Shown: in pieces, positions 1 to 64,000 of the stretch | How the letters are laid out: every line of letters starts with the position of its first letter | Position numbering within the stretch: position 1 is the first letter of the stretch | Assembly: GCF_022647885.1 (NCBI RefSeq) | Contig: NZ_JALCLM010000001.1 | Coordinates: 1,656,610-1,720,609, forward strand | Length of the DNA: 64,000 nt | Reading direction: 5' to 3' | Origin: Bifidobacterium sp. | Lineage (GTDB): Bacteria; Actinomycetota; Actinomycetes; Actinomycetales; Bifidobacteriaceae | Notes under the pieces: generated by a model | What the model was told of the DNA's origin: nothing | The model's database searches: none | The model's input: only the letters and a program-made list of their open reading frames with translations | Position numbers and translations under genes: made by a program

Positions 1-201
1 TGTGCCATATGTGCGCCAAGACCAAACCACGACAGTCTTATTCTGACCTTGCTCATTCACCATATCTATCAGGATACGGAATCACCAGCGCCACTACTCA
101 TCAACACACAAATCCTCTTTCCACTTGTAGTAAGATATACCAAATCTTTCACAGGATATTCATATAGTGTTGTAAACACCAATAACGCAGGGAGGGCTCC
201 A

Positions 202-870
202 ATGGATAGGGCTAAACGAGGACCCTATGCGAAAGGCAAAGCGCGACGAAAAGAAATCCTGAAGGCCGCGCTCAACATTGTTGCCAAGGAAGGCTTCGAC
301 CAAACAACATTAAGTAAGATCTCCAAAGCCGTAGGCATTTCAGATGTGGCCGTGCTACATTATTTCGGGACAATGGATGATTTGCTAGTTGAAGTACTCA
401 AACAGCGCGATACCGATGACATGGCAGCAGCCACTTCGTCACTCCCTGACATGGTTAGCCAGATGATACAGCTCATTGCCCACCCTGAGCAGTCAATCAA
501 GCAAGTCATGCAGATCGTCAGGCGTAACTCGCAAACACCTGGACTAGTGGAACTCTACGCACATATGTCAGTGAGAGCATCAGACCCTACAAGTCCTGCA
601 TACCGATATTTCAAGCAACGTGGCAAGGTGGAACGGTTTGTGGTAGGAAGCGCTGCAAAAAAAGTCATCGACAAAGAGCATCTGGATACAGAATTATCCC
701 CAGAAGAAATGGCAAGAGTAATGCAAGCTCTGCTAGATGGTTTACAGATTCAATGGCTCATCGACAGAGACATCGATATGGCTGATATTGCAGAAAAAGC
801 CATCAAGCTAATGTGGAATCAGCCTCAAAGCACTAATGAGAGCAAAGACACAAGCGACGAAATCCTTTGA
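202..870 (+). CDS. TetR/AcrR family transcriptional regulator
   Basis: N-terminal HTH (RRKEILKAALNIVAKEGFDQTTLSKISKAVGISDVAVLHYF). GGAGG at 191-195 precedes ATG 202, so the start is moved from the ORF-track 49. Confidence 0.9.
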   Translation: MDRAKRGPYAKGKARRKEILKAALNIVAKEGFDQTTLSKISKAVGISDVAVLHYFGTMDDLLVEVLKQRDTDDMAAATSSLPDMVSQMIQLIAHPEQSIKQVMQIVRRNSQTPGLVELYAHMSVRASDPTSPAYRYFKQRGKVERFVVGSAAKKVIDKEHLDTELSPEEMARVMQALLDGLQIQWLIDRDIDMADIAEKAIKLMWNQPQSTNESKDTSDEIL

Positions 871-1168
871 TCGAAGCACAATAAAGCCCCGCTCTCGACG
901 CGATGAACAGCACCCCACCCTTATCAGATCGTACTAGCACGCGCAATGACACAATAGCTTCACGGTCGGCATCTCCCAATCGATAATCGCGAAGAGCAAC
1001 TGCCCAGGCAACGCCGTCACATAATAGGTCTTCGACCATCTCAAGGACAGCTTCTATATCGGACGTAATTTCGCCTCATACACGTAATTCAGACAAGAGC
1101 CGAACAACTACCTCATCTGCTGCAACACCACAAGTGATCAACACCAAATACGTAGACACTTTCTACAT
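833..1168 (-). pseudogene. Possible decayed small ORF, unknown product
   Basis: GAGGA then ATG at 1168. One frame reads M*KVSTYLVLITCGVAADEVVVRLLSELRV*GEITSDIEAVLEMVEDLL..., with stops at codons 2 and 31 and many GNN codons. No family recognised. Confidence 0.3.
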
Positions 1169-1323
1169 GTATCCTCAAACTCATACTTAATATGGCAAGT
1201 CAATTCACTCCATCCAGTATGCTAACGCTGGCACTCAGACCAGTACTGGATTGACTTCTTATGTATAGTATCCAACGTCAGATTTGACAAACTCATCTAC
1301 TCATGAACAGGGCAAACTTCTAA

Positions 1324-1373
1324 CAACACCGAGTTCTATGCACACAGCACAGCATGCATAGAACTCGGTGTTG
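1324..1373. terminator. Perfect 19-bp inverted repeat hairpin, probable terminator of the LRR gene
   Basis: CAACACCGAGTTCTATGCA (1324-1342) / TGCATAGAACTCGGTGTTG (1355-1373), 12-nt loop, 45 bp past the stop at 1418. U-tract is weak. Confidence 0.6.
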
Positions 1374-1417
1374 AGATATTGGAGGATATGAGTGAGTGAA
1401 TGGGTAAGCGGTAATCT

Positions 1418-3536
1418 TTAGAGGACTTTCCTGACGACAATCACCACTATTCCGACTAGCAACACTATTACACCGGCCAAAATAATGACTTGAATCGAAC
1501 TTCCGGTAAAGGCAAGTTGTTTCTGTGTTGAATCTGAATTCTTAGCAACCGTATTGTTGCTGGATGTATTCTTATCGGTCAAGTCGTTCTTGCCCGTTGT
1601 CGCGCTCTTGCCGATGGCGAAGTTCGTCCATCCTTGGATGTTGCCCTCCTGGTCATACAACGCTATCTTGTGCGCACCAGAGTAGCCTGCGGGGAGCTGT
1701 ACGTTGACGTAGTACTTGCCGTTGTTGTCCTTTTGCACAAGTAGATGATTTTGCCCGTCAGGAGTGAGCAGGCGGGTTGGTGTGGAGTAGATGTACCCTG
1801 CCCAATAGCAGTAGAGCCCCTCATCTACCAGTGTCTTGCAGCTATCAACCAGCTTGTTAATATACACACGATACGGTGAATCCGGATTCGCTGAATTGTT
1901 GTTCTCCCCCTTGATGTCGCCCTTGTTGCCGTCGTTCAATTCACCCTCGTCTACCGGGGTAACAGACTGTGTGGTGAACTCGGGGATGAGTGCCGCATCA
2001 TTGGTGTTCTGCTTGATAATGCGACCGTCCTTGGTGAACAGCACCAGACCTGTGTACTGGTACGAGGCGGGGTCAGTTTTCGAGAGTGTCGGCCAAGCAT
2101 TCTTGTCTTTATACAATTCGCTGAACTGTGCAGACGTATACCCATCGAACAATCCAAGTAGTGAATATGCTGGCAACGACCAGAGATTGGGCACACCCTT
2201 GGTGTCATACCCACAAGCACCGCCCCCACCGGCACTGCTGCATGTGAGCGTGGAACTTGGCCGCAGCTGTTCACCTGTCTCGCTATACAGCCAGTTGCCA
2301 TACTTGGTGTTGTCGAGGAATCCGCCCAGCGTGGTCGACACGGTACCGGTTCTGCTTGCAAGCGTTTCCTTGGTGAAATCGTCTGATGACCTGCTGAAGG
2401 ACTGGTAGTTCACCGTCCATTTGCTGCCCTCTTCAAGGGGATACCACTGTTCGCTGGTTTCAGTGTCAGAATGTACTGCGTATATTCGCGCTCGTTTGAG
2501 TGCTGAGTCTTGTGACAGGGCTGAGTCATCGACTCCGCTGGTGCAATCCCAGAGATTTGTTGAACCCGGATCCCAACCAGTGGTCATACCCGGATGTATC
2601 GAAGCGAGGAATACGCGTGAAAAGCTTGACGAGAGGCACACCTTATCGACCTGATCCCAGAGTTCCTGACTGATTTCATAATCAACCTTCAAACCGACCG
2701 TGTGGGAGCCAACATCCTCCACACGAGGATTCGACACCTTGATGTCATCACTATCTGCGATAGTCACCTGCGTCAGTGAGATATTGGCATTCACCGAGGC
2801 TCCATGCCCAGCGTCATACGTGAAATGGACACGCCTAGTCAATAAGCCATCACCTGCGTACACGTCTCGCGTCAACCCTGTAACAATCGAACCTTCAAGC
2901 GCCTCACCGTTATCCCCCGAGAAATTAGAAACTTTCGATGCATCGAACCATGGCACCAGTGACTTCAGGTCGAAGGTACCGTCATCCCCGAAGAATCCTT
3001 TGGCATAATCCAAGTAGCCGATTGTCAGACCGCTAACGCTTGCTCCGAGCTTCAATGCCACGAGAGGGTTACCACCAACATTCAACGTGGTGACATGCGT
3101 ATTGGCTGACAGGTCGAGACCCGTCAGCTTGTTGTTGTAGACGTTCACTTCAACGAGTTGATGGTTATGACTCACATCCAGTTCACTCACATACGCTCCT
3201 GGAATGAAGAGATTCGTCAGCTCCGTGAAATACTCGATGCCTTGCACGGAATGGAACTTCTGGGAATCATCCAGATACTCACTGACATGAATGCTCTGCG
3301 CATTCGAGATTTCATCAGCCGACAACGAGCCGTTAGTATCAGTGTCGAAATGCTCCGACACATATCCACGGAACACCGCATCAGGGAAATTGCTCTCATT
3401 GACCGCCACATCACTGGTCGCGGCCGAAGCTGCGGGAGCGACCATCGCTCCGAATGTCAAACCCACCATCAGCAGGGCAGCTAGCAGGAGACAGCTAGAA
3501 CGATGCCCCCCCCCCCGTCATTATCTTCTTGCTCAT
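1418..3536 (-). CDS. Sortase-anchored leucine-rich-repeat surface protein, 5' end frameshifted in a poly-G tract
   Basis: NFPDAVFRGYV...DTNGSLSADEI cap, then LRR-like repeats (LTNLFIP, LDVSHNHQL, LDLSANTHV). C-terminal LAFTG + hydrophobic helix + RK tail. AGGAGA precedes ATG 3536, which is one base out of frame with the 3469-1418 ORF. Confidence 0.8.
3506..3516 (-). repeat. G11 homopolymer (C11 on + strand) in signal-peptide coding region
   Basis: cgatg-CCCCCCCCCCC-gtca at 3501-3520. Confidence 0.9.
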
Positions 3537-3941
3537 GCTTCTCCTAGATTTCTCTCGTGTTGTTGAACCGGACACGGTAGGACCGCGCACTAGAAGATAG
3601 TAACAGAAATTTAATACGTAGTGTTTGATATTTGACAATATATTGCTTACCGTTGGCGTGCCCTCGCTGCCACACGAATGTATTCTTTTCTTAACCGCTA
3701 TGCACTCCTAACTCTATATACCAGAGCGTTTCATTACCTAGATAGATTCAATGAGTAAATCCACTACTTAGACAGAGCAGGTAAGCATAATGGGCAGGAA
3801 GAACAAGTGTAATCCCCCGCGCCTAAGACCAATCAGTTTGTGATAACAACAGAACTTGCAATCGAGCATTGTTCTACTATTACCAGTGAGACCCTATGCG
3901 CCTGTAGCAGTTACAGCAAACTCAATGGAGGGAGATTCACA

Positions 3942-4283
3942 ATGGATGCGAGCAAACGCGGACCTTATGCCAAAGGCAAGGTTCGGCGTAAAGAAATTCT
4001 GGATGCAGCTCTCACTATTGTTGGTTCCGATGGTTTCGACCAAACCACATTGAGTAAAATCTCAGAAGTGGTAGGCATTTCTGACGTGGCCGTACTACAT
4101 TACTTCGATTCAATGGATGATCTGATGATCCAAGTACTCAAACAGCGCGACCTCAACGACATTCAAAGCACTGAAACATCAATGCCGGATAGAAGCGTCG
4201 ACATGAGGAGTATTGCAGGGCAAGCGATCAATCGCTTGCTGTGTCGCCAAGCCCCAGCAAGCCAAGATATTACTGAGCAATAA
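3942..4283 (+). pseudogene. Truncated TetR family regulator, paralog of 202-870
   Basis: First 70 aa are 55/70 identical to the 202-870 protein by manual alignment. Similarity is lost after about SMPD and the ORF stops at 113 aa, lacking the ligand-binding domain. Confidence 0.75.
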
Positions 4284-4479
4284 GCACAGCAATAACCTAG
4301 ATAATTACCGATTAGTTGAACTCGGTTGTTGTCTGTTGAGTATGACGTTTCTACACACAATTTCGATGCTCGGTAACATAGCCGTTGTCAACCCGTAATG
4401 TTCTGTGAGCATGAGAATTCTAGGCTTATGACTATCAGTGGTGCATTCTGACCTTAAGCGTTTTGAAGAGAGGCGGGAA

Positions 4480-5286
4480 ATGAGTATTGGTAGGCAACTG
4501 GTTTTAGATCAACAGACCACACCGGCAGAAGCGAGACAAGCATTTCGTCAGGGCGTTATACGCCCAACGGCCGGCATTTCCAAGGGATTTGCTCAAGCCA
4601 ATATGATTGTGCTCCCTAAAGCTTATGCCTATGATTTCTTACTTTTCGCACAACGCAACCCCAAACCATGCCCGTTGCTAGAAGTATTAGATGTGGGCAG
4701 CACGGCTCCGTCCATCGCACCTGGATCTGATATACGAAGTGACATACCAAAATATCGTATTTGGCATGATGGCAAGCTTGTTGACGAAGTCAATGACATC
4801 ACCGATGTATGGGCTGAGCACGACGATTTAGTAACTTTTCTTATTGGGTGCAGTTTCACCTTTGAATTCCCTCTGATGGAAGCAGGAATACCAGTCCATC
4901 ACATAGAAGCTGACACCAACGTGCCAATGTATGACACCTCTATATCCTGCGCGAGCGCCGGTATGTTCACTTCCTCCATGGTGGTTTCTATGCGCGGTAT
5001 CCAACCAAATCAAGTTGCAGATGCCGTCCGTATTTCAGGTTACTACCCCAGTGTTCATGGTGCTCCAGTGCACATTGGCAATCCATCAGCAATCGGTATA
5101 AAGGACTTAACCTCGCCACAATACGGTGATAAACCAATTCTGAAAGACGGAGATATCCCAGTTTTTTGGGCTTGTGGAGTGACCCCACAAGCTGCTGTGA
5201 TGTCGTCAAAACCTTCCTTTGCTATCACGCATGCGCCAGGACACATGTTTATTACTGATATGCCCGATCAGCATTACATGGTGTAG
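4480..5286 (+). CDS. DUF1445 putative hydro-lyase / D-glutamate cyclase family protein
   Basis: Motifs [62 protein letters not shown]. Confidence 0.9.
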
Positions 5287-5396
5287 GGAATTATGATGCA
5301 GAAAACTATGATTCAGAAAACTAAAAGCAATCTCAAGTTGTGAGAATTCATCACATTACACCATTCACTACAACAGACAAAGGAGCCATAAGCCTT

Positions 5397-6161
5397 ATGG
5401 TGAGCATTGATATTAACAGCGACATGGGAGAGAGTTTCGGACGCTGGACACTAGGCGATGACACCTCAATGCTTGGACTCATATCTAGTGCCAATATCGC
5501 TTGCGGTTTCCATGCAGGCGACCCTAGCGTCATGTTGCGAACCCTAACCAAAGCACACCAACATCAAGTCTGCATCGGGGCTCATGTCTCCTACAGAGAC
5601 CTAGCTGGTTTTGGCAGGCGATCTATCGATGTTCCGGCTGAGGTGTTGCAAGCTGATGTTGAATACCAACTAGCTGCGATACAAGGTCTGGCGAACGCTA
5701 CAGGTTCTGCTGTTCGCTATGTAAAACCACACGGAGCTCTGTACAACCGAATTGTCGATGACGAAGTTCAAGCATCGGCAGTAGTTCATGCAATTGTGGC
5801 TCTCAACGCCAATCTTGGACTGCTGACATTACCTGATTCAGCAGTTGGCAAACTTGCTGATGAGGCAGGATTGCGAGTATTTCATGAAGCCTTTGCAGAT
5901 CGCGCTTACACGCCGGAAGGACGTTTAGTATCTCGCAACTTGCCAGATTCAGTCATTAGCGACCCTGCAGCTGTTGCTCAACGAGTTTCGCAGCTGGTTC
6001 TGACTCATCACATCGAAGCAATCGATGGATCAACAATCGCCGTTTCTGCGGATTCTGTTTGTGTACATGGCGACACCCCAGGAGCAGTCGCCATGGCGAA
6101 ATCCATAAATCATCGGCTATCTGAGGATGGCATCAATATCGCCTCATTCATGGATCGGTAA
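5397..6161 (+). CDS. pxpA: LamB/YcsF family 5-oxoprolinase subunit A
   Basis: IDINSDMGES, SANIACGFHAGD, GAHVSY.DLAGFGRR, YVKPHGALYN, EAFADRAY, SVCVHGDTPGA. AAGGAG upstream of ATG 5397. Confidence 0.9.
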   Translation: MVSIDINSDMGESFGRWTLGDDTSMLGLISSANIACGFHAGDPSVMLRTLTKAHQHQVCIGAHVSYRDLAGFGRRSIDVPAEVLQADVEYQLAAIQGLANATGSAVRYVKPHGALYNRIVDDEVQASAVVHAIVALNANLGLLTLPDSAVGKLADEAGLRVFHEAFADRAYTPEGRLVSRNLPDSVISDPAAVAQRVSQLVLTHHIEAIDGSTIAVSADSVCVHGDTPGAVAMAKSINHRLSEDGINIASFMDR

Positions 6162-6167
6162 AATAGC

Positions 6168-7796
6168 ATGCATTTCCTTCCAGTTGGCAAGTCTGGTCTT
6201 CTTATCGAATTGCCCGATCTAACGTCAGCGCTCACGAGTTACGCCACCTTGCGCGAAGCTTCATTGCCTGGCGTAATCCAGTTGCTTCCTGCCGCGCGGA
6301 CAGTTCTCGTATCTTTCGATTCTGCACAAACCAATCATGACGAGCTAGCAACTGCAATTGCAGCGTTACCGACCATTACTCCGAAAGAGAGCTCTGGTAA
6401 CACTACTGAGATTCCAGTGGAATACAACGGTGAAGATCTGGATGAGGTTGCACACATACTTGGAGTTTCGAAACAGACAGTAATCAACCGGCATACATCG
6501 CATCCTTGGTTGGTGGCCTTCAGTGGATTCGCACCTGGCTTCTCCTATCTCAGCGACGGCGATCCACTATTCGATGTCCCCCGCAAATCATCACCTCGTA
6601 TTAGCGTTCCTGCAGGATCAGTGGGCTTAGCAGGAGCGTTCAGTGGGATCTATCCTCGTGTGAGTTCAGGTGGATGGCAGCTCATCGGCACGACTGCAAT
6701 CCAATTGTGGGATGATGAACGCAATCCTCCTGCCCTATTGCAAGCCGGAGATTATGTCCGTTTTGTACCGGTGAAAGCGCAAGCAATCCTGCAAGATAGC
6801 ATTCGTGAAACACCACCACCTGATTCTCAACAACACGCCTCACTTGCTAAGCAGCCATTGGCCTCCAAAACAAACTCAAACTCTTCGATCAGCCTCCTGC
6901 AGGTGCTTCAAACTGGAATACTCAGCACTATCCAAGACGAAGGCAGAAGCGCTGTGAATATGGGAGTTAATAGTTCAGGCGCTATGGATCGTTTCTCTTT
7001 CCACCTAGCCAATGAACTTGTCGGCAACTCCCTAGACGCAGCAGCTATAGAGATTACTGGAGGCAATGCGGTTTTTGCTGCCAAGGATAACTTAGTGATA
7101 GCAATTACAGGAGCACCTGTGAGTGTGAGTATCTGCTCAGCCGCTGACGAAACCATCACGCTTGCGGACATTTCATGCCAGCAAGCGTTTGTGCTCCGTA
7201 GTGGTGAACTAGTCAAGATTGCTACTCCGCATTCCGGTTTACGCAATTATCTGGCTGTACAAGGGGGGTTCGAGAGCACTCAAATCCTTAACAGTGCATC
7301 TACGGATACGATGTCACACATAGGCCCTCTCCCCCTATCCTCAGGAGATAATCTCACTGCTGGTTCTCAGACTCATCACTCCATCTCGCCACCATTGAGT
7401 TGGAGTGATATGCCTCGCCCTAATCAGATAACTGAACTGCCTGTCACACTTGGCCCTCGAGATGATTGGTTCACTCAGCGCGGGCTGGATACATTGTTCC
7501 AGCAGCCATGGGAAGTGACCGCACAATCCAACCGCGTTGGGATAAGACTTCAAGGTGACGAAGCACTCGAACGCAGCAACCACAGCGAGCTACCCAGTGA
7601 GGGAACTATTCCTGGAGCAATCCAAGTACCAAACAACGGGCAACCTGTGATTTTTATGCGCGATCACCCTGTAACAGGCGGATACCCAGTGGTAGCCATA
7701 CTCGATGCTGAAGCTATTAATATCGCTGCTCAACTACCACCCCACGCTCTTGTACGTTTCGTTCATCACACCGACAGCAATCAAAAGGAGCTCTAA
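6168..7796 (+). CDS. Fused PxpB-PxpC (KipI-KipA; CT_C_D + CT_A_B) 5-oxoprolinase / urea amidolyase-like protein
   Basis: PxpB part: PAARTVLV, FSGFAPGFSYL, VPAGSVGLAG, YPRVSSGGWQLIG. PxpC part: TIQDEGR, GLRNYLAVQGG, SNRVGIRL, PSEGTIPGAIQVP, DHPVTGGYPVVA. Confidence 0.88.
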   Translation: MHFLPVGKSGLLIELPDLTSALTSYATLREASLPGVIQLLPAARTVLVSFDSAQTNHDELATAIAALPTITPKESSGNTTEIPVEYNGEDLDEVAHILGVSKQTVINRHTSHPWLVAFSGFAPGFSYLSDGDPLFDVPRKSSPRISVPAGSVGLAGAFSGIYPRVSSGGWQLIGTTAIQLWDDERNPPALLQAGDYVRFVPVKAQAILQDSIRETPPPDSQQHASLAKQPLASKTNSNSSISLLQVLQTGILSTIQDEGRSAVNMGVNSSGAMDRFSFHLANELVGNSLDAAAIEITGGNAVFAAKDNLVIAITGAPVSVSICSAADETITLADISCQQAFVLRSGELVKIATPHSGLRNYLAVQGGFESTQILNSASTDTMSHIGPLPLSSGDNLTAGSQTHHSISPPLSWSDMPRPNQITELPVTLGPRDDWFTQRGLDTLFQQPWEVTAQSNRVGIRLQGDEALERSNHSELPSEGTIPGAIQVPNNGQPVIFMRDHPVTGGYPVVAILDAEAINIAAQLPPHALVRFVHHTDSNQKEL

Positions 7797-7798
7797 TA

Positions 7799-9517
7799 AT
7801 GAAACGAGTGCTTATCGCCAATCGTGGTGAGATCGCTGTAAGAATCATTCGTGCTTGTGCAGACACCGGTCGCACTTCCATTGCTATCTATGCAGATGAC
7901 GATAGTGACGCACTCTTTGTCAACCTAGCAGACGAAGCGTATGCGTTGGAGGGGCGTTCACCTCATGATAGTTATCTGAACATCGCAAAAATTGTGGATA
8001 TTGCCGTACGCTCAGGCGCTGATGCAGTCCATCCTGGCTACGGTTTCCTTTCGGAAAATGCTGATTTTGCGCAAGCGGTAATTGATGCAGGGTTGACGTG
8101 GATTGGTCCACCTCCATCAGTTATTCGTTTGCTCGGCGATAAAGTACAAGCTCGTCGAATTGCCGCAGAGGTTGGAGCACCAATGGCCCCAGGCACCACT
8201 TCTCCTGTTGCCAATGCCTCTGAAGTCGTGGATTTTGCGAAAACTCATGGTCTTCCGCTAGCTATCAAAGCCGTCTATGGCGGAGGCGGACGAGGACTCA
8301 AAGTCGTTCGTCATCTAGACGATATCGAAGAATCTTTCGCGTCGGCAACTCACGAAGCTGAACTTGCTTTTGGCAACGGTGCGAGTTTCGTCGAGCGCTT
8401 CCTCGATAAACCTCGACATGTGGAAGTTCAAATACTCGCAGATACCTTAGGGAATGTCATCGCTGTTGGCACTCGTGACTGCTCCTTGCAGAGACGCAAC
8501 CAAAAACTCGTAGAGGAAGCACCAGCCCCTTTTCTTGAGCCAGCAATCAGCGAACATCTGAAAAACTCAGCGATTGCTATTTGTAAACATGCAGGGTATG
8601 TGAGCGCAGGAACAGTAGAATTTTTGCTCTCTGCAGACGGAATCGCCTCGTTTATGGAGGTCAATACACGGCTACAAGTTGAGCATCCAATCACCGAAGA
8701 GACCAGCGACATCGATTTAGTCATTGAACAGTTCCGCATTGCTGAAGGTGAATCCATAGAAGCTCTCGAGCCGCACGAGCACGGACACGCGATGGAGTTT
8801 AGGATTAACGCTGAAGACCCCGCTCGCGGTTTTGTTCCCTTCCCAGGGGTCATTACTGAACTTGATGTGCCTGGTGGTCCAGGCATACGTTTCGACACAG
8901 GAATTCATAGAGGGTCGCAAGTATCAGATCAGTTTGACTCTATGCTCGCTAAATTAGTTGTTGTTGCTCCTACTCGCGAACAGTGCATTAGACGAGCACG
9001 ACAAGCACTACGTGAGCTGCACATCGTCGGAGTACCTACAGTTATTGGATTCGACCGGAAACTGCTCGAAGAAGCTGATTTCACATCCAATGAAAGTCTT
9101 GACGTATACACCAGATGGATTGAGGAATCTTTTCTCGTGGATACTGATCCTCAGGAATTTGCTGAACGTGCGACACCTTCTACAGTGCTACGCACATGGA
9201 TTGAGGTCGATGGAAAGCACATACGACTCGGACTTCCTGAATCTTTAAACTTTATGCAGGCCAGACCAGCTCAGACCACACCCGTTGAAGACAAGCAAGA
9301 TCCCAGAGTTATTCGCTCAACAATCACCGGCACTGTTGTTCGATGGCTTGCTCAGGAAGGCGACTCCATAGAAGTTGGAGCCCCTGTGGTAGTGGTTGAA
9401 GCCATGAAAATGGAGACACAGATTACAGCCTCCGAATCTGGGGTGCTACACCAGACTTGTAAAGTCGGCGACGGCGTAGCCTTCGATGCTGAATTGGGAC
9501 GTATTTCATCCAAATAA
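7799..9517 (+). CDS. Biotin carboxylase fused to biotin carboxyl carrier domain
   Basis: LIANRGEIAVRIIR, HPGYGFLSEN, GGGGRG, RDCSLQRRNQKLVEEAP, EVNTRLQVEHP, C-terminal EAMKM biotinylation motif. Confidence 0.92.
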   Translation: MKRVLIANRGEIAVRIIRACADTGRTSIAIYADDDSDALFVNLADEAYALEGRSPHDSYLNIAKIVDIAVRSGADAVHPGYGFLSENADFAQAVIDAGLTWIGPPPSVIRLLGDKVQARRIAAEVGAPMAPGTTSPVANASEVVDFAKTHGLPLAIKAVYGGGGRGLKVVRHLDDIEESFASATHEAELAFGNGASFVERFLDKPRHVEVQILADTLGNVIAVGTRDCSLQRRNQKLVEEAPAPFLEPAISEHLKNSAIAICKHAGYVSAGTVEFLLSADGIASFMEVNTRLQVEHPITEETSDIDLVIEQFRIAEGESIEALEPHEHGHAMEFRINAEDPARGFVPFPGVITELDVPGGPGIRFDTGIHRGSQVSDQFDSMLAKLVVVAPTREQCIRRARQALRELHIVGVPTVIGFDRKLLEEADFTSNESLDVYTRWIEESFLVDTDPQEFAERATPSTVLRTWIEVDGKHIRLGLPESLNFMQARPAQTTPVEDKQDPRVIRSTITGTVVRWLAQEGDSIEVGAPVVVVEAMKMETQITASESGVLHQTCKVGDGVAFDAELGRISSK

Positions 9518-9540
9518 GCACCCCACGATAGCTCAGAATT

Positions 9541-9656
9541 CGATTGTGTAGGGATTTACATCAAGATTCAATGTATGAGGTGACAGCAAACGTTGCAATT
9601 GCAACCTTCTCAATCACCTCATACTCGGTATCTATTGTTAAATCCCTACACAAACG
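9541..9656. repeat. Dispersed palindromic element with conserved terminal inverted repeats, copy 1 (116 bp)
   Basis: CGATTGTGTAGGGATTTA / TAAATCCCTACACAAACG (17/18 complementary). Inner arms GTATGAGGTGA (9573-9583) / TCACCTCATAC (9614-9624). Centre GTTGCAATTGCAAC (9592-9605). Confidence 0.85.
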
Positions 9657-9823
9657 TAATTAGTCAAGATCACGTCAGCATAGCTGTACCAATTCGTGAT
9701 GCCAACGAATCACTTATTGCAGCATTGTGCGCGGTGTCACTAGACGGCGATATCCAAGAGACAATTATTCAGGTCGAAGATTTATGTGAAGCTGCCCAAC
9801 AATTTTCTTGTTACATATGTTGA
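9657..9823 (+). pseudogene. C-terminal remnant of an IclR family regulator
   Basis: VSIAVPIRDANESLIAALCAV resembles the IclR effector-domain motif. No HTH and no plausible start; the similarity begins just after the repeat element. Confidence 0.55.
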
Positions 9824-9912
9824 AATCAGTATTTCTTGAGGAAACCTCCTCTTTACTCAACATCATCTACGTTGTTTGTTATACATACCAGACAACACCA
9901 CTTTATTGATTT

Positions 9913-10899
9913 ATGAAAAGACCATATATGCCTCAGCAAACTCGCAGACCTGCATTTACACGGCTGGTTCCATCATGGTTGTCATCGCAGATTCGCACAT
10001 CTCAACAGCGTAAAGCTATTAAGCGTATTGAAAGCGAAGCTGCACACGATGTAGGTCGCGGCAGCGAATCTCTTGCCGTGCTGACTTATGGGGAGCTGTT
10101 CGAAGCGGCTGAAGCCCTCGCCAATCGCACTAACCATAGAGCTTTGGTGGTCACAGGGTTCTATGTACCCTCTGCAGTTCATCCTGCAGCAGAAACCGAT
10201 GGACCGCTAGGAGCACTGGAGCTATGTGCAGCTTTACGCGCTATCGGTGGAGATGCATGGATGGTAAGTGACGCCCCCTGCGAATCTGTACTCAGACCAT
10301 CAGCAAAATCACTACTGCCGGATGATCACGTACTTATTGCTCCAGTTGATGCAGGATTCGATGAATGGTTCAACAAGGTGCAACAACTTATCAAAGTCGA
10401 AGAAATCGATACTGTGATCTTTATTGAAAGAGTCGGACCTTCTTATGGTGGACTTCCGCGAAATATGCGCGCCTCATGTATCAAGGAATGGACAGCTCCT
10501 CTATCTCGTCTGACCAGTCTAGGTTTGCACACTATCGGCATTGGTGATGGTGGCAATGAAATCGGTATGGGAAAGATTTGGCCTTCTGACATGCAACGGC
10601 TGGTGCGATACGGCGATGAAATCGGATGTTCAGTCGCCACTGATGAACTTATTATTGGAGGCACATCCAACTGGGCAGCCCACGCACTTGTGGGAGCTTT
10701 ACACGTCTTAGGATATAAGGAGTTGGAGCACTTACTAGAAGCATCTTGGCATGAAGAACTGCTGTCTCACATCGTATCAACAGGAAGTATTGATGGCGTC
10801 ACACACGACAACGTTCCCAGCGTAGATGGCCTGAGCGGTGAGGCATATTTTTCGACAATCACATCCATCTCGCAGATAGCTCGTCAACGAACTTGGTGA
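9913..10899 (+). CDS. DUF4392 / glutamate cyclase C-terminal-like domain protein
   Basis: DVGRG, VVTGF, AETDGPLGA, IFIERVGP, TIGIGDGGNEIGMG, IIGGTSNWAA, IDGVT...SVDGL. Confidence 0.85.
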   Translation: MKRPYMPQQTRRPAFTRLVPSWLSSQIRTSQQRKAIKRIESEAAHDVGRGSESLAVLTYGELFEAAEALANRTNHRALVVTGFYVPSAVHPAAETDGPLGALELCAALRAIGGDAWMVSDAPCESVLRPSAKSLLPDDHVLIAPVDAGFDEWFNKVQQLIKVEEIDTVIFIERVGPSYGGLPRNMRASCIKEWTAPLSRLTSLGLHTIGIGDGGNEIGMGKIWPSDMQRLVRYGDEIGCSVATDELIIGGTSNWAAHALVGALHVLGYKELEHLLEASWHEELLSHIVSTGSIDGVTHDNVPSVDGLSGEAYFSTITSISQIARQRTW

Positions 10900-10988
10900 T
10901 TTGGCACAGTAACTCATCATCTCAATTCCAGATAGTGCTACTGCTGGGATTACGATACTTGCTACGAAATTCGACAAATACAACAAAG

Positions 10989-11031
10989 AACTGCCCGTCA
11001 AACTCTTTTGAAACTATTTTGACGGGCAGTT
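10989..11031. terminator. Probable bidirectional terminator
   Basis: 14-bp inverted repeat AACTGCCCGTCAAA / TTTGACGGGCAGTT between convergent genes. Confidence 0.7.
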
Positions 11032-11094
11032 GAGGTTATTATCCGTATACACATAGCTTGTTTATTGCGATGTGATTGACATCATAACGTGCCA

Positions 11095-12510
11095 TTACTG
11101 GTTCCGGTGATGTTTTCGAGAACGACTTATAGCAATTCCCGCTGTACCTACAGCAGTCAAAACCGTAAACACGATTGCTGCCGCAACTACTGCACTACCG
11201 CTACCTGTTTTTGCTAACGATGATGTCTTCTTGGTATCTTCTGCTGATGTTGTTTTGTTCTTATGCGTGGTTGTGGGTTCCGTGGTTGTAGGATCTGTGG
11301 TCGTTGGCTCCGTAGTCGTAGGCTCCGTAGTCGTAGGCTCCGTAGTCGTAGGCTCCGTAGTCGTAGGCTCCGTAGTCGTAGGCTCCGTAGTCGTAGGCTC
11401 CGTAGTCGTAGGCTCCGTAGTCGTAGGCTCCGTAGTCGTGATTACCGGAGTTACTGGATCGGTAGGATCTTTAGTTGGCACCACTGGTGGCACTTTACCT
11501 TTATAAGGGAAATAGTGTTGTTCCGATCCTCCGAAAGTACCGCTCTTAACCACAATGGTTCCTTGAATATTCGCTGATTTTTTCTCCAAGTTTGCTTTGG
11601 GTGCTAACAACGATCCATCGAGAGAATCCCCCGATTGCACGACACTACTTGCATCTGCAGCAACCCACAGCATTGCACTTGGGTCTCTGCTTCCGGCAAG
11701 AGTGAGATTGAAGGTCACTGATGAACCAGAAATTGGAATCACTAAAAAGGTCCCGTCGTCAGCCTTTGGTGTTGTTCCACTAAACGTAATTTCGGTAAGT
11801 GAAGCTAGAGTATCCGCACTGATGGGCCAATAATTTGTTTTTCCCTTGCTCAACGTGACCGTTGATTTGCTACCTTGAATCTCAACTGCTGCTTGAGCTC
11901 CTTGGGTATCAGTTTGTGGATAAGCCGCAATTTGTTGAGCAAGAGACTCCGCAGCACTCTGAGTGAAGAGACTGGCAAATAATCCAGATTTCACTACTGT
12001 GTCGGAACCTTCTCTTGAATTGTTAGCCACAATACTTGGTGAACTGTTCACACCCGCATTTTTCGCCACCACATGTGTGAATATTTGAGCGTTGTTATTA
12101 TCCCGATTAAGCACATCTATTTGTGTATCATCCTCAATCCTTATCGATCCAGTCAACACTTTCAACTGACCTGAGGAATTGCTCAGATCAACCTTATTGC
12201 TTAACAGGCCAATGCCTGAATCATCATCGGTAGTGCTATGTTGTGTTGCAGTGTTGGTGCCGCTGAAACTCAATGTTCCACCCACCGCAACAGCCCCTTC
12301 TGATTCGGCTTGAAGATATGCGTCGCCGTATGTTACAACATTCCATTGCATATAATCCGCCATCAGATACTCTTCTTGGCTAGCGGATGCGGATAATTGT
12401 GGCACCAGTACACCAAATGCCACTACCGATGCAATCAACGCACCGGAAACAATCGCCAGACCTCTATGAGGTTTAGCGGCATTGCTATGAATTTTCATAA
12501 TATTTCCCAA
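11095..12510 (-). CDS. Sortase-anchored adhesin, choice-of-anchor A-like domain plus Pro/Thr-rich stalk
   Basis: Signal peptide ending ASA. Domain motifs WNVVTYGD...ESEGAVAVGG and GSLLAPKA...IQGTIV...SEQHYFPY. PTTTE repeats, then LAKTG + TM + RSRKHH tail. Confidence 0.8.
   Translation of the reverse strand: MGNIMKIHSNAAKPHRGLAIVSGALIASVVAFGVLVPQLSASASQEEYLMADYMQWNVVTYGDAYLQAESEGAVAVGGTLSFSGTNTATQHSTTDDDSGIGLLSNKVDLSNSSGQLKVLTGSIRIEDDTQIDVLNRDNNNAQIFTHVVAKNAGVNSSPSIVANNSREGSDTVVKSGLFASLFTQSAAESLAQQIAAYPQTDTQGAQAAVEIQGSKSTVTLSKGKTNYWPISADTLASLTEITFSGTTPKADDGTFLVIPISGSSVTFNLTLAGSRDPSAMLWVAADASSVVQSGDSLDGSLLAPKANLEKKSANIQGTIVVKSGTFGGSEQHYFPYKGKVPPVVPTKDPTDPVTPVITTTEPTTTEPTTTEPTTTEPTTTEPTTTEPTTTEPTTTEPTTTEPTTTDPTTTEPTTTHKNKTTSAEDTKKTSSLAKTGSGSAVVAAAIVFTVLTAVGTAGIAISRSRKHHRNQ
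11306..11440. repeat. 15-bp tandem repeat x9 encoding the PTTTE stalk
   Basis: GGCTCCGTAGTCGTA unit: 8 exact copies plus 1 with a last-base change; degenerate units continue to about 11276. Confidence 0.95.
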
Positions 12511-13306
12511 CCATCGAGTACTGAATTCCCCATAAGTAGTTTCAGCACTGAATTACTTGTTTGCTCACACAGACTTCTTCAGAACAGCGCTCCCCGACTC
12601 CAACTATTCAGCTAGTACGTCTGTATGTCTGGATGCAAAGCAATGAAACTTTGCATAGGCAGAAAACTCGTCGAAAATATTCCCAAGGCATCTTTTAACT
12701 TGTTTTCTCTGTAGCAGAGACGAAGATTTTTGAACGGCTCAGCATCCACCGACTACTGTCGCTTATCCCCCGATTAGCGATGCATTTCCCAAATTATCGT
12801 CATATCTCAGAGTATCAATTCTGTCTGTTCCGACCAAGATCAGCTGAAAAACCTTCCACATATAGCTATGATCCTCTCCTAAAGCTGAATCTCACAGAAA
12901 TGATGAGGGCATCAAGTATGCAATCATGCTTCTCCCCATACCAGCTGTGGACAACACCATATACGTGCACACTCAGCATTTTTCCAGCAGATACTGTGGT
13001 TTTAGGACCATACTCGATGCTCAAACGCTGCAATCATCGAAAGGGGCAGACTTATGAATGATCGACATTCATGCAGTATTCCACTTTGCGAGAGGACTCC
13101 AAGCGACGAATGGGACACACTGCACAATAAACGGGCAATTCCGGGAACACTTGGAGCGGTTCCAGTATGCGAATTTCACGCTTGGCTACTTGAGCATGGA
13201 GCAAAAATCAACATGCAATTGCGAGGAAAAGAGAACATGCAGTAATAGCCAGCAACTGTGATGATGCTAGTGTCCAAATTACTACTATGTCCGCATTCAC
13301 CATGCT

Positions 13307-13921
13307 TCATACCGTTTTTCTGGCAGACCACTCAGCTCTAGTGATTCGACGGACATCTTCATCTCGGTAAACTTCCCCTGGCAAAAGCTCCATACGAACG
13401 TGGTGCATCGTTCCTGCGTATGACAAACCACACTTTTGCATCACACGTTGTGACTTGATGTTTTCGACATCATGTCTAGCCCACATTGCACGTAACCCCA
13501 GATCAGCAAAACCGTAGCGCAACAGCTCACGAACTGCTTCAGGCACTAAGCCTCTCCCCCAATAAGGTTTAGCAATCCAATAGCCAAATTCACACGCCTG
13601 CGGTTTGTTACCTTCGCTATTCATCCCAGAACCATAGCGGTTACCGTCCACTTCTGTGGAAGTAAAAATCACGGTGCCATATGACAAGCCGATCGAACCT
13701 ATAGGCTCGTCGTTGCCTTTCATAGTAATAGCGAAGGTGTTGGGCACAGCCAATACTGTACGTATAATATCGGCACTTTCCTGAGAGCTGTTATGTATGC
13801 TCCATCCTGCAGATGGACCAATTTCAGGATTGGAAGCGTAGCGATACAATACTTGTGCTTCCAATTCGTTATCAACTTTCCAAGGTCTGAGCACTAAGCG
13901 CTCTGTTTGCAGCACTGTCAT
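13307..13921 (-). CDS. GNAT family N-acetyltransferase (RimJ/RimL-like)
   Basis: LQTERLVLRPW, PIGSIGL, EFGYWIAKPYWGRGLVPEA, NIKSQRVMQKCG. Start placed at ATG 13921. Confidence 0.88.
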   Translation of the reverse strand: MTVLQTERLVLRPWKVDNELEAQVLYRYASNPEIGPSAGWSIHNSSQESADIIRTVLAVPNTFAITMKGNDEPIGSIGLSYGTVIFTSTEVDGNRYGSGMNSEGNKPQACEFGYWIAKPYWGRGLVPEAVRELLRYGFADLGLRAMWARHDVENIKSQRVMQKCGLSYAGTMHHVRMELLPGEVYRDEDVRRITRAEWSARKTV

Positions 13922-13995
13922 AAAAAATTTCCCTTCACCGGCACATAGCGTCATACCGCATGTTCGATATTGCACCCTCAACCGTGCAGTTAGCA

Positions 13996-15303
13996 TCAAG
14001 CTGCTTTGCGTTGTGGCTCTTCATCATGGATGCGTTGCGGTTCCGCTTTACCATCAATGGCGTCTCCATCAACGATAATCGTCTCAACATCGCGCAGTTC
14101 AGGTAATTCAAACATCGTTGATTCTAGAGTTTTCTCGATAATTGAACGCAAACCACGAGCACCAACTCTACGATTCAATGCAGTCCTAGCGATGCGCGTT
14201 ATAGCATCTTCAGTAAACTGCAACTTCACACCATCGCTTGCAAACAGCTTCTTGTATTGCTTCACCAAAGCATTCGCAGGATCCGTGAGAACATGCTCAA
14301 GTTCCTGCTCACTGAGTTCATGAAGAACACTCACTACAGGTAGTCGACCTATGAATTCAGGTAGTAATCCAAATTCTGAAAGGTCATCGGCATCTACCTC
14401 GTTTAATAACTCTTCTGTATTTGGTTGCAGCGTATGCCATGAGGCACCAAAACCGCTTGCATGTTTGCCCAGACGTTGTTCGACGATTTGATCAAGTCCC
14501 ACAAATGCGCCACCACAAATAAACAGGATGCCCCTAGTGTCGATTCGTGCGGTCTCCTGATCACGATGCTTACGCGTGCCTTCCAAAGGCACACTGGCGA
14601 TTGTTCCCTCAAGTATTTTCAGCAGAGCTTGCTGAACTCCTTCACCACTAACATCGCGCGTTATCGAAGTATTCTCACCTGATTTTCGTGCGATTTTATC
14701 GATTTCATCGATATAGATAATGCCATGTTGAGCTCGATCAACATCACCGTCAGCCGCCTGTAACAAGCGCTGTAGCACCGTTTCAACGTCATCTCCAACG
14801 TAGCCAGCCTCAGTAAGAGTCGTCGCGTCAGTAATCACGAAGGGAACATTCATCACTTTGGCTAAGGTTTGAGCTAAATAGGTCTTTCCTACCCCGGTAG
14901 GCCCTAATAACAGAATATTTGATTTCGCAACTTCTACGTCGGCAAAATCATCATATTGCTGCGACCGCGACTTATTATCTATCTGTTTAACTGATTGTTG
15001 CAATTCCAGATTGACGCGCTTGTAATGATTATAAACAGCTACGGCAAGTGTCCTCTTGGCATCCTGTTGCCCAATAACAAAACGGTTCAAATAGGCGAAT
15101 ATTTCGCTAGGTACTGGCAGTTTTAACGCATTTACTTCGACGTCATGTTTGCGTTCTTCCGAAATAATATCAACACACAGTTCAATACACTCGTCGCAAA
15201 TTGCAGAATTTGGACCAGTAACCAGTTTACGAACCTGATGCTCCGTTTTGCCACAGAACTCACAACGTGGGATGTCCTCGTTGTAGCTGACCACACGTCC
15301 CAT
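13996..15303 (-). CDS. clpX: ATP-dependent Clp protease ATP-binding subunit ClpX
   Basis: C4 zinc finger CEFCGK...ICDECIELC, Walker [34 protein letters not shown]. Confidence 0.97.
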
Positions 15304-15477
15304 CTGTCCTCCTGAAGCCTCTTATAAAAAACCCGTTGCTCTGCACACTATTGTGCACCGAGCAACGGGACATGCATATAACGACTCTCGTCGTCTGCAC
15401 AGTACCTACGCCATCAGTCAGAGGTATGTTAACTGATAACAACAGTAAGTACTGTTAACAACAGTCTTATAACCTGA

Positions 15478-16149
15478 CTACTTCCTGTTCTCCAAGACCT
15501 CGTCAACAATGCCATATTCCTTGGCTTGTGCCGCTGTGAGGATGGTATCCGTCTCGATATCCTTACGAATCTTTTCTACAGGCTGACCAGTGTGATGAGA
15601 AAGCGTGTTTTCGAGCCACTCGCGCAGGCGAAGCATCTCTTTCGCTTGAATTTCAATTTCGGTTGCCTTGCCGAAATCTTGCTGCATAGCAGGCTGGTGA
15701 ATCAAAACGCGAGCATTAGGCAGCATAAGACGTTTACCAGGAGCTCCTGCCGCTAGCAGTATAGCTGCTGCGGAAGCAGCTTGGCCCAAGCATACAGTCT
15801 GCACATCAGGCTTGATGTATTGCATCGTGTCATAAATGGCAGTCATGGCGGTCATTGAGCCACCAGGCGAGTTGATGTAAATCATCACATCACGATTTGG
15901 ATCTTGGCTTTCCAAAACGAGCAACTGAGCCATAATGTCGTCTGCAGAGGCATCATCAACCTGTACACCCATGAATATGATGCGATCATCGAAAAGCTTG
16001 GTGTATGGGTCCTGGCGCTTGAAACCGTACGGCGTTTTTTCTTCAAACTGAGGAAGAACGTAACGATTTTCAGCGGCGATACTAGTAATTCCACGCGCTC
16101 CGGCAAGTCTGTCGGCGCGTGCAACGAACTGGGCTTCTTGAGATGCCAT
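15478..16149 (-). CDS. clpP2: Clp protease proteolytic subunit 2
   Basis: DRIIFMG, YINSPGG, GQAASAAA, ARVLIHQP. Confidence 0.95.
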   Translation of the reverse strand: MASQEAQFVARADRLAGARGITSIAAENRYVLPQFEEKTPYGFKRQDPYTKLFDDRIIFMGVQVDDASADDIMAQLLVLESQDPNRDVMIYINSPGGSMTAMTAIYDTMQYIKPDVQTVCLGQAASAAAILLAAGAPGKRLMLPNARVLIHQPAMQQDFGKATEIEIQAKEMLRLREWLENTLSHHTGQPVEKIRKDIETDTILTAAQAKEYGIVDEVLENRK

Positions 16150-16153
16150 CTCG

Positions 16154-16771
16154 TCACTCTCCCTTCTGGGCGTTCATCGTGCCTGGAGTAGTCACAATTT
16201 TGTCTACAAAACCGTATTTCAATGCAGCTTCGGCAGTAAACCAGTGGTCGTACTCATTGTCACGATAGATTTCCTCGACCGTATGACCTGTCTGTTCTGC
16301 AGTCAGCTGGGAAAGGGTTTTCTTCATATCCATGATGAGTTCAGCATTGATGCGAACATCTGTTTGTGTGCCGCCCACACCACCGGATGGTTGATGCATA
16401 AGCACACGGGCATGCGAAGTAATAAAACGCTTGCCTTTAGTGCCACTTGACAACAGAAACTGACCCATGGAAGCTGCCATGCCCACAGCCACAGTCGCTA
16501 CATCAGGCTCAATGAGTTGCATAGTGTCATAAATTGCCATACCTGCAGTAATCGATCCACCAGGTGAATTGATATACAGCCAGATATCCTTGCTCGGATC
16601 CTCTGCAGCAAGCATCAACATTTGTGCACAAATGACGTTGGCGTTGGAGTCCTTAACCTCATCACCGAGCCAGATAATGCGATCCTTAAGCAAACGGTTG
16701 AAAATCGGATCGGTCGGCGAGAACGATTCGCCCTCAGCCAGAACCGGTGAAGTTGCAAGAGAATTGCTCAC
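16154..16771 (-). CDS. clpP1: Clp protease proteolytic subunit 1
   Basis: [45 protein letters not shown] upstream of GTG start. Confidence 0.95.
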
Positions 16772-16820
16772 CGTGTCTCCTTCTATGTGTGGTTATGTAT
16801 TGAGCGTACAGCCCAGAATC

Positions 16821-16835
16821 GACGCTCTAGGCGGC
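16821..16835. promoter_or_regulatory. Candidate ClgR operator
   Basis: CGCT-CTA-GGCG (16823-16833) matches the CGCT-N3-GGCG core of actinobacterial ClgR sites, about 55 bp upstream of clpP1. Flanking bases do not match well. Confidence 0.5.
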
Positions 16836-16919
16836 TTTGCGCTCTCGGCTATGCAAAGGCCCCAAAGACCCACAAATTCATGGGTTTTCGGGGCCACCAA
16901 TTACGCGCTCGGTAAACTA

Positions 16920-18299
16920 CTACTCTGCCGAAGCCTCGTCGTGGTTATCGGACAGCTGGTCAGCAACCGCTGCTGCTGCGGAAGCCGCCTCGACGCTTTC
17001 TTTTTCCTCTTCCTCAGCTTCATCTCCGAGGAACTTCGTCAAATCAAGCACATTGCCTTCGCTGTCTTTGAAAGTCACTGCACGCATACCTGCGAGCAGA
17101 CCCTTTGAACGGCCTACTTCTTGCACGGCTGAACCGAGCTGACCGTTGTTGACAATGGCATTGATGAAATTGCTGGGATCCATGCCGTACTGCTGCGCAA
17201 TAGATGCCAAGAAGTTCGTCACATCAGCCTGGCTTACCGTAATCTTGAGCTGCTCAGAAAGTGCATCAAGCACAATCTGATCGCGCAGTTCCTTTTCAAC
17301 GGCCTCTTCAGCTGCAGCCTTGTCTTCTTCAGGAGCCTGAGGATTATTCTGAGCGTTCTTCTCGCGCTCAGCAAGCATCTCTTCCTTAACGCCCTTAGGA
17401 ACAGGGATTTCAACGCCCTGTTGCAAACGGGCGATAAAGGCATCTCTGGCTACCGTGGCCTGACGGCCTTCGGCATCGGCTTCGCTCTGCTTGCGAACAT
17501 CAGCTTTGAGTTCATCCAAAGTATCGAATTCTGATGCTTCCTGAGCAAAATCATCATCAAGCTCTGGGAGCTCTTCAGACTTGACAGAGTTCACTTTGAC
17601 GGTGACTTGAGCTTTCTCACCCTCATGCTCACCCGCTTCAAGTGTGCCTTCAAAAGTGGTTTCTTCTTCTGCAGAAAGACCGTCAAGAGCTTCATCCAGA
17701 CCGTCAAGCATGGTTGCTGAACCGAGCTGGTAGCTGACGCCTTCCTGTGAATCTACAGACTCGTCACCAATCTTGGCATCCAAATCAATGTTGGCATAAT
17801 CGCCCTTAGTCGCAGGACGGTCAACACTTACCAAGGTGCCGAAGCGCTGACGGAGTGCTTCTAGACGAGTGTTGACATCTTCATCAGTGACCTCAGGCTT
17901 AGCAACCTCAATCTCCAAGCTTTCCACTGCTGGAAGCTCGAACTTCGGACGAACCTCAACCTCAGCGGTGAACTTCAGCTTAGTGTCGTCAGTTGCAGTC
18001 TCAGGAACTTCCTTAACATCCAGCTTTGGCTGAGCCATTGGATGAATTTCCTTTTCAGCAAGTGCCTTTGAGTAGAGTTCAGGTACACCACTGTTCACTG
18101 CCTCACTCACAACAGATCCGTAGCCAACACGCTGATCAATAATCTTTCCCGGTACGTGTCCCTTACGGAAACCTGGGATGTTAACCTGCTTCGCAATTTC
18201 CTTGCGAGCCGCATCCAGATAGGGATCAAGTTCCTCTTGATCGGCGGTGATTGTAAGCCTCACCTTAGTGGGCTCAAGATTCCTAACGCTGATTTTCAC
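16920..18299 (-). CDS. tig: Trigger factor
   Basis: Ribosome-binding signature IPGFRKGHVP, FKBP-like middle domain, position upstream of clpP. GTG 18299 chosen as start (GGAG upstream). Confidence 0.95.
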   Translation of the reverse strand: MKISVRNLEPTKVRLTITADQEELDPYLDAARKEIAKQVNIPGFRKGHVPGKIIDQRVGYGSVVSEAVNSGVPELYSKALAEKEIHPMAQPKLDVKEVPETATDDTKLKFTAEVEVRPKFELPAVESLEIEVAKPEVTDEDVNTRLEALRQRFGTLVSVDRPATKGDYANIDLDAKIGDESVDSQEGVSYQLGSATMLDGLDEALDGLSAEEETTFEGTLEAGEHEGEKAQVTVKVNSVKSEELPELDDDFAQEASEFDTLDELKADVRKQSEADAEGRQATVARDAFIARLQQGVEIPVPKGVKEEMLAEREKNAQNNPQAPEEDKAAAEEAVEKELRDQIVLDALSEQLKITVSQADVTNFLASIAQQYGMDPSNFINAIVNNGQLGSAVQEVGRSKGLLAGMRAVTFKDSEGNVLDLTKFLGDEAEEEEKESVEAASAAAAVADQLSDNHDEASAE

Positions 18300-18346
18300 G
18301 CTGCGCTCCAATTCATCACATTCTGTATTCTGCCTCAAGGCAACCG

Positions 18347-19651
18347 TTACATGATAGCTCGACTTACGGACTCTGCAATTAGCCTAATCTGCCAATTCCT
18401 AGCACCTTGTTCGGCAAGGAACTCAGCCACGTCGACATGTTCGACATCTTCGACCCAACACAAGTTTCGTAAATACTGTGGTTTGATAATCACATCAGAT
18501 GGCGTCCGCGTGTCCACCGCTATCTGATTCACCACTTTACGGACTCTTCCCAGTCTGTCGAAACGCTCAGGGTGACGTTGCTGCCACAATCGCATTGAAC
18601 GAGGCGCATTTCCATCCTCGCCGTGACTGTTTTCACTCCTCCGCACAGGTAATACTGGCAACTCGTCATCCGAGAGGTTCAGAGCTTTGGCAATTGCCTC
18701 TTTCCAAACTACAGGCTTTACCATGCGCTGAATCGGCGCATACCTCTCAAACATTTTGTCTTGTTCACTCCCTGTATGGACCCGCACGCGTTGATTGAGT
18801 AACCGTATAGATCGGAAAGTTCGCAAATTACGAGGTTTAATTTTTGCTGCCTCGATTATGCCTGCATCTGAAAGCAGCAAACTCGGAGATATGTCATATT
18901 GCTGTGCCATCTCATCTCGAACTGTCCATAATTCCTTAACCACTGCTAGCCCGCGGCGGTCACGATGCAAATCTGTGATGTGTGACACTCTCAGCCAAGG
19001 ATCTTGACGCGGAATCTTCGGTGCTAGCCCCCGCTTGAGTAGCCATGCAAATTCTTCTTGAGCCCATGAATCTTTACCTTGAGCTTTTAACTGCGCACGC
19101 ATACATGATTCAAGGTCGATGAGCAGCTCCACATCCAATGCAGCATAGTTGCGCCAATCTCGGGGTAACGGCCGATACGACCAGTCAGCAGCTGAATGTT
19201 CCTTTGCTAATACCAATCCAAGATAATGTTCTGTGACTGCAGCCAGCCCAAAATGATGTGCGCCCAACATTCTTGCAGCCAGCTCGGTGTCGAAGAGCGC
19301 TTGAGGCTTCATACCTAATTCAGCATATCCAGGAAGATCTTGTAATGAGTCGTGGATAATCCATGTAGCGGAGCCAACTGCAGTATTGAACAACTCCCAA
19401 GACACCTCAGTATCTCGTAAAGCTATTGGATCAACCAAGGCGATACCGGCACCTTCACGTTTAAACTGCACTAGCCAATCCTCATGGCCATAGCGAAAAC
19501 CCGAAGCCCTTTCGGCATCTGCTGCGACGGAACCCTGCGCTTGTTCAAAATGCATACACATCTGGCGAAAAGCGGCCGGAGTATCAATAACTTTCGGAAC
19601 TCCAAGATGAGGTTCAGCCAACAACCGCGGCTCTTGATTCTCGCTGAGCAA
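18347..19651 (-). CDS. rnd: Ribonuclease D (3'-5' exonuclease + HRDC)
   Basis: VAADAERASGFRY, WIIH..QDLP, LFDTELAARMLG, KEHSAADWSYRPLP..WRNYAALDVE. Confidence 0.9.
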   Translation of the reverse strand: MLSENQEPRLLAEPHLGVPKVIDTPAAFRQMCMHFEQAQGSVAADAERASGFRYGHEDWLVQFKREGAGIALVDPIALRDTEVSWELFNTAVGSATWIIHDSLQDLPGYAELGMKPQALFDTELAARMLGAHHFGLAAVTEHYLGLVLAKEHSAADWSYRPLPRDWRNYAALDVELLIDLESCMRAQLKAQGKDSWAQEEFAWLLKRGLAPKIPRQDPWLRVSHITDLHRDRRGLAVVKELWTVRDEMAQQYDISPSLLLSDAGIIEAAKIKPRNLRTFRSIRLLNQRVRVHTGSEQDKMFERYAPIQRMVKPVVWKEAIAKALNLSDDELPVLPVRRSENSHGEDGNAPRSMRLWQQRHPERFDRLGRVRKVVNQIAVDTRTPSDVIIKPQYLRNLCWVEDVEHVDVAEFLAEQGARNWQIRLIAESVSRAIM

Positions 19652-19722
19652 TACGTCTAACTCCTTGATTTCGGATAACTACCAGCACTACTCGGTGGAT
19701 GAGTCCGTTACTGATACGACGC

Positions 19723-20388
19723 CTAAAACGCCATATCCCTCAAATACTGAGCCCACATTTGCACCTGTAGATCAGCTTCGAGCCCATGCGACTCTACGCC
19801 CGCAGGCGTCCATGATACCCGTATTTCACAGCTACAGCTTTCTTCCTGCTCAATGACACCAAATGACTGGTTCTCACTTACAGTGACAGTTCCACGCACA
19901 CTGTCTGTCTGCACGCTGGTTAAATGCGCCATCATCTCATCGAGGAACATACTTGATGTGAGCGAATCATGCTCTTGTATTACTATCTCTGTACTAAAAA
20001 AAGCAACACACCGCCATTGAGAATCCCATTCCAAACGTGGCTCGCTCGAGTACAGAATCATAATCCATCCACTCGGGCGATGAGTTGGTGCCAATGCTTG
20101 TGGAATATTGGGATGTTCAGGGTTTGCACTACGCCGATTTTGAGACTGGAGATTCGAGGATGGAGTACAACTCAGTTCTACTCCGATACCGAAATCCGCC
20201 AGACTGGCAGGTACACGAAGCTCATGATAATCGATGGATTCCACTCTATCCATGTGGTGCACAGACTCAACGGCATACCAGAGATCATCAGGCACATCGT
20301 CAGGTCTGATCAATGAACAGTCAGTCTGGTCAAAACCACAGTGAGAAACAGATGCATCATGCACTGGAATGGTAAAAATCTCGGCCAT
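19723..20388 (-). CDS. DUF3000 family protein
   Basis: ELRVPASLADFGIG, GTVT...SFG, EIRVSWTP; usual actinobacterial position next to rnd. Confidence 0.75.
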   Translation of the reverse strand: MAEIFTIPVHDASVSHCGFDQTDCSLIRPDDVPDDLWYAVESVHHMDRVESIDYHELRVPASLADFGIGVELSCTPSSNLQSQNRRSANPEHPNIPQALAPTHRPSGWIMILYSSEPRLEWDSQWRCVAFFSTEIVIQEHDSLTSSMFLDEMMAHLTSVQTDSVRGTVTVSENQSFGVIEQEESCSCEIRVSWTPAGVESHGLEADLQVQMWAQYLRDMAF

Positions 20389-20506
20389 ATACCAAGATTA
20401 TGTGCACATCAGTCACTTTCGTAGTAATGACACCACGCATAATTTTTCTTTTGTGGATATAAGCGTTCGTAAAGTGCCAATTTTGCTCTGTTTGGGAGGT
20501 GCTACC

Positions 20507-20620
20507 CGTTTGTGTAGGGATTTTTTTAGTAACGGCGACTATCACAAGAATTATTCAACGCTATTCCGCCATTCTTGGACTCAACAATGCGAATCGTATT
20601 TTCTAATCCCTACACAACCG
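20507..20620. repeat. Dispersed element with conserved terminal inverted repeats, copy 2 (114 bp)
   Basis: CGTTTGTGTAGGGATT / AATCCCTACACAACCG (15/16 complementary). Only a half central motif, TTCAACG at 20554-20560. Confidence 0.8.
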
Positions 20621-20704
20621 AAGGTTCATCAGCCATCAGCAGCATATACGGTGTCTCATCTACAAATACAGGCAGGATTTGCTCAGCTTGCTGGACTGGC
20701 TGAT

Positions 20705-21586
20705 TCAATACACCAAAAAACCGTGGCTCTCGAACTGTTTGACTACCCGTTGCTTAAGCGCCGCTGATGGCCCTTTAGCATCTTCCAACGGGTAAGGTAT
20801 GCGCATCTCATGCCACTTTGGTCGACCAAGCTGATGGAATCCCAGCACATCGATATGCTCGATGACATCACCAAACTGCTCACAAATCTGCGCGACCTTC
20901 TCAACATTCTCTACTGAATCTGTTAGCCCTGGGACTAGTACAAAACGAACCCAGATTTTCACGCCTAAGCGCGACAGACGATTACCAAAATCAATAGTCG
21001 GCTGCAGCACGCCACCTGTCACTTCTTTGTAAGTGTCTTCATCGCCTGATTTCACATCTAATAAACACAGGTCAATATCCTGGATCATCTCATCGGTATA
21101 GTTTCTGTTCAAAAAACCAGAGGTATCAAGACACGTGTGTACGCCCATTTCTTTTGCTGCTCTGAACACGCGCGACACGAAGGCCGGCTGCATCATTGAT
21201 TCTCCACCAGAGAAGGTGATACCACCTCCTGTTGCTTTGAATAAGTCCTTATACCTATCAATCTTATTAATCATTGCACTCAGATACACCGGCTGACCAT
21301 CGCGCATCTTCCATGTATCAGGATTTTGACAGTATTGACAACGAAGAGGACATCCACTCATAAATACTGTCATACGCGTCCCTGGACCATCAACGGACGT
21401 ATTGATATCCCATGAATGTACAAAACCGATATCGCCATCTTTAAGAGAGCGTAAGCGATCGCGTCTATCCAGCCCGATTGGAGACTCGAAACCGGAGAGT
21501 CCGCCCATCAGCGTTTGTCGCTGATATTCCCTCGATTCCTTGAGCATGTGAGGTTTGGTCGTGTGAAACTCCATGACCTGAGACAT
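20705..21586 (-). CDS. pflA: Pyruvate formate-lyase activating enzyme (radical SAM)
   Basis: VDGPGTR.TVFMSGCPLRCQYCQNPDTW (CxxxCxxC), GGITFSGGE, HTCLDTSG. Confidence 0.96.
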   Translation of the reverse strand: MSQVMEFHTTKPHMLKESREYQRQTLMGGLSGFESPIGLDRRDRLRSLKDGDIGFVHSWDINTSVDGPGTRMTVFMSGCPLRCQYCQNPDTWKMRDGQPVYLSAMINKIDRYKDLFKATGGGITFSGGESMMQPAFVSRVFRAAKEMGVHTCLDTSGFLNRNYTDEMIQDIDLCLLDVKSGDEDTYKEVTGGVLQPTIDFGNRLSRLGVKIWVRFVLVPGLTDSVENVEKVAQICEQFGDVIEHIDVLGFHQLGRPKWHEMRIPYPLEDAKGPSAALKQRVVKQFESHGFLVY

Positions 21587-21607
21587 CCTTGTCCTCCTCC
21601 TCAATTG

Positions 21608-21644
21608 CGTACGGGGGCGGGACTCTAAGCCCCACCCCCGTACG
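21608..21644. terminator. GC-rich hairpin between pflB and pflA (terminator/attenuator or stabiliser)
   Basis: CGTACGGGGG / CCCCCGTACG 10-bp stem. Confidence 0.6.
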
Positions 21645-21679
21645 ATGATCAGCTAATATTTAGCACTAATATGCAAGAA

Positions 21680-24055
21680 TCAGTCGCTAACTGCACCTTG
21701 ATGGAAGGTACGGGAAATCACGTCAAGCTGCTGTTCCTTGGTGAGCTTAACGAAGTTCACTGCGTAGCCTGAAACTCGCACCGTGAGATGCGGGTACTTA
21801 TCAGGATTCTCGACGGCATCCTCAAGCTGTTCCTTACGAAGCACGTTGATGTTGGCATGATACAAACCATGACCATTACCGGCATCAAGAATGCCTACCA
21901 GATTGCCGATTCGCTCGTCTTCGTCACGACCCAAACCATCTGGTGTAATGGTGTTGGTCAGTGACACACCATCGAGTGCATCGTTGTAATCAATCTTGCC
22001 AACTGAGAACATCGAAGGCAGCATACCATGCGAATCCATACCATTCTCTGGATTTGCACCTGGAGCGTATGGTTCACCCTTCTTATGTCCGGACGGGAAG
22101 GAACCTGTGTTGTGCCCATACTCTACGTTCGAAGTAATCGTAAGGATGGACTGCGTTGGGACAGCTCCACGATATACAGGAAGTCTCTTGACCTGATTCA
22201 TCACTGTGCTGACAACCCACTTAGCCAAATCATCTGCACGATCGTCATCGTTGCCATACACCGGGAACTCGCCTGCAGTCTTGTAACCAACGATTAGATC
22301 GTCGGCACCCTTCTCACAGAACTCCTTGGTACCTTGTGCGTCCTTGTTGTAGATCGGGTAGACCTTAGCGTACTTGATAGCAGAAAGTGAGTCGGCAGCA
22401 ATAGACAAGCCAGACATACCGCAACCCAGTGTGCGATAGACCTCTTTGTCATGTAGAGCCATCTCAATGGATTCATAAGCATACTTATCGTGCATGTAAT
22501 GAATGATGTTCAGTGCCTGCACATAAGTTTCGCTTAGCCACTGCAAAGCTTTCTCGTAGTTGGCCTTGACCTTTTCAAAGTCGAGCGTGCCGTCTTCATT
22601 CGGAGTAATCGGCTCAATGTAACCTTCGTCGATAACTCTCATGCCGGTCATTTCGTCGAAGCCGCCGTTGATCGCATAGAGCAAAGCCTTGGCGCTGTTG
22701 ACACGAGCCGCGAAGAACTGCATCTGCTTACCGACTCTCATCGGGGACACGCAGCATGCAATGGCTGCATCATCACCCCAGTGTGCACGAATTTCTTTAT
22801 CTGATTCGTACTGAATTGCTGAGGTATCGATTGAGATACGTGCGCAGAAACGCTTATATCCTTCTGGCAGTTTTGGATCCCAGAAAATAGTGATATTGGG
22901 TTCTGGGCCAGGTCCGAGATGTTCAAGAGTCAAGGTGTTGAGCAAACGGAAGGAAGTCTTAGTGACCATCGAACGTCCATCATCACCAAAGCCAGCATCA
23001 GACCATGTTGCCCAGTATGGGTCACCGGAGAAGATGTTGTCGTAGTCCTTGGTACGCAGGAAGCGAACGATACGCAGCTTCATCACTATATTGTCGATGA
23101 TTTCCTGTGCGTCAGTCTCGTTAATCAAACCGCTCTTGAGATCGCGCTCAAAATAGCAATCAAAGAAGGCGGAAAGACGACCGATAGACATTGCAGCACC
23201 ATCTTGGCTCTTCACTGAAGCAAGGTAGCCCATGTAAGTCCACTGAACTGCTTCCTGAGCAGTTTGTGCAGGTCGACTCAAGTCCAGACCATACTCCTGA
23301 CCAAGCTTTGCCAACTTCTTTAAAGCTTTGATCTGCTCGTCGTGCTCTTCACGGAAGCGAATCCAATGCTCAATCTCAGGCTCGGTGAAATCGTTCCTAT
23401 ACGGTACAGAATCTTTATCGCGCTTTTTGAAAGCAATCAACGCATTGACACCATACAGCGCAACGCGGCGGTAATCACCGATAATGCGGCCACGTCCATA
23501 TGCATCTGGAAGACCAGTAAGAATTTTGTTATGTCGAGCAACTTTAATTCGCTGAGTATATACACCAAAAACACCATCGTTGTGGGTTTTGCGGTAGCGA
23601 GTAAATATCTTCTTGATCTCTTGGTCTGGCTCTTTACCAGCTTCGACAATCGCTTGCTCAACCATGCGCCAACCACCATTTGGCATCATTGCACGCTTGC
23701 ATGGCACATCGGTTTGCAGACCTACGATGACGTTATCCTGTGTTTCGCCTGCTGCTTTACCGTCAATGTAACCGGCTGCGAAAGCATCAATATCTGCTGG
23801 AATATGCGTTTCAACGTCATAAACACGTTGTTTACGCTCAACTGCCAGATAATGCTCGTCCAGGTAGTTCCACAAGGACTTCGTCTTCTCAGTTGCGGGA
23901 GCAAGGAAGGATTCATCACCATCAAACGGGGTGTAATTCTTCTGGATAAAGTCTCGAACGTCTATATCATTCTGCCAGTTACCCGCAGTAAAACTCTCCC
24001 ATGCCTTAGCCTTGAGATCATCTTGCGAGACGGCTGTAGATTCAACTGCTGTCAT
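21680..24055 (-). CDS. pflB: Formate C-acetyltransferase (pyruvate formate-lyase)
   Basis: [23 protein letters not shown] active-site Cys pair, TVRVSGY glycyl-radical motif. AAGGAG 6 nt before ATG 24055. Confidence 0.97.
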
Positions 24056-24195
24056 AGACACTCCTTGGTATTATTTTTCAGTAGACGCTTCTTCACGTCG
24101 CTGTATTTGTAATTGTACAGAGCACAGCTGGGCAAGCTCTGACAGTAAATAGTGAGCTTGCTCACATTCAGCGCAACGCATACGAGAATTGTGTA

Positions 24196-24387
24196 TTATT
24201 TAGCGCTTTTCCATTTGCGGTCTTGCTCTTCCCACTCTTTGTTACGTTGCGCAACAATTTTCCAAGCGTTTAAAGCATCTTCCTCAGTGGCGTATGGCCC
24301 CATTCGCTGACTTATAGGAGATTGCGGCCCAAGTTCAGCCTTCTCGGTGACGGTGTTGAAATACCACTGCTTATCTGATGTATTCAT
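24196..24387 (-). CDS. Small conserved actinobacterial hypothetical protein
   Basis: WYFNT.T...E.G......RMGPY.T.E.A..AW.....RN..W pattern; usual position between nadE and pflB. Confidence 0.7.
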   Translation of the reverse strand: MNTSDKQWYFNTVTEKAELGPQSPISQRMGPYATEEDALNAWKIVAQRNKEWEEQDRKWKSAK

Positions 24388-24580
24388 AACTCCCCTTTCA
24401 CTACCACTGCATTTGGGTAACACCGTGTTTCAGGAACATGGTGTTTCACTTACATCGCATTACGTGCTGTCATTTGCAAGATTGTCCCTATTTGCTGGTG
24501 ATTTCATCTCATCACACAATTAATCGAATTGCAGTTCCCTGCCAATTCAATCAACAGCAGTACAGATGCGCGCACTCAAA

Positions 24581-26266
24581 CTATTCACGGAAAGCATTGG
24601 TCACCGGCAATCGCCTATCCCTACCGAAGGCCAAGGCGGTCACCTTAGGCCCCATCGGGTATTGCCTACGTTTCCATTCGGCTCTATCGACTAAACGCAT
24701 CACTGTATCTACGGTTTCCGGATCAAAACCGTCTGCAAGCAAGTCAGAACGCCCGTGAGCATGTTCGATATAAGCCGCCAAAACTTGATCTAACAACTCA
24801 TATTCAGGCAGAGAGTCAGAATCTTGCTGACCAGGACGAAGCTCAGCACTTGGAGGTTTTCGGATAGAATTCTCTGGAATCGGTGGCTGCTCGCCATGCT
24901 CATCTGCCCAACGATTGCGCCAACGCGCAAGATCCCAAACTCTGACTTTGAGTAGATCTTTTATCGGCGCATAACCTCCGACTGCGTCACCATAAATGGT
25001 GGAATAACCACAAGCTAACTCAGACTTATTGCCGGTTGCCAGAGCTAAGAGGCCTTTAGCGTTGGAGTAAGCCATCACTATCACACCTCTGATTCTTGCT
25101 TGAAGATTTTCTGCGGCGACACCTTCAAGATGGAGCTGTTGCTGATAGGCATTGAACAATGGCTCGACCGGCTGAATCTCGTAATGTGCTCCAAGATACT
25201 TTGCCAAATCTGCAGCATCATCCTTAGAACCAAGGGAAGAGTACATACTTGGCATAGAAATACCCCAAATATTGTCACCGCCACAAGCATCTGCTGCCAT
25301 TGCAGCTACCAAAGCTGAGTCAATACCACCTGACAAGCCGAGGCAAACCCCAGTGAAGTGATTTTTAGCCATGTAATCCTTCAAACCGAGCACACATGCT
25401 CGGTACACTTCTTCATCAGCGTCAAGCGTTGGACTGACAACGGAGAGCGGGATTGTGGAAACAGCACTCTCAACATCGCTGGTATTCAAAGGTAGGTGCC
25501 AGTAACTCAAATCCTCACAGAATTGTGGTGAATGTTCAAGTAGCTCGCCGGCAGCATCTACTACAAAACTACCTCCATCGAATACCAAATCATCTTGGCC
25601 ACCAACCTGATTGAGATAGATCACAGGTGCATTCACTTCTTTTGCGCGACGGATAGCTAATTCTTGTCGCACATGTCCTTTGCCTTCTTCATATGGTGAA
25701 CCATTAATAGTGAGCAACACGTCAATATGCTGTTGCGCCAGCTGTGCAACCGGTCCACCGTCCTGCCATATATCCTCACATATAGCCACTCCAACACGAG
25801 CCCCATGAATCTCAAGGACCACACACCGCTCCCCTGGTGTGAATATCCTGAATTCGTCAAAAACTCCATAATTGGGCAGGAAATGCTTGTCATAGCCAGC
25901 CCAGACCACACCATCATGTAGTACTACTAAACGATTTCTCGGCCGATCATGTTCTCGGTCTGTGCCAACAGTACCTACAATGACAAAAATCTCTGCAAGC
26001 CCTTCTCTCTTCAAGCGCTTTGCCAGATCATTCGCTGTCTGCCAGGCCGCCTTACGGAAGGTGGCACGGAATGCTAAATCCTCGATAGGATAGCCAGTAA
26101 GCGTCATTTCAGGAAATACGACTATCTGTGCACCCTGCTGTGAAGCAAGCCTGCTCTGCTCGAGAACTTTGTTAGCGTTGCCTGCGAGATCTCCCACACA
26201 CGTGTCAATCTGGGCTAAGCCAAACAGAATTCCGGATGATGATGATTGTTGTTCACTGCTTGTCAT
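24581..26266 (-). CDS. nadE: Glutamine-dependent NAD+ synthetase
   Basis: Nitrilase domain (VVFPEMTLTGY, YDKHFLPNYGVFDE, ICEDIW) plus synthetase domain (LGLSGGIDSA, ENLQARIRG, TGNKSELACGYSTIYGD, KPPSAELRPGQ.DSD). Confidence 0.96.
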   Translation of the reverse strand: MTSSEQQSSSSGILFGLAQIDTCVGDLAGNANKVLEQSRLASQQGAQIVVFPEMTLTGYPIEDLAFRATFRKAAWQTANDLAKRLKREGLAEIFVIVGTVGTDREHDRPRNRLVVLHDGVVWAGYDKHFLPNYGVFDEFRIFTPGERCVVLEIHGARVGVAICEDIWQDGGPVAQLAQQHIDVLLTINGSPYEEGKGHVRQELAIRRAKEVNAPVIYLNQVGGQDDLVFDGGSFVVDAAGELLEHSPQFCEDLSYWHLPLNTSDVESAVSTIPLSVVSPTLDADEEVYRACVLGLKDYMAKNHFTGVCLGLSGGIDSALVAAMAADACGGDNIWGISMPSMYSSLGSKDDAADLAKYLGAHYEIQPVEPLFNAYQQQLHLEGVAAENLQARIRGVIVMAYSNAKGLLALATGNKSELACGYSTIYGDAVGGYAPIKDLLKVRVWDLARWRNRWADEHGEQPPIPENSIRKPPSAELRPGQQDSDSLPEYELLDQVLAAYIEHAHGRSDLLADGFDPETVDTVMRLVDRAEWKRRQYPMGPKVTALAFGRDRRLPVTNAFRE

Positions 26267-26364
26267 AAATCCATCCTAAGCCCGATGCTGGAATCAGTAT
26301 CTAAGACAACACTCGGCAAAATCAGTACCCTCACACGAGATTACTGTCGCAGCATTGGCAATAT

Positions 26365-27546
26365 TCAACTCAAATACTGCAAGAGAATTTCAGCTGTCGA
26401 GGTATAAAAACCTACTGCGGTCGGTAAACAGTCATCTAATCCAAGGAATTTTGGACTATGCAAATTATGGTGCCCAGGCCGTCCGTTTGAACCTACGAAT
26501 GCAAACACCGCTGGAATTTGATGTGCATAATCTGAGAAGTCTTCACCAGCCATGCTCGGTTGTATTTTTTGCAATGATGCATACTCTCCGACATGACTTG
26601 CTACCAGTGTGCTCAGTTGTGGATCTCCTACAAGCGGATTACTAATATCCTCCCAATCAACCTCTGCTGAAATACCGTATCCTTCACTGATACCAGCAAT
26701 TTGTGCACGAAGACGGTCACGGAGAAGCACTTTATCTCCTTCCGTGAAGAATCTAGCTGTCCCCATAAAACCAGCTTCCGCGGGGACCACATTCCATACA
26801 CTGCCCCCATGTACCTCGGTAATGGACAACACTGCAGAGTGAAACGGCGAAGCGTTTCTGCTCACAATAGTTTGCGTAGACAACATCATCGTAGCCATTG
26901 CTTCCATAGGGCCTGTTCCCTTATGTGGATATCCGGCATGTGTGCCTTCGGCGTGCAACTTGACTGCAAAGCGAGCACAGCCAGCCATCATAGGTTCCGT
27001 ACCAATCGCAATTTGACCTGGGAGATAGTCAGGATTGTTGTGGATCCCTGCAATTGCTTGCACACCCTCGAGCGCTCCGGCTCTCATCACGGCCTGCGCA
27101 CCTTTACCAATCTCTTCAGCTGGCTGGAATATCAGGTCAATAGTGCCTTGCAATGATTCGCGTCTGCTATATAGATCGAAGGCAGCTCCTAGTAAAGCTG
27201 TCATATGAAGGTCATGACCGCAAGCGTGCATATACCCTATATTCAAAGAATGATCAGGATATGAGGATTCTTCGACAACCGGTAAACCGTCAATGTCAGC
27301 TCGTAATGCAATATGCGGCCCTGGCCTTCTGCCTGTGATACGAGCAAATACACCAGTGTCGAGATTCACTCTGCGCAACTCAATACCGTGGTCATCCAAC
27401 TGCTGCCTGAGGTAGGCACTAGTGTCGTATTCTTTGAATGCCAACTCAGGATGTTGATGAAGATATTTGCGAATCCCCAATAACTCCGCCATATTAGAGG
27501 AGTTGTAGTCTCCCCTATCAGCATTCTCAAGATATTCCCTGCTCAT
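26365..27546 (-). CDS. M20 family amidohydrolase
   Basis: LHQHPELAFKE, ALRADIDGLP, MHACGHD, FQPAEE, MAGEDFS. Confidence 0.92.
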   Translation of the reverse strand: MSREYLENADRGDYNSSNMAELLGIRKYLHQHPELAFKEYDTSAYLRQQLDDHGIELRRVNLDTGVFARITGRRPGPHIALRADIDGLPVVEESSYPDHSLNIGYMHACGHDLHMTALLGAAFDLYSRRESLQGTIDLIFQPAEEIGKGAQAVMRAGALEGVQAIAGIHNNPDYLPGQIAIGTEPMMAGCARFAVKLHAEGTHAGYPHKGTGPMEAMATMMLSTQTIVSRNASPFHSAVLSITEVHGGSVWNVVPAEAGFMGTARFFTEGDKVLLRDRLRAQIAGISEGYGISAEVDWEDISNPLVGDPQLSTLVASHVGEYASLQKIQPSMAGEDFSDYAHQIPAVFAFVGSNGRPGHHNLHSPKFLGLDDCLPTAVGFYTSTAEILLQYLS

Positions 27547-27680
27547 TGTTGCTCCTCTATCTACTGACCTGATCTCTTTAAGGGATTGTTGCACGAAGTT
27601 GTGCCCCTTCTGCTTATGCCCCTTTTACTTATTGCTTCGACATTACCTGTTATGCGTCTTTGGTAGGTAAATGTCCGTAG

Positions 27681-28553
27681 ATGACGGCTGATAATCTCGA
27701 TATATCAGGTGACAACGTCAACCCAAGGAGCAGCAGCATGGTCGCTCATGTGAACACCAACTCACCTATACAGGCAGCATTTTTCGATATTGATGGCACA
27801 CTCACGAGTTTTAATACGCATTCCGTACCAGCTTCGACCATAATCGCCTTGGGAGATCTCAAAGCCAGAGGAGTGAAGATTTTTATCTGCACTGGTCGAG
27901 CTCCTTCCCAACTGCATGCAGCGCAGCGGATGATACCTGTTGAATTCGATGGATACATCACGTTGAATGGCCAATATTGCTATGACGCTAGCGGATTTGT
28001 AAATGAGCTGACTCTGGATCAGGAAGATATCCGTCTATTTATTGATTATCTCCACAACCACCCCACTCTTGTGAGTAGTTTCGCAGAGGTGGACTACACC
28101 TACTTCAATCAGGACACCCAAACCTTACGAGATGCATGGGCTGTATTAGGTAAGAGCGCACCGGATGTTCAAGTAGACAATGTGGAACGTGCATTGCAGC
28201 ATCCGACGTATCAGATGAGCCCTTTCATTCATATCGAGCAGGAGCAGGAAATCGTCAGCAAATTGCCACACACCACCGGCGTGCGTTGGCACAGGGCTTT
28301 CACGGATTTGATTCCTGCTAACGGAGGTAAATCGAGAGGTATCCAGTGCTTCATCGAACATTTGGGTTTGAAAGCCTCAGAAACCATCGCTTTCGGCGAT
28401 GGCGGCAATGATGCCTCAATGCTTGCCTTCGCTGGAATTGGAGTCGCGATGGGCGGCGCTACGCCTAACGCCAAAGCTTCTGCTGATTACATCACCACTG
28501 AAGTCGACGATGACGGCATTCTCAATGCTTTACGCCACTTTCACGTCCTATAA
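27681..28553 (+). CDS. Cof-type HAD-IIB family hydrolase
   Basis: FFDIDGTL, ICTGR, KSRGI, AFGDGGNDASML, GVAMG. Confidence 0.92.
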   Translation: MTADNLDISGDNVNPRSSSMVAHVNTNSPIQAAFFDIDGTLTSFNTHSVPASTIIALGDLKARGVKIFICTGRAPSQLHAAQRMIPVEFDGYITLNGQYCYDASGFVNELTLDQEDIRLFIDYLHNHPTLVSSFAEVDYTYFNQDTQTLRDAWAVLGKSAPDVQVDNVERALQHPTYQMSPFIHIEQEQEIVSKLPHTTGVRWHRAFTDLIPANGGKSRGIQCFIEHLGLKASETIAFGDGGNDASMLAFAGIGVAMGGATPNAKASADYITTEVDDDGILNALRHFHVL

Positions 28554-28565
28554 TTGCTGACTTTT

Positions 28566-28680
28566 CAGTTCTGTAGGGATTTCTGAATATAACCAATAGA
28601 AAGATTTCTGAGAACGTTGAAATTTCAACGTTCTCAGAAATCGGATAGACAGACTCTGCCAGAAAATCCCTACACAAACG
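28566..28680. repeat. Dispersed palindromic element, copy 3 (115 bp), with a perfect 40-bp central palindrome
   Basis: Left TGTAGGGATTT (outer bases degenerate), right AAATCCCTACACAAACG. Centre GATTTCTGAGAACGTTGAAA|TTTCAACGTTCTCAGAAATC at 28603-28642. Confidence 0.85.
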
Positions 28681-28751
28681 CAAGCGCATAGGGATTAGCG
28701 GGTCTTACTCAGTGTGAATCGAACATTATAGTGATCACATTCTCACGAAAC

Positions 28752-30434
28752 CTACCTAAACATGGTCTTCATTGCTGACAACAGTACTTTCGGGTTCTTT
28801 TCATAGTGGTGCAATGAAGTAAGCCGGTCGCTCGGAATCCCCAAGAATCGATAGACCGCCACTTGTGCGCAACGAATTGAGTATTGCTCGGTGAACACCA
28901 TGTCGAATGGCATATGGGCGAATTGGCTAATAAAAGCAAGATTCCGTGAATGCCTCGGCACCACTAAAGGACGATCTACAACTGATCGCTGGTTGAATAA
29001 CGCGCTAGCGTAAGGCATATGTGCTGGCACTACGTTCACAATAGAGTCCATAATCTCATCGTGACGCTGTGCAATTCCTGAAGCTCTTGTATCAGCATGA
29101 GCAAGCAACGCAAGTGTTTCCTCAAGCATTTCACGACCCGTCATCTCAATAAAAGGCTTCTTTACGTATACGCCCGACTCACGAGGATTAAGAGCATATC
29201 CCCAGAACACACCTTCATTTTCCTTTTGAGCTTTGTAATGTGGCTGATGATGCACCACCAGAGAAAGCAGTTCTGGACTATCAATAAAGGTATTCAACGC
29301 ATTGCCTGGACGTTGCTGAGTAATTGCAGCTATCTCATTAATCAACAGATGCGAGTTGGTGGTGACAGTAAAACTCGTCCACTCGCTTTGTGAACGATCC
29401 CCAAAGAATTTGTCAGGATGTCCTAGATCATAGAAATGCTCAGCAGCTTGCTTCCACAATGCTGCACTCGGAGCATAACGCATATCTTCTGTAATAGGTG
29501 TATCTAAATCACCCAAGGAAGCACTATCAGTGATGGAACCGTTGGTATCAAATACCAAATCTTCAGGGGCAACATCAATAATGCCTTCATCCCCCTGTTG
29601 CTCACCCGCAACGATGCGATATTCCAGACCAGTTACCAAAATCTCATCTCGTAACGCGGAGTCTTTGAATACAAACGAGGTAACCATCATGTTGGTAACG
29701 AAATGCACACCCTTGTCTTCAAGCCATTTGCGTAACGGCAGGATGAGACTCTCATACTGGTTGTAGGGCGTACGCGTAACCCCTTCGAGCGTATTAATAC
29801 GGCTGAATTCCAGAATCATACGATTCATATAACGTCGTAATTCCATAGCAGAACTACATTTTTTGAAGGCGAATGTGGTCTCCCACATGTACCAAAAATT
29901 CGTTCGGAAGATGTGCGGACTGGATGCAAACCACTGTTCAATACTGATGTCGTTGAGTTTGCGCTCATCAGATTCCGGCATCATCATTAATTTGCTAAGC
30001 AGCATTCGATCGTTGTTGTTGAACTGCATATGCTTGTAATCATTGGCATCACCCTTATTTCTGATGCCTTGAGAAGAATCGATTAATCTACCAACATCAT
30101 GAGTTGGATGTGCGTGATCGAAACGAAGAATTTCCTCAGTAACGCTCAAACCTGGTGTATCTAATGATGGGATGGAAGAGAATAAGTCCCAAAGATTCTC
30201 ATAGGTTTCCTCATTGAGCATGCGCCCACCGCGGTTCACGAAACCTTGGTTACGCTGAAGATCTGAAATGCCATATTCTCTGGTGAATTCCTCAACCGCG
30301 TTACCATCATTGGCACCGTGGTCGTCCAAACCCATAATAGTAATTTGACTCCCTCTCCAATAACCGTCGCGAATTAAGTACGCTGCTGCTGCGAGATTGC
30401 CAATCCCTGCACCAATCATGTAAGCCCTAGCCAT
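28752..30434 (-). CDS. ohyA: Oleate hydratase (MCRA family), RGGRMLN subtype
   Basis: FAD motif AYMIGAGIGNLAAA, RGGRMLNEETYENLWD, FWYMWETTFAF, PYNQYES, MVFTEQYS. AAGGAAGG before ATG 30434. Confidence 0.9.
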   Translation of the reverse strand: MARAYMIGAGIGNLAAAAYLIRDGYWRGSQITIMGLDDHGANDGNAVEEFTREYGISDLQRNQGFVNRGGRMLNEETYENLWDLFSSIPSLDTPGLSVTEEILRFDHAHPTHDVGRLIDSSQGIRNKGDANDYKHMQFNNNDRMLLSKLMMMPESDERKLNDISIEQWFASSPHIFRTNFWYMWETTFAFKKCSSAMELRRYMNRMILEFSRINTLEGVTRTPYNQYESLILPLRKWLEDKGVHFVTNMMVTSFVFKDSALRDEILVTGLEYRIVAGEQQGDEGIIDVAPEDLVFDTNGSITDSASLGDLDTPITEDMRYAPSAALWKQAAEHFYDLGHPDKFFGDRSQSEWTSFTVTTNSHLLINEIAAITQQRPGNALNTFIDSPELLSLVVHHQPHYKAQKENEGVFWGYALNPRESGVYVKKPFIEMTGREMLEETLALLAHADTRASGIAQRHDEIMDSIVNVVPAHMPYASALFNQRSVVDRPLVVPRHSRNLAFISQFAHMPFDMVFTEQYSIRCAQVAVYRFLGIPSDRLTSLHHYEKNPKVLLSAMKTMFR

Positions 30435-30629
30435 TGCGCTGACCTTCCTTCTGAGAATTCTTCTATGAATTCCCTTCACCGATGAAACTTCACCGCCCCA
30501 ATCATGAACCTCAACCACTCTAACCCCGATAATCCTAAGTCTGCAGATGGCGCAAGCATCTTTTCCCATCAAGCGCAGCGAGTCACCATGCTGAGCATGC
30601 ATGGAACCATACAACTGGGCGACATACGA

Positions 30630-30664
30630 CAAGTGGGACTCAGGTTTTCCCTGAGCCCCACTTG
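30630..30664. terminator. Hairpin downstream of the phosphatase gene
   Basis: CAAGTGGG-A-CTCAGG / CCTGAG-C-CCCACTTG, 14 paired bases with one mismatch. Confidence 0.6.
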
Positions 30665-30726
30665 TTTGTTACCTCGCACACATTATCGCGTACTGATCAC
30701 CTCGTACAGATTACCTAGTACAGATT

Positions 30727-33549
30727 TCAGTGCATGCGTTTACGAATAATCACCGTAATTGTGACACCTGTAAGTAACAGCAAGGTAGCAACTGCCATCA
30801 GAACAGAACTTTGCGCACCTGTAGTCGCGAGCGCATCCGTCTTCTTGGATGCCTTACTATTGCCGGCATTGTTCTTGGTATTTCCCTTGTGCTGCGTGTT
30901 GTTGGATGTAGTAGGAGTCGATGTGTTGCCTTTGTCAGTACCAGGTTGAGTTGAAGCATCGCTTTGAGTTTCTACAGAAGCCACGTTCTGGCCAGTAGTA
31001 ACCTTCACCACATTCCCCTTGGTATCTACAGTGACTTTAGCGCTGTATGCGGCAGCAAGATTGATTCTTCCCCAACCCTCGCTCGAAGCATCGAGGGGGT
31101 AACCGGAGTCGATCTCTGTTGATGCTAGAACTTGCTTCAGCTGTGCGTCGCTTAAGGAGCTGTAACCAGCAACGTTGCGTAACAGGTTAACCGCTGCGTC
31201 GGGAACAACTGCAGCTTGTCCCGTTTTACCTGTCTGGGTAAAACCGTAGGTCATCCGTGATGTGTAAGCAGCAATTGCGCTCGTTGTATCAGTTACAGTC
31301 TTCGTTGAAACGCTGTCTGTGAAGGAGTTTTGGTAGCCCTTAGAGCTCTTTGCATCTGTGGCAGTGATGCATGATTCCAAGGTGTCACCATAACCGTCAG
31401 CTTTGCATCGCGAAGTCAGATAGCTGACAAGCTCTTGACGTGCTGATTGTTCTTCTGCACTCACACTTTGGTCATTCAGTGCAGTTGCTACACCGTACTG
31501 ACCAGCAATGTGTCCGCCCATAATGTCGAGTGGATAATGCACGCCGAGCACGATACGGTTGTTGCCCGCCTCAGATACACGAGTCATAATTTGGGTGCCA
31601 AATTCAGGCAGAATGCTGGCCAGTCCAGCTCCCTGAGTGAAAGCGAAAGTGGTGTGACCAGATGGGAAAGAACCCGATGATGCGAGGCCGTCATATTGAC
31701 CTTGTTGTTCATACGCAGCCACCTTCTTAATTCCCAGCGTCTGTTGCAAACCGTTGAGATTAAGCGTTGTGCCATTGTAATTCACACGATCTACGTATGG
31801 GCGTGGGTGCGAAAAGGCGGTTTTGGCCTTGCCGGTGCTAGCTGAAGCGCTCATATCTTTCAGATAATCTGCGGTCTTGGAGAGCTTGCCACCGTTAATG
31901 CCTTCCTCATAATAATTACCTATAACAGTTCCTAGGGCATCATGAAGAGTCTTCTCTGAGTTCATTTCTGCATCAACCACGGCTCTGGCCTGCTGGTCGT
32001 TGGTACCATTAGCTGTTTCAGTTGCCGCTTTATTGTTGATTGACACAGTCAAATCATCATCGTGCTTCAACACGCTGCTACCTGCTGCAGTAACACCGAC
32101 ACCTGCCTGCCAATATTTACCGAAATCTGCAAGCAATCCAGTTATCGCGTCCGTGCTGGACACACTCACTGAGGGTTTGCTGTTACCGAAGGAGATGCTG
32201 AGAATATTCTGCTTGTCTGCGCTCAACGTAACTTTGGCGCTGTATGCCTTAGCAAGATTCAACCGTTCATAACCATTTGATGATGAATCAAAAGGATAGC
32301 CTGAATCAATTTCACTTGCTGCCAAAATCGCTTTGCGCTGTGAACCCGTCAACGTGGGGAAAGCTGTGAGAAGCAAGTTCTCTGCACCCTCTGGAACTAC
32401 GGCTGCTTTACCTGATGCACTGGTTTGATTAAAGCCGTAAGTCATGCGTGCTGTGTAAGCAGATATTGCTGAAGCACGATCTGTGACAGGCGTGGTTGAA
32501 ACAGCGTCAGTGAATGTATTGGTGTATCCATTGGCATCATTTGCCCCAGTTTTATCGATGCAATCCTGGAAAGTATCGCCGTAACCCGCAGCTTTGCACT
32601 GTGCGGTCATATAGTTAAGCAGCTCTTCTCTAGCTGGCAGCAGTTCGTCATTGCGGAAGTTTTCATCTGACCACCGTGAGGTATTCGCCGCTTCCCCGTT
32701 GATACGTCCACCCATTACATCGAGTGGATAATGCACTCCAAGAGCAATACGGTTGTTACCAGCTTCTGAAGCTCTAGTAACAATTTCGGTGCCTAATTCA
32801 GGCAGTAATGTAGCCAGACCGATTCCCGCAGAATATGCATAGGTGGTATGTCCCGAAGGGAATGCTTGTGAAGGCGCGGCAAACATACTTGCATAGCTTG
32901 CACTGTGCGTCAGCCCTGTGCTGGTATCTGTCCAATCAGCAATACGACTGATTTGCAGCTTTGACTTCAAACCGTTGAGGTTATTCTCCCCACTCATAGA
33001 ACGGTTTTGTCTGTCCTGAGCAACAGTGAAGAAAGGACGTGGATAATTGAAATATTGCTTTGCAGCACCTGTACCTAGATAAGTGGTTACCGTCGCAGTT
33101 TTGCTGAATAGTAAAGCATTGGTTTTGGGCAATGATCCATCATTAAGACCATTCACCAAGAATTTGCTCAGAATCGGACCAAGTGCATCTGAGTATGTCT
33201 CTTTAGCATTCTGATCCGCATCAATTAAGGCTCGTTGCGCCTGGGTGTGTGTGCCATCCACTGTTGCCGTGCTACTGGCAGTAGCGTTATTAATGCTCTC
33301 TGTCAGTGTGTCGTTCTTTGCCAGCACACTTTTGCCTGCTTCACTGACACTACCGCGGTAGACATCGTTGCTTGCGTTGCTTGCGTTCGCCTTAGGCGTC
33401 CACCAATTGTTATATTCACCCAGAAGGGTAACGACATTCGGTTTATTACTGTCTGACGTATAACTCGTTGCGGCTTGGGCTGCAGTGGCAGGTACTAGCG
33501 TGGCCAATGCAAGCACAGAAGCAGACACGAGTTTCAAAGCTCTCTTCAT
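30727..33549 (-). CDS. Sortase-anchored acid phosphatase with two tandem PAP2 domains
   Basis: Signal peptide ending AQA. Two motif sets: KQYFNYPRP / PSGH / NRIALGVHYPLD and KTAFSHPRP / PSGH / NRIVLGVHYPLD. C-terminal LATTG + TM + RKR. Confidence 0.88.
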   Translation of the reverse strand: MKRALKLVSASVLALATLVPATAAQAATSYTSDSNKPNVVTLLGEYNNWWTPKANASNASNDVYRGSVSEAGKSVLAKNDTLTESINNATASSTATVDGTHTQAQRALIDADQNAKETYSDALGPILSKFLVNGLNDGSLPKTNALLFSKTATVTTYLGTGAAKQYFNYPRPFFTVAQDRQNRSMSGENNLNGLKSKLQISRIADWTDTSTGLTHSASYASMFAAPSQAFPSGHTTYAYSAGIGLATLLPELGTEIVTRASEAGNNRIALGVHYPLDVMGGRINGEAANTSRWSDENFRNDELLPAREELLNYMTAQCKAAGYGDTFQDCIDKTGANDANGYTNTFTDAVSTTPVTDRASAISAYTARMTYGFNQTSASGKAAVVPEGAENLLLTAFPTLTGSQRKAILAASEIDSGYPFDSSSNGYERLNLAKAYSAKVTLSADKQNILSISFGNSKPSVSVSSTDAITGLLADFGKYWQAGVGVTAAGSSVLKHDDDLTVSINNKAATETANGTNDQQARAVVDAEMNSEKTLHDALGTVIGNYYEEGINGGKLSKTADYLKDMSASASTGKAKTAFSHPRPYVDRVNYNGTTLNLNGLQQTLGIKKVAAYEQQGQYDGLASSGSFPSGHTTFAFTQGAGLASILPEFGTQIMTRVSEAGNNRIVLGVHYPLDIMGGHIAGQYGVATALNDQSVSAEEQSARQELVSYLTSRCKADGYGDTLESCITATDAKSSKGYQNSFTDSVSTKTVTDTTSAIAAYTSRMTYGFTQTGKTGQAAVVPDAAVNLLRNVAGYSSLSDAQLKQVLASTEIDSGYPLDASSEGWGRINLAAAYSAKVTVDTKGNVVKVTTGQNVASVETQSDASTQPGTDKGNTSTPTTSNNTQHKGNTKNNAGNSKASKKTDALATTGAQSSVLMAVATLLLLTGVTITVIIRKRMH

Positions 33550-33883
33550 GTGTTCTCCAAATGTGTTCATGATTCATCAACCCTCGAGAACGTGCGCCAC
33601 ATCCCCATACACTGACGCATTTTTCACAACGGGGGTACTTCCGTTGTAAACCTCTAACTTCATCAGCCACGCCCCAAGGCATTGACCTTCATTCAGTGTT
33701 CATCCCAACTTCACCTAACTAGCCCTGACGCCGAAGGACATGAGACAAGTTGATACATCTGCAATACAATCAGTGTTTTCATCGAAATTCTGCGAAAATA
33801 TACCGACCCGTATTGCAGTTAACTCTGATCAGGACAAGAACTCGGCTGTGCAATGGTCTGCAAGGCATGACAAACTAAGAACT

Positions 33884-34423
33884 ATGACAACAGCGATTAT
33901 GCACACCTCTATGGGTGATATCCGTATTAATCTTTTCGACCAAAATGCACCTGAAACAGTTGCAAACTTCATCGGCCTCGCCAACGGCAGCAAAACATGG
34001 ACCGATCCCTTCACTGGTGAAGAGAGTAACGAACCGTTTTACAACGGACTTTCCTTCCACCGCATCATTAAAGACTTCATGATTCAAGGAGGATGCCCTC
34101 TTGGGACCGGCACTGGCGGACCTGGCTACAACTTTGATGACGAAATTGATCCTTCATTAAAATTCGATAAGCCCTATCTCTTCGCGATGGCCAATGCAGG
34201 GCTTCGTCGCGATCCACGGACTGGCGCAGTTCATGGTACGAATGGCTCACAATTCTTCATCACAACAGTCCCCACTCCTTGGCTCAATGGTCATCACACT
34301 ATCTTTGGTGAAGTCGCCGATGAAGATTCCCGCAAAGTTGTGGACGCTCTTGACGCTGTCACCACCGATTCTTCAGATGTTCCTGAGGAACCAGTGATGA
34401 TTGAAACCATCGAAATCATCTGA
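33884..34423 (+). CDS. ppiA: Cyclophilin-type peptidyl-prolyl cis-trans isomerase
   Basis: APETVANF, FHRIIKDFMIQGGCP.GTGTGGPGY, AMANAG, NGSQFFIT, WLNGHHTIFG. Confidence 0.93.
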   Translation: MTTAIMHTSMGDIRINLFDQNAPETVANFIGLANGSKTWTDPFTGEESNEPFYNGLSFHRIIKDFMIQGGCPLGTGTGGPGYNFDDEIDPSLKFDKPYLFAMANAGLRRDPRTGAVHGTNGSQFFITTVPTPWLNGHHTIFGEVADEDSRKVVDALDAVTTDSSDVPEEPVMIETIEII

Positions 34424-34602
34424 ACTTCTCAACGAAGCCCCACTCTTTTCAGTGCATACCAGCATAACGAAGACGTGGGGTTTTCTCTTATTCGCTGATG
34501 GTGTTGATGTATGTATTAATGCCAAATATTAACCATAATCTTCGAAAGTACACACAACACAGATAACATGCATTAATAACGACTGTTCAAAGGGGAACCA
34601 AA

Positions 34603-35658
34603 ATGAGCGCAACAGCTCCAATTCAGCACCACCGCACGCGAGATGGTCAGATCAATGTTGCTATTCTCGGTGCAGGTGGAATTGCTAACACGATGGCGCG
34701 CACACTGCTCGCCATGGCATCTGACAAACGCTATAGCAGCTTAATCAATCCATATGCAGTTGCTGCCCGTGATTCAGAACGGGCCAGCACTTTTGCACAA
34801 CAGTATGGCCTACCTGTATCTTACGGTTCATACGAAGACTTGGTGGCAGATCCACATGTCGATCTGGTGTATATCGCCACTCCACATAGCATGCACGCCG
34901 AGCAGGCACTTCTTTGCCTTGAGGCCGGTAAGAATATATTGGTTGAAAAGTCATTTACTGCAAACGCTGAGCAGGCGCAGCAAGTTTTCGCGCTGTCTGA
35001 GTCCAAAGGTTTACTCTGTACTGAAGCAATTTGGACACGGTACATGCCCTCTCGTGGCATCATCGATGAGATTATCAGTTCAGGCCAGATTGGACAGGTG
35101 GTCTCAGCTAGCGCAAATCTTGGTTATCCAATCACTGGTCACGCACGGCTTGTCGATCCATCGTTGGCTGGCGGCGCACTGCTCGATGTAGGCGTCTACC
35201 CTCTCAACTTCTTGGATATGGCATTACAAGGAAGAAATCCTAGCCGGATTGCTAGCGCATACCAGCCATATAGCACTGGTGTTGACGCTCAAAGCTCGAC
35301 CACACTCTTTTATGATGATGGAATCATGGCTGTAGCCACCAGCAGCATGCTTGGCCAGTCGGATCGCACTGGCTGCGTTTGGGGTACCAAAGGCGTACTC
35401 ATCTGTGAAAACATCAACGACATTTCCTCGATCAAAACCTTTGGGCCAGATTATAAGCTAATCACTGATTATCGCATTCCCGAACAACTCACCGGCTATG
35501 AATACGAAGTCGAATCAGCAGCACACGCAATACTTGAGGGGAAGCAGGAGTGCCCCGAGATGCCTCATTCGGACACGATTCGAATCATGAAAATGATGGA
35601 TGAGATACGTGGAATCTGGGGTGTACGGTACCCCTTTGAGACCACACCACAACACTAA
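34603..35658 (+). CDS. Gfo/Idh/MocA family oxidoreductase
   Basis: VAILGAGGIA, VDLVYIATPH, ILVEKSF, GGALLDVGVYP. Confidence 0.92.
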   Translation: MSATAPIQHHRTRDGQINVAILGAGGIANTMARTLLAMASDKRYSSLINPYAVAARDSERASTFAQQYGLPVSYGSYEDLVADPHVDLVYIATPHSMHAEQALLCLEAGKNILVEKSFTANAEQAQQVFALSESKGLLCTEAIWTRYMPSRGIIDEIISSGQIGQVVSASANLGYPITGHARLVDPSLAGGALLDVGVYPLNFLDMALQGRNPSRIASAYQPYSTGVDAQSSTTLFYDDGIMAVATSSMLGQSDRTGCVWGTKGVLICENINDISSIKTFGPDYKLITDYRIPEQLTGYEYEVESAAHAILEGKQECPEMPHSDTIRIMKMMDEIRGIWGVRYPFETTPQH

Positions 35659-35675
35659 ATAATATCTTCTCGTCC

Positions 35676-35714
35676 ATGCCGCTGCCAGTGCGCTGACCAT
35701 ATTGGCAGCGGCAT
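35676..35714. terminator. Probable bidirectional terminator
   Basis: 12-bp inverted repeat ATGCCGCTGCCA / TGGCAGCGGCAT between convergent genes. Confidence 0.6.
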
Positions 35715-35827
35715 ACTCATGGTGTGTAAACAGCCGCCTATCTCACTTATTTCAGATATTCTGGGGACATCTGCAGACAGTTTGCTATATAGACAGTTCC
35801 ATCTACACAGTTTCATCTACACAGTTT

Positions 35828-36274
35828 TCAGTATTGTTGTTGCGTCCGATTTTGTGATGACTCACCATGTGCCCAATCAACAACAGCTTCGATGTTGTTA
35901 CCATCGGGATCTAATATGAAAGCAGCAAAATACCCTGGGTGATAATCTCTTAATCCTGGTTGTCCATAATCCTTACCCCCAGCTGCAATACCAGCTTGAT
36001 AGAACAATCTCACTGAAGAATCATTACGCGCTTGGAATGCAATATGCGTAATAGGCGATAAAACTTCATGTCGACCATCCCCAATGGCTGGCTCCTGGGA
36101 CGGCAGCATTGGAGACACATAAAAATCGGCGTGCGGCGTCCCATCTGAGACACCAAAACCAATCGTCTCATCGTGCTGAACCTTAGGAACATAGCCTAAC
36201 GGGGCCAACACTCGAGTATAAAAATCAATGGAGCGCCCAATGTCTGTGACCCGCAGTGTGATGTGATCAATCAT
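35828..36274 (-). CDS. VOC family (glyoxalase/bleomycin resistance) protein
   Basis: IDHITLRV, THIAF, YFAAFILDPDGNNIEAV. Confidence 0.9.
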   Translation of the reverse strand: MIDHITLRVTDIGRSIDFYTRVLAPLGYVPKVQHDETIGFGVSDGTPHADFYVSPMLPSQEPAIGDGRHEVLSPITHIAFQARNDSSVRLFYQAGIAAGGKDYGQPGLRDYHPGYFAAFILDPDGNNIEAVVDWAHGESSQNRTQQQY

Positions 36275-36696
36275 TATGCGTTCACAGCGGCACGTGCTGG
36301 TGTAATCATCGTGAGCATCATGATTGACGGTTCTACAGCTTGCACAGCATGTGGCAGACGGGTTGGGAAATATATAAGCCCCCCAGGCAGCAAATCCACT
36401 GTCTCACCTGATCCTGTAACTTTGAGATGACCTGAAATTGTCTGCACAAATACTGGCATAGCAGCCGTATGCTCACTGAGTTGCTGTCCTGCATCGAAAG
36501 AGAACAGCACCACATTCCCACCAGCCTGCTGCATAATGGTGCGAGAAACAGTAGCCTCGTCTTGGACCTTAACAAGAGAACTCACATCAGGAATATAACC
36601 AAGCTCCAAAGCCTCTGCCGCCTCTGATCCTTCAACTCGCGGCTGTCCTGCTATCAATGCGCTCTTAGCAACTTTCAGCTCCTCATGTTCCGCCAT
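36274..36696 (-). CDS. Cupin domain protein
   Basis: VVLFSFDAGQQLSEHTA...PHAVQAVE. Its stop overlaps the VOC start codon. Confidence 0.85.
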   Translation of the reverse strand: MAEHEELKVAKSALIAGQPRVEGSEAAEALELGYIPDVSSLVKVQDEATVSRTIMQQAGGNVVLFSFDAGQQLSEHTAAMPVFVQTISGHLKVTGSGETVDLLPGGLIYFPTRLPHAVQAVEPSIMMLTMITPARAAVNA

Positions 36697-36884
36697 GCTT
36701 ATTCCTTTCAGTTGTACTGCTTCATGTCAATGATCAAGATTTCATAATCGCATTGTTTGTTATAGAAATGTCAATCCCACAGGTGAATTTATACCTGCAC
36801 ATCGAGCCCCACAGTGACCTGTATTACCGCGGAAGAATAACCGTTGAGTCTCTGTGTGATCGACTGCCATTGGCGACTCCTCTA

Positions 36885-37724
36885 TTAAGCCTTCTTATGC
36901 GCAACTATCGCAATACCATGTATATGCCGTTTGTATGTGGTAAATGTCTGTCTCATAGTCATCACGCGCTTGCGGGCCTGTTTATCACGGATGATATTTT
37001 TCAGTATCCGCAGCACCCCCATGAAGTCTTCATCCGCGATATTACGCTTTATCTGTAGCAATGCCATGGGTGCCGTACCAACCCAATCAACTTCAAAGCC
37101 CTCTGAAATCAATAAACTCTTCCACTCGGAAGTAGTCAGAGGTCGAGCATTAACTTTAATGGATTGCGCCAACTCTTTGCGTATTTGTTCTTTGGTGTCA
37201 CCTTCTAAATTATCGGGTTCCAAACCAAGTTCGTGGATAGCATACCTTCCACCTGGTCGCAGTAGACGCCAAGCTTCTGAAATGATTTGCTGTTTACCAC
37301 GGTCGCTTTGCATGGTCAGCATAGCTTCGCCAACAACTACATCGGCGCTATAGTCTGGCAAGCCTGTATCTTGGGCTTTCGCCGTGATACATCTCCCTTT
37401 GCCTGCAACTACCTTGTTGACGATTACAGCAGCCTTAGAATCCTCATCTACTCCGGTATAACCCGATGGGCGATATGTAAGAATCTCTGACGCTGTGGCA
37501 CCTAAACCTGGTGCAAACTCCACCACATCTTGATTTTCGAGCTTTGCATGTGCAAGTAGTTGCCTAGTTAATTGCAAACCACCTGGCCTGAGCACTCTCT
37601 TGCCAAGACGTGCCAACAACCAATGCCCCGGAATATGCGCCGAATCACGCTGGGCAAAAGGTAACTCTTCATTGTTGAGCTGTTTGGAAGACTCTGGTGA
37701 CGAGGATTTACTTGGGCTGGTCAT
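36885..37724 (-). CDS. Class I SAM-dependent methyltransferase
   Basis: PGHWLLARLGKRVLRPGG, VVEFAPGLG, RLLRPGGRYAIHEL. Start uncertain (37724, or 37835 per ORF track). Confidence 0.82.
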   Translation of the reverse strand: MTSPSKSSSPESSKQLNNEELPFAQRDSAHIPGHWLLARLGKRVLRPGGLQLTRQLLAHAKLENQDVVEFAPGLGATASEILTYRPSGYTGVDEDSKAAVIVNKVVAGKGRCITAKAQDTGLPDYSADVVVGEAMLTMQSDRGKQQIISEAWRLLRPGGRYAIHELGLEPDNLEGDTKEQIRKELAQSIKVNARPLTTSEWKSLLISEGFEVDWVGTAPMALLQIKRNIADEDFMGVLRILKNIIRDKQARKRVMTMRQTFTTYKRHIHGIAIVAHKKA

Positions 37725-37837
37725 ACAGCCCAAACTATCTTCCTGCAGCAAATGCCACAAGAGCAACAATAAAAAAACCGGCAAACTCCCAGATAACTTG
37801 TAGAGTGCATTGCAATCTGGGAGTCCACGATGCACTA

Positions 37838-39862
37838 TCAGATATCTGTGCTAAGCGTCCGCAGCTGTCGTAGAGACACTTTTGCTATCGCACAGTTGCA
37901 ACCATGAAGGAACTTAACGTTCCCGATGCTGTCATCTGACGGAAACACCAAGCTTCCAACAGATTCTCCGTGGTTGACGAATACCTCCACTACCTGTTGA
38001 TCAAAAAATATCTCAAGATGCCGGATATCCGTACTTGGAGATTCAAAATGGACTGAGTCTGTTGGAGCACCCTGTGTTTCCAATAACAAGCGTCCTGATC
38101 GCATTACCAACGACAAAGTCTTGTTTACTGATTCGTACTGCCGCTGTTCTCCATCATTTCGAGTTTCTCTCAAGACTGCAAGCTGAATGGTGAAGTCGTT
38201 GTCGCTGAGCAAATCGCATGCACAATAATATGCATTTTGGGGAATTGTTATCCCTCTATCATCCTCCAAGACAGATGTATTGGTATCACCGTGTCGTTCA
38301 ACTTCGAATAGCGTGTCTCCAAGCAATTCCCTATATACCTCAGCAACTGGATGTTGAATGAGTTTGCCATTGCTCCATCCCAATTCTCTCGGTAAACTCA
38401 TCACACCGTTTGCTTGGTATGGTAGCTGCGTGCGAAGGCCATAGAAATCACACAACCAGCCAATAACAATACGCCGCCCTTGATAGCTGAAGCTTTGCGA
38501 AGCGTAGTAGGCACCACCAAAATCGCACAGCCCAGAGTACTGAGGGGTAAGTCGTTCTCCATCAAATGAACCGGCATACCACATCACAGGCTGGAATCGA
38601 CCACACCCATCACGATAATTCATCAATGATGCCGCAGCAATCCACATACCGTCCAGTTCAAAAAAATCAGGACATTCGTATGTTCTAACATCTTCTCCCC
38701 GTGGGTCTTGAAGGAGCGTACCTTTCCATTCCCAGTGCAGCAAATCATTCGACACATATTGAACCAGCGCAGCTGATCTGCCAGCAGGTGGTGCGTATGA
38801 GCCAACCTCATCTAGAGAACCCTGTGCAGGCCCACCATCGCAATTCATCGTAAATGAATCACTCTTGGAAGCGGACCAAGGCATATTGCTCGCAAGGATC
38901 ATAGACCAGTGTCCGCATATTCCATCAGCACTATGCGTATCCGCCACCCAATTCACCTTTGGGTCTCTGAAATCAACACCTATTTCACTACGGTCACGCC
39001 ATACGAGTGTTTGTTCATCTGAAAAAGACAGCCCACCATCCAGACTGCACGCTGTGGTTTGATATTCCACAATCTGCGATGGAACTTCTTTGCTCGCGAA
39101 ATGTCTAGTCAAAAACACTCTGAGAATCTGGGCATCTTCTCCAGAAGCCAAATTACCTTGGCTATTCAAGGTAATCGCGCTTCCTGAAAATGCACCACCC
39201 GTCAAACGACTATCTTCATTCAATTCCTGCTGGGGCCAAAATACTACTGGCTGGTATATCCAATGCACGAGATCCCTACTCGCCATATGCCCCCAATGCA
39301 TATTGTCCCAAGTGGAGCTATATGGATTGAATTGGAAGAACAAATGGTAGAAACCTTGGAAGAAGCATAAGCCATTAGGGTCATTCATCCAATGTTTTGG
39401 TGGTTCAGCATGCACTGCGGACTGTCTAGCGATCAGATCGGTTGTGGCAGTTGCCTGCTCATTTAGCACACGTATGCCCTTACCGAGCTGATATGAGATC
39501 CACTGGGGGTTTCGGTCTTTCATATCCTTAAACTGCAGGCCTTTGCCACACGGTCTCGAAAGATATGCAAATGTAATACTCAAACCAAGGTATTCCAGTG
39601 CAAACTCTTCGCCGTCTTCAACAAGAGGTATCTCAAAACGTTCATACCCACGCCGATGGCATTGAAGCCTTTCACTCAACACTCTGACACTGCCATCTGC
39701 CGAATACGCTGTGAATCTCAAACTGCAGTCCTGCTGTGAGGCACACATGTCATAGTCTGATTGCCTTTGATAAAACACTTCCAAGCGCGAGTATTCTTCT
39801 GCGCTGAATACCATTGAGGTCATTTTCCCACATTTCAATGTTGTACGTCCTTCGAGGGACAC
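37838..39862 (-). CDS. GH32 beta-fructofuranosidase with N-terminal extension
   Basis: WMNDPNG, WGHMASRDLVHW, FSGSA, FRDPK, YECPD, YASQSF, MSLPREL. Confidence 0.9.
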   Translation of the reverse strand: MSLEGRTTLKCGKMTSMVFSAEEYSRLEVFYQRQSDYDMCASQQDCSLRFTAYSADGSVRVLSERLQCHRRGYERFEIPLVEDGEEFALEYLGLSITFAYLSRPCGKGLQFKDMKDRNPQWISYQLGKGIRVLNEQATATTDLIARQSAVHAEPPKHWMNDPNGLCFFQGFYHLFFQFNPYSSTWDNMHWGHMASRDLVHWIYQPVVFWPQQELNEDSRLTGGAFSGSAITLNSQGNLASGEDAQILRVFLTRHFASKEVPSQIVEYQTTACSLDGGLSFSDEQTLVWRDRSEIGVDFRDPKVNWVADTHSADGICGHWSMILASNMPWSASKSDSFTMNCDGGPAQGSLDEVGSYAPPAGRSAALVQYVSNDLLHWEWKGTLLQDPRGEDVRTYECPDFFELDGMWIAAASLMNYRDGCGRFQPVMWYAGSFDGERLTPQYSGLCDFGGAYYASQSFSYQGRRIVIGWLCDFYGLRTQLPYQANGVMSLPRELGWSNGKLIQHPVAEVYRELLGDTLFEVERHGDTNTSVLEDDRGITIPQNAYYCACDLLSDNDFTIQLAVLRETRNDGEQRQYESVNKTLSLVMRSGRLLLETQGAPTDSVHFESPSTDIRHLEIFFDQQVVEVFVNHGESVGSLVFPSDDSIGNVKFLHGCNCAIAKVSLRQLRTLSTDI

Positions 39863-40774
39863 TTAGCCTTTGACTCCTGAAGAGGCAATTGAATTGACAA
39901 ACTGTTTCTGAAAAAGTACAAAAACTATAATTATCGGCACTGTTATCAGAGAAGAATAAGCCATAATTTGCCCCCACGATGTGGTCATCTGCTGGAAGTA
40001 TTGGATACCAATCATCACCGGCCGATGCGACTCGGACTGCACAACCATCAGAGGCCATACGTACTGATTCCACATAGGCAGAAAACTCAGAATAACTACC
40101 GTTGCAGTAGCTGGCCCCGACAGAGGCATCACAATCCTTGAATAAATTTTGAACCAGCCAGCACCATCTACACGAGCAGCTTCATCAAGCTCTTTGGGGA
40201 TCGAATCAAAATACTGCATATACAAATAAATCGAGAAAGCATTAGCTATAAATGGGATTATTTGGACATAAATTGTGTCAATCCATCCTTGTGTGAAGTA
40301 TGGACCAAATTGATCTATAGCGATACCTGGGAGCTGATTCACCCACCACAGCAACGGTATGGCATATGTTTCAAACGGTACCATCAAGGTGGCCAATATG
40401 AAGGTGAAAATTACCGCTCTACCTTTCACACGCAGTCTACTCAAACCAAATGCTGCCATGGAATTCACTACTATCCCTAGAACGACGGTAATGAGTGTGA
40501 TAACAACCGAGTTCATCAAGAACGTCATCACTGGAACTCGAGAAAAAACTTGCTGATAATTCTCTAGAGAAAGATCGCCGATAGGCAAGAATGATTTCAA
40601 CGAGCCAAGATCATTCATAATTGCGCCGTCACTTTTAAAGCTCGACACCACCATGAAAATCAGAGGGAAAGCAAACAACACCGCAAAAGCTAAGCGAATT
40701 ATCCACCCAGCAATTGTGACATGGTCTCCATTATTCTTGATTCTGCGTGCACTACGCGAATGCCTTATATTCAT
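39863..40774 (-). CDS. Carbohydrate ABC transporter permease (MalG-like)
   Basis: EAA loop IPKELDEAARVDGAG; multiple TM segments. Confidence 0.92.
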   Translation of the reverse strand: MNIRHSRSARRIKNNGDHVTIAGWIIRLAFAVLFAFPLIFMVVSSFKSDGAIMNDLGSLKSFLPIGDLSLENYQQVFSRVPVMTFLMNSVVITLITVVLGIVVNSMAAFGLSRLRVKGRAVIFTFILATLMVPFETYAIPLLWWVNQLPGIAIDQFGPYFTQGWIDTIYVQIIPFIANAFSIYLYMQYFDSIPKELDEAARVDGAGWFKIYSRIVMPLSGPATATVVILSFLPMWNQYVWPLMVVQSESHRPVMIGIQYFQQMTTSWGQIMAYSSLITVPIIIVFVLFQKQFVNSIASSGVKG

Positions 40775-40786
40775 TGCTCAATCCCC

Positions 40787-41728
40787 CTACTTCTCTCGTG
40801 TGAGATAACGCTGAATACCAGTTATCACAAGAATCAAGATAAAGAATACGAGTGTGATTGCAGACGCATAACCCATCTCTTGCTGTTGGAAACCCGAGCG
40901 AACCGCCTCGAATACTACGGTTGTTGTTGAATCTCTTGGGCCGCCTTGGGTCATGACGCTGATCTGTGTAAACAATCCCATAGCTGCAATAGTGATGGTT
41001 ATCAGAATCATGTTGCGAGTGCTACGCAAACAGGGCCAAGTGACATGGGCAAATGATTTCCATCCCGTTGCTCCATCCAAAGCTGCGGCTTCATATAATT
41101 CACCAGGTATGGTTTGTAATCCCGACAGCCAGATCAACATATGTTGACCTACTGCCTGCCATATCGACATAACAATAATTGCCGCCAGAGCAACTCGTGA
41201 ATCGTTCAACCAGTCAACTGGGGTCCAGTGTCCAAACGTGACTTTTTCAAGTAAAACGTTGAGCATACCATTGTTTTGATATATGAACATCCACAGCAAC
41301 GACACCACAACCATTGAAGTGACTACTGGAAGAAAATATACAGTCCTAAAGAAGACTGAGCTACGTACCTTTTTATTAATGAGTATTGCTAGGAATAATC
41401 CCAAACCTGCTTGTAGAGGAACCACCACTAGGGAAAACACAATAACGTTGAGTAACGCCCGCCAGAAAGTCGGATCAGAAAATAAACGCTGAAAATTACT
41501 CAACCCCGTAAAACTCATCGCTTTTGTTGAGATAAGTTGTGCATCAGTAAAGGCGAGGCCAAAAGCCAACACCACTGGGATAACAATGAACACCAGCAGT
41601 AACAGCACCGCGGGAGTGAGCATAGCCCACCCCACACGGTTCTGCGAGCGTCCATCAAACGATGTTGAACCACGCTGTTTAGTGATTCCAGTCGTTGACG
41701 ATGACATAACATTTCCTCCTAAGCTCAC
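40787..41728 (-). CDS. Carbohydrate ABC transporter permease (MalF-like)
   Basis: GLQTIPGELYEAAALDGA; multiple TM segments. Confidence 0.92.
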   Translation of the reverse strand: MSLGGNVMSSSTTGITKQRGSTSFDGRSQNRVGWAMLTPAVLLLLVFIVIPVVLAFGLAFTDAQLISTKAMSFTGLSNFQRLFSDPTFWRALLNVIVFSLVVVPLQAGLGLFLAILINKKVRSSVFFRTVYFLPVVTSMVVVSLLWMFIYQNNGMLNVLLEKVTFGHWTPVDWLNDSRVALAAIIVMSIWQAVGQHMLIWLSGLQTIPGELYEAAALDGATGWKSFAHVTWPCLRSTRNMILITITIAAMGLFTQISVMTQGGPRDSTTTVVFEAVRSGFQQQEMGYASAITLVFFILILVITGIQRYLTREK

Positions 41729-43089
41729 TTAGAGCTTGACGACTGCTCAGTACTCTGGATGTTGGCATCAATGGCAGTCACCGCGGAGTTGAGAGTCTGT
41801 TTCACATCGGCACCGTTGATGATGTCTGAAATAGTTTTGTCGAATTCAGTTGAGATAAAGCTATACGAAGGTGTTTCAGGTCTCATCTTGACGTACTTCT
41901 TAGAGATTTCTGCCATAACTGCGAGGTCACCACCCTCCTTATATAAGTCGGATTGCGCCATGGCAGCTTCGCTGGCTGGGAGACTGGACCCAGCCATGCT
42001 CAGAATATATTTATCTTGCAAAGAAAAATTCATGTAGTCTTGGGCAGCTTCGGTATTGTTGCAACTCTTTGTAACAGCGACTTCCCAAGCACCTCCGGCA
42101 GTGACTGGCCCTTCCCCTAAGTCGGGTGGCGGCATGATGGCAATATCACTGATATCAATATTGTTGTCTTTCATGGTTCCGTACGTCCACTCGCCTGAAT
42201 ACAACAATCCAATTTTGTCGTTGACAAACTCGAGGCCTGTATCCGAAGCTCCTTTCACAGCCATATATTTATCTGTGACAAGCGAATGCATCCAGTTACC
42301 GAACTCAATGGCCTTCGAGCTATTCAGCACTCCCTGTGACGTTTTGTAGTTTTCGCGATTGATGAGGTCCCCACCAAAGGATTGCAAGAGCGGAGAAAAT
42401 GCATAGGAGTACCACTCCCCTCCTGAAGATGCCGTTCCCATATCCAACGGATAGTCCCATGCTGTTCCAGTAACCGGATTTTTCCCAGAGCTCTTCATTT
42501 TGCTCAATGCGTCCATCAACTCGGCTTTGTCCCAAGGCTGATCGAATGTAGCTTCTCTGATACCAAGCGATTTCAAAACAGATTTACGAGCAAACAAAGC
42601 TACAGTGTCATCCGTATATCCAACTCCATACGTAGCATCGTTCCACTTGCCAACAGCTGATTGAAGCAGTTCTTCAGATCGGCTGAGTAAATCTTTATTT
42701 GTTAAAGGCTGTATGACGCCTGCCGATGCCCAATACGGTATATTCGGCTGGTCAACATCCACTAGGCAAGGAAGTTTATTAGCAGATGATGCAGAAATTA
42801 CCGAATCGTTATATGAACTCTGCGGGAAAGCCTGAATTTTTACAGTTGCTTTCTTATCTGCAGAAGCGTTGTAATCTTTAACGATCTGTTTCACTGCGTT
42901 GAGTTGATCGTCAAATCCCGCTGTATGTGTCCACAACGTGATCTCATTACTATTTGCTTTAGCTGCTTCACGCTCAGCTTCTCCACAGCCAACAGTTCCC
43001 AGTACCGTTACGATTGCTGCCACAGATGCCAAACTCACTGTGACACCCCTTTTCAAGCGATTTCGCAACAAAGGAGATACAGATTTCAT
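41725..43089 (-). CDS. Carbohydrate ABC transporter solute-binding lipoprotein
   Basis: Lipobox-like TVGC after a hydrophobic leader; first gene of the permease-permease-GH32 operon. Confidence 0.88.
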   Translation of the reverse strand: MKSVSPLLRNRLKRGVTVSLASVAAIVTVLGTVGCGEAEREAAKANSNEITLWTHTAGFDDQLNAVKQIVKDYNASADKKATVKIQAFPQSSYNDSVISASSANKLPCLVDVDQPNIPYWASAGVIQPLTNKDLLSRSEELLQSAVGKWNDATYGVGYTDDTVALFARKSVLKSLGIREATFDQPWDKAELMDALSKMKSSGKNPVTGTAWDYPLDMGTASSGGEWYSYAFSPLLQSFGGDLINRENYKTSQGVLNSSKAIEFGNWMHSLVTDKYMAVKGASDTGLEFVNDKIGLLYSGEWTYGTMKDNNIDISDIAIMPPPDLGEGPVTAGGAWEVAVTKSCNNTEAAQDYMNFSLQDKYILSMAGSSLPASEAAMAQSDLYKEGGDLAVMAEISKKYVKMRPETPSYSFISTEFDKTISDIINGADVKQTLNSAVTAIDANIQSTEQSSSSK

Positions 43090-43128
43090 TGTCTTCCCAC
43101 TTTCACTTGGCGGGCAACACCACTATGT

Positions 43129-43170
43129 ATTGAACCCGTTCATTTTCAAAGTGTAATGAACGGGTTCAAT
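43129..43170. promoter_or_regulatory. Pair of LacI-type operator candidates arranged as a 16-bp inverted repeat
   Basis: ATTGAACCCGTTCATT / AATGAACGGGTTCAAT, 10-nt spacer. Each arm contains the near-palindrome TGAAC-NN-GTTCA; 40-80 bp upstream of the SBP start. Confidence 0.6.
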
Positions 43171-43384
43171 CTTGTCAATTTCATATTTTGGGACTCAAAA
43201 CGGAGCAACACCATAACTGCTAATCCCATAATGTGCAGCGATAAGCGGTACTACGAGTTAGACCGTCGGTGTGAATGATTACAACAAAGCCAAACTTCTC
43301 GCCCAGCTGCCACTGCCCCTAACATTGATGAGATTCATCTCATTCGAAGCGTTATAGCCAAGAGATAGCGTAAACAACTTAGGA

Positions 43385-44437
43385 TTATCTAGTGGTCAGA
43401 CCTTGCATAAAACTCACAGGAACAAGTTCAGTACCTACATCAGGATTGTTCACATTGTTTTGCTCGGGTGCATGTTCTGATTCAATCTCTTTGAGCACTC
43501 TATCGACGGTACGCTTAGCAATCTGATCAAAATCTTGAACAACTGCAGTAATATCCATTCCAGCGGCACGAAGTATAGAACTGCCGTCGTATGCGATAAT
43601 TTGCAAATCTTGCGGCACACGCATGCCCGCAGCCAATGCCCTACGTAGGCAAACAGCCGCCTCCGTATCAGGAGCAACAATGGCATCAACATCTGGAAAT
43701 TGCTCAAATATTGCGTCTGCTGCGGTGTCAAGATCTCCGTTGTGAGACATATCTGTAAAAACGGTTGTTTCCACAGCTATGTCATGTTCTGTGAGGAGCC
43801 GAATAAGCTCAACATGGTGCGCTAGTGAGGGGAAAGAGGCTATGCGACTCATCCCCGATTGCAAGTCTTCTAAATCGTGTAACTGGTCTGCAGAGGCTCC
43901 AACTTGAACGACATGAGTGGCACCCGATTTGATGAGTGCATTAGCTACAAAGCGTCCACCTTGTACATGGTCTGACCCAATATTTGGAATCGCTCCCCCG
44001 AGGTTTCTGTCCACAGCAACAATGGGTCTACCAATGGACTCCCAATACGAACTTGGATGAATCGTGTGGGCACACATAATAATGCAATCCATCATATGTC
44101 TGCGAAGCATCTCGACATACTCTTGCTCACCCCTTTGCTGGGTATTGGTAGAGCACAACATCACCCGCAGGCCATGTTGAGAAAGATGATTTTCTAAATG
44201 CTCCACCAGCTCGGCAAAGAAAGGATGAGCAATTGTCGGCACAATAACGCCTACTAAATCAGTACGATTCCTGAAAAGATTACGCGCTAACTCATTAGGA
44301 ACGTACCCTAATTCCTTCATAGCTCGTTCAACCTTCGAGCGAATCTCGTCTGAAACCCAGACAGAATTATTTAATACCGAAGAAACGGTTCCAACTGAAA
44401 CTCCCGCAGATTTTGCAACATCGCGCACACCGACCAT
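43385..44437 (-). CDS. LacI family transcriptional regulator
   Basis: VRDVAKSAGVSVGTVSSVLN, LGYVPNELARNL, LQIIAYDG. Confidence 0.93.
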   Translation of the reverse strand: MVGVRDVAKSAGVSVGTVSSVLNNSVWVSDEIRSKVERAMKELGYVPNELARNLFRNRTDLVGVIVPTIAHPFFAELVEHLENHLSQHGLRVMLCSTNTQQRGEQEYVEMLRRHMMDCIIMCAHTIHPSSYWESIGRPIVAVDRNLGGAIPNIGSDHVQGGRFVANALIKSGATHVVQVGASADQLHDLEDLQSGMSRIASFPSLAHHVELIRLLTEHDIAVETTVFTDMSHNGDLDTAADAIFEQFPDVDAIVAPDTEAAVCLRRALAAGMRVPQDLQIIAYDGSSILRAAGMDITAVVQDFDQIAKRTVDRVLKEIESEHAPEQNNVNNPDVGTELVPVSFMQGLTTR

Positions 44438-44657
44438 CTATGCCTCTTCCGCCATACTTTGCAGCATAAGATTACACGTATGCCAAAGATCCAAGTTCTT
44501 GAGCGATAATATAGCATTATTGCACTATGCAACTTGCTGATCGCTGATTACCCTAAGGCGACTGTCGGCTCTGTATGCTGTTACGCTACAAAATCTGCTG
44601 AAGAATCAAGCCAATCAATCCCTGACCGAAGTCAGATTGTAATTCCATGCCTAACGA

Positions 44658-45287
44658 TCACACAGTACCTGTAACAGTACGCCCCGATGCGAATCTTCCT
44701 AATGCACCGGTCCGAGCAATACCCAGATACAAAAGCCACATTAAAGCACCGGAAATTAGTGCACCAGAAATGCAATTAGCAATGATATTCGTCAAAGCAA
44801 AGCCTCCGGTAATATGCACACCAGCGTAGGTAGTCAAGAAGGAAAACACCGACCCTGCAAGTCCCGTGAGTACCCCAGCAAAAATAGCAGACCAGATATT
44901 CCAACGCTTATACAGCAATATAAGAAAGGCCAGTTCAGTAAAGGCTCCTTGCACCAGCCCTGCGACGATTGTGCCGCTGAATCCCCACTGATTCCCCAGC
45001 AACATCTCTAAAACAGCTGCCACGAGTTCGGTGTATAGCGCAGCTCCGGGTTTGCGAATAATCAACGCTGCAATTACACCGGCGAAATACCAGAATCCGC
45101 TCAGAATACCTTCCAGACCGGGAAGCACTCCCGACAGCAGAGCCGACGGTGCGGTAACCACCAAATCGAAAACCCAAAACACTAATCCAGATGCAACTGC
45201 AATAACTGATGCGATGGTGATATCAATTGGCCTCCAGTGATAATCAGGCTTGTTCAGCGTCGTAGTGACGTGTTGTTGTGCAGACAT
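44658..45287 (-). CDS. ykoE: ECF transporter S component, YkoE family (thiamine/HMP)
   Basis: WRPIDITIASVIAVASGLVFW, LIIRKPGAALYTELVAA, GLVQG...EL; preceded by a TPP riboswitch. Confidence 0.85.
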   Translation of the reverse strand: MSAQQHVTTTLNKPDYHWRPIDITIASVIAVASGLVFWVFDLVVTAPSALLSGVLPGLEGILSGFWYFAGVIAALIIRKPGAALYTELVAAVLEMLLGNQWGFSGTIVAGLVQGAFTELAFLILLYKRWNIWSAIFAGVLTGLAGSVFSFLTTYAGVHITGGFALTNIIANCISGALISGALMWLLYLGIARTGALGRFASGRTVTGTV

Positions 45288-45369
45288 TGCTCTCCTCAGA
45301 TAGGTGCTCTACGCCTATGTCAAAGCGCAGGGCGGGATATCACGAGAAAGAGGAATACCAAGATAGGCA

Positions 45370-45458
45370 TTGACTTCGTTCGACGATACTAGCCGTGTCA
45401 CGTTCAACGGTCGGAGACTTGTCGTCTCCCTCTCAGCTTTCCAGCTCCCGTGTCTTGC
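45370..45458 (-). ncRNA. TPP riboswitch aptamer
   Basis: Minus strand ACACGGGAGC...GCUGAGA...GACCGUUGAACGUGACACGGCUAGUAUCGUCGAACGAAGUC. GCUGAGA junction and P2 (ACGG/CCGU) present; P4/P5 changes are compensatory. Anti-SD UUCCUC lies in the leader. Confidence 0.8.
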
Positions 45459-45547
45459 AGAACATAAGCTAAAACAAACGCTGGACAGCTCTGTGTTAAT
45501 CCTCACTTTCGAGAACTGTGAACATGGTTTGGGCCATAATGGTACCT

Positions 45548-46933
45548 ATGAGCATTTGCAGGGGTTTTGCAGTCCTAGATTTCGAGACCACAGGATTAAG
45601 TGCTGCAAGAGGAGATCGTGCTATTGAAGTTGGGATTGTTCACGTTGCTCCTGACGGCACGCTTGAAGATGAGACAGAAACTTTGATTCATGTGCAACGT
45701 GATCTTGGATTACAAGCTTTGCATCACATCAATGCTGCTGAATTGATGGAAGCTCCTGAATTCTCAGGCATCGCCAGACATTTAGGAAGTCTACTGAAAC
45801 ATAGAGTATTCGTTGCACATAATGCCGCGTTTGATTCGTCATTCCTCCGCCAAGAATATGCCAGGCTCGGTTATGACATCCCTGTTGACGATTCCAATAC
45901 TATTTGCACGCTGAAACTGGCCCGAAAAATTCTAGGAGTCGGTGGATTGGCAAAGTGTTGCGCACTGTGTGGCATTGACAATGCCGATGCCCACAGCGCT
46001 TTGAGTGATGCTCATGCCACGGCAGAGCTGTTAAATATATTTATGGCAGAAGACCCTCATTGGCTCGGTTGGTCATCCATGATGAGTGGAGCCGCAGCAC
46101 ATGATTGGCCTGAGATTCTTGAAAAAAAGCAGCAGTGGGTTCCGAGAATAAGCCATCTCAGATCTCCACCGCCAACTAGTGAATCATTCTCCATACATAA
46201 TCAATCACCAACTCATGCCCCGCGTAGCCTCAGCGAATATAATCTCTGTGAGCTACTGGCTCAACAACATCCCACAACAACGATATTCCCTGACGACGCG
46301 AATAATGAAGCTGAGTATATGAATCTGCTCAACGCTTCGCTAATCAACGCGCAGCTATCGGTACATGACAAATTCGCTCTTGTTGAGCTAGCACATCATT
46401 TAGAGCTCTCCCTTAACCACTGTAAGAACTTACACGAAGAGTACTTTCAATCGAGAGCTCAAGCCATATGGGAAGAAGGCGTACCTAAGAAATCTGAACG
46501 TCAGACGCTCACCTCTATCGGGAACGTTTTGTCAATCTCTCAAGACATCATTAACCAAGCCATTGCAGACAGCGGAACCAACCAGCCAATTACCAAAGTA
46601 ACCATTCATCCTACGCACCGCCCACATGTGTTGCCCTCATATCAACAATTCACGCTTGTGCAAGGAGATTATTTGGCGTTGACAGGAAGTATGCGCAGGA
46701 AGCGTAGTGAATGGGAAGAGATGTTGCGCGCGATTGGATTAACACCTCAAGCCGCAGTCACCAAGAAAACTCATGTATTAGTTGCTGCCGATCCTGATTC
46801 TGAATCAACGAAAGCACGCAAAGCACGGTCATATCATATTCCTATTGTTGATGAGCAATGGCTGGAAGATGCGATTAGCAATGGTATCGATATTTCTGCG
46901 CAGATACATACATACGATTATCAGAATATGTAA
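45548..46933 (+). CDS. DEDDh 3'-5' exonuclease (DnaQ-like) with C-terminal BRCT domain
   Basis: VLDFETTG, VAHNAAFD, HSALSDA; C-terminal LALTGSM...VTKKTHVLVAAD...KARKARSYHIPIVDEQW. Confidence 0.85.
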   Translation: MSICRGFAVLDFETTGLSAARGDRAIEVGIVHVAPDGTLEDETETLIHVQRDLGLQALHHINAAELMEAPEFSGIARHLGSLLKHRVFVAHNAAFDSSFLRQEYARLGYDIPVDDSNTICTLKLARKILGVGGLAKCCALCGIDNADAHSALSDAHATAELLNIFMAEDPHWLGWSSMMSGAAAHDWPEILEKKQQWVPRISHLRSPPPTSESFSIHNQSPTHAPRSLSEYNLCELLAQQHPTTTIFPDDANNEAEYMNLLNASLINAQLSVHDKFALVELAHHLELSLNHCKNLHEEYFQSRAQAIWEEGVPKKSERQTLTSIGNVLSISQDIINQAIADSGTNQPITKVTIHPTHRPHVLPSYQQFTLVQGDYLALTGSMRRKRSEWEEMLRAIGLTPQAAVTKKTHVLVAADPDSESTKARKARSYHIPIVDEQWLEDAISNGIDISAQIHTYDYQNM

Positions 46934-47018
46934 ACAGCTCTGCGTCATACCAGTATGCTGGTAACGGAATCAATCAATGGCACCGCGGTGCCACACAGGA
47001 AAGCGAATCATCAATCTT

Positions 47019-47324
47019 ATGGCACTGAGCAAAAAGCAGATTAAGCAGCTGCGTGCGTTAGCAAATCATTTGAACCCACTCATCATTGTTGGCAAGCATG
47101 ATTTGTCAGATGCTGCTTATCAACAGGCTGATGAAACGCTGGAAAAACACGAACTGGTCAAATGCTCAGTACTAGATGGTTCCGGTCTAACTTCCAAAGA
47201 AGCCGCAACACAGCTGGCAAGCCGTCTCAATGCCGAAGTAGTCCAAGTGATCGGCAATAGATGCGTTATCTATCGTGAGACTCACGATGAACAGGTCACA
47301 AAAATCAAGCTGGTGCGCGAATAG
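47019..47324 (+). CDS. yhbY: YhbY family RNA-binding protein
   Basis: LSKKQIKQLRALANHLNPLIIVGK, HELVKCSV, VVQVIGNRCVIYR. Confidence 0.9.
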   Translation: MALSKKQIKQLRALANHLNPLIIVGKHDLSDAAYQQADETLEKHELVKCSVLDGSGLTSKEAATQLASRLNAEVVQVIGNRCVIYRETHDEQVTKIKLVRE

Positions 47325-47423
47325 AAACGTATTTTCTGTAGCATAAACAACGATGTTTGTGGTGCAGAAAATACACCCACTACTGCTGGCATCGGCTCTC
47401 CGGATAACCGGCAAGAGATGCTA

Positions 47424-48485
47424 CTAAAACATTCGTATTATGATAACCCCTGTCAGCAGTACTGCCACACCAATCATCTGCAGTGCCGTCACTCTGCGTT
47501 TGTGAGCGCGCAACAGTCCAAACTGATCGACCGCTAAACCACCGCAAATCTGTCCGAGTAGCACTATTACCACGGTAAGACCTGTGCCAAGAACAGGTGC
47601 TAGGTAGGAATTACCGAAAACAAATGCAGCACCCAGTAAGCCACCTACCCAGAACCACAAGGGGCTACTTACTAATGCTGATACGCGTTGAGACAACGAC
47701 AACACACCTGAGTCCTTATTTTCTGCTGATGCAGATGCAGATGCTGATGCTCTTGAACCGTGAGATGCCGCATGGCTGCGAGCGCCCGAGAAGCTCTCCT
47801 GAGCGATGACAATAAGTACTAATAGCAGTAGTCCTATAGCAAAAGAAATAAACGCCGCATGTGTAGCAGATCCCAGTTCGCTGCCTAAATGTCCATTAAT
47901 TGCTGTCTGCCCTGCGCTGAGAGCACCAAGCAGTATGCCAATGCACTGCCACAGTGGACGTCCTGAAACATGAGTAGATCGAGTTGAAGATTCGGCGCGA
48001 CTTCTGGCTGAATATATATCAGGTATCACTACCGCTAAGACAATTCCAACGACAGCAAGCACTATTCCGAATGCACGCATCATGGTCATATGATGTACCG
48101 GCAGACCAAACCAGCCACCCATATCAATAGCATTGCTGGCGATTATTTGCCCCAATATAGGCATCACCACTGTTTGTACCGCACCCAGTTTTGGAAACAT
48201 CAGAATATTACCGGTAAGGAATACCACTCCTAAAACCCCACCAAGCCAAATCCACCAAGGCTCTGATTCTACGAAGCCGGCAGGCAGACCAGCATCTCCC
48301 TCGCCAAGAGCAACGATGATCCACAAGGCTGCAGTTCCAACCGCAAAGGAAACTAGAGATGCTTTAAACGGGGAACGTAACAAGGACCGTAGTTGAGAAT
48401 TGATTGCTGTCTGCATTGGTAAGCCGAAACCAATTGCCACACCCAGAATCATAGGTACCAGCGTCACCACAAAAGCTGAAGACAT
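47424..48485 (-). CDS. DMT family transporter (two YdcZ/DUF606-like repeats)
   Basis: Duplicated QTAINSQL / QTAINGHL, WIWLGGVLG / WFWVGGLLG, GQI..D.FG motifs. Confidence 0.85.
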   Translation of the reverse strand: MSSAFVVTLVPMILGVAIGFGLPMQTAINSQLRSLLRSPFKASLVSFAVGTAALWIIVALGEGDAGLPAGFVESEPWWIWLGGVLGVVFLTGNILMFPKLGAVQTVVMPILGQIIASNAIDMGGWFGLPVHHMTMMRAFGIVLAVVGIVLAVVIPDIYSARSRAESSTRSTHVSGRPLWQCIGILLGALSAGQTAINGHLGSELGSATHAAFISFAIGLLLLVLIVIAQESFSGARSHAASHGSRASASASASAENKDSGVLSLSQRVSALVSSPLWFWVGGLLGAAFVFGNSYLAPVLGTGLTVVIVLLGQICGGLAVDQFGLLRAHKRRVTALQMIGVAVLLTGVIIIRMF

Positions 48486-48620
48486 TATGCAGCATCCTCC
48501 CCCATCTGTAACACATGATCCAATGAATAGTGCAATGGACTCATATATTGTTTCACTACCAATAGCTTGACGTTGCAAAACGAAGTCAGTTTCTTCATCC
48601 CATTCAAGATCTCTGGTGCA

Positions 48621-50219
48621 TTACTGCATACTACTCACTGCTGGATATAGTTTGCAGAAACGTTCATACGCACGGTCATAAACTTGCACGTTCTGTGTGT
48701 CAACTTCAACCATCACGCTATGCGTTTGAGCACGCAATGATTGCATCATACGGTCAATACTCGCATCGGATAACAGCTCAACCGTCTGAACCTCATTGTG
48801 CTGTCGGTGCGACCACAGCACAATATAAGCCAAAGCCACCGCGGGCATAGTTTCGGCATTATCAAACACTTCAATACGATGACCTAATACGTCTGCAATA
48901 ATTTGACACCAGACGCGTTCACGGGCACCTCCCCCAATTAATGTGATTTCATCAGCTACACTTTCAAAGCGCTCCATACCTTGCCGGAGCGAAAATGCCA
49001 CGCCTTCAAGACATGCTCTGGCAAGATCTGATGCATTGCTTTCCATCCCTATGCCTACAAACGCTCCTCTAATATCTGCATTCATCACGGGAAAGCGTTC
49101 ACCTACGAAATACGGTAAGCACAGCACCCCGTGACTACCTGGCTCGCTATCCGCTAGCAGATGCGACATCCTCTTGTACTCTTGTTGCGTTGCTCTATTC
49201 GACGAGTTATGTGGAGATTGAACTGCAGCGGCGAATACCCGTGTTGCCCATCCGTGTATTCCGCCTGCATTGAGAAAAGGAACACCGTTAATAAAGCCAC
49301 TTGGAGTGGTACACGCCAGATTCGCTACACCAGGTTGATCTGTTATTGCTTCATTTGAAATACCTGCAATCCAACCTGAGGTACCAATATTAATGTTGTA
49401 TTGTCCAGATCGTGCAACACCGCTCGCCAAAGTAGTTGCTCCAGCATCGCCAATTCCTGCATATACCGGCGTTCCTGATATAAACGCACTACTCAGCGCA
49501 ACTTCCTGACTAACGTTGCCAACAACATCTGACGGCACATGCAAGTGTGGAAATAAGGCTATATCGATACCAGCTGTGGCTATCAGGGAATCTTCCCACG
49601 CTCGAGTGTGGATATTCATCGCGCCAACAGTAGAACAAGCGGTAACATCACCCACAAACTTGCCGGTCAAGCGACTAATAATATAATCTTTGGCATCAAA
49701 TAATACATGCGCGATATTCGAGTAAATCTCTGCTTCATGCTGCTGTATCCACATGAGTTTCGGTAATGGCAATGAACCTTCACAACGATTGCCAACAATG
49801 TCAAGAAAGCGTTGTGAGCCGTATCGTTCTTCAAGAGTGGCTGCTTCATGAGCAGCGCGACCATCGGAATACAACATTGCCTGGCGCAACGGTTTACCTT
49901 GAGCATCTAGAACAATCACATCTTGCATCTGACCGCTCAAAATGATACCTACCACCTCTTGAGCGCTCACATGAGAACCAGCTTCGTGTAACACTGTTCG
50001 CCATGCCTCAAGAAAACAGCGCCACCAGTCGTCCGGGTTCTGCTCGTGATGCCCCATCTCATGATCAGCGGCCGGCAAGGTCACACTCACGGATGACACC
50101 ACGCCATCAATCTGTGCAGATAACGGTTCGCGCTTATATGTGGTTACATCTACATCCAACGACACCAATACCGCTTTAACCGCCGTAGTCCCCACATCAA
50201 AAGTTGCTATATAAGCCAT
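48621..50219 (-). CDS. FGGY family carbohydrate kinase (xylulokinase-like)
   Basis: FDVGTTAVKA, SGQMQD, LYSDGRA, GIGDAGA, NIGTSGW, LPYFVGER, LEGVAF, LIGGGAR. Confidence 0.9.
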   Translation of the reverse strand: MAYIATFDVGTTAVKAVLVSLDVDVTTYKREPLSAQIDGVVSSVSVTLPAADHEMGHHEQNPDDWWRCFLEAWRTVLHEAGSHVSAQEVVGIILSGQMQDVIVLDAQGKPLRQAMLYSDGRAAHEAATLEERYGSQRFLDIVGNRCEGSLPLPKLMWIQQHEAEIYSNIAHVLFDAKDYIISRLTGKFVGDVTACSTVGAMNIHTRAWEDSLIATAGIDIALFPHLHVPSDVVGNVSQEVALSSAFISGTPVYAGIGDAGATTLASGVARSGQYNINIGTSGWIAGISNEAITDQPGVANLACTTPSGFINGVPFLNAGGIHGWATRVFAAAVQSPHNSSNRATQQEYKRMSHLLADSEPGSHGVLCLPYFVGERFPVMNADIRGAFVGIGMESNASDLARACLEGVAFSLRQGMERFESVADEITLIGGGARERVWCQIIADVLGHRIEVFDNAETMPAVALAYIVLWSHRQHNEVQTVELLSDASIDRMMQSLRAQTHSVMVEVDTQNVQVYDRAYERFCKLYPAVSSMQ

Positions 50220-50396
50220 GATGTCATTCTAGTATTGGCCTGTTATCACAAGTATTCTCGCTACAGAGAGCCGCCACAATGGTCTAATCTGAGCATCTCT
50301 GCCCGTGCCAACGACACCAAACGATAGTGGAATGGCGCTTGTTTGCTGGATAAGGACTAATTCTGATTGTTGGTATCACCACCACCGGCGACATTA

Positions 50397-51815
50397 TTAC
50401 CGTGTGCTGTGATGATTACTACCGTTATCGCCATCCGTGTTGCTGCCGTCTGTCTGAGATGAGTGCAATATCTCTCGAATTCTTTCTAGTCTTGGTCCAA
50501 TTTCATGCTCATACCCACGGTCATTGGGATTGTAGTATTGTTGTCCGACCAGCTCATCAGGCATGTATTGCTGTGAGGCAACAGCACCTGGCGAATCATG
50601 TGCATATTGATATCCTTCATGGTTACCCCACGATTTCATCAATGCAGTCGGGGCATTTCGCAAATGCAGCGGAACCTGCCCGATTCTTCCTGCATCAACA
50701 TCGGCTAGGGCTTGGTTGATTGCCATATAACTAGCATTTGATTTAGGGGCAGTAGCTACAGCGATCACTGCTTCGGACAAAATAATTCTTGCCTCGGGCA
50801 TGCCTACCATGGCCACAGCTTGTGCTGCTGCAACAGTAGTTTGCAGTATCTGTGGTGCTGCCATGCCCACTTCCTCACAAGAGGCAATAATAATGCGTCT
50901 CGCAATAAATCGAGGGTCCTCCCCCGCTCGCAGCATACGAGCTAAATAATGTAAGGCTGCATCAACGTCTGAACCGCGCATGGACTTAATGAATGCGCTG
51001 GCCACGTCATAATGATCGTCACCTTTGCGGTCATAACGCACCGTAGCTATATCCATTACTTTAGAGACAACATCGGGTGTGATAACAGGTTTACGAGCAC
51101 CCTTTTTTCTCTTACTGTCGCCCGTCACAGCACCAGCTGCTGCTTCGAGTATTGTCAACGATTTACGTGCATCTCCACCTGCTAAACGAATGATTTCATC
51201 AATTGAAGCATCATCTGCCTTAACCTCATCAGCAAGACCTCGCTTGTCATGTAAGGCCCGCTCTATTAACAGCTGCAAATCCTCAACCTCAAGTGCCTCA
51301 AGTTTGACGACAACTGATCGCGATAGCAGTGGCGAGATTACAGAGAAACTTGGATTTTCAGTGGTTGCCGCGATAAATGTCACATCGCGGTTCTCAACGC
51401 TGGGCAATAAAGCATCTTGCTGAGATTTTGAGAAGCGATGTACTTCGTCGATAAAGAGTACTGTCTCTTTGCCTTCAGTAACCAATCGGTCATGAGCTCG
51501 TCGCAGTACGTCGCGTACATCTTTCACTCCGGAAGTAACAGCGGACAGCTCTTCGAATTCTCTACCGGACTGTCTAGCAACGATATACGCCAGCGTGGTT
51601 TTTCCTACCCCTGGAGGTCCGAACAAAATAACAGAACTCGGCGCTGTAAGGGAGCGGCGCGATGTTGCAGAGGCAAGCCGACGCAGAGGCGATCCTTCGC
51701 TTAATATCTTTGATTGGCCTAAGACCTCATCCAAGGAAGTAGGGCGCATCCTGACAGCCAGCGGTAAGGTGTGTTCGTCCGGCACATCAGCCATACCAAA
51801 CAGATCATCAACCAT
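50397..51815 (-). CDS. rarA: Replication-associated recombination protein A (AAA+ ATPase)
   Basis: PLAVRMRP, GPPGVGKTT, LFIDEVHRFSKSQQD, HYDVASAFIKSMRGSD, VPLHLRN. Confidence 0.95.
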   Translation of the reverse strand: MVDDLFGMADVPDEHTLPLAVRMRPTSLDEVLGQSKILSEGSPLRRLASATSRRSLTAPSSVILFGPPGVGKTTLAYIVARQSGREFEELSAVTSGVKDVRDVLRRAHDRLVTEGKETVLFIDEVHRFSKSQQDALLPSVENRDVTFIAATTENPSFSVISPLLSRSVVVKLEALEVEDLQLLIERALHDKRGLADEVKADDASIDEIIRLAGGDARKSLTILEAAAGAVTGDSKRKKGARKPVITPDVVSKVMDIATVRYDRKGDDHYDVASAFIKSMRGSDVDAALHYLARMLRAGEDPRFIARRIIIASCEEVGMAAPQILQTTVAAAQAVAMVGMPEARIILSEAVIAVATAPKSNASYMAINQALADVDAGRIGQVPLHLRNAPTALMKSWGNHEGYQYAHDSPGAVASQQYMPDELVGQQYYNPNDRGYEHEIGPRLERIREILHSSQTDGSNTDGDNGSNHHSTR

Positions 51816-52060
51816 AAAACCTCCCGCAAGTACTCCCGTACCTTATGCCTATCAACGTCATAACTGAGCTAGCACGAATAGCCACCAGCTGCGCTCGAAC
51901 ATCCGTTCTAATTATATCAATAGCGCTGTAGTTCACTCTGATAGCTATTTCAAGCCAAAAAACATCTCCACAGCACGCATGACATCACCACTGCACGCAA
52001 CATTGTGCGTAGGTGCATGATATGCGATACATAACTCAGTACGCTGCACTGAGAAGAAAT

Positions 52061-54685
52061 CTACTCGTGCTCTTCATCGAGAAGATCTTCTATTGCACCG
52101 ACACGATATGTAAGGAATACTACTTCTCCAGAATTCTGCGTTGCATCCAAATCAACTGTTCCAGCAATTCCCCAATCGTGGTCACCTTCAATATCGTCGA
52201 GAATCTGCCGCACTCGCCACATATGTTCTCTTCGCTCATCCGAGCGGTCTATAACAATGAACTCTTTACCTCTTGCAGCAGCATCGGTGTTTATCGCCTC
52301 ATGTGCGTCATACAGGTCATCAAGAGCTTCCTCCCAGCGATGCACTGGGTAACCCCAATCTCCGTCAAGGTCACCGAGTTGCTCTGGCTTATCGAAGGCA
52401 ATCAGTTGAACTCGGCGGAACATGGCATTACGAATGAGCAACTCCATACCTCGAGGATCAGCGAGCACATCACGTTGCTGTGGTGGCGCCGTGTGCAGAG
52501 CTTGACTATTGATATCTTCACTACCTGCCGATTCCCATTCGTCAACAAGACTGGAATCTACAGAACGTACTAGAAGACGCAACCAGGAAATAATATCGTC
52601 CAACTGTTCATCACGTTTATCTTGTGGGACAGTACGGCTCAGCGCACGATAGGCATCGGAAAGATAACGTAGCAGCGTTCCTTCAGAACGCGAGATTCCA
52701 TATCTAGCGATATATCCTGTGAAATCTGAAGCAGTTTCTACCATGTCTCTCACCACTGATTTAGGGCTCAGCCAGAAGTCATTCGCCCAGGGAACATCAG
52801 CTCGATACTGCGTGAAGGCAGCATCAAGCATCTCCTCCAGAGGCTTCGGGTATGTGATATCAGCAAGTCTTTCCATGCGTTCTTCATATTCGATGCCGTC
52901 AGCCTTCATTTCAGACACTGCCGCATCTTTTGCTTGGCGTTCCTGCGCTCTCAAAACCTGTCTTGGATCATCCAAAGTCGCTTCAACCATCGAAATTACA
53001 TCAAGCGCATAGTTTGACGATTGCTCATCAAGTAGCTCCAAGGCTGCCAACAGAAATGGTGACAGCGGCTGATCCAAAGCAAAATCATCTGGAATTTCGA
53101 TATTCATGAAATATTCCATGGACCCATCACGAAGCTTATCTGCATCAATTACCTCGCTATCAAGCAAGGTCGTAAATATTTCATCAGCTCGCTCATGCAG
53201 GTGCTCTTTCTGCGATGGAGTCTGCTGTGAATCATCAATTAATTCATTGATCCTGCTACGTGCGTCTCCTCCCTGCACTACTTCACTGAGAACCATAGAA
53301 TGAGTGATATTCAGGTGGGGAACTAAGGTCTCGGGCTCAGAGTGAATGAGCTTGTCAAATGTTGCATTATTCCATGTCACAAAACCGTCAGGAGCCTTCT
53401 TGCGCTTGACACGTTTGAGTTTTTTCGGATCATTGCCAGCTTTTGCCACAGCTTTGGCATTCTCAATCTCGTACTCCGGTGCTTGCGCAATCACCAACCC
53501 ATGAGTGTCAAATCCCATCCGCCCTGCTCGACCAGCGATTTGATGAAACTCGCGGGATTTTAACCGCCTCATACGATGACCATCATATTTAGTGAGCCCA
53601 GTGAGTACCACCGTGTGAATTGGTACATTAATTCCCACCCCTAAGGTGTCAGTACCACATATAACAGGCAATAGACCCTGTTGGGCTAGCTGCTCAACCA
53701 AGCGACGATATCTGGGAAGCATTCCCGCATGGTGAACCCCAACACCAGTGCGTAGTAGGCGCTGCAAGATTCGTCCAAAAGCTGTAGTGAATCGAGTACC
53801 CACCATAGCTTCCTTGATGCGTTCTCGTTGCTGCTTATCCGATATCCCACTATTCGACAGTGCCTGCGCCGTCTCTAATGCTGCATCTTGGGCAAAGTGG
53901 ACAATATAAATTGGTGCGTTTTCTTGACGTATTAATAATTCCACTGTTGCGGGCAGAGCAGTCTCCACATACTCATAACTCAGGGGTACTGGTCGCGGCG
54001 CATCAGCAATGACATCAACAGCACTGCCAGTACTCTTCTCCAAAGAGCTAGCAATATTGCTAACATCACCTAGGGTTGCCGACATGAGCAGGAACTGTGT
54101 TCTAGGCAATGTCAACAGTGGTACCTGCCAAGCCCACCCTCGTTCTGGATCACCGTAGTAATGGAACTCATCCATGGCAACACAGGAGACCTCTGCTCGC
54201 TCTCCTTCACGAAGTGCCTGGTTTGCTAAAATCTCAGCCGTACAACAAATAATCGGCGCATCGGTGTTGATATGAGTATCGCCCGTAATCATGCCGACGT
54301 TATCTCTGCCAAAAATCTTCATCAAATCGAAGAATTTTTCACTGACCAAAGCCTTAATCGGCGCCGTGTAATACGACACTCTCCCAGTACACAAAGCTGC
54401 GAAATGCATCCCTAATGCAACTAAGGATTTACCCGAACCGGTAGGCGTATTGAGCACCACATGGTCTCCGGACAATAAGCTAAGCATGGCATCCTCTTGA
54501 TGAGGCCACGGGGTAATACCACGAGATTCCACCCATCTGAAAAAGCGCTCATAAATATCGTCAGCATTCAGGTTTCTTGCTTCATGCCCAATATCAGGAA
54601 GCAACTGAGACAAGGAAAGGCTCTCTTGCTTCTCTAATGCATCATTATCGCTACGATGTTCGTCACTCAATCCGGCAGACTCCAT
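52061..54685 (-). CDS. Ski2-like DEAD/DEAH helicase with DUF3516-type C-terminus
   Basis: TPTGSGKS, YTAPIKALVSEK, MDEFHYY, MSATLG, GTDTLGVGINVP, QIAGRAGR. Confidence 0.9.
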   Translation of the reverse strand: MESAGLSDEHRSDNDALEKQESLSLSQLLPDIGHEARNLNADDIYERFFRWVESRGITPWPHQEDAMLSLLSGDHVVLNTPTGSGKSLVALGMHFAALCTGRVSYYTAPIKALVSEKFFDLMKIFGRDNVGMITGDTHINTDAPIICCTAEILANQALREGERAEVSCVAMDEFHYYGDPERGWAWQVPLLTLPRTQFLLMSATLGDVSNIASSLEKSTGSAVDVIADAPRPVPLSYEYVETALPATVELLIRQENAPIYIVHFAQDAALETAQALSNSGISDKQQRERIKEAMVGTRFTTAFGRILQRLLRTGVGVHHAGMLPRYRRLVEQLAQQGLLPVICGTDTLGVGINVPIHTVVLTGLTKYDGHRMRRLKSREFHQIAGRAGRMGFDTHGLVIAQAPEYEIENAKAVAKAGNDPKKLKRVKRKKAPDGFVTWNNATFDKLIHSEPETLVPHLNITHSMVLSEVVQGGDARSRINELIDDSQQTPSQKEHLHERADEIFTTLLDSEVIDADKLRDGSMEYFMNIEIPDDFALDQPLSPFLLAALELLDEQSSNYALDVISMVEATLDDPRQVLRAQERQAKDAAVSEMKADGIEYEERMERLADITYPKPLEEMLDAAFTQYRADVPWANDFWLSPKSVVRDMVETASDFTGYIARYGISRSEGTLLRYLSDAYRALSRTVPQDKRDEQLDDIISWLRLLVRSVDSSLVDEWESAGSEDINSQALHTAPPQQRDVLADPRGMELLIRNAMFRRVQLIAFDKPEQLGDLDGDWGYPVHRWEEALDDLYDAHEAINTDAAARGKEFIVIDRSDERREHMWRVRQILDDIEGDHDWGIAGTVDLDATQNSGEVVFLTYRVGAIEDLLDEEHE

Positions 54686-54818
54686 TTCTGTGCTGTCGCT
54701 GGCACTCTAGACAAAGCATGCTCTAAACAGCGCGATCAGCCTCACACCATAGTAGAGATGGTGTGATGTTCAACAACCTTCTCTTGCAGTGTATCCTCTA
54801 CACCATTGACACTCATGC

Positions 54819-55862
54819 TCACTGTGTTGATTGAGGAGCAGGGCCAGAGGTACCTCGCAAAATTAGTCTGGTGCCCACCAACGCATGAGGTTGTTCCATT
54901 CTCAGATGATTCATGAGCTGTATGGCTTGTTTCCCTGCCATTCTTGCCATATGAACAGGGTCTTGGTGGATGGTCGTCAAATCCGCGACCGGAGCAATTC
55001 TGCTGTCGTCAAAACCGATAACTGTCATGTCCTCAGGCACTCTGATACCAAATTTGCGAAGCCGTGCTATTAAAGCCACCGCGAAATCATCTGTTTCAAC
55101 GCAAACTGCTGTCGGTCGTTGAACTTGTGCCAATAAATCTGCCAATACAGACGACACTGCGGCATCGATAGAATATTCGCCCTGCTGTGCTTCTGCCTCC
55201 AACATCAGTATGTCCTGAGAGCCATACCCACACTCTTTTGACGAATCTAGAAATGACTTCGATCTCAACTTCACACTGAACGCGAATTCAAGGTCAGATG
55301 GTTGCCCCACATAAGCTAAGCGGCGATGCCCAAGCGAGCGCAGTAGCTGCACAGCTTCTTTCATTGCTTGGCGTTCATCAAGGCGCACCGAGGCATCGTA
55401 CCCATCGTGCGTACGTGAATCGAGCCCTATTGTAGGAATCGTCAGACCTTCAAGAAGTTCAAGCTTCTCTTTATCTAGATCAAAGGATGTCACAATGAGA
55501 GCATCCGCATTCCTATTGCCCGGCAATAGCTCAAAATACCGGTCTTGAGACTGCTGGTCTGGTGTGATTAACGGTACGATGTCATATCCAGCGGGTGCTA
55601 AAGCCTCATAAGCACCTTGCATAACCGAAGCATTGAACCATGAGTTCACAGGCCCAGCAAAGAGCATTGTTACTCGCATGGTTCTTCCAGAAGCTAGTGA
55701 TGAAGCACTGCGTGAAAAAGTGAAGTGCAAACGCTGTGCAGCTTCTTCTACGCGAGTTCTGGTACCTGGATCAACACGATTTAGTCCTCGCAATGCTCTT
55801 GACACTGTTGAGTCGGAAACCCCTGCTTCAATGGCGACATCGTGTATGGTCATTCTCGCCAC
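54819..55862 (-). CDS. LacI family transcriptional regulator (MalR-like position)
   Basis: TIHDVAIEAGVSDSTVSRALR, VPEDMTVIGFDD; divergent from the GH13 gene. Confidence 0.92.
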   Translation of the reverse strand: MARMTIHDVAIEAGVSDSTVSRALRGLNRVDPGTRTRVEEAAQRLHFTFSRSASSLASGRTMRVTMLFAGPVNSWFNASVMQGAYEALAPAGYDIVPLITPDQQSQDRYFELLPGNRNADALIVTSFDLDKEKLELLEGLTIPTIGLDSRTHDGYDASVRLDERQAMKEAVQLLRSLGHRRLAYVGQPSDLEFAFSVKLRSKSFLDSSKECGYGSQDILMLEAEAQQGEYSIDAAVSSVLADLLAQVQRPTAVCVETDDFAVALIARLRKFGIRVPEDMTVIGFDDSRIAPVADLTTIHQDPVHMARMAGKQAIQLMNHLRMEQPHALVGTRLILRGTSGPAPQSTQ

Positions 55863-55938
55863 TGTTTTCTCCTTAACTCATATGACATGAACCATCCTCA
55901 GCTCACATTGCCATACTCATCATAACTTGTGAAAATTC

Positions 55939-56016
55939 TGCAAGCGCATTTACATGTAAATTCATTGAAAAATCAATCATTAACGCACTTAATTGCATTA
56001 TTCTGTGCAAGCGCTA
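55939..56016. promoter_or_regulatory. Two LacI-type operator candidates
   Basis: TGCAAGCGCATT at 55939 and TGCAAGCGCTAT at 56006 in the divergent LacI/GH13 intergenic region. Confidence 0.5.
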
Positions 56017-56093
56017 TTATTCTTCTTGACGCAAGAAAATTCTGCTTAACAGCAGGCTGAGCACACCTAATAGTTGTCAATGAGGAGAACGCG

Positions 56094-57938
56094 ATGGAGA
56101 CATCAACCACAACCAACACATCACAAATTAACACCGCAACATCCCCACTGTCTGACGCGTGGTGGAAACAGGCTGTGGTATATCAAATTTATCCTCGCTC
56201 CTTTAAAGACACCACAGGCTCTGGGCTCGGTGACATCGCAGGCATCACCAGCAAAATTGGGTATCTTAAACAGCTCGGCGTTGATGCTATATGGCTCTCA
56301 CCGTTTTATCCCTCAGAGCTTGCCGATGGCGGTTACGACGTAGCTGACTATCGTAATGTTGATCCCAAACTCGGATCTATGGATGATTTTGATGAACTTG
56401 CAAACACAGCTCATCAGCAGGGCATCAAAATCGTTGTAGACATCGTGCCGAATCATTCTTCCGATCAGCACCCTTGGTTTCAAGAAGCATTACAAGCGGA
56501 ACCAGGATCACCTGCACGAAATCGATATATCTTCCGCAACGGCCGCGGTGAACACGGCGAACTGCCACCGACCCAGTGGATCAGCAGTTTTGGCGCTCCT
56601 GCTTGGACAAGGGTTTCTGACGGACAATGGTATCTGCATATGTTCGCCAAAGAGCAGCCTGATTTCAATTGGGATAATCCCGAAATCCGAGAGGACTTCC
56701 TCAAGACTTTGCGCTTCTGGAGCGATCATGGCGCCGATGGTTTCCGCATCGATGTAGCTCACGGATTAGCGAAAGATCTAGACAGAGATGACCTCGATCA
56801 GTGGAGTATTAATAACGACACACTCCCAAGTGATGGAAGTCATCCACTCTATGATCGAGACGAAGTACACAATATATACCGCTCCTGGCGCAAAGTGTTT
56901 AATGAATATAATCCGCCACGATTTGCCGTAGCTGAAGCTTGGGTAAATCCACAGCGTCAGCACTTGTATTCAAGCCCCGATGAACTTGGGCAGATATTCA
57001 ATTTCGAATTTGCCAAGAAAAACTGGGTTCGCGATGAGCTCCATGAGGCTATTGAGGATGGTATTGCACAAGCCGAGCGCTCAGGCTCAACCTCTACTTG
57101 GGTAATGAGTAACCACGATGTGCCACGTCATGCCTCTAGATATGGTTTGCCACAGGTCCCTGCTCGCCAGCATCACCGTCTCGCAGCAGATTGGATTCTT
57201 CGCAATGGTGGTTCATATTTCGAAGATCGAGAGCTTGGTAATCGTAGGGCAAGGGCAGCTATACTCCTTGAGCTTGCGTTGCCCGGATCGACTTATATTT
57301 ATCAGGGTGAAGAACTTGGTTTGCCAGAGGTCCCAGATCTACCTTGGGATGCCTTGGAAGATCCAGAAGCCCAAGGGACATCACGCACAGGCATGGTCAA
57401 GGGTCGCGATGGATGCAGAGTTCCACTGCCATGGATTGCTGAAGACTCCCCTATCCTCGATGCTGAGGTGCCGGCTGTCCAAGGCATTTCACATTTCGGA
57501 CATATTGATGAACGCAGTGGTGCAGGTTCATTTGGTTTTTCACCAAAAATGCGCACAGATGGTGTCACAACAAGCGCAGAACCTCACTTACCGCAACCTG
57601 ACTGGTTCGCTCAGTATGCCGTAGATCGCGAAGAATCAGATGAACATTCGATGCTGTCCTTATACCGCACAGCGCTTGAACTGAGACATAATCATCAGAT
57701 CTCGGATGCTACTGTGACATGGCTTGAGGATATTGATCAATCTTCCAATGAACGCGATGGTGCCGATGGGCAAGTTGGCGGAGCAATCGCATACCGTAGA
57801 GCAAATGGTTGGGCAAATATCACCAACTTTAGCGATCACGATATTGCGCTGCCTGATGGAGAGCTTCTGCTCTCCTCAGCACCACTACATGACGGTCAAC
57901 TTCCGCAAGATACTTCCGTTTGGATGATGTTGAGATAG
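56094..57938 (+). CDS. GH13 alpha-glucosidase / oligo-1,6-glucosidase
   Basis: VVYQIYPRSF, DIVPNH, GFRIDVAH, VAEAW, SNHD, YIYQGEELG, GRDGCRVPLPW. Confidence 0.93.
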   Translation: METSTTTNTSQINTATSPLSDAWWKQAVVYQIYPRSFKDTTGSGLGDIAGITSKIGYLKQLGVDAIWLSPFYPSELADGGYDVADYRNVDPKLGSMDDFDELANTAHQQGIKIVVDIVPNHSSDQHPWFQEALQAEPGSPARNRYIFRNGRGEHGELPPTQWISSFGAPAWTRVSDGQWYLHMFAKEQPDFNWDNPEIREDFLKTLRFWSDHGADGFRIDVAHGLAKDLDRDDLDQWSINNDTLPSDGSHPLYDRDEVHNIYRSWRKVFNEYNPPRFAVAEAWVNPQRQHLYSSPDELGQIFNFEFAKKNWVRDELHEAIEDGIAQAERSGSTSTWVMSNHDVPRHASRYGLPQVPARQHHRLAADWILRNGGSYFEDRELGNRRARAAILLELALPGSTYIYQGEELGLPEVPDLPWDALEDPEAQGTSRTGMVKGRDGCRVPLPWIAEDSPILDAEVPAVQGISHFGHIDERSGAGSFGFSPKMRTDGVTTSAEPHLPQPDWFAQYAVDREESDEHSMLSLYRTALELRHNHQISDATVTWLEDIDQSSNERDGADGQVGGAIAYRRANGWANITNFSDHDIALPDGELLLSSAPLHDGQLPQDTSVWMMLR

Positions 57939-57955
57939 CATCACAGCAGTCAAAA

Positions 57956-58083
57956 ACGTTTGTGTAGGGATTTTTACTGAGACCAAGAGTATCTGTGCCA
58001 CACGTCATTTTTAGAATGGCGTTATTGCAGTCTTTTGGCCCGATATCCGAGGGTTATCTACTTTGGTATCCCTACACAAACGT
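57956..58083. repeat. Dispersed element with conserved terminal inverted repeats, copy 4 (128 bp)
   Basis: Perfect 16-bp ACGTTTGTGTAGGGAT / ATCCCTACACAAACGT. Internal dyad ACGTCATT (58002-58009) / AATGGCGT (58015-58022), 7/8. Confidence 0.85.
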
Positions 58084-58130
58084 AAATCATATGGTTATTG
58101 AACGCCTGAAGTCTTCAACAATGCAATTTT

Positions 58131-59132
58131 TCACTCAGAAGCCAACCTCTGGCGAGCCTCATCAAGGTCGAAAGTAGCTTTCGGCCACTGCAGCTGCATG
58201 CCTTGCAGCGTGGACCGCAACATTTGCGAAACTACAGCACGCGAGTACCAGCGCTTATCTGCCGGAACCACATACCAGGGTGCAACATCCGTTGATGTTT
58301 CCTGAAAAACTTCCTGCCAGGCATCCATATATTCAGGCCAACGTTCCCTAGCGTCCAAATCACTTTCTGCAAATTTCCAGTGCTTTGTTGGATCATTAAG
58401 ACGCTTAATAAAACGCTTTCGCTGCGCTTCTTTGCTGGTAGCAAGAAAGACTTTGATAACTGCACAGCCATCATCAACCAGATGCCGCTCAAAATCGCGG
58501 ATGATACTGTATCTGCCGCGCCATACTGACGGCGGGTAGGTGTCATAAATGCGCGGCATTACGATATCCTCATATTGCGAACGATCGAACACTGTCATCC
58601 ATCCAGGCTTTGGCAATTCGCGCCTGACTCTCCATAAAAAGTCATGCTGCAACTCTTGTGGAGTTGGAGCGCCAAAACCATGATAGTGAATCCCCATAGG
58701 GTTCACTTGGCTGAACACATGTTGCACGATTCCACCCTTGCCGGAAGCGTCCATACCTTGAAGGATCAGCAAGAGTCTGCGTTTTGAACCCACGGCACCA
58801 TTGGCATACAACAGATGTTGCAAACTCATGATCTCATCGGAACTCAAGGAAATAAAACGCTTACCGTCTGCCTTCTTGCCCGGAAACCCTGGTGTAGCTG
58901 ATTGGTCCATTTCTGCCAATTGCACACTTGAGTTGAAACGCAATAAATCACTTGGATCAGCGTCCCAAATTGAACTTAGTTCTTGTGATCGTTCGATTGT
59001 GGAACCAATATCATCTGTATCTTTGAGTGTTATATCGCTATGGGTAGCATGATGCTCTTGTCTATTTACTGCATGCAAAATTTGATGAGTTCGTATTTCA
59101 CTCGAGGCTCTATTCTCAGTGAGTTTTGCCAT
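58131..59132 (-). CDS. ppk2: PPK2 family polyphosphate:nucleotide phosphotransferase
   Basis: LQGMDASGKGG, HDFLWR, VFDRSQYED, WYVVPADKRW. Confidence 0.9.
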   Translation of the reverse strand: MAKLTENRASSEIRTHQILHAVNRQEHHATHSDITLKDTDDIGSTIERSQELSSIWDADPSDLLRFNSSVQLAEMDQSATPGFPGKKADGKRFISLSSDEIMSLQHLLYANGAVGSKRRLLLILQGMDASGKGGIVQHVFSQVNPMGIHYHGFGAPTPQELQHDFLWRVRRELPKPGWMTVFDRSQYEDIVMPRIYDTYPPSVWRGRYSIIRDFERHLVDDGCAVIKVFLATSKEAQRKRFIKRLNDPTKHWKFAESDLDARERWPEYMDAWQEVFQETSTDVAPWYVVPADKRWYSRAVVSQMLRSTLQGMQLQWPKATFDLDEARQRLASE

Positions 59133-59208
59133 ATAATTTGCCCCCTAGACCTTATATTAGGCAGCGCAAATAGTACCAAGGTCAATATTTATGCACTATT
59201 CATGCGCA

Positions 59209-59730
59209 CTACAATGAGTCACCGCTACCAATCTCAGGTTCTTCCCCTTCAAAATATGCCTGAAGCACGATTGTCGTTTGTGTCGAAACCGGAACAGTCT
59301 GATGAATCAGTGTCAACAGATTCTCTAATGCCCTTGGCGATGCAACCCTGACGAACAGCATGAAGCTTGGAGAGCCTGCGACAGAATAACAGGAAACAAT
59401 GCCATTGATTCCTCTGAGCTTCGTAGGAATCGAGTCTTCTTCTGAATAATCAAGCGGAGTAACAGCTATATAAGCAGCAATAGCCAATCCGACCTTCTCA
59501 TAGTCAACAATGGCCCTATACTGTTGAACCACGCCAAGTCGTTCCATTTTCTGAATCCGCGATTGTACGGCTGAAACAGACAGCCCTATTGATTGCGATA
59601 ACTGCGAAAGCGTGATGTGGCCATCATCAACTAGAGCGTTAAGTATCCGTTGATCCAATTGATCAAGTTCGCGCTGTTTTCCAGCCACAGTCTTTCCATC
59701 ATCCATGACACCCATGCTACCCAACAACAA
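59209..59730 (-). CDS. Lrp/AsnC family transcriptional regulator
   Basis: LDQLDQRIL.AL..DG...LS.LS..IGLSVSAVQSRI..ME. Start may be at 59706. Confidence 0.9.
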   Translation of the reverse strand: MLLGSMGVMDDGKTVAGKQRELDQLDQRILNALVDDGHITLSQLSQSIGLSVSAVQSRIQKMERLGVVQQYRAIVDYEKVGLAIAAYIAVTPLDYSEEDSIPTKLRGINGIVSCYSVAGSPSFMLFVRVASPRALENLLTLIHQTVPVSTQTTIVLQAYFEGEEPEIGSGDSL

Positions 59731-59879
59731 TACGGAGAGATGAATTCGACGCTATTGCTGTCAAAACCGCCATGAAAACCGCAGTGTCGCCGATATTAGA
59801 CCAAGACAGGTAATTGCCCAACCGCTGTGAGCAGTGGTATCACTCAACGATAGCTTCACGCACCATCTCGCAATCAGAG

Positions 59880-61088
59880 TTACCGTGCCACATAGCTAGT
59901 TCGAGACATATTGTCGGCAAATTCGCTCATTCTCGAAACACCTTCCGCAATTGACTCACCATCACCCGCATAGGACACCCTGACGAAACGTTGAGTCGTA
60001 TCTGAAAAAGCCTCCCCCGGCACGACGGCTACATGAGACTCATGCAGCAGACGACTACTAAACTCAACATCACTCAAACCTGTTGCACTGATATCAACGA
60101 GAACATATAAGGCTCCTTCTGGTTTCATCGGTTTTAGCATCTGGGAACCTTGCAGCGCATGTAAAACCAACGATCGCTTCTCAAAACTGCCTTCTCGCCG
60201 TGCAGCAATATCTTGCTGCGGATGCAACAACGCTTGGGTTGCAGCACGTAAGGCTGGGGTATTCACCGATGAATGCAATGATTCAGCAATCTCCGAAGCC
60301 CGTTCTATAAAGTCTTGTGGTGCAAGCAGATAACCAATTCTCCAACCAGTCATGCCGAAAGATTTGGACATGCTTTCAACTACTACAGTGCGATCATGCA
60401 TACCAGGAACAGCAGCAATACTAGGAGCCACACGAATTGAACTGTCATAGACGAATGGGTGATATACCTCATCAGAGATAGCCCACAGGTTATGAGCCAC
60501 ACACACCTGGGCAATCTGTGCTAATTCATCATAAGAAGTCACAGCGCCGGTAGGATTCCCAGGCGAATTAATCACGATGGCTCGTGTGCGGGGAGTTATC
60601 GCAGCTTCTATATCTTGGGCAGCGTAGTGCATCTGATGCTCTGGTTTGAGCTGTACATGCACTGGTTTCGCTCCACAAAGGAGCACCTGAGCATCATAAG
60701 CGGGGAAAGCGGGCGTACACACAATGACTTCATCACCTGGGTCGAGTAATACTCTCATGCTCAGGAACAAACCATATGTTGCTCCTGGAACCGCACAAAC
60801 TTCGGTCTTGGGATCGTATACCAAATCTCTCGCCATACGCTCATAATCAGCTGCAACTTCACGAAAATCGTCGCTCCCGAGGACATCTGTGTAATGGGTA
60901 TCCCCAATTTCAATAGCATTTTCGCCTGCTTGTGCGACCACATCAGATGCCGTATCACTAGGTTCACCAATTGCTAATGAAATCACATCCGCAATTTTTC
61001 CTGCTTCATCAAAAACATCACGAATGCCGGAACGAGGTGTTTGCATCGCCGTATGCGACAACCTCGTATGCGCTAGCTGAAAAGTCAT
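59880..61088 (-). CDS. PLP-dependent class I/II aminotransferase
   Basis: SLAIGEP, INSPGNPTG, ISDEVY, SMSKSFGMTGWRIGY, VVPGEAF. Confidence 0.93.
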   Translation of the reverse strand: MTFQLAHTRLSHTAMQTPRSGIRDVFDEAGKIADVISLAIGEPSDTASDVVAQAGENAIEIGDTHYTDVLGSDDFREVAADYERMARDLVYDPKTEVCAVPGATYGLFLSMRVLLDPGDEVIVCTPAFPAYDAQVLLCGAKPVHVQLKPEHQMHYAAQDIEAAITPRTRAIVINSPGNPTGAVTSYDELAQIAQVCVAHNLWAISDEVYHPFVYDSSIRVAPSIAAVPGMHDRTVVVESMSKSFGMTGWRIGYLLAPQDFIERASEIAESLHSSVNTPALRAATQALLHPQQDIAARREGSFEKRSLVLHALQGSQMLKPMKPEGALYVLVDISATGLSDVEFSSRLLHESHVAVVPGEAFSDTTQRFVRVSYAGDGESIAEGVSRMSEFADNMSRTSYVAR

Positions 61089-61318
61089 GGTCCCTCCACA
61101 TATATAATCGAATGAAGTATATGCGAAGAATTTACATCATATATCGAACATTCACGTAAATTTTGTCGAAACTCTCAGTATTTTTTGATTTTTTTACCAT
61201 GAATTCCGCTATCACGCACGCTTGAGCATTCAGCACGATACAGACCAACACGGGGCACCCAACACCGCATACACCGTCGCTGTGTTGCACACCAGTCATG
61301 TTGGTCTTGAAATTACCT

Positions 61319-63034
61319 TCATCTCATAGCTCTACTTGTCGCAGACCGCTCGACTACTGTGCCTGCGTGCACAGTGGAGACATGCGAGAAGGAAACAGTC
61401 TGAACTGTTGACTGTTCATTAATGCCAATCAAAGAAACCTCACAACGCAACAAACCATGAGTGCAATCTACAGTCCAAGAAAACGAGGCAGGCGAATATG
61501 AGTGACAGTTGTGGATATGCAGATTTCCATCCGCAAACAACTTAGGAAGTCCTGTGAACCCAATCTCCTGAGCTAACACCCTTGCTCTACTTTCAAGAGT
61601 GGCATCCAACACAACATTTGAAGACCACAATCCTGTGGTAGGTATTAAGGCCTGTTGACATGCTGAAGCTAGCGTGCTGATATCTGTGGGACATAACGCG
61701 TCACCACAATGTGATGTAGTCGCAAGAAACTCCAATGCACCATTGACTTCATTAACCGCATGCCATGTCTCCGGCCACAATGCGACACGCCTGCCTACAC
61801 TTTCAGATAAAGACAACACCATTCGCAGCGCGCTACCGGCTTGTATACCCGGCTCGGCATATCGACCATTGGCCAACACCACTACACCCAAACCAGAATC
61901 AAGATGCCAACGCATATGTGAACCATAGCCGGGGTAACCGCCGGAATGATAGGCAATATCACCATAATCAACGTCGTGTTCGACTATCAGTCCATAGCCA
62001 TATGACTCAATGCTCGAAGCTGTGCGTACGGCGTGCCCAGCACTGTCTCCACACCGAAGCACTGGTGGAATTGGAGTATGCCCCTGTTGCATCAGGCTTC
62101 TCATTGATGGTGAAAGCACTGTGCCCGAAGGCTCACCACTAGCTGTGTATGCCAGATTCTCCGACAAATTCGATGCTTCCAAATAGCGACACCATTTCGA
62201 CACATCGCGAACAGAACTCAACACCCCGCCAATCGCTGAAAAGGCGCCTGGTTCAGTAAACTCTTCCTTCACCCAGTAGGCACCTTGTCCCGATTGCTGG
62301 TGATGCCGATGATAACCAGGTTGCAAGTTGTCAGGATTTACCCGTCGCCAGTCATAGCTCGTATCTGTCAAAGCCAGTGGAATCAAGAAGTATCTACTGA
62401 CGTATTCAGGAAGCGATATGCCCGAGACTGTGTGAACGAGCTCTCCCAGAATGGCATATCCGAGATTTGAGTAAGCATAGTGCCTGCCAGGAGCATATGC
62501 CGGACGTATCCCAGTGCCCAACAAAGTCAGAAAAGCGTTGCGAGACATCGACTCCTGTCGATCTGCCCATGCGTCATCTTCTACGAGCCCCGATGACATC
62601 GACAACAGATGATGAACGGTTATCTCAGTGGACGCACCAGTTAAGCCGCTGCTCGTCAAAGTGTCAAGAATCCGCATACGAGGCAGGTAGTCTCGCACGG
62701 GAGCATGAAGATTCAGCGCACCTTGTTCTGCCAGTCTCAACACTGCCGCTGCAGTGAAGCTTTTAGACATAGAAGCGATTCGGAACACTGAACGTTCGTT
62801 TAGAGCTCTCGGGACGCTACCTGCTGCAGCATCACCCCAGGAGAGAAGCATCCCTTGAGTATCAAAAATTCCTATTGCATAAGCAGGAGCTTTTTGTTCA
62901 CTCAGTAAACTCGACATTATATGTCGAAGTTCAGCGAGAGCCTCTTGATTGAGTGCCTTCTGCAATTGTTGATGCATTTTGGTGGCATCACTGCTATATG
63001 ACTCTACCGAATGATCAACAGCTATCCACCCCAT
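61319..63034 (-). CDS. Serine hydrolase, beta-lactamase class C / D-peptidase-like, with C-terminal extension
   Basis: SxxK (ASMSKSF), YxN (YSNLGY), HSGGYPG. No signal peptide. Confidence 0.88.
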   Translation of the reverse strand: MGWIAVDHSVESYSSDATKMHQQLQKALNQEALAELRHIMSSLLSEQKAPAYAIGIFDTQGMLLSWGDAAAGSVPRALNERSVFRIASMSKSFTAAAVLRLAEQGALNLHAPVRDYLPRMRILDTLTSSGLTGASTEITVHHLLSMSSGLVEDDAWADRQESMSRNAFLTLLGTGIRPAYAPGRHYAYSNLGYAILGELVHTVSGISLPEYVSRYFLIPLALTDTSYDWRRVNPDNLQPGYHRHHQQSGQGAYWVKEEFTEPGAFSAIGGVLSSVRDVSKWCRYLEASNLSENLAYTASGEPSGTVLSPSMRSLMQQGHTPIPPVLRCGDSAGHAVRTASSIESYGYGLIVEHDVDYGDIAYHSGGYPGYGSHMRWHLDSGLGVVVLANGRYAEPGIQAGSALRMVLSLSESVGRRVALWPETWHAVNEVNGALEFLATTSHCGDALCPTDISTLASACQQALIPTTGLWSSNVVLDATLESRARVLAQEIGFTGLPKLFADGNLHIHNCHSYSPASFSWTVDCTHGLLRCEVSLIGINEQSTVQTVSFSHVSTVHAGTVVERSATSRAMR

Positions 63035-63198
63035 CGCTACTCCTTAACTGAATCTAGTTGGTCAGGAAGGCTTTACGCTTCGCAACTGTGAAAAACTACT
63101 GGCACTATTGCACCGAGCAGAATTGTTGTACATATTCGTTGCACAACATATTCATCGCAAGAATTATCGATCGCATTGATTATTCATCACGCAGAACG

Positions 63199-64000
63199 TC
63201 AATCACGCGCCAGTACTGGAACAGCATCGGGAATTGCTGTGTCACTACTCACTTTGGGCGTTAAACGATGATCGATTGCTGCATATTGTGTACCATCCAC
63301 TGTAGTAATAACCGCTATTTCTGTGGGGTTCACGCGATCCGGTCGCTGTACGAGGAAGTGTCCCGAAGAACTGCGAAACAAAGACACAGTTAGACGAGTG
63401 CCATAGGGACCATCATCATCCTCAGGCTCAAAAACAACCTGAATGCCTGTCTCGCCTCCAGCGATCATATAGAAGGTAACTCCATAACGCCTATAGGTGC
63501 CGAGCAGGTCGTGAATAGTTGCATCGTCAATGGGCTCATTGCTGTATAGCACTTCAGGGCGTGGCTCAATTCCCCATCGTCGAGTCACCTCGGCACTTAG
63601 CGTCGTTGACATTTGCGAACCTGAATCTGCATTCGTCAACACACATAAAGCAGTCTGTCGCTCGGGAAACACCACGAGGTATGCGCGCTGTCCTTCGGTT
63701 GCCCCTGAATGCCCGAAAGCCTGAGTTTTCCCCCAATTGGGAAGTTGCCATCCCAAGGCCCATCCAATATTTTCTATTCCCTGGCTCGCGAGACTCACGC
63801 TTAGCGAGGTCATAGCATGAGTTGCAGATTCAGATAGCAATCGCACTCCATTAGGAGCGACACCTCCATTAAGAAATATCGACGCGAAACCGAGAACATC
63901 CTTGATACACGCGCTGACGGATCCACAAGGTCCCACGCATCGAGGTAATTGCCAAACATCAACGCTTTGCACAGGAGGCGGGTTTATCGCTACATCATTT
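63199..64000 (-). CDS. Second serine hydrolase (beta-lactamase-like), 5' part outside the window
   Basis: Frame is open to the window edge; WALGW, FGHSGATEG..AYL..FPE...ALCVLTN. Confidence 0.78.
   Translation of the reverse strand, partial: NDVAINPPPVQSVDVWQLPRCVGPCGSVSACIKDVLGFASIFLNGGVAPNGVRLLSESATHAMTSLSVSLASQGIENIGWALGWQLPNWGKTQAFGHSGATEGQRAYLVVFPERQTALCVLTNADSGSQMSTTLSAEVTRRWGIEPRPEVLYSNEPIDDATIHDLLGTYRRYGVTFYMIAGGETGIQVVFEPEDDDGPYGTRLTVSLFRSSSGHFLVQRPDRVNPTEIAVITTVDGTQYAAIDHRLTPKVSSDTAIPDAVPVLARD

Follow-up and report, generated by a model that had tools for sequence, protein, structure and literature searches.

A poly-G tract within the signal-peptide coding sequence of an internalin-like surface-protein gene of an uncultured Bifidobacterium as a probable phase-variation switch

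In Bifidobacterium breve UCC2003, a sortase-dependent pilus cluster is switched by a G tract at bbr_0113a/bbr_0113b (Penno et al. 2022, Sci Rep 12:9576, PMC9187656). The ORF at bbr_0113 spans positions 164585 to 164608 and the tract positions 164606 to 164616; G11 is the OFF length, G10 is the ON length, and G12 was also observed. Maximum depth sequencing (MDS), in which the control showed an error of about 3-6%, revealed length heterogeneity there, and the mouse gut enriched for G10 (PMC9187656). Elsewhere in the Bifidobacteriaceae, the sialidase gene nanH3 of Gardnerella piotii carries a poly-C tract of 8 to 14 residues, which follows the signal-peptide sequence at about 100 nt from the start of the gene (Kurukulasuriya, Patterson & Hill; bioRxiv 10.1101/2020.09.16.300947). 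Gardnerella genomes hold about 20 poly-G/C tracts each, with a mean length of 10 and about 70% of them in promoters; many lie in genes for LPXTG surface proteins and vary between colony variants (bioRxiv 10.1101/2023.01.13.523976).

Poly-G phase variation in Bifidobacterium has so far been demonstrated for the sortase-dependent pili of gut strains. The locus described here is very likely a further case of a poly-G switch type already known in the Bifidobacteriaceae, and it would extend the same device, in near-identical layout, to an internalin-like wall-anchored protein encoded by a gene that stands alone. The original prediction, made from the DNA letters of the locus, had named poly-G tracts in bifidobacterial sortase pilus genes as the precedent, and that precedent is real and close (PMC9187656).

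The window, which is the whole 64-kb stretch of DNA that was analyzed, comes from an uncultured low-GC Bifidobacterium of dairy or fermentation bioreactors; the protein annotated at the locus, P0002, is labeled 'Bifidobacterium sp.' at NCBI. The best match to a biotin-carboxylase gene of the window among GTDB representatives was 61%, in B. thermophilum, so either the species is missing from that set or the gene is accessory. A 2.34-Mb contig also bears the surface-protein gene. The species has a further allele, designated strain B, which is highly divergent and has a leader and tract identical to those of the window. The features of the locus are as follows.

3540 to 3545, minus strand: AGGAGA Shine-Dalgarno sequence, read directly, 3 nt 5' of the start codon.
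3534 to 3536, minus strand: true start codon (ATG) of the surface-protein gene, the same ATG that the JGI gene caller chose in the G10 contig L091.
3518 to 3520, minus strand: TGA, read directly, that shuts the long frame directly upstream of the tract.
3506 to 3516, minus strand: G11 homopolymer (C11 on the plus strand), the slippage tract; G10 and G13 are in frame (ON), G11 and G12 out of frame (OFF).
3495 to 3497, minus strand: TAG that terminates the 13-codon OFF-phase peptide MSKKIMTGGGASF (peptide 3536 to 3498).
3422 to 3505, minus strand: remaining signal-peptide residues, read in the long frame as HRSSCLLLAALLMVGLTFGAMVAPAASA, with cleavage predicted after ASA.
3467 to 3469, minus strand: internal ATG chosen by ORF finders and annotators in the OFF phase (683-aa ORF in the window; P0002 called as 669 aa).
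1418 to 3421, minus strand: mature surface protein and stop codon, from ORF translation.
3044 to 3394, minus strand: internalin-J-like leucine-rich-repeat (LRR) domain (PDB 3bz5, InlJ; E=4.2e-17, residues 39 to 154).
1502 to 1516, minus strand: LAFTG motif for sorting by sortase; a hydrophobic segment and then an RK tail come after it.
3611 to 3638, minus strand: candidate promoter, TTGTCA (3638-3633), 16 nt, TATTAA (3616-3611), proposed by eye.
3942 to 4283, plus strand: TetR-family gene, transcribed divergently, whose truncated product has 113 aa compared with 218 aa in strain B.
202 to 870, plus strand: TetR-family paralogue of 222 aa, convergent with the surface-protein gene and downstream of it.

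Direct reading of the minus strand gives, in order, AGGAGA, the ATG at 3536 with which the 20 nt preceding the tract begin (ATG AGC AAG AAG ATA ATG AC), the G11 tract (3516-3506), and CAT. The tract thus occupies nucleotides 21 to 31 of the coding sequence, seven codons into the gene. This anatomy and the short OFF frame had been predicted and were borne out, as was the AGGAGA; the predicted 4-nt spacer was not, the actual spacing being 3 nt (4 nt if the Shine-Dalgarno sequence is taken to be AGGAG). The G11 frame ends at the TAG (3497-3495), and frame computation places the G11 and G12 stops after 13 and 18 codons, consistent with the prediction that this assembly is in the OFF phase. One G less or two G more yields MSKKIMTGGG(G)HRSSCLLLAALLMVGLTFGAMVAPAASA-ATSD..., continuous with the 683-codon ORF (3469-1418). 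The expected fusion of a Sec-type leader to that intact ORF therefore holds, with predicted products of 705 aa for G10 and 706 aa for G13, and tract length decides whether the full-length or a truncated product is encoded. Because the long frame is closed by the TGA at 3520-3518, there is no alternative full leader, as had also been anticipated. The G11 tract, a long mononucleotide run (at least 8) in the 5' coding region, is the sole run of at least 7 G or C residues in the 64-kb window, and dinucleotide-preserving shuffles give an expectation of 0.08 G runs of at least 9 per window. Therefore, the tract is not attributable to chance or base composition.

The joined leader has the features of a predicted signal peptide: three K/R residues in the n-region, an h-region with a mean Kyte-Doolittle value of 2.35, and an A-x-A site. 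The alternative of a lipoprotein signal was dismissed because RSSC does not match a lipobox. The internal ATG at 3469 is the first start codon of the long frame. No Shine-Dalgarno sequence was seen upstream of it (TCCTGCTAGCTGCCCTGCTG), and initiation there would keep a leader stub of 16 uncharged residues; for these reasons it is not plausible as a start. Predicted surface proteomes miss this protein because annotation pipelines call the 669- or 683-aa form from the internal ATG, without a signal peptide. A scan for the sigma-70 consensus upstream of the gene gave no match at the candidate promoter. The candidate promoter region is identical in the strain-B loci L001 and L091 and partly conserved in Bifidobacterium crudilactis.

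The original prediction took the long leader to be the true one, and the tract-less orthologue in B. crudilactis (P0001, 88% identity) agrees: its homologous site holds only G4, and the same leader is read in frame. The P0001 gene reads TTG AGA ATA AGA AAC AAT AAT CAG GGG CAT CGT TCT AGC... and continues into the same HRSSCLLL... leader, and positions 3505-3470 of the window differ from B. crudilactis by 1 nucleotide in 36. In 13 to 14 contigs a nonsense mutation (TCG>TAG) interrupts the B. crudilactis orthologue, which suggests that loss of the protein is tolerated in these habitats. For the surface-protein gene, dN/dS came to 0.29 in the comparison with the strain-B allele and to 0.22 in that with B. 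crudilactis. The two tract-bearing alleles are about 45 to 50% identical in the middle, and in each of them the ORF, about 690 codons long, is unbroken. Retention of intact ORFs by two divergent frameshifted alleles, with a dN/dS of 0.29, indicates that the gene is not decaying.

The predicted ON product (705 aa) combines the Sec leader, MSKKIMTGGGHRSSCLLLAALLMVGLTFGAMVAPAASA, with an InlJ-like LRR domain and a C-terminal sorting signal of the layout LAFTG-SSIQVIILAGVIVLLVGIVVIVV-RK, so that leader, motif, hydrophobic span, and basic tail are those of a sortase-anchored wall protein. In addition to the match to 3bz5, Foldseek matched the modeled protein to InlB, InlC, InlA, and InlJ. The AlphaFold model has pLDDT values of 84 to 95 at residues 31 to 140, declines to about 73 near residue 150, and is of low confidence in the remainder; with a mean pLDDT of 47.5, it is usable for the LRR domain only (confident over residues ~30 to 150). 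The region beyond the LRR domain (approximately residues 155 to 600) had no family match and was modeled at pLDDT below 50. The NCBIfam internalin_J match (E=1.7e-7) scores 30 bits versus a cut-off of 1700, and the inter-repeat Ig-like region of a full-length internalin J was not found; thus, on that score, the protein is not an InlJ orthologue. The match to NCBIfam NF058582 (LAVTG sortase-dependent surface protein) was weak (E=0.036) and below cut-off. From the LAxTG specificity, we take the LAFTG motif to belong to a class E sortase; no TLxTC sortase ORF was found in the whole 64-kb window.

The neighboring genes encode TetR-family proteins, a D-Glu cyclase, a LamB/YcsF protein, and an aminotransferase; the pilin subunits and dedicated sortase of a pilus cluster are not present at the locus. 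Regulation of the surface-protein gene by the TetR-family gene at 3942 to 4283 is possible.

Comparison of tract length across strains had been proposed as a check, and G10, G11, and G12 were all found among public assemblies. Twenty-three runs were examined as assembled Logan contigs, and the tract lengths are consensus lengths. The source metagenomes include JGI 3300044857, 3300045594, and 3300051846, as well as SRR35178714 and SRR35182045. G10 was found in L091 (JGI 3300045594), G12 in the Logan contig of run X12, and G11 in L001, L088, L089, L090, and runs X1 to X5, X10, X11, and X13. Over 3,444 nt, L091 (G10) and L001 (G11) differ by 0 mismatches and 1 gap, the gap being one G in the tract. 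X12 (G12) shares the strain-B SNP pattern with X10 and X11 (G11) over 3 kb; a CC/CCC indel at 5360 sets it apart from both, so X12 represents a slightly different sub-lineage. Thus, in the strain-B allele, the one in which length variation was observed, consensus contigs carry both ON and OFF tract lengths on otherwise identical DNA. The predicted ON protein was also found as a gene-called sequence: L091 was independently called as MSKKIMTGGGHRSS... (691 aa; gene 910-2985), and the corresponding protein, P0021 (691 aa, JGI 3300045594), begins MSKKIMTGGGHRSSCLLLAALLMVGL.

The window's own allele reads G11 in every tract-spanning contig. At least seven other assemblies of that allele agree, which makes a homopolymer assembly error in the window, the objection raised with the original prediction, unlikely. 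Out-of-frame lengths account for all window-allele copies and for five of the six spanning strain-B assemblies, and the ON length appears in 1 of about 15 assemblies, which are not independent of one another. These lengths are best read as population snapshots. Contigs end or begin exactly at the tract in three assemblies (X6, at 119x; X7; X8). Such breaks hint at a length mixture but may instead come from sequencing drop-out; a narrow re-examination found no short bridging unitigs across the tract in X6 to X8, which fits either source. The 705-aa ON version of the window allele was absent from the protein collection searched. P0028 (389 aa) was considered as a knock-out of that allele and rejected, as it is merely ended by the end of its contig. 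An exact-pattern search with the leader plus tract found no match in genome or metagenome contigs, and a metagenome-contig pattern search with the conserved sequence just 3' of the tract found none.

We consider it likely that the locus is a translational phase-variation (contingency) switch that operates by slippage at the G tract, in line with the original prediction, to which the leader of the orthologue, the G10 ON contig, and the G10/G11/G12 variation lend support. The direct basis of this reading is the tract itself, the frame arithmetic, the in-frame tract-less orthologue, and the occurrence of three tract lengths on otherwise identical DNA. Within the n-region of the Sec signal peptide, 20 nt past the start codon, slipped-strand mispairing by DNA polymerase would gain or lose G residues at high frequency, and the change would presumably be reversible. 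G10 or G13 would put the start codon and the charged n-region in one frame with the remaining leader sequence and with the 695 codons beyond it, and the protein would then be made, exported, and linked to the wall via LAFTG. G11 or G12 would end translation early, and the downstream ATG would offer neither a ribosome-binding site nor a usable leader. The window, like most sampled populations, would be in the OFF phase. Because the bacterium comes from fermentation reactors, host immunity cannot be the selective agent behind any adaptive value that switching may have.

The dominance of out-of-frame lengths in both alleles, with an ORF that is intact despite the out-of-frame tract, might also be expected if G11 were stable in the DNA, a low constant amount of protein were made via RNA polymerase slippage or +1/-2 ribosomal frameshifting, and the DNA length differences were incidental. 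Long homopolymers are known transcriptional slippage sites. We regard this explanation as improbable, given that a G10 DNA allele exists and that, in the closest studied system, slippage during replication was measured on the DNA and taken to be the cause. Furthermore, RNA folding around the tract revealed no unusual, stimulatory structure (z = +0.72), which leaves hairpin-stimulated transcriptional slippage without support. Slippage in RNA and a switch in DNA are compatible with each other. Somewhat less probable still is that the length differences are sequencing or assembly errors around one fixed true length, the gene being either intact (G10) or a simple frameshift mutant (G11). G11 was reproduced in at least ten separately built assemblies across both alleles (the window, two from JGI, and Logan runs at 4 to 82x), a consensus call requires a majority of reads, and the tract, unique in 64 kb, is placed exactly to toggle the signal peptide. 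The rarer lengths are more exposed to this explanation: G10 and G12 each come from a single contig (L091, 3,444 nt; X12, 13x depth), homopolymers of at least 10 are error-prone on every platform, and Penno et al. warned that annotated G-tract lengths may be wrong (PMC9187656). A miscall of the homopolymer in the single assemblies L091 and X12 is possible.

Least probable of these explanations is a pseudogene, permanently frameshifted at a mutational hot spot and decaying because an adhesin is useless in reactors. No further lesions are present in the 695 codons of either tract-bearing allele, dN/dS is about 0.2 to 0.3, and an in-frame G10 copy exists, all of which argue against decay, even though OFF lengths prevail and the adjoining TetR gene is truncated in this strain. 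The nonsense mutation of the tract-less B. crudilactis orthologue also fits gene loss, but a frameshift in a G11 run, unlike that mutation, reverts readily. A more elaborate form of the phase-variation switch is doubtful, although less so than the explanations above: a two-tier contingency locus in a non-host bifidobacterium, in which the poly-G switch is combined with cassette-like replacement of the surface-exposed middle of the protein by recombination with alleles shared with co-resident B. crudilactis, under strong counter-selection on expression in reactors. A role as a phage receptor or a trade-off between biofilm and planktonic life may be examples of what causes such counter-selection. 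If true, the two-tier arrangement would explain both the dominant OFF lengths and the nonsense knock-out of the switch-less B. crudilactis copy.

The phase-variation switch proposed here most closely resembles bbr_0113 of B. breve. Both are in the same genus and have a G11 tract about 21 nt after a start codon with a good Shine-Dalgarno sequence, a Sec signal and a sortase motif in two ORFs split by the tract, an annotated downstream start that lacks both a Shine-Dalgarno sequence and a signal peptide, and the same assignment of G11 to OFF and G10 to ON. In contrast to bbr_0113, the window gene stands alone between TetR-family flanks, with no pilin-specific sortase or further pilin genes, and its predicted product is an InlJ-like LRR protein in which LAFTG replaces LPXTG. 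The gene comes from an uncultured bifidobacterium of reactors or dairy, not from a gut strain, and tract heterogeneity was deduced from assemblies instead of being measured by MDS. The nanH3 locus, also from the Bifidobacteriaceae, is similar in that a homopolymer adjoins the signal-peptide coding region of a gene for a non-pilus, cell-surface-tethered product, and in that out-of-frame lengths are annotated without a signal peptide (here P0002 and the 683-aa ORF). It differs in that the window tract lies within the n-region, at nucleotide 21, of a gene that encodes an LRR protein. With the Gardnerella tracts in general the locus shares an association with hypothetical surface proteins that have LPXTG and internalin-type modules, but one tract was found in the 64 kb examined, compared with about 20 per Gardnerella genome, and it is in coding sequence rather than in a promoter. 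The encoded protein resembles internalin J of Listeria monocytogenes (PDB 3bz5) in its homologous N-terminal LRR domain and in the order of signal peptide, LRR, and sorting signal. About 115 residues align with internalin J, whereas the other approximately 500 belong to no recognizable family.

Direct reading of the sequence showed that a G11 tract lies between the start codon of the surface-protein gene and its long reading frame. The start region comprises the following elements:

3545-3540, minus strand: Shine-Dalgarno sequence AGGAGA, read from the sequence
3536-3534, minus strand: start codon ATG, 3 nt 3' of AGGAGA, read from the sequence
3520-3518, minus strand: TGA closing the long frame 5' of the tract
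3516-3506, minus strand: G11 tract, preceded by ATG AGC AAG AAG ATA ATG AC and followed by CAT CGT TCT AGC
3497-3495, minus strand: TAG ending the G11 frame of ATG 3536
3469-1418, minus strand: 683-codon ORF as listed by ORF calling

With 11 G's, the ATG frame translates as MSKKIMTGGGASF and ends at the TAG. Removal of one G or addition of two gives MSKKIMTGGG(G)HRSSCLLLAALLMVGLTFGAMVAPAASA/ATSD..., joined to the 683-codon ORF in a product of 705 aa, and frame arithmetic on the window sequence places G12 out of frame as well. Thus, the original prediction of the ATG, the tract, the early stop at G11, the fusion at G10 or G13, and the upstream TGA was confirmed; the pairing of AGGAGA with the ATG also stood, with a spacer of 3 nt rather than the predicted 4. 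The earliest start codon in the long frame is ATG 3469, which has no Shine-Dalgarno sequence in the upstream sequence TCCTGCTAGCTGCCCTGCTG and would keep just 16 uncharged leader residues. The tract did not arise by chance because it is the sole G/C run of at least 7 in the 64-kb window, and dinucleotide-preserving shuffles give only 0.08 expected G runs of at least 9 per window.

The nearest proteins belong to Bifidobacterium crudilactis (P0001; 88% identity) and to a metagenome-assembled genome labeled "Bifidobacterium sp." by NCBI (P0002; 67% identity). The flanks of the latter locus (L001) are 97 to 99% identical to the window, and therefore this genome represents a second strain of the window's species. 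The window's strain is designated strain A and the other strain B. GC content is 47.6% in the window and about 58% in B. crudilactis (PMC12160481). No member of this species was found among the GTDB representatives searched. The runs holding the sequence are all bioreactor-sludge or wastewater metagenomes, and B. crudilactis-like contigs were found alongside the window's species in the same runs. Over window positions 3350-3509, runs X5, X11, and X13 contain minor 2-6x contigs with a B. crudilactis-type 5' end (…AGAAATCTTGAGAATAAGAAACAATAATCA) that depart from the window sequence at the tract, indicating that the two species share reactors.

The B. crudilactis gene (locus L002) lacks the tract. 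It opens TTG AGA ATA AGA AAC AAT AAT CAG GGG CAT CGT TCT AGC.... This start shares its frame with an HRSSCLLL... leader that is the same as in the window, and the G run at the homologous site is just four long. Upstream, the two species can still be aligned weakly, and the 36 nt from the tract to ATG 3469 differ at one position. These features indicate that the sequence upstream of ATG 3469 is coding and that the G11 run is a short G run expanded in the window's lineage.

Tract variation was assessed from assemblies (consensus contigs). The strain A allele is G11 in the window, in two Logan loci (L088 and L090), in L089 (JGI 3300051846, which stands for itself and five similar places), and in runs X1 to X5. 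No ON-length strain A copy was found in the protein collection searched. In X6 (119x), X7, and X8, Logan contigs stop 4 to 10 nt before the tract and resume inside or at it (window 3496-3507), and no bridging unitig was found. A SNP bubble in the same run at 5785-5866 shows the usual 30-nt overlaps, unlike the break at the tract, which may reflect a mixture of lengths or drop-out of poly-G reads.

The leader and tract of strain B are identical to those of strain A. Strain B is G11 in L001, X10, X11, and X13; G12 in X12 (a 13x contig); and G10 in L091 (JGI 3300045594). Length thus differs among assemblies, with three lengths on one genetic background, one of them in frame. Across 3,444 nt, L091 is identical to L001 but for one tract G, and the JGI gene caller independently assigned its gene a 691-aa product starting MSKKIMTGGGHRSSCLLLAALLMVGL (P0021), an exact match to the predicted ON product. 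Over 3 kb, X12 has all SNPs in common with X10 and X11, the sole other difference being a CC/CCC indel at 5360. This indel (window 5360-5362, plus strand; extra C in X10 and X11, not in X12) separates strain B sub-lineages and lies in the intergenic leader 5' of a LamB/YcsF-family gene (assigned through synteny with L001; PF03746).

Slipped-strand mispairing is the best-supported reading of these results, and we consider it probable that the tract mediates phase variation, as originally interpreted. Replication slippage would reversibly yield subpopulations with 10, 11, 12, or more G's, with the protein translated only at lengths of 10 + 3n; such a switch could bring an adaptive benefit. Pure sequencing error is an unlikely source of G11, which recurs in at least 10 assemblies, but G10 and G12, seen in one contig each, are possible errors. 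Some leaky expression from G11 could come from transcriptional slippage as well. The RNA fold near the tract lacks a stimulatory structure (z = +0.72), and the G10 DNA allele places the change at the DNA level.

It might also be considered that the gene is a decaying pseudogene. The evidence argues against this because the two tract-bearing alleles, with about 45 to 50% protein identity and saturated synonymous sites across the middle of the gene, both retain ORFs of about 690 codons without interruption; overall dN/dS is 0.29 for strain A versus strain B and 0.22 for the window versus B. crudilactis. The B. crudilactis copy, which has no tract, is interrupted at codon 311 by a TCG>TAG nonsense mutation in 13 to 14 JGI contigs (L092 2431-2433 versus L002 3931-3933). 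This splits the protein into 310 and 379 aa (P0023/P0024), and the copy in L093 has further breakage. Evidently, the reactor populations can do without the protein, and its loss is therefore tolerated or even favored, which fits the predominance of OFF lengths.

The in-frame product has a predicted leader of typical Sec type, with three basic n-region residues, a 17-residue h-region whose hydropathy averages 2.35, and cleavage at A-S-A. At the N terminus is a homologue of the LRR domain found in Listeria internalin J (PDB 3bz5; E = 4.2e-17; residues 39-154). The model of this domain is confident (pLDDT 84-95 at residues 31-140, falling to about 73 at residue 150), with Foldseek matches to InlB, InlC, InlA, and InlJ. 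The roughly 450 residues that follow have no family match and no confident fold in the model. LAFTG forms the C-terminal sorting signal, with a hydrophobic span and RK after it; the product would be exported and, through this signal, anchored. In Actinobacteria, class E "housekeeping" sortases recognize the LAxTG motif.

Relative to L001 and L002, the window allele (1418-3505, minus strand) is mosaic. The leader, the first ~100 codons, and the last ~150 (~550-695) are strain B-like, whereas codons ~100-550 encode 94 to 98% amino acid identity to the B. crudilactis allele and 45 to 50% to strain B. At 51%, the GC content of the gene exceeds that of the sequence around it (window, 47.6%). Together with the co-occurring B. 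crudilactis contigs, these features suggest that the exposed middle of the protein was exchanged by recombination between co-resident species.

The gene stands alone, flanked on both sides by TetR-family genes, and neither a sortase (TLxTC) ORF nor a pilin gene is present in the window. The divergent TetR-family gene (3942-4283, plus strand) encodes 113 aa with the HTH kept, compared with 218 aa in strain B (L001 1872-2528), a truncation in strain A due to a ~312-bp deletion at about 4188; the 113-aa call is also found in L088 to L090. Two further predicted sortase substrates both lack a homopolymer tract:

11095-12510, minus strand: LAKTG, with ~11 tandem TTEPT repeats, potentially another length-variable element
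30730-33573, minus strand: LATTG

The original prediction cited poly-G tracts reported in bifidobacterial sortase pilus genes, and pilus loci of five species do carry G8-G13 tracts (PMC9187656). In the bbr_0113 locus of B. breve UCC2003, a G11 tract (164606-164616) splits the start-bearing short ORF bbr_0113a (164585-164608) from the remainder of the pilin gene; G10 is ON and G11 OFF. Cultures had G12 at 60% and G11 at 37%, and in the mouse gut G10 increased to about 30% (PMC9187656). The window locus equals this geometry to within one nucleotide but lies outside any pilus or sortase cluster, the defining context of that family. In Gardnerella, the cell-wall sialidase NanH3 is under the control of a poly-C tract adjoining its signal peptide (bioRxiv 10.1101/2020.09.16.300947); this tract leads to the same "no signal peptide" mis-annotation as in the window gene, and genomes carry ~20 poly-G/C tracts each, largely in surface-protein genes (bioRxiv 10.1101/2023.01.13.523976). 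Thus, the bifidobacterial G-tract switch is already known; here it is found on a stand-alone internalin-like protein, predicted to be LAFTG-anchored, of a reactor-dwelling species.

Follow-up and report, generated by a model that had tools for sequence, protein, structure and literature searches.

What are four short intergenic stretches that are bounded by the same inverted repeat and differ from each other in the sequence between? They occur in a 64,000-nucleotide stretch of Bifidobacterium sp. DNA (contig NZ_JALCLM010000001.1, positions 1,656,610 to 1,720,609), hereafter called the window. The lineage concerned (W) is an AT-shifted relative of Bifidobacterium crudilactis. We consider it rather probable that the four copies are members of a dispersed family of small, non-autonomous mobile elements, which are MITE-like. 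The element is approximately 115 bp long and non-coding. Its inverted ends of 16 bp and its centre are fixed, and it sits just behind genes. A preliminary description of the window had already proposed a dispersed family of this kind, with conserved ends and centre, and this view is retained; the ends are probably protein-bound, judging from their conservation. The family is undescribed, with no match in Rfam or in the literature searched, which agrees with the earlier failure to recognise it as a named element. To our knowledge, bifidobacteria are not known for intergenic repeats of the REP, Correia or MITE type.

The Four Copies in the Window

The four copies that had been described are real and were confirmed in place, far beyond chance expectation. 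The 15-mer CGTTTGTGTAGGGAT occurs nine times in the window when up to three mismatches are allowed, compared to 1.36 expected occurrences and a maximum of five in 100 shuffles. Eight of the nine are accounted for by the four copies, each with two ends. The 11-mer core TGTGTAGGGAT (at most one mismatch) is found in the window only at the eight copy ends. With a sequence model (R1) based on 38 copies, the hits in the window at E<10 are exactly these four copies and no others. The copies are spaced by 8-29 kb, among housekeeping genes (pflA, MCRA, clpX region). As had been noted, each lies just past the 3' end of a gene, 12-84 bp downstream of a stop codon. The neighbouring genes are in tandem for copies 1 and 2 and converge on copies 3 and 4.

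Copy 1 (9541-9656, 116 bp) separates a biotin-carboxylase gene (stop at 9517) from a GLUCM-like gene. Its left end (9541-9556, plus strand) is CGATTGTGTAGGGATT and its right end (9641-9656, minus strand) is AATCCCTACACAAACG. The centre, AACGTTGCAATTGCAAC (9589-9605), has AA and TT on either side of the exact midpoint (9598/9599), consistent with the midpoint dyad described before. The interior is 81% self-complementary over 52 nt. Copy 2 (20507-20620, 114 bp) is located between pflA (minus strand, stop at 20705) and a DUF3000 gene. Its centre (20559-20573, minus strand) is AATGGCGGAATAGCG, with no mismatch to the family half-site AATGGCGGAAT.

Copy 3 (28566-28680, 115 bp) is found between convergent genes for a HAD hydrolase and MCRA (oleate hydratase-like). 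Its left end is slightly decayed (CAGTTCTGTAGGGATT). It has a central perfect palindrome of 20+20 nt (28603-28642), which is terminator-like on the minus strand; three of the base pairs differ from the B. crudilactis orthologue and are changed on both sides. Copy 4 (57957-58082, 126 bp from CG to CG, limits which are preferable to those given originally) is located between convergent genes of the alpha-amylase family and for PPK2. Its left arm has 65 bp instead of 54/55 and is thus one helical turn longer. The centre (58015-58026, plus strand), AATGGCGTTATT, has two mismatches to the family half-site. The separate dyad that had been attributed to this copy is abandoned, being a half-site of AATGGCGGAATT, as in copy 2.

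Anatomy and Distribution of the Family

Further copies were sought, and 43-46 were pooled from the window organism, from B. crudilactis and from a third sister lineage (J). There are five copies in ~80 kb of W and at least 35 in one metagenome assembly that is B. crudilactis-like. Copy number per genome was extrapolated from ~80 kb of W, ~40 kb of B. crudilactis and ~60 kb of J; the density in the B. crudilactis clade is roughly one copy per 15-20 kb. Viral contigs had only solitary chance matches. Rfam covariance models did not match at the gathering score in the window and 14 related loci, nor at E<=1 on the elements of the window.

The layout is two-fold symmetric: a 16-bp end, CGTTTGTGTAGGGATT, is followed by an arm, a dyad centre, a second arm and the same end inverted (AATCCCTACACAAACG). 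The inverted repeat of the preliminary description thus stands, with a conserved length of 16 rather than 15 bp. It is nearly invariant across 76 ends, with an invariant core of 12-13 bp. The centre, AATGGCGGAATT(C)C, is exactly 54/55 bp from either end. In the alignment of the copies (A2), the ends are invariant, and G55, A58 and T59 of the centre are kept in at least 90% of the copies. The GTAG core of the end is weakly repeated as subterminal GTAG-like motifs at about +14 and +25. The arms are essentially random from copy to copy (pairwise interior identity of 0.577 vs a null value of 0.554 among the pooled copies).

With respect to gene context, 16 copies are located between convergent, 17 between tandem and three between divergent genes. 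The distance from the stop codon is mostly 4-80 bp. The location just past stop codons is most simply interpreted as a set of tolerated insertion sites.

Mobility and Site Occupancy

In L150, two copies share 78% identity that stops at the limits of the element, their flanks being unrelated. Orthologous sites also differ in occupancy. Copy 1 is confined to the window lineage: B. crudilactis and J lack it at the orthologous site, and the genes that flank this site are just 4 bp apart in J. The pflA site (copy 2) is filled in W and B. crudilactis, and is empty in J and Bifidobacterium psychraerophilum. An ATP-grasp site is filled in B. crudilactis and J and is empty in L182. Because of these differences in occupancy, together with the element-only homology of one pair, the element must have been mobile, having been copied as a unit to new sites. 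Comparison of orthologous sites, as had been suggested, supports mobility and also shows copies retained between lineages at four sites.

Whichever offset was taken for the boundaries, CG/CG was the only direct repeat in the range of 2-8 bp, and it may belong to the inverted repeat itself; given the age of most copies, a duplication could have decayed in them. The reported lack of a visible target-site duplication thus holds, the possible CG aside. The same applies to the lack of a transposase or recombinase in the window: no such domain was found in called genes at 1-20000 and 51300-64000 and in ~16 kb beyond both window ends. In the middle of the window, open reading frames were listed and the domain scan covered the genes that flank the copies, equally with no such domain. 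Among the called genes of ~200 kb of W, B. crudilactis and J, there is no domain of a transposase, an integrase or Y1 (RAYT-type HUH tyrosine transposase). An autonomous element or partner protein with the family ends was not found in the window or the related loci, and the W, B. crudilactis and J loci examined have no multi-copy open reading frame.

Selection on Sequence and Spacing

W and B. crudilactis have proteins that are 93.6% identical, but only 37% of the four-fold sites are identical. Copies 2 and 3 have orthologues in B. crudilactis. For four orthologous element pairs across lineages with saturated synonymous sites, the ends are 93%, the centres 73% and the arms 48% identical. Their lengths are 114/115, 115/115, 115/115 and 104/104, while the surrounding intergenic DNA varies freely in length. 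Hence, the arms drift freely once inserted, while purifying selection maintains the ends, the centre and the distance from either end to the centre. Since time and a 10-point shift in G+C have scrambled the arms, the remaining features are a direct read-out of selection.

The total length is constant to within 1 bp, except for copies with one arm that is ~10 bp shorter or longer. Among the 43 pooled copies, 38 are 108-110 bp long. An arm measures 54/55 bp, and all deviating arms fall at 44-46 or 63-65 bp. The tolerated variants thus differ by about one helical turn only, as seen in five independent length variants. This phasing argues for duplex DNA.

Folding of the Copies

The preliminary description had inferred selection on a long single-stranded hairpin with compensating interiors. 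This is not upheld. When 38 aligned copies are folded as a full-length hairpin, 57.7% of the cells are paired vs 57.9% after shuffling, with 311 of 500 shuffles being at least as high. Of the changes at semi-variable end positions, 39 disrupt base pairing, five result in a wobble and five preserve the pair. It should be noted that this test is based on edge positions of the repeat, and that the invariant end core of 12-13 bp does not by itself tell whether the site acts as duplex DNA or as a stem of RNA or ssDNA.

The strong self-complementarity reported for the interiors of copies 1 and 3 was reproduced (fold z about -9.4 to -11.7), with 58-nt arms that are 74% complementary and, in copy 3, the palindrome of 20+20 nt. 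Without their ends, copies 2 and 4 have much weaker folds (interior z of +0.8 and -1.3). As only about six of 43 interiors fold better than z = -3 and pairing is not family-wide, self-complementarity as in copies 1 and 3 is confined to a minority of the family. Copies 1-3 were checked for intrinsic terminators. Only copy 3 has a G+C-rich hairpin with a T-run facing the incoming gene; copy 1 has a weak terminator-like match on the wrong strand, and copy 2 has none at all. From its sequence, an individual copy such as copy 3 also supplies a terminator-like hairpin.

Interpretation and Alternatives

The conservation of ends, centre and exact length points to a DNA-binding protein. In the reading that we prefer, ends and centre are candidate protein-binding sites, phased on double-stranded DNA. 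The selected unit might instead be a structure at the transcript 3' end: read-through RNA would pair the 16-nt ends and, in some copies, form central hairpins, thus stabilising or terminating the upstream mRNA, as for REP and Correia elements. We regard this as unlikely, even though every copy is just past a stop codon and would be transcribed, and whole copies fold well (z -3.4 to -11.7) because their ends pair. The hairpin of copy 3 is in line with an RNA structure, as are its two-sided changes, but the latter could also stem from template switching within a quasi-palindrome. After tRNA-Arg, the window lineage has a short hairpin built from the same end motif in place of the ordinary terminator. 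However, complementarity beyond the ends is not family-wide, and variable end positions change without compensation. About 90 ends are devoid of G-C to A-U swaps, and a stem alone does not need such strict invariance. Why arm lengths should change in ~10-bp steps is not obvious if the interior is unpaired RNA. The asymmetric centre has the same orientation as the incoming gene in 13 cases and the opposite one in seven, so that a preference is not significant, and a hairpin with a T-run faces the incoming gene in only one of the three copies scanned.

Long-lived, vertically inherited non-autonomous units that are replicated on ssDNA by a single-copy HUH (Y1) transposase, as in REPIN-RAYT systems, were among the earlier proposals. 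The ends with inward-facing GTAG/CTAC fit, as do long persistence, vertical inheritance, retention at orthologous sites and the lack of a target duplication; in marmoset bifidobacteria, the units TGTAGGGAnnnTCCCA could form tiny 4-bp hairpins beside GTAG. A defining feature is nevertheless missing: on direct reading, CGTTTGTGTAGGGATT has no internal dyad and is not a palindrome, so there is no REP hairpin. The arms being random, there is no population of near-identical sequences. The Y1_Tnp domain is encoded by no called gene in ~200 kb of annotated loci, helical-turn phasing favours duplex DNA, and the whole unit does not fold as a long hairpin family-wide. This origin is very unlikely. The same low probability is assigned to sites of a site-specific recombinase, be it an attC-like folded site, a miniature arm+core attachment site or a segment that inverts between its inverted repeats. 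With its inverted ends, dyad centre and constant, phased spacing, the element does resemble bent arm/core sites, and copies differ in the orientation of the asymmetric centre. Of the arm+core picture proposed initially, the fixed-distance geometry fits, while a recombinase is lacking: neither integrase nor invertase was seen in the called genes of the examined loci. The attC R-box consensus is RYYYAAC / GTTRRRY. The ends read CGTTTGTG...CACAAACG and lack it, by direct comparison with this consensus; the interior is not generally self-complementary, so that an attC-type folded strand is not matched either, and cassette arrays are absent, the neighbours being housekeeping genes. In assembled contigs, the centre has the same orientation in orthologues of different lineages and in all six contigs with the whole copy 1. 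There is thus no sign of inversion, and, with neutral arms, no promoter or other cargo would be switched. Finally, host-made paired operators of a DNA-looping regulator or an architectural protein might have arisen in place, without mobility. They would account for selection on ends, centre and phasing and for maintenance at orthologous sites. It is, however, very unlikely that a three-part architecture of 115 bp arose independently dozens of times; the element-only homology of two copies and the lineage-specific gains show copying, and a location after stop codons is odd for operators. We consider this explanation extremely improbable.

Comparison to Known Repeat Families

Correia elements (CREE/NEMIS) of Neisseria are intergenic, have 100-155 bp, terminal inverted repeats and a central IHF site, and occur in hundreds of copies, often at gene ends, where they are transcribed as hairpins. 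The likeness concerns size, intergenic location, inverted ends and a protein site in mid-element. However, Correia copies are alike over their full length and have TA duplications, whereas the Bifidobacterium copies are alike only in ends and centre and lack a TA duplication. There is no sequence similarity, and the Bifidobacterium centre is G+C-rich and not IHF-like.

The BIME-1 / RIP elements of Escherichia coli (REP-IHF site-REP) share the inverted GTAG/CTAC ends around a central protein-binding site, the position at 3' ends of transcription units and long persistence. In BIMEs, each REP is a hairpin and dependent on RAYT, while the Bifidobacterium ends are non-palindromic and a RAYT was not seen in the examined loci; fixed 54/55-bp arms with helical-turn steps have not been described for BIMEs. 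REPINs are similar in being non-autonomous inverted pairs with vertical inheritance, orthologous retention and no target duplication. Their populations are near-identical clouds around a master sequence and form long hairpins, neither of which applies here. Classical IS-derived MITEs are comparable in small size (114-126 bp in our case), terminal inverted repeats, multiple copies, element-only duplication and variable occupancy. The Bifidobacterium family differs in that neither a parent IS nor a target duplication is known for it. While MITEs decay, the old copies of this family have ends that are kept intact by selection, which is unusual. In architecture only, P1 parS and transposon ends with a bend site are also comparable, being two-arm sites that are phased across a central bend and joined in one complex; these are single-copy functional sites of plasmids or transposons, whereas the Bifidobacterium family is dispersed and chromosomal.

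Marmoset bifidobacteria have distant relatives with tandem 19-bp end units, two to five on each side of a centre. Their inner spacings are 53 (seven copies), 64/65 (six copies), 73 and 83 bp. The modular structure with a variable number of short tandem units is reminiscent of pneumococcal BOX elements. In contrast to BOX, to which their sequence is unrelated, the Bifidobacterium elements have unit arrays that face each other in inverted orientation across a centre and have the TGTAGGGA core in common.

Possible Role of the Elements

We propose that ends and centre are bound on double-stranded DNA by one protein or complex, which might be a cognate transposase, a domesticated descendant thereof or a host factor. 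The complex would join both ends across the bent centre, either as a paired-end transposition complex or as a small looped nucleoprotein complex. A more far-reaching possibility, which we advance tentatively and regard as less likely than not, is that the family is not decaying junk and about 100 copies have been exapted as symmetric landing pads (end - 54 bp - centre - 54 bp - end) for an undescribed, possibly transposase-derived DNA-binding complex. Species of the B. crudilactis clade would maintain these pads in helical register at the 3' ends of genes, with the tandem 19-bp units of the marmoset sister family serving the same purpose. If true, Actinomycetota would have a novel chromosomal system that is architectural or insulating in function. 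As ends and centre can be used as bait, the search for the binding protein is straightforward, and its identification would show if a miniature transposon became a structural or termination element of the chromosome. On the practical side, short-read assemblies of these genomes are broken by the repeats, which can also be used as strain and lineage markers for dairy and bioreactor bifidobacteria.

Anatomy of the repeat

The window contains four copies, at 9541-9656, 20507-20620, 28566-28680 and 57957-58082 (copies 1-4), where the preliminary description placed them, except that copy 4 is trimmed by 1 bp at each side. The 15-mer of the element ends, allowing up to 3 mismatches, matches the window at 9 positions, where 1.36 would be expected; no shuffle out of 100 reached that number. 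Eight of the nine are ends of copies 1-4, and the 11-mer core of the ends is confined, in the window, to these positions. A search with R1, a sequence model of the family built from 38 copies, recovered exactly the same four, with no weaker match at E<10. All four lie 12-84 bp beyond a stop codon, in agreement with their described position just past gene 3' ends. A Logan contig of run X14 stops precisely where copy 1 begins on its left side (9540/9541), which is consistent with repeats breaking short-read assemblies. Metagenome contigs of divergent strains were compared with the window; the output was noisy, and no deletion or inversion was found at the copies.

The element consists of 16-bp inverted ends, a dyad centre and two arms between them, and the two-end pattern of the family is CGTTTGTGTAGGGATT...AATCCCTACACAAACG. 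End positions -2 to +13 (CGTTTGTGTAGGGATT) are nearly invariant in 76 ends, and a position profile found no conservation outside this range. Inside the element, G.GTAGAC (+17 to +24) and TAT (+31 to +33) weakly echo the GTAG core. The centre is AATGGCGGAATT(C)C, and its AA|TT marks the exact midpoint. As a rule a single half-site, which may be on either strand, is well preserved. The orientation of this asymmetric centre with respect to the incoming gene is not significantly biased (13 vs 7). A minority, including copies 1 and 3, has a longer central palindrome instead, AACGTTG(A/C)AATT(T/G)CAACGTT.

The sequence between ends and centre is unrelated among copies (pairwise identity 0.577, null 0.554). 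The length from TTGTG to CACAA is 108-110 bp in 38 of 43 copies, and the distance from end to centre is 54 or 55 bp. Arms depart from this distance only at 44-46 bp, in three independent cases, and at 63-65 bp, in copy 4 and in L131, a locus outside the window. Given these lengths, all departures amount to about one helical turn, an argument with few length variants behind it.

Copy number and distribution

A metagenome scan for two exact 11-mers at 75-105 bp spacing returned 37 loci, 33 of which are from a single assembly (OMJG01, 57-60% G+C) that is Bifidobacterium crudilactis-like judged by the flanking genes. Looser matching pooled 43 copies from B. crudilactis and the window organism, which is present in bioreactor-sludge metagenomes; three more came later from a third sister lineage, J (JGI metagenome 3300044557). 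The window organism has five copies in about 80 kb, B. crudilactis two in a 21-kb stretch (L166) and J three in a 22-kb stretch (L180). Other stretches of about 20 kb from the latter two have none. By extrapolation, not by count, a copy would occur roughly every 15-20 kb, giving a genome total on the order of 100. R1 had no hit in B. psychraerophilum, B. aquikefiri or L182, a locus from a more distant Bifidobacterium, with about 20 kb searched for each. By crude ORF calls, 36 copies could be classified (16 convergent, 17 tandem, 3 divergent), and most of them have a stop codon at a distance of 4-80 bp.

Copying and insertion sites

Locus L150 carries two copies 4 kb apart, which are 78% identical over exactly the element and a flanking CCG, with unrelated flanks. 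Filled and empty sites, which the preliminary description had regarded as informative for mobility, do differ in occupancy between lineages. The site of copy 1 has no copy in B. crudilactis or J, the pflA site (copy 2) is empty in J and B. psychraerophilum, and an ATP-grasp site is empty in L182. Because homology is restricted to the element and occupancy differs, the element was copied as a unit, at different times within the clade.

None of these comparisons gave a clean junction for the exact ends, the intergenic sequence having diverged too far. Copy 1 is flanked by the biotin-carboxylase and GLUCM-like genes, which are 395 bp apart in the window organism, 4 bp apart in J and adjacent in B. 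crudilactis, so that the site lies inside about 395 bp of lineage-specific DNA. In the corresponding region (9520-9912), copy 1 supplies 116 bp of added DNA; the remaining ~280 bp, mainly an AT-rich 256 bp (9657-9912), have no match anywhere in the loci examined. The interior of copy 1 has no match in nearby DNA that might have served as a copying source.

The reported lack of a target-site duplication holds at any offset; the sole candidate is a CG on both sides of TTTGTG...CACAAA. Since an altered CG is not accompanied by a change in its partner, the CG may just belong to the repeat itself. The TGTAG-starting ends with their 2-bp CG flank may resemble the ends of IS30-family elements.

Likewise, the statement that no transposase or recombinase accompanies the element extends beyond the window. 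Transposase, integrase and Y1 domains are absent from the called genes of the fetched loci of all three lineages, and no multi-copy ORF was found in the loci examined. At the left window end, the ORFs without known function encode a leucine-rich surface protein and TetR regulators. A 683-aa ORF (1418-3469, minus strand) has no Pfam domain; its only matches, to internalin-like (leucine-rich repeat) and C-terminal anchor-like sequences, are weak, and it is missing from the syntenic region of J.

Conservation at orthologous sites

Nine syntenic proteins of the window organism and B. crudilactis are 93.6% identical on average (63-99% per gene), and the PflA flanking copy 2 is 97-98% identical. G+C is 48% in the window vs 58% in L166 of B. 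crudilactis, 10 points lower in the window organism. Four-fold degenerate sites are just 37% identical, so that neutral sites are saturated; their G+C is 0.41 in the window organism vs 0.72 in B. crudilactis. This points to a strong and recent AT-biased mutational shift in the window organism. Lineage J is about equidistant (92.8% to the window organism, 93.7% to B. crudilactis), and B. psychraerophilum is outside this trio (about 91%).

Copies 2 (between pflA and a DUF3000 gene) and 3 (between HAD-hydrolase and MCRA genes) have orthologous copies in B. crudilactis, which were located via a flanking protein, independently of the motif. Two more sites, ATP-grasp/transglutaminase and L17/truA, are shared by B. 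crudilactis and J. The L17/truA copies both have one arm that is 10 bp shorter, a shared derived state of the two lineages.

Across the four orthologous pairs, identity is 93% in the ends, 73% in the centres and 48% in the arms. Element lengths are 114/115, 115/115, 115/115 and 104/104 bp, unlike the intergenic DNA around the copies, which ranges from about 100 to about 315 bp. The end cores of the window organism have one change among about 50 G positions, though four-fold G+C is 0.41. As ends, centre and length are kept while synonymous sites are saturated, ends, centre and spacing are under purifying selection and the arms close to neutral.

Interpretation

The preliminary description had suggested selection on a long ssDNA/RNA hairpin with fixed protein-binding ends. 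Strong self-complementarity was indeed confirmed for the interiors of copies 1 and 3, and copies 2 and 4 do not have it. Family-wide, selection on a long hairpin is not borne out. Folding of the interiors alone gives a mean z of -1.0, with z < -3 in only about 6 of 43. In the 38-copy alignment, the full-length hairpin pairs 57.7% of cells; column-preserving shuffles reach 57.9%, and the control is not exceeded by any covariation measure. At the semi-variable end positions (-2, -1, 0, +13), pairing is lost in 39 changes, turned into a wobble in 5 and retained in 5, a test restricted to the repeat edges as the core never varies. Arm-to-arm complementarity is 0.555 vs a between-copy null of 0.532 (p = 0.02), with 8 copies driving the excess. 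Self-complementarity is thus real in some copies, and it neither defines nor preserves the family. A role as RNA 3' structure is possible for individual copies. Among copies 1-3, copy 3 alone has a terminator-like hairpin and T-run facing the incoming gene, and an end-motif hairpin after tRNA-Arg in the window organism hints at such a role, which, however, leaves the family-wide constraints unexplained. In this hairpin (AATCCCTACAG-N9-CTGTAGGGATT, following tRNA-Arg(ACG) at L121 2133-2163, window about -69 to -39), the family end motif occurs with its arms in swapped order; an ordinary terminator hairpin, unrelated to this one, occupies the same site in B. crudilactis (L184 2306-2345).

Two further proposals are unlikely. 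The ends are not palindromic, unlike those of REPs, and there is no Y1 domain in the called genes of the fetched loci, which argues against a REPIN-like element. As for an attC-like folded site, the ends lack the attC consensus, and the copies are outside cassette arrays. A phage or plasmid origin was also rejected: viral contigs hold only solitary chance 16-mers and no pair of the unit found in marmoset species (see below). The preliminary description did not recognise the family as a named element; it has no Rfam match, and no description was found in the literature searched.

The comparisons establish that the element was copied as a unit, that its arms are neutral, that its ends and centre are selected and that arm lengths are kept modulo a helical turn. 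For these reasons, the family is best explained as a MITE-like element, with phased, putative binding sites on duplex DNA at its ends and centre. These sites would be bound by one protein or complex, and a gain to the host would keep the sites intact.

Related and similar repeats

A genome collection was scanned for TGTAGGGAT-N80-110-ATCCCTACA, a short pattern with chance and unrelated matches among those listed. The matches listed also include relatives from marmoset bifidobacteria (B. reuteri, B. myosotis, B. jacchi and B. callitrichidarum; L009, L011, L020, L028, L030, L054, L066, L070, L072, L076, L092, L096 and L102). These relatives share the TGTAGGGA core, have a centre related to that of the family (AAAATGGCGGAAT..GCCATTTT) and score 14-28 bits with R1. 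Each arm consists of 2-5 tandem 19-bp units (CCCAYGGTGTAGGGAnnnn). The innermost inverted units are 53, 64/65, 73 or 83 bp apart, again steps of about one helical turn. The units form inverted arrays around a hairpin-like centre flanked by A and T runs; a solitary half-array occurs at L020 4590-4625.

Downstream of MCRA, where the window organism and B. crudilactis have copy 3, J and B. aquikefiri have a different palindromic element of ~120 bp (L171 2940-3060, L169 5230-5349; TIR GAGATTTCRAGTTTT, ends GAGATTTC(A/G)AGTTTT), single-copy among the loci examined. The J copy contains AAGTAGAC and AAATGGC..CGCCATT, resembling the family's subterminal and centre motifs. The unrelated, low-G+C MAG CBDBZY01 has a repeat of very high abundance, in part tandem and inverted, with several TGTAG motifs (ATGTAGAGGGATGTAGGGATGG...; L001 2280-3060 and about 30 other loci), which matched solely by a shared 9-mer. 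Perfect palindromes of ~100 bp bounded by TGTGTAGGGAT occur in metagenome contigs of 41-44% G+C (L142 1085-1592, L145, L149) and are probably unrelated to the family beyond the shared 11-mer; in L142 the right half of the palindrome is also found as an 82-bp tandem array. Elsewhere in the window, a sub-threshold TPP riboswitch match (45358-45461, minus strand; 43.4 bits vs a gathering threshold of 54.3, E = 3e-5) lies upstream of a 209-aa ORF (44658-45287).
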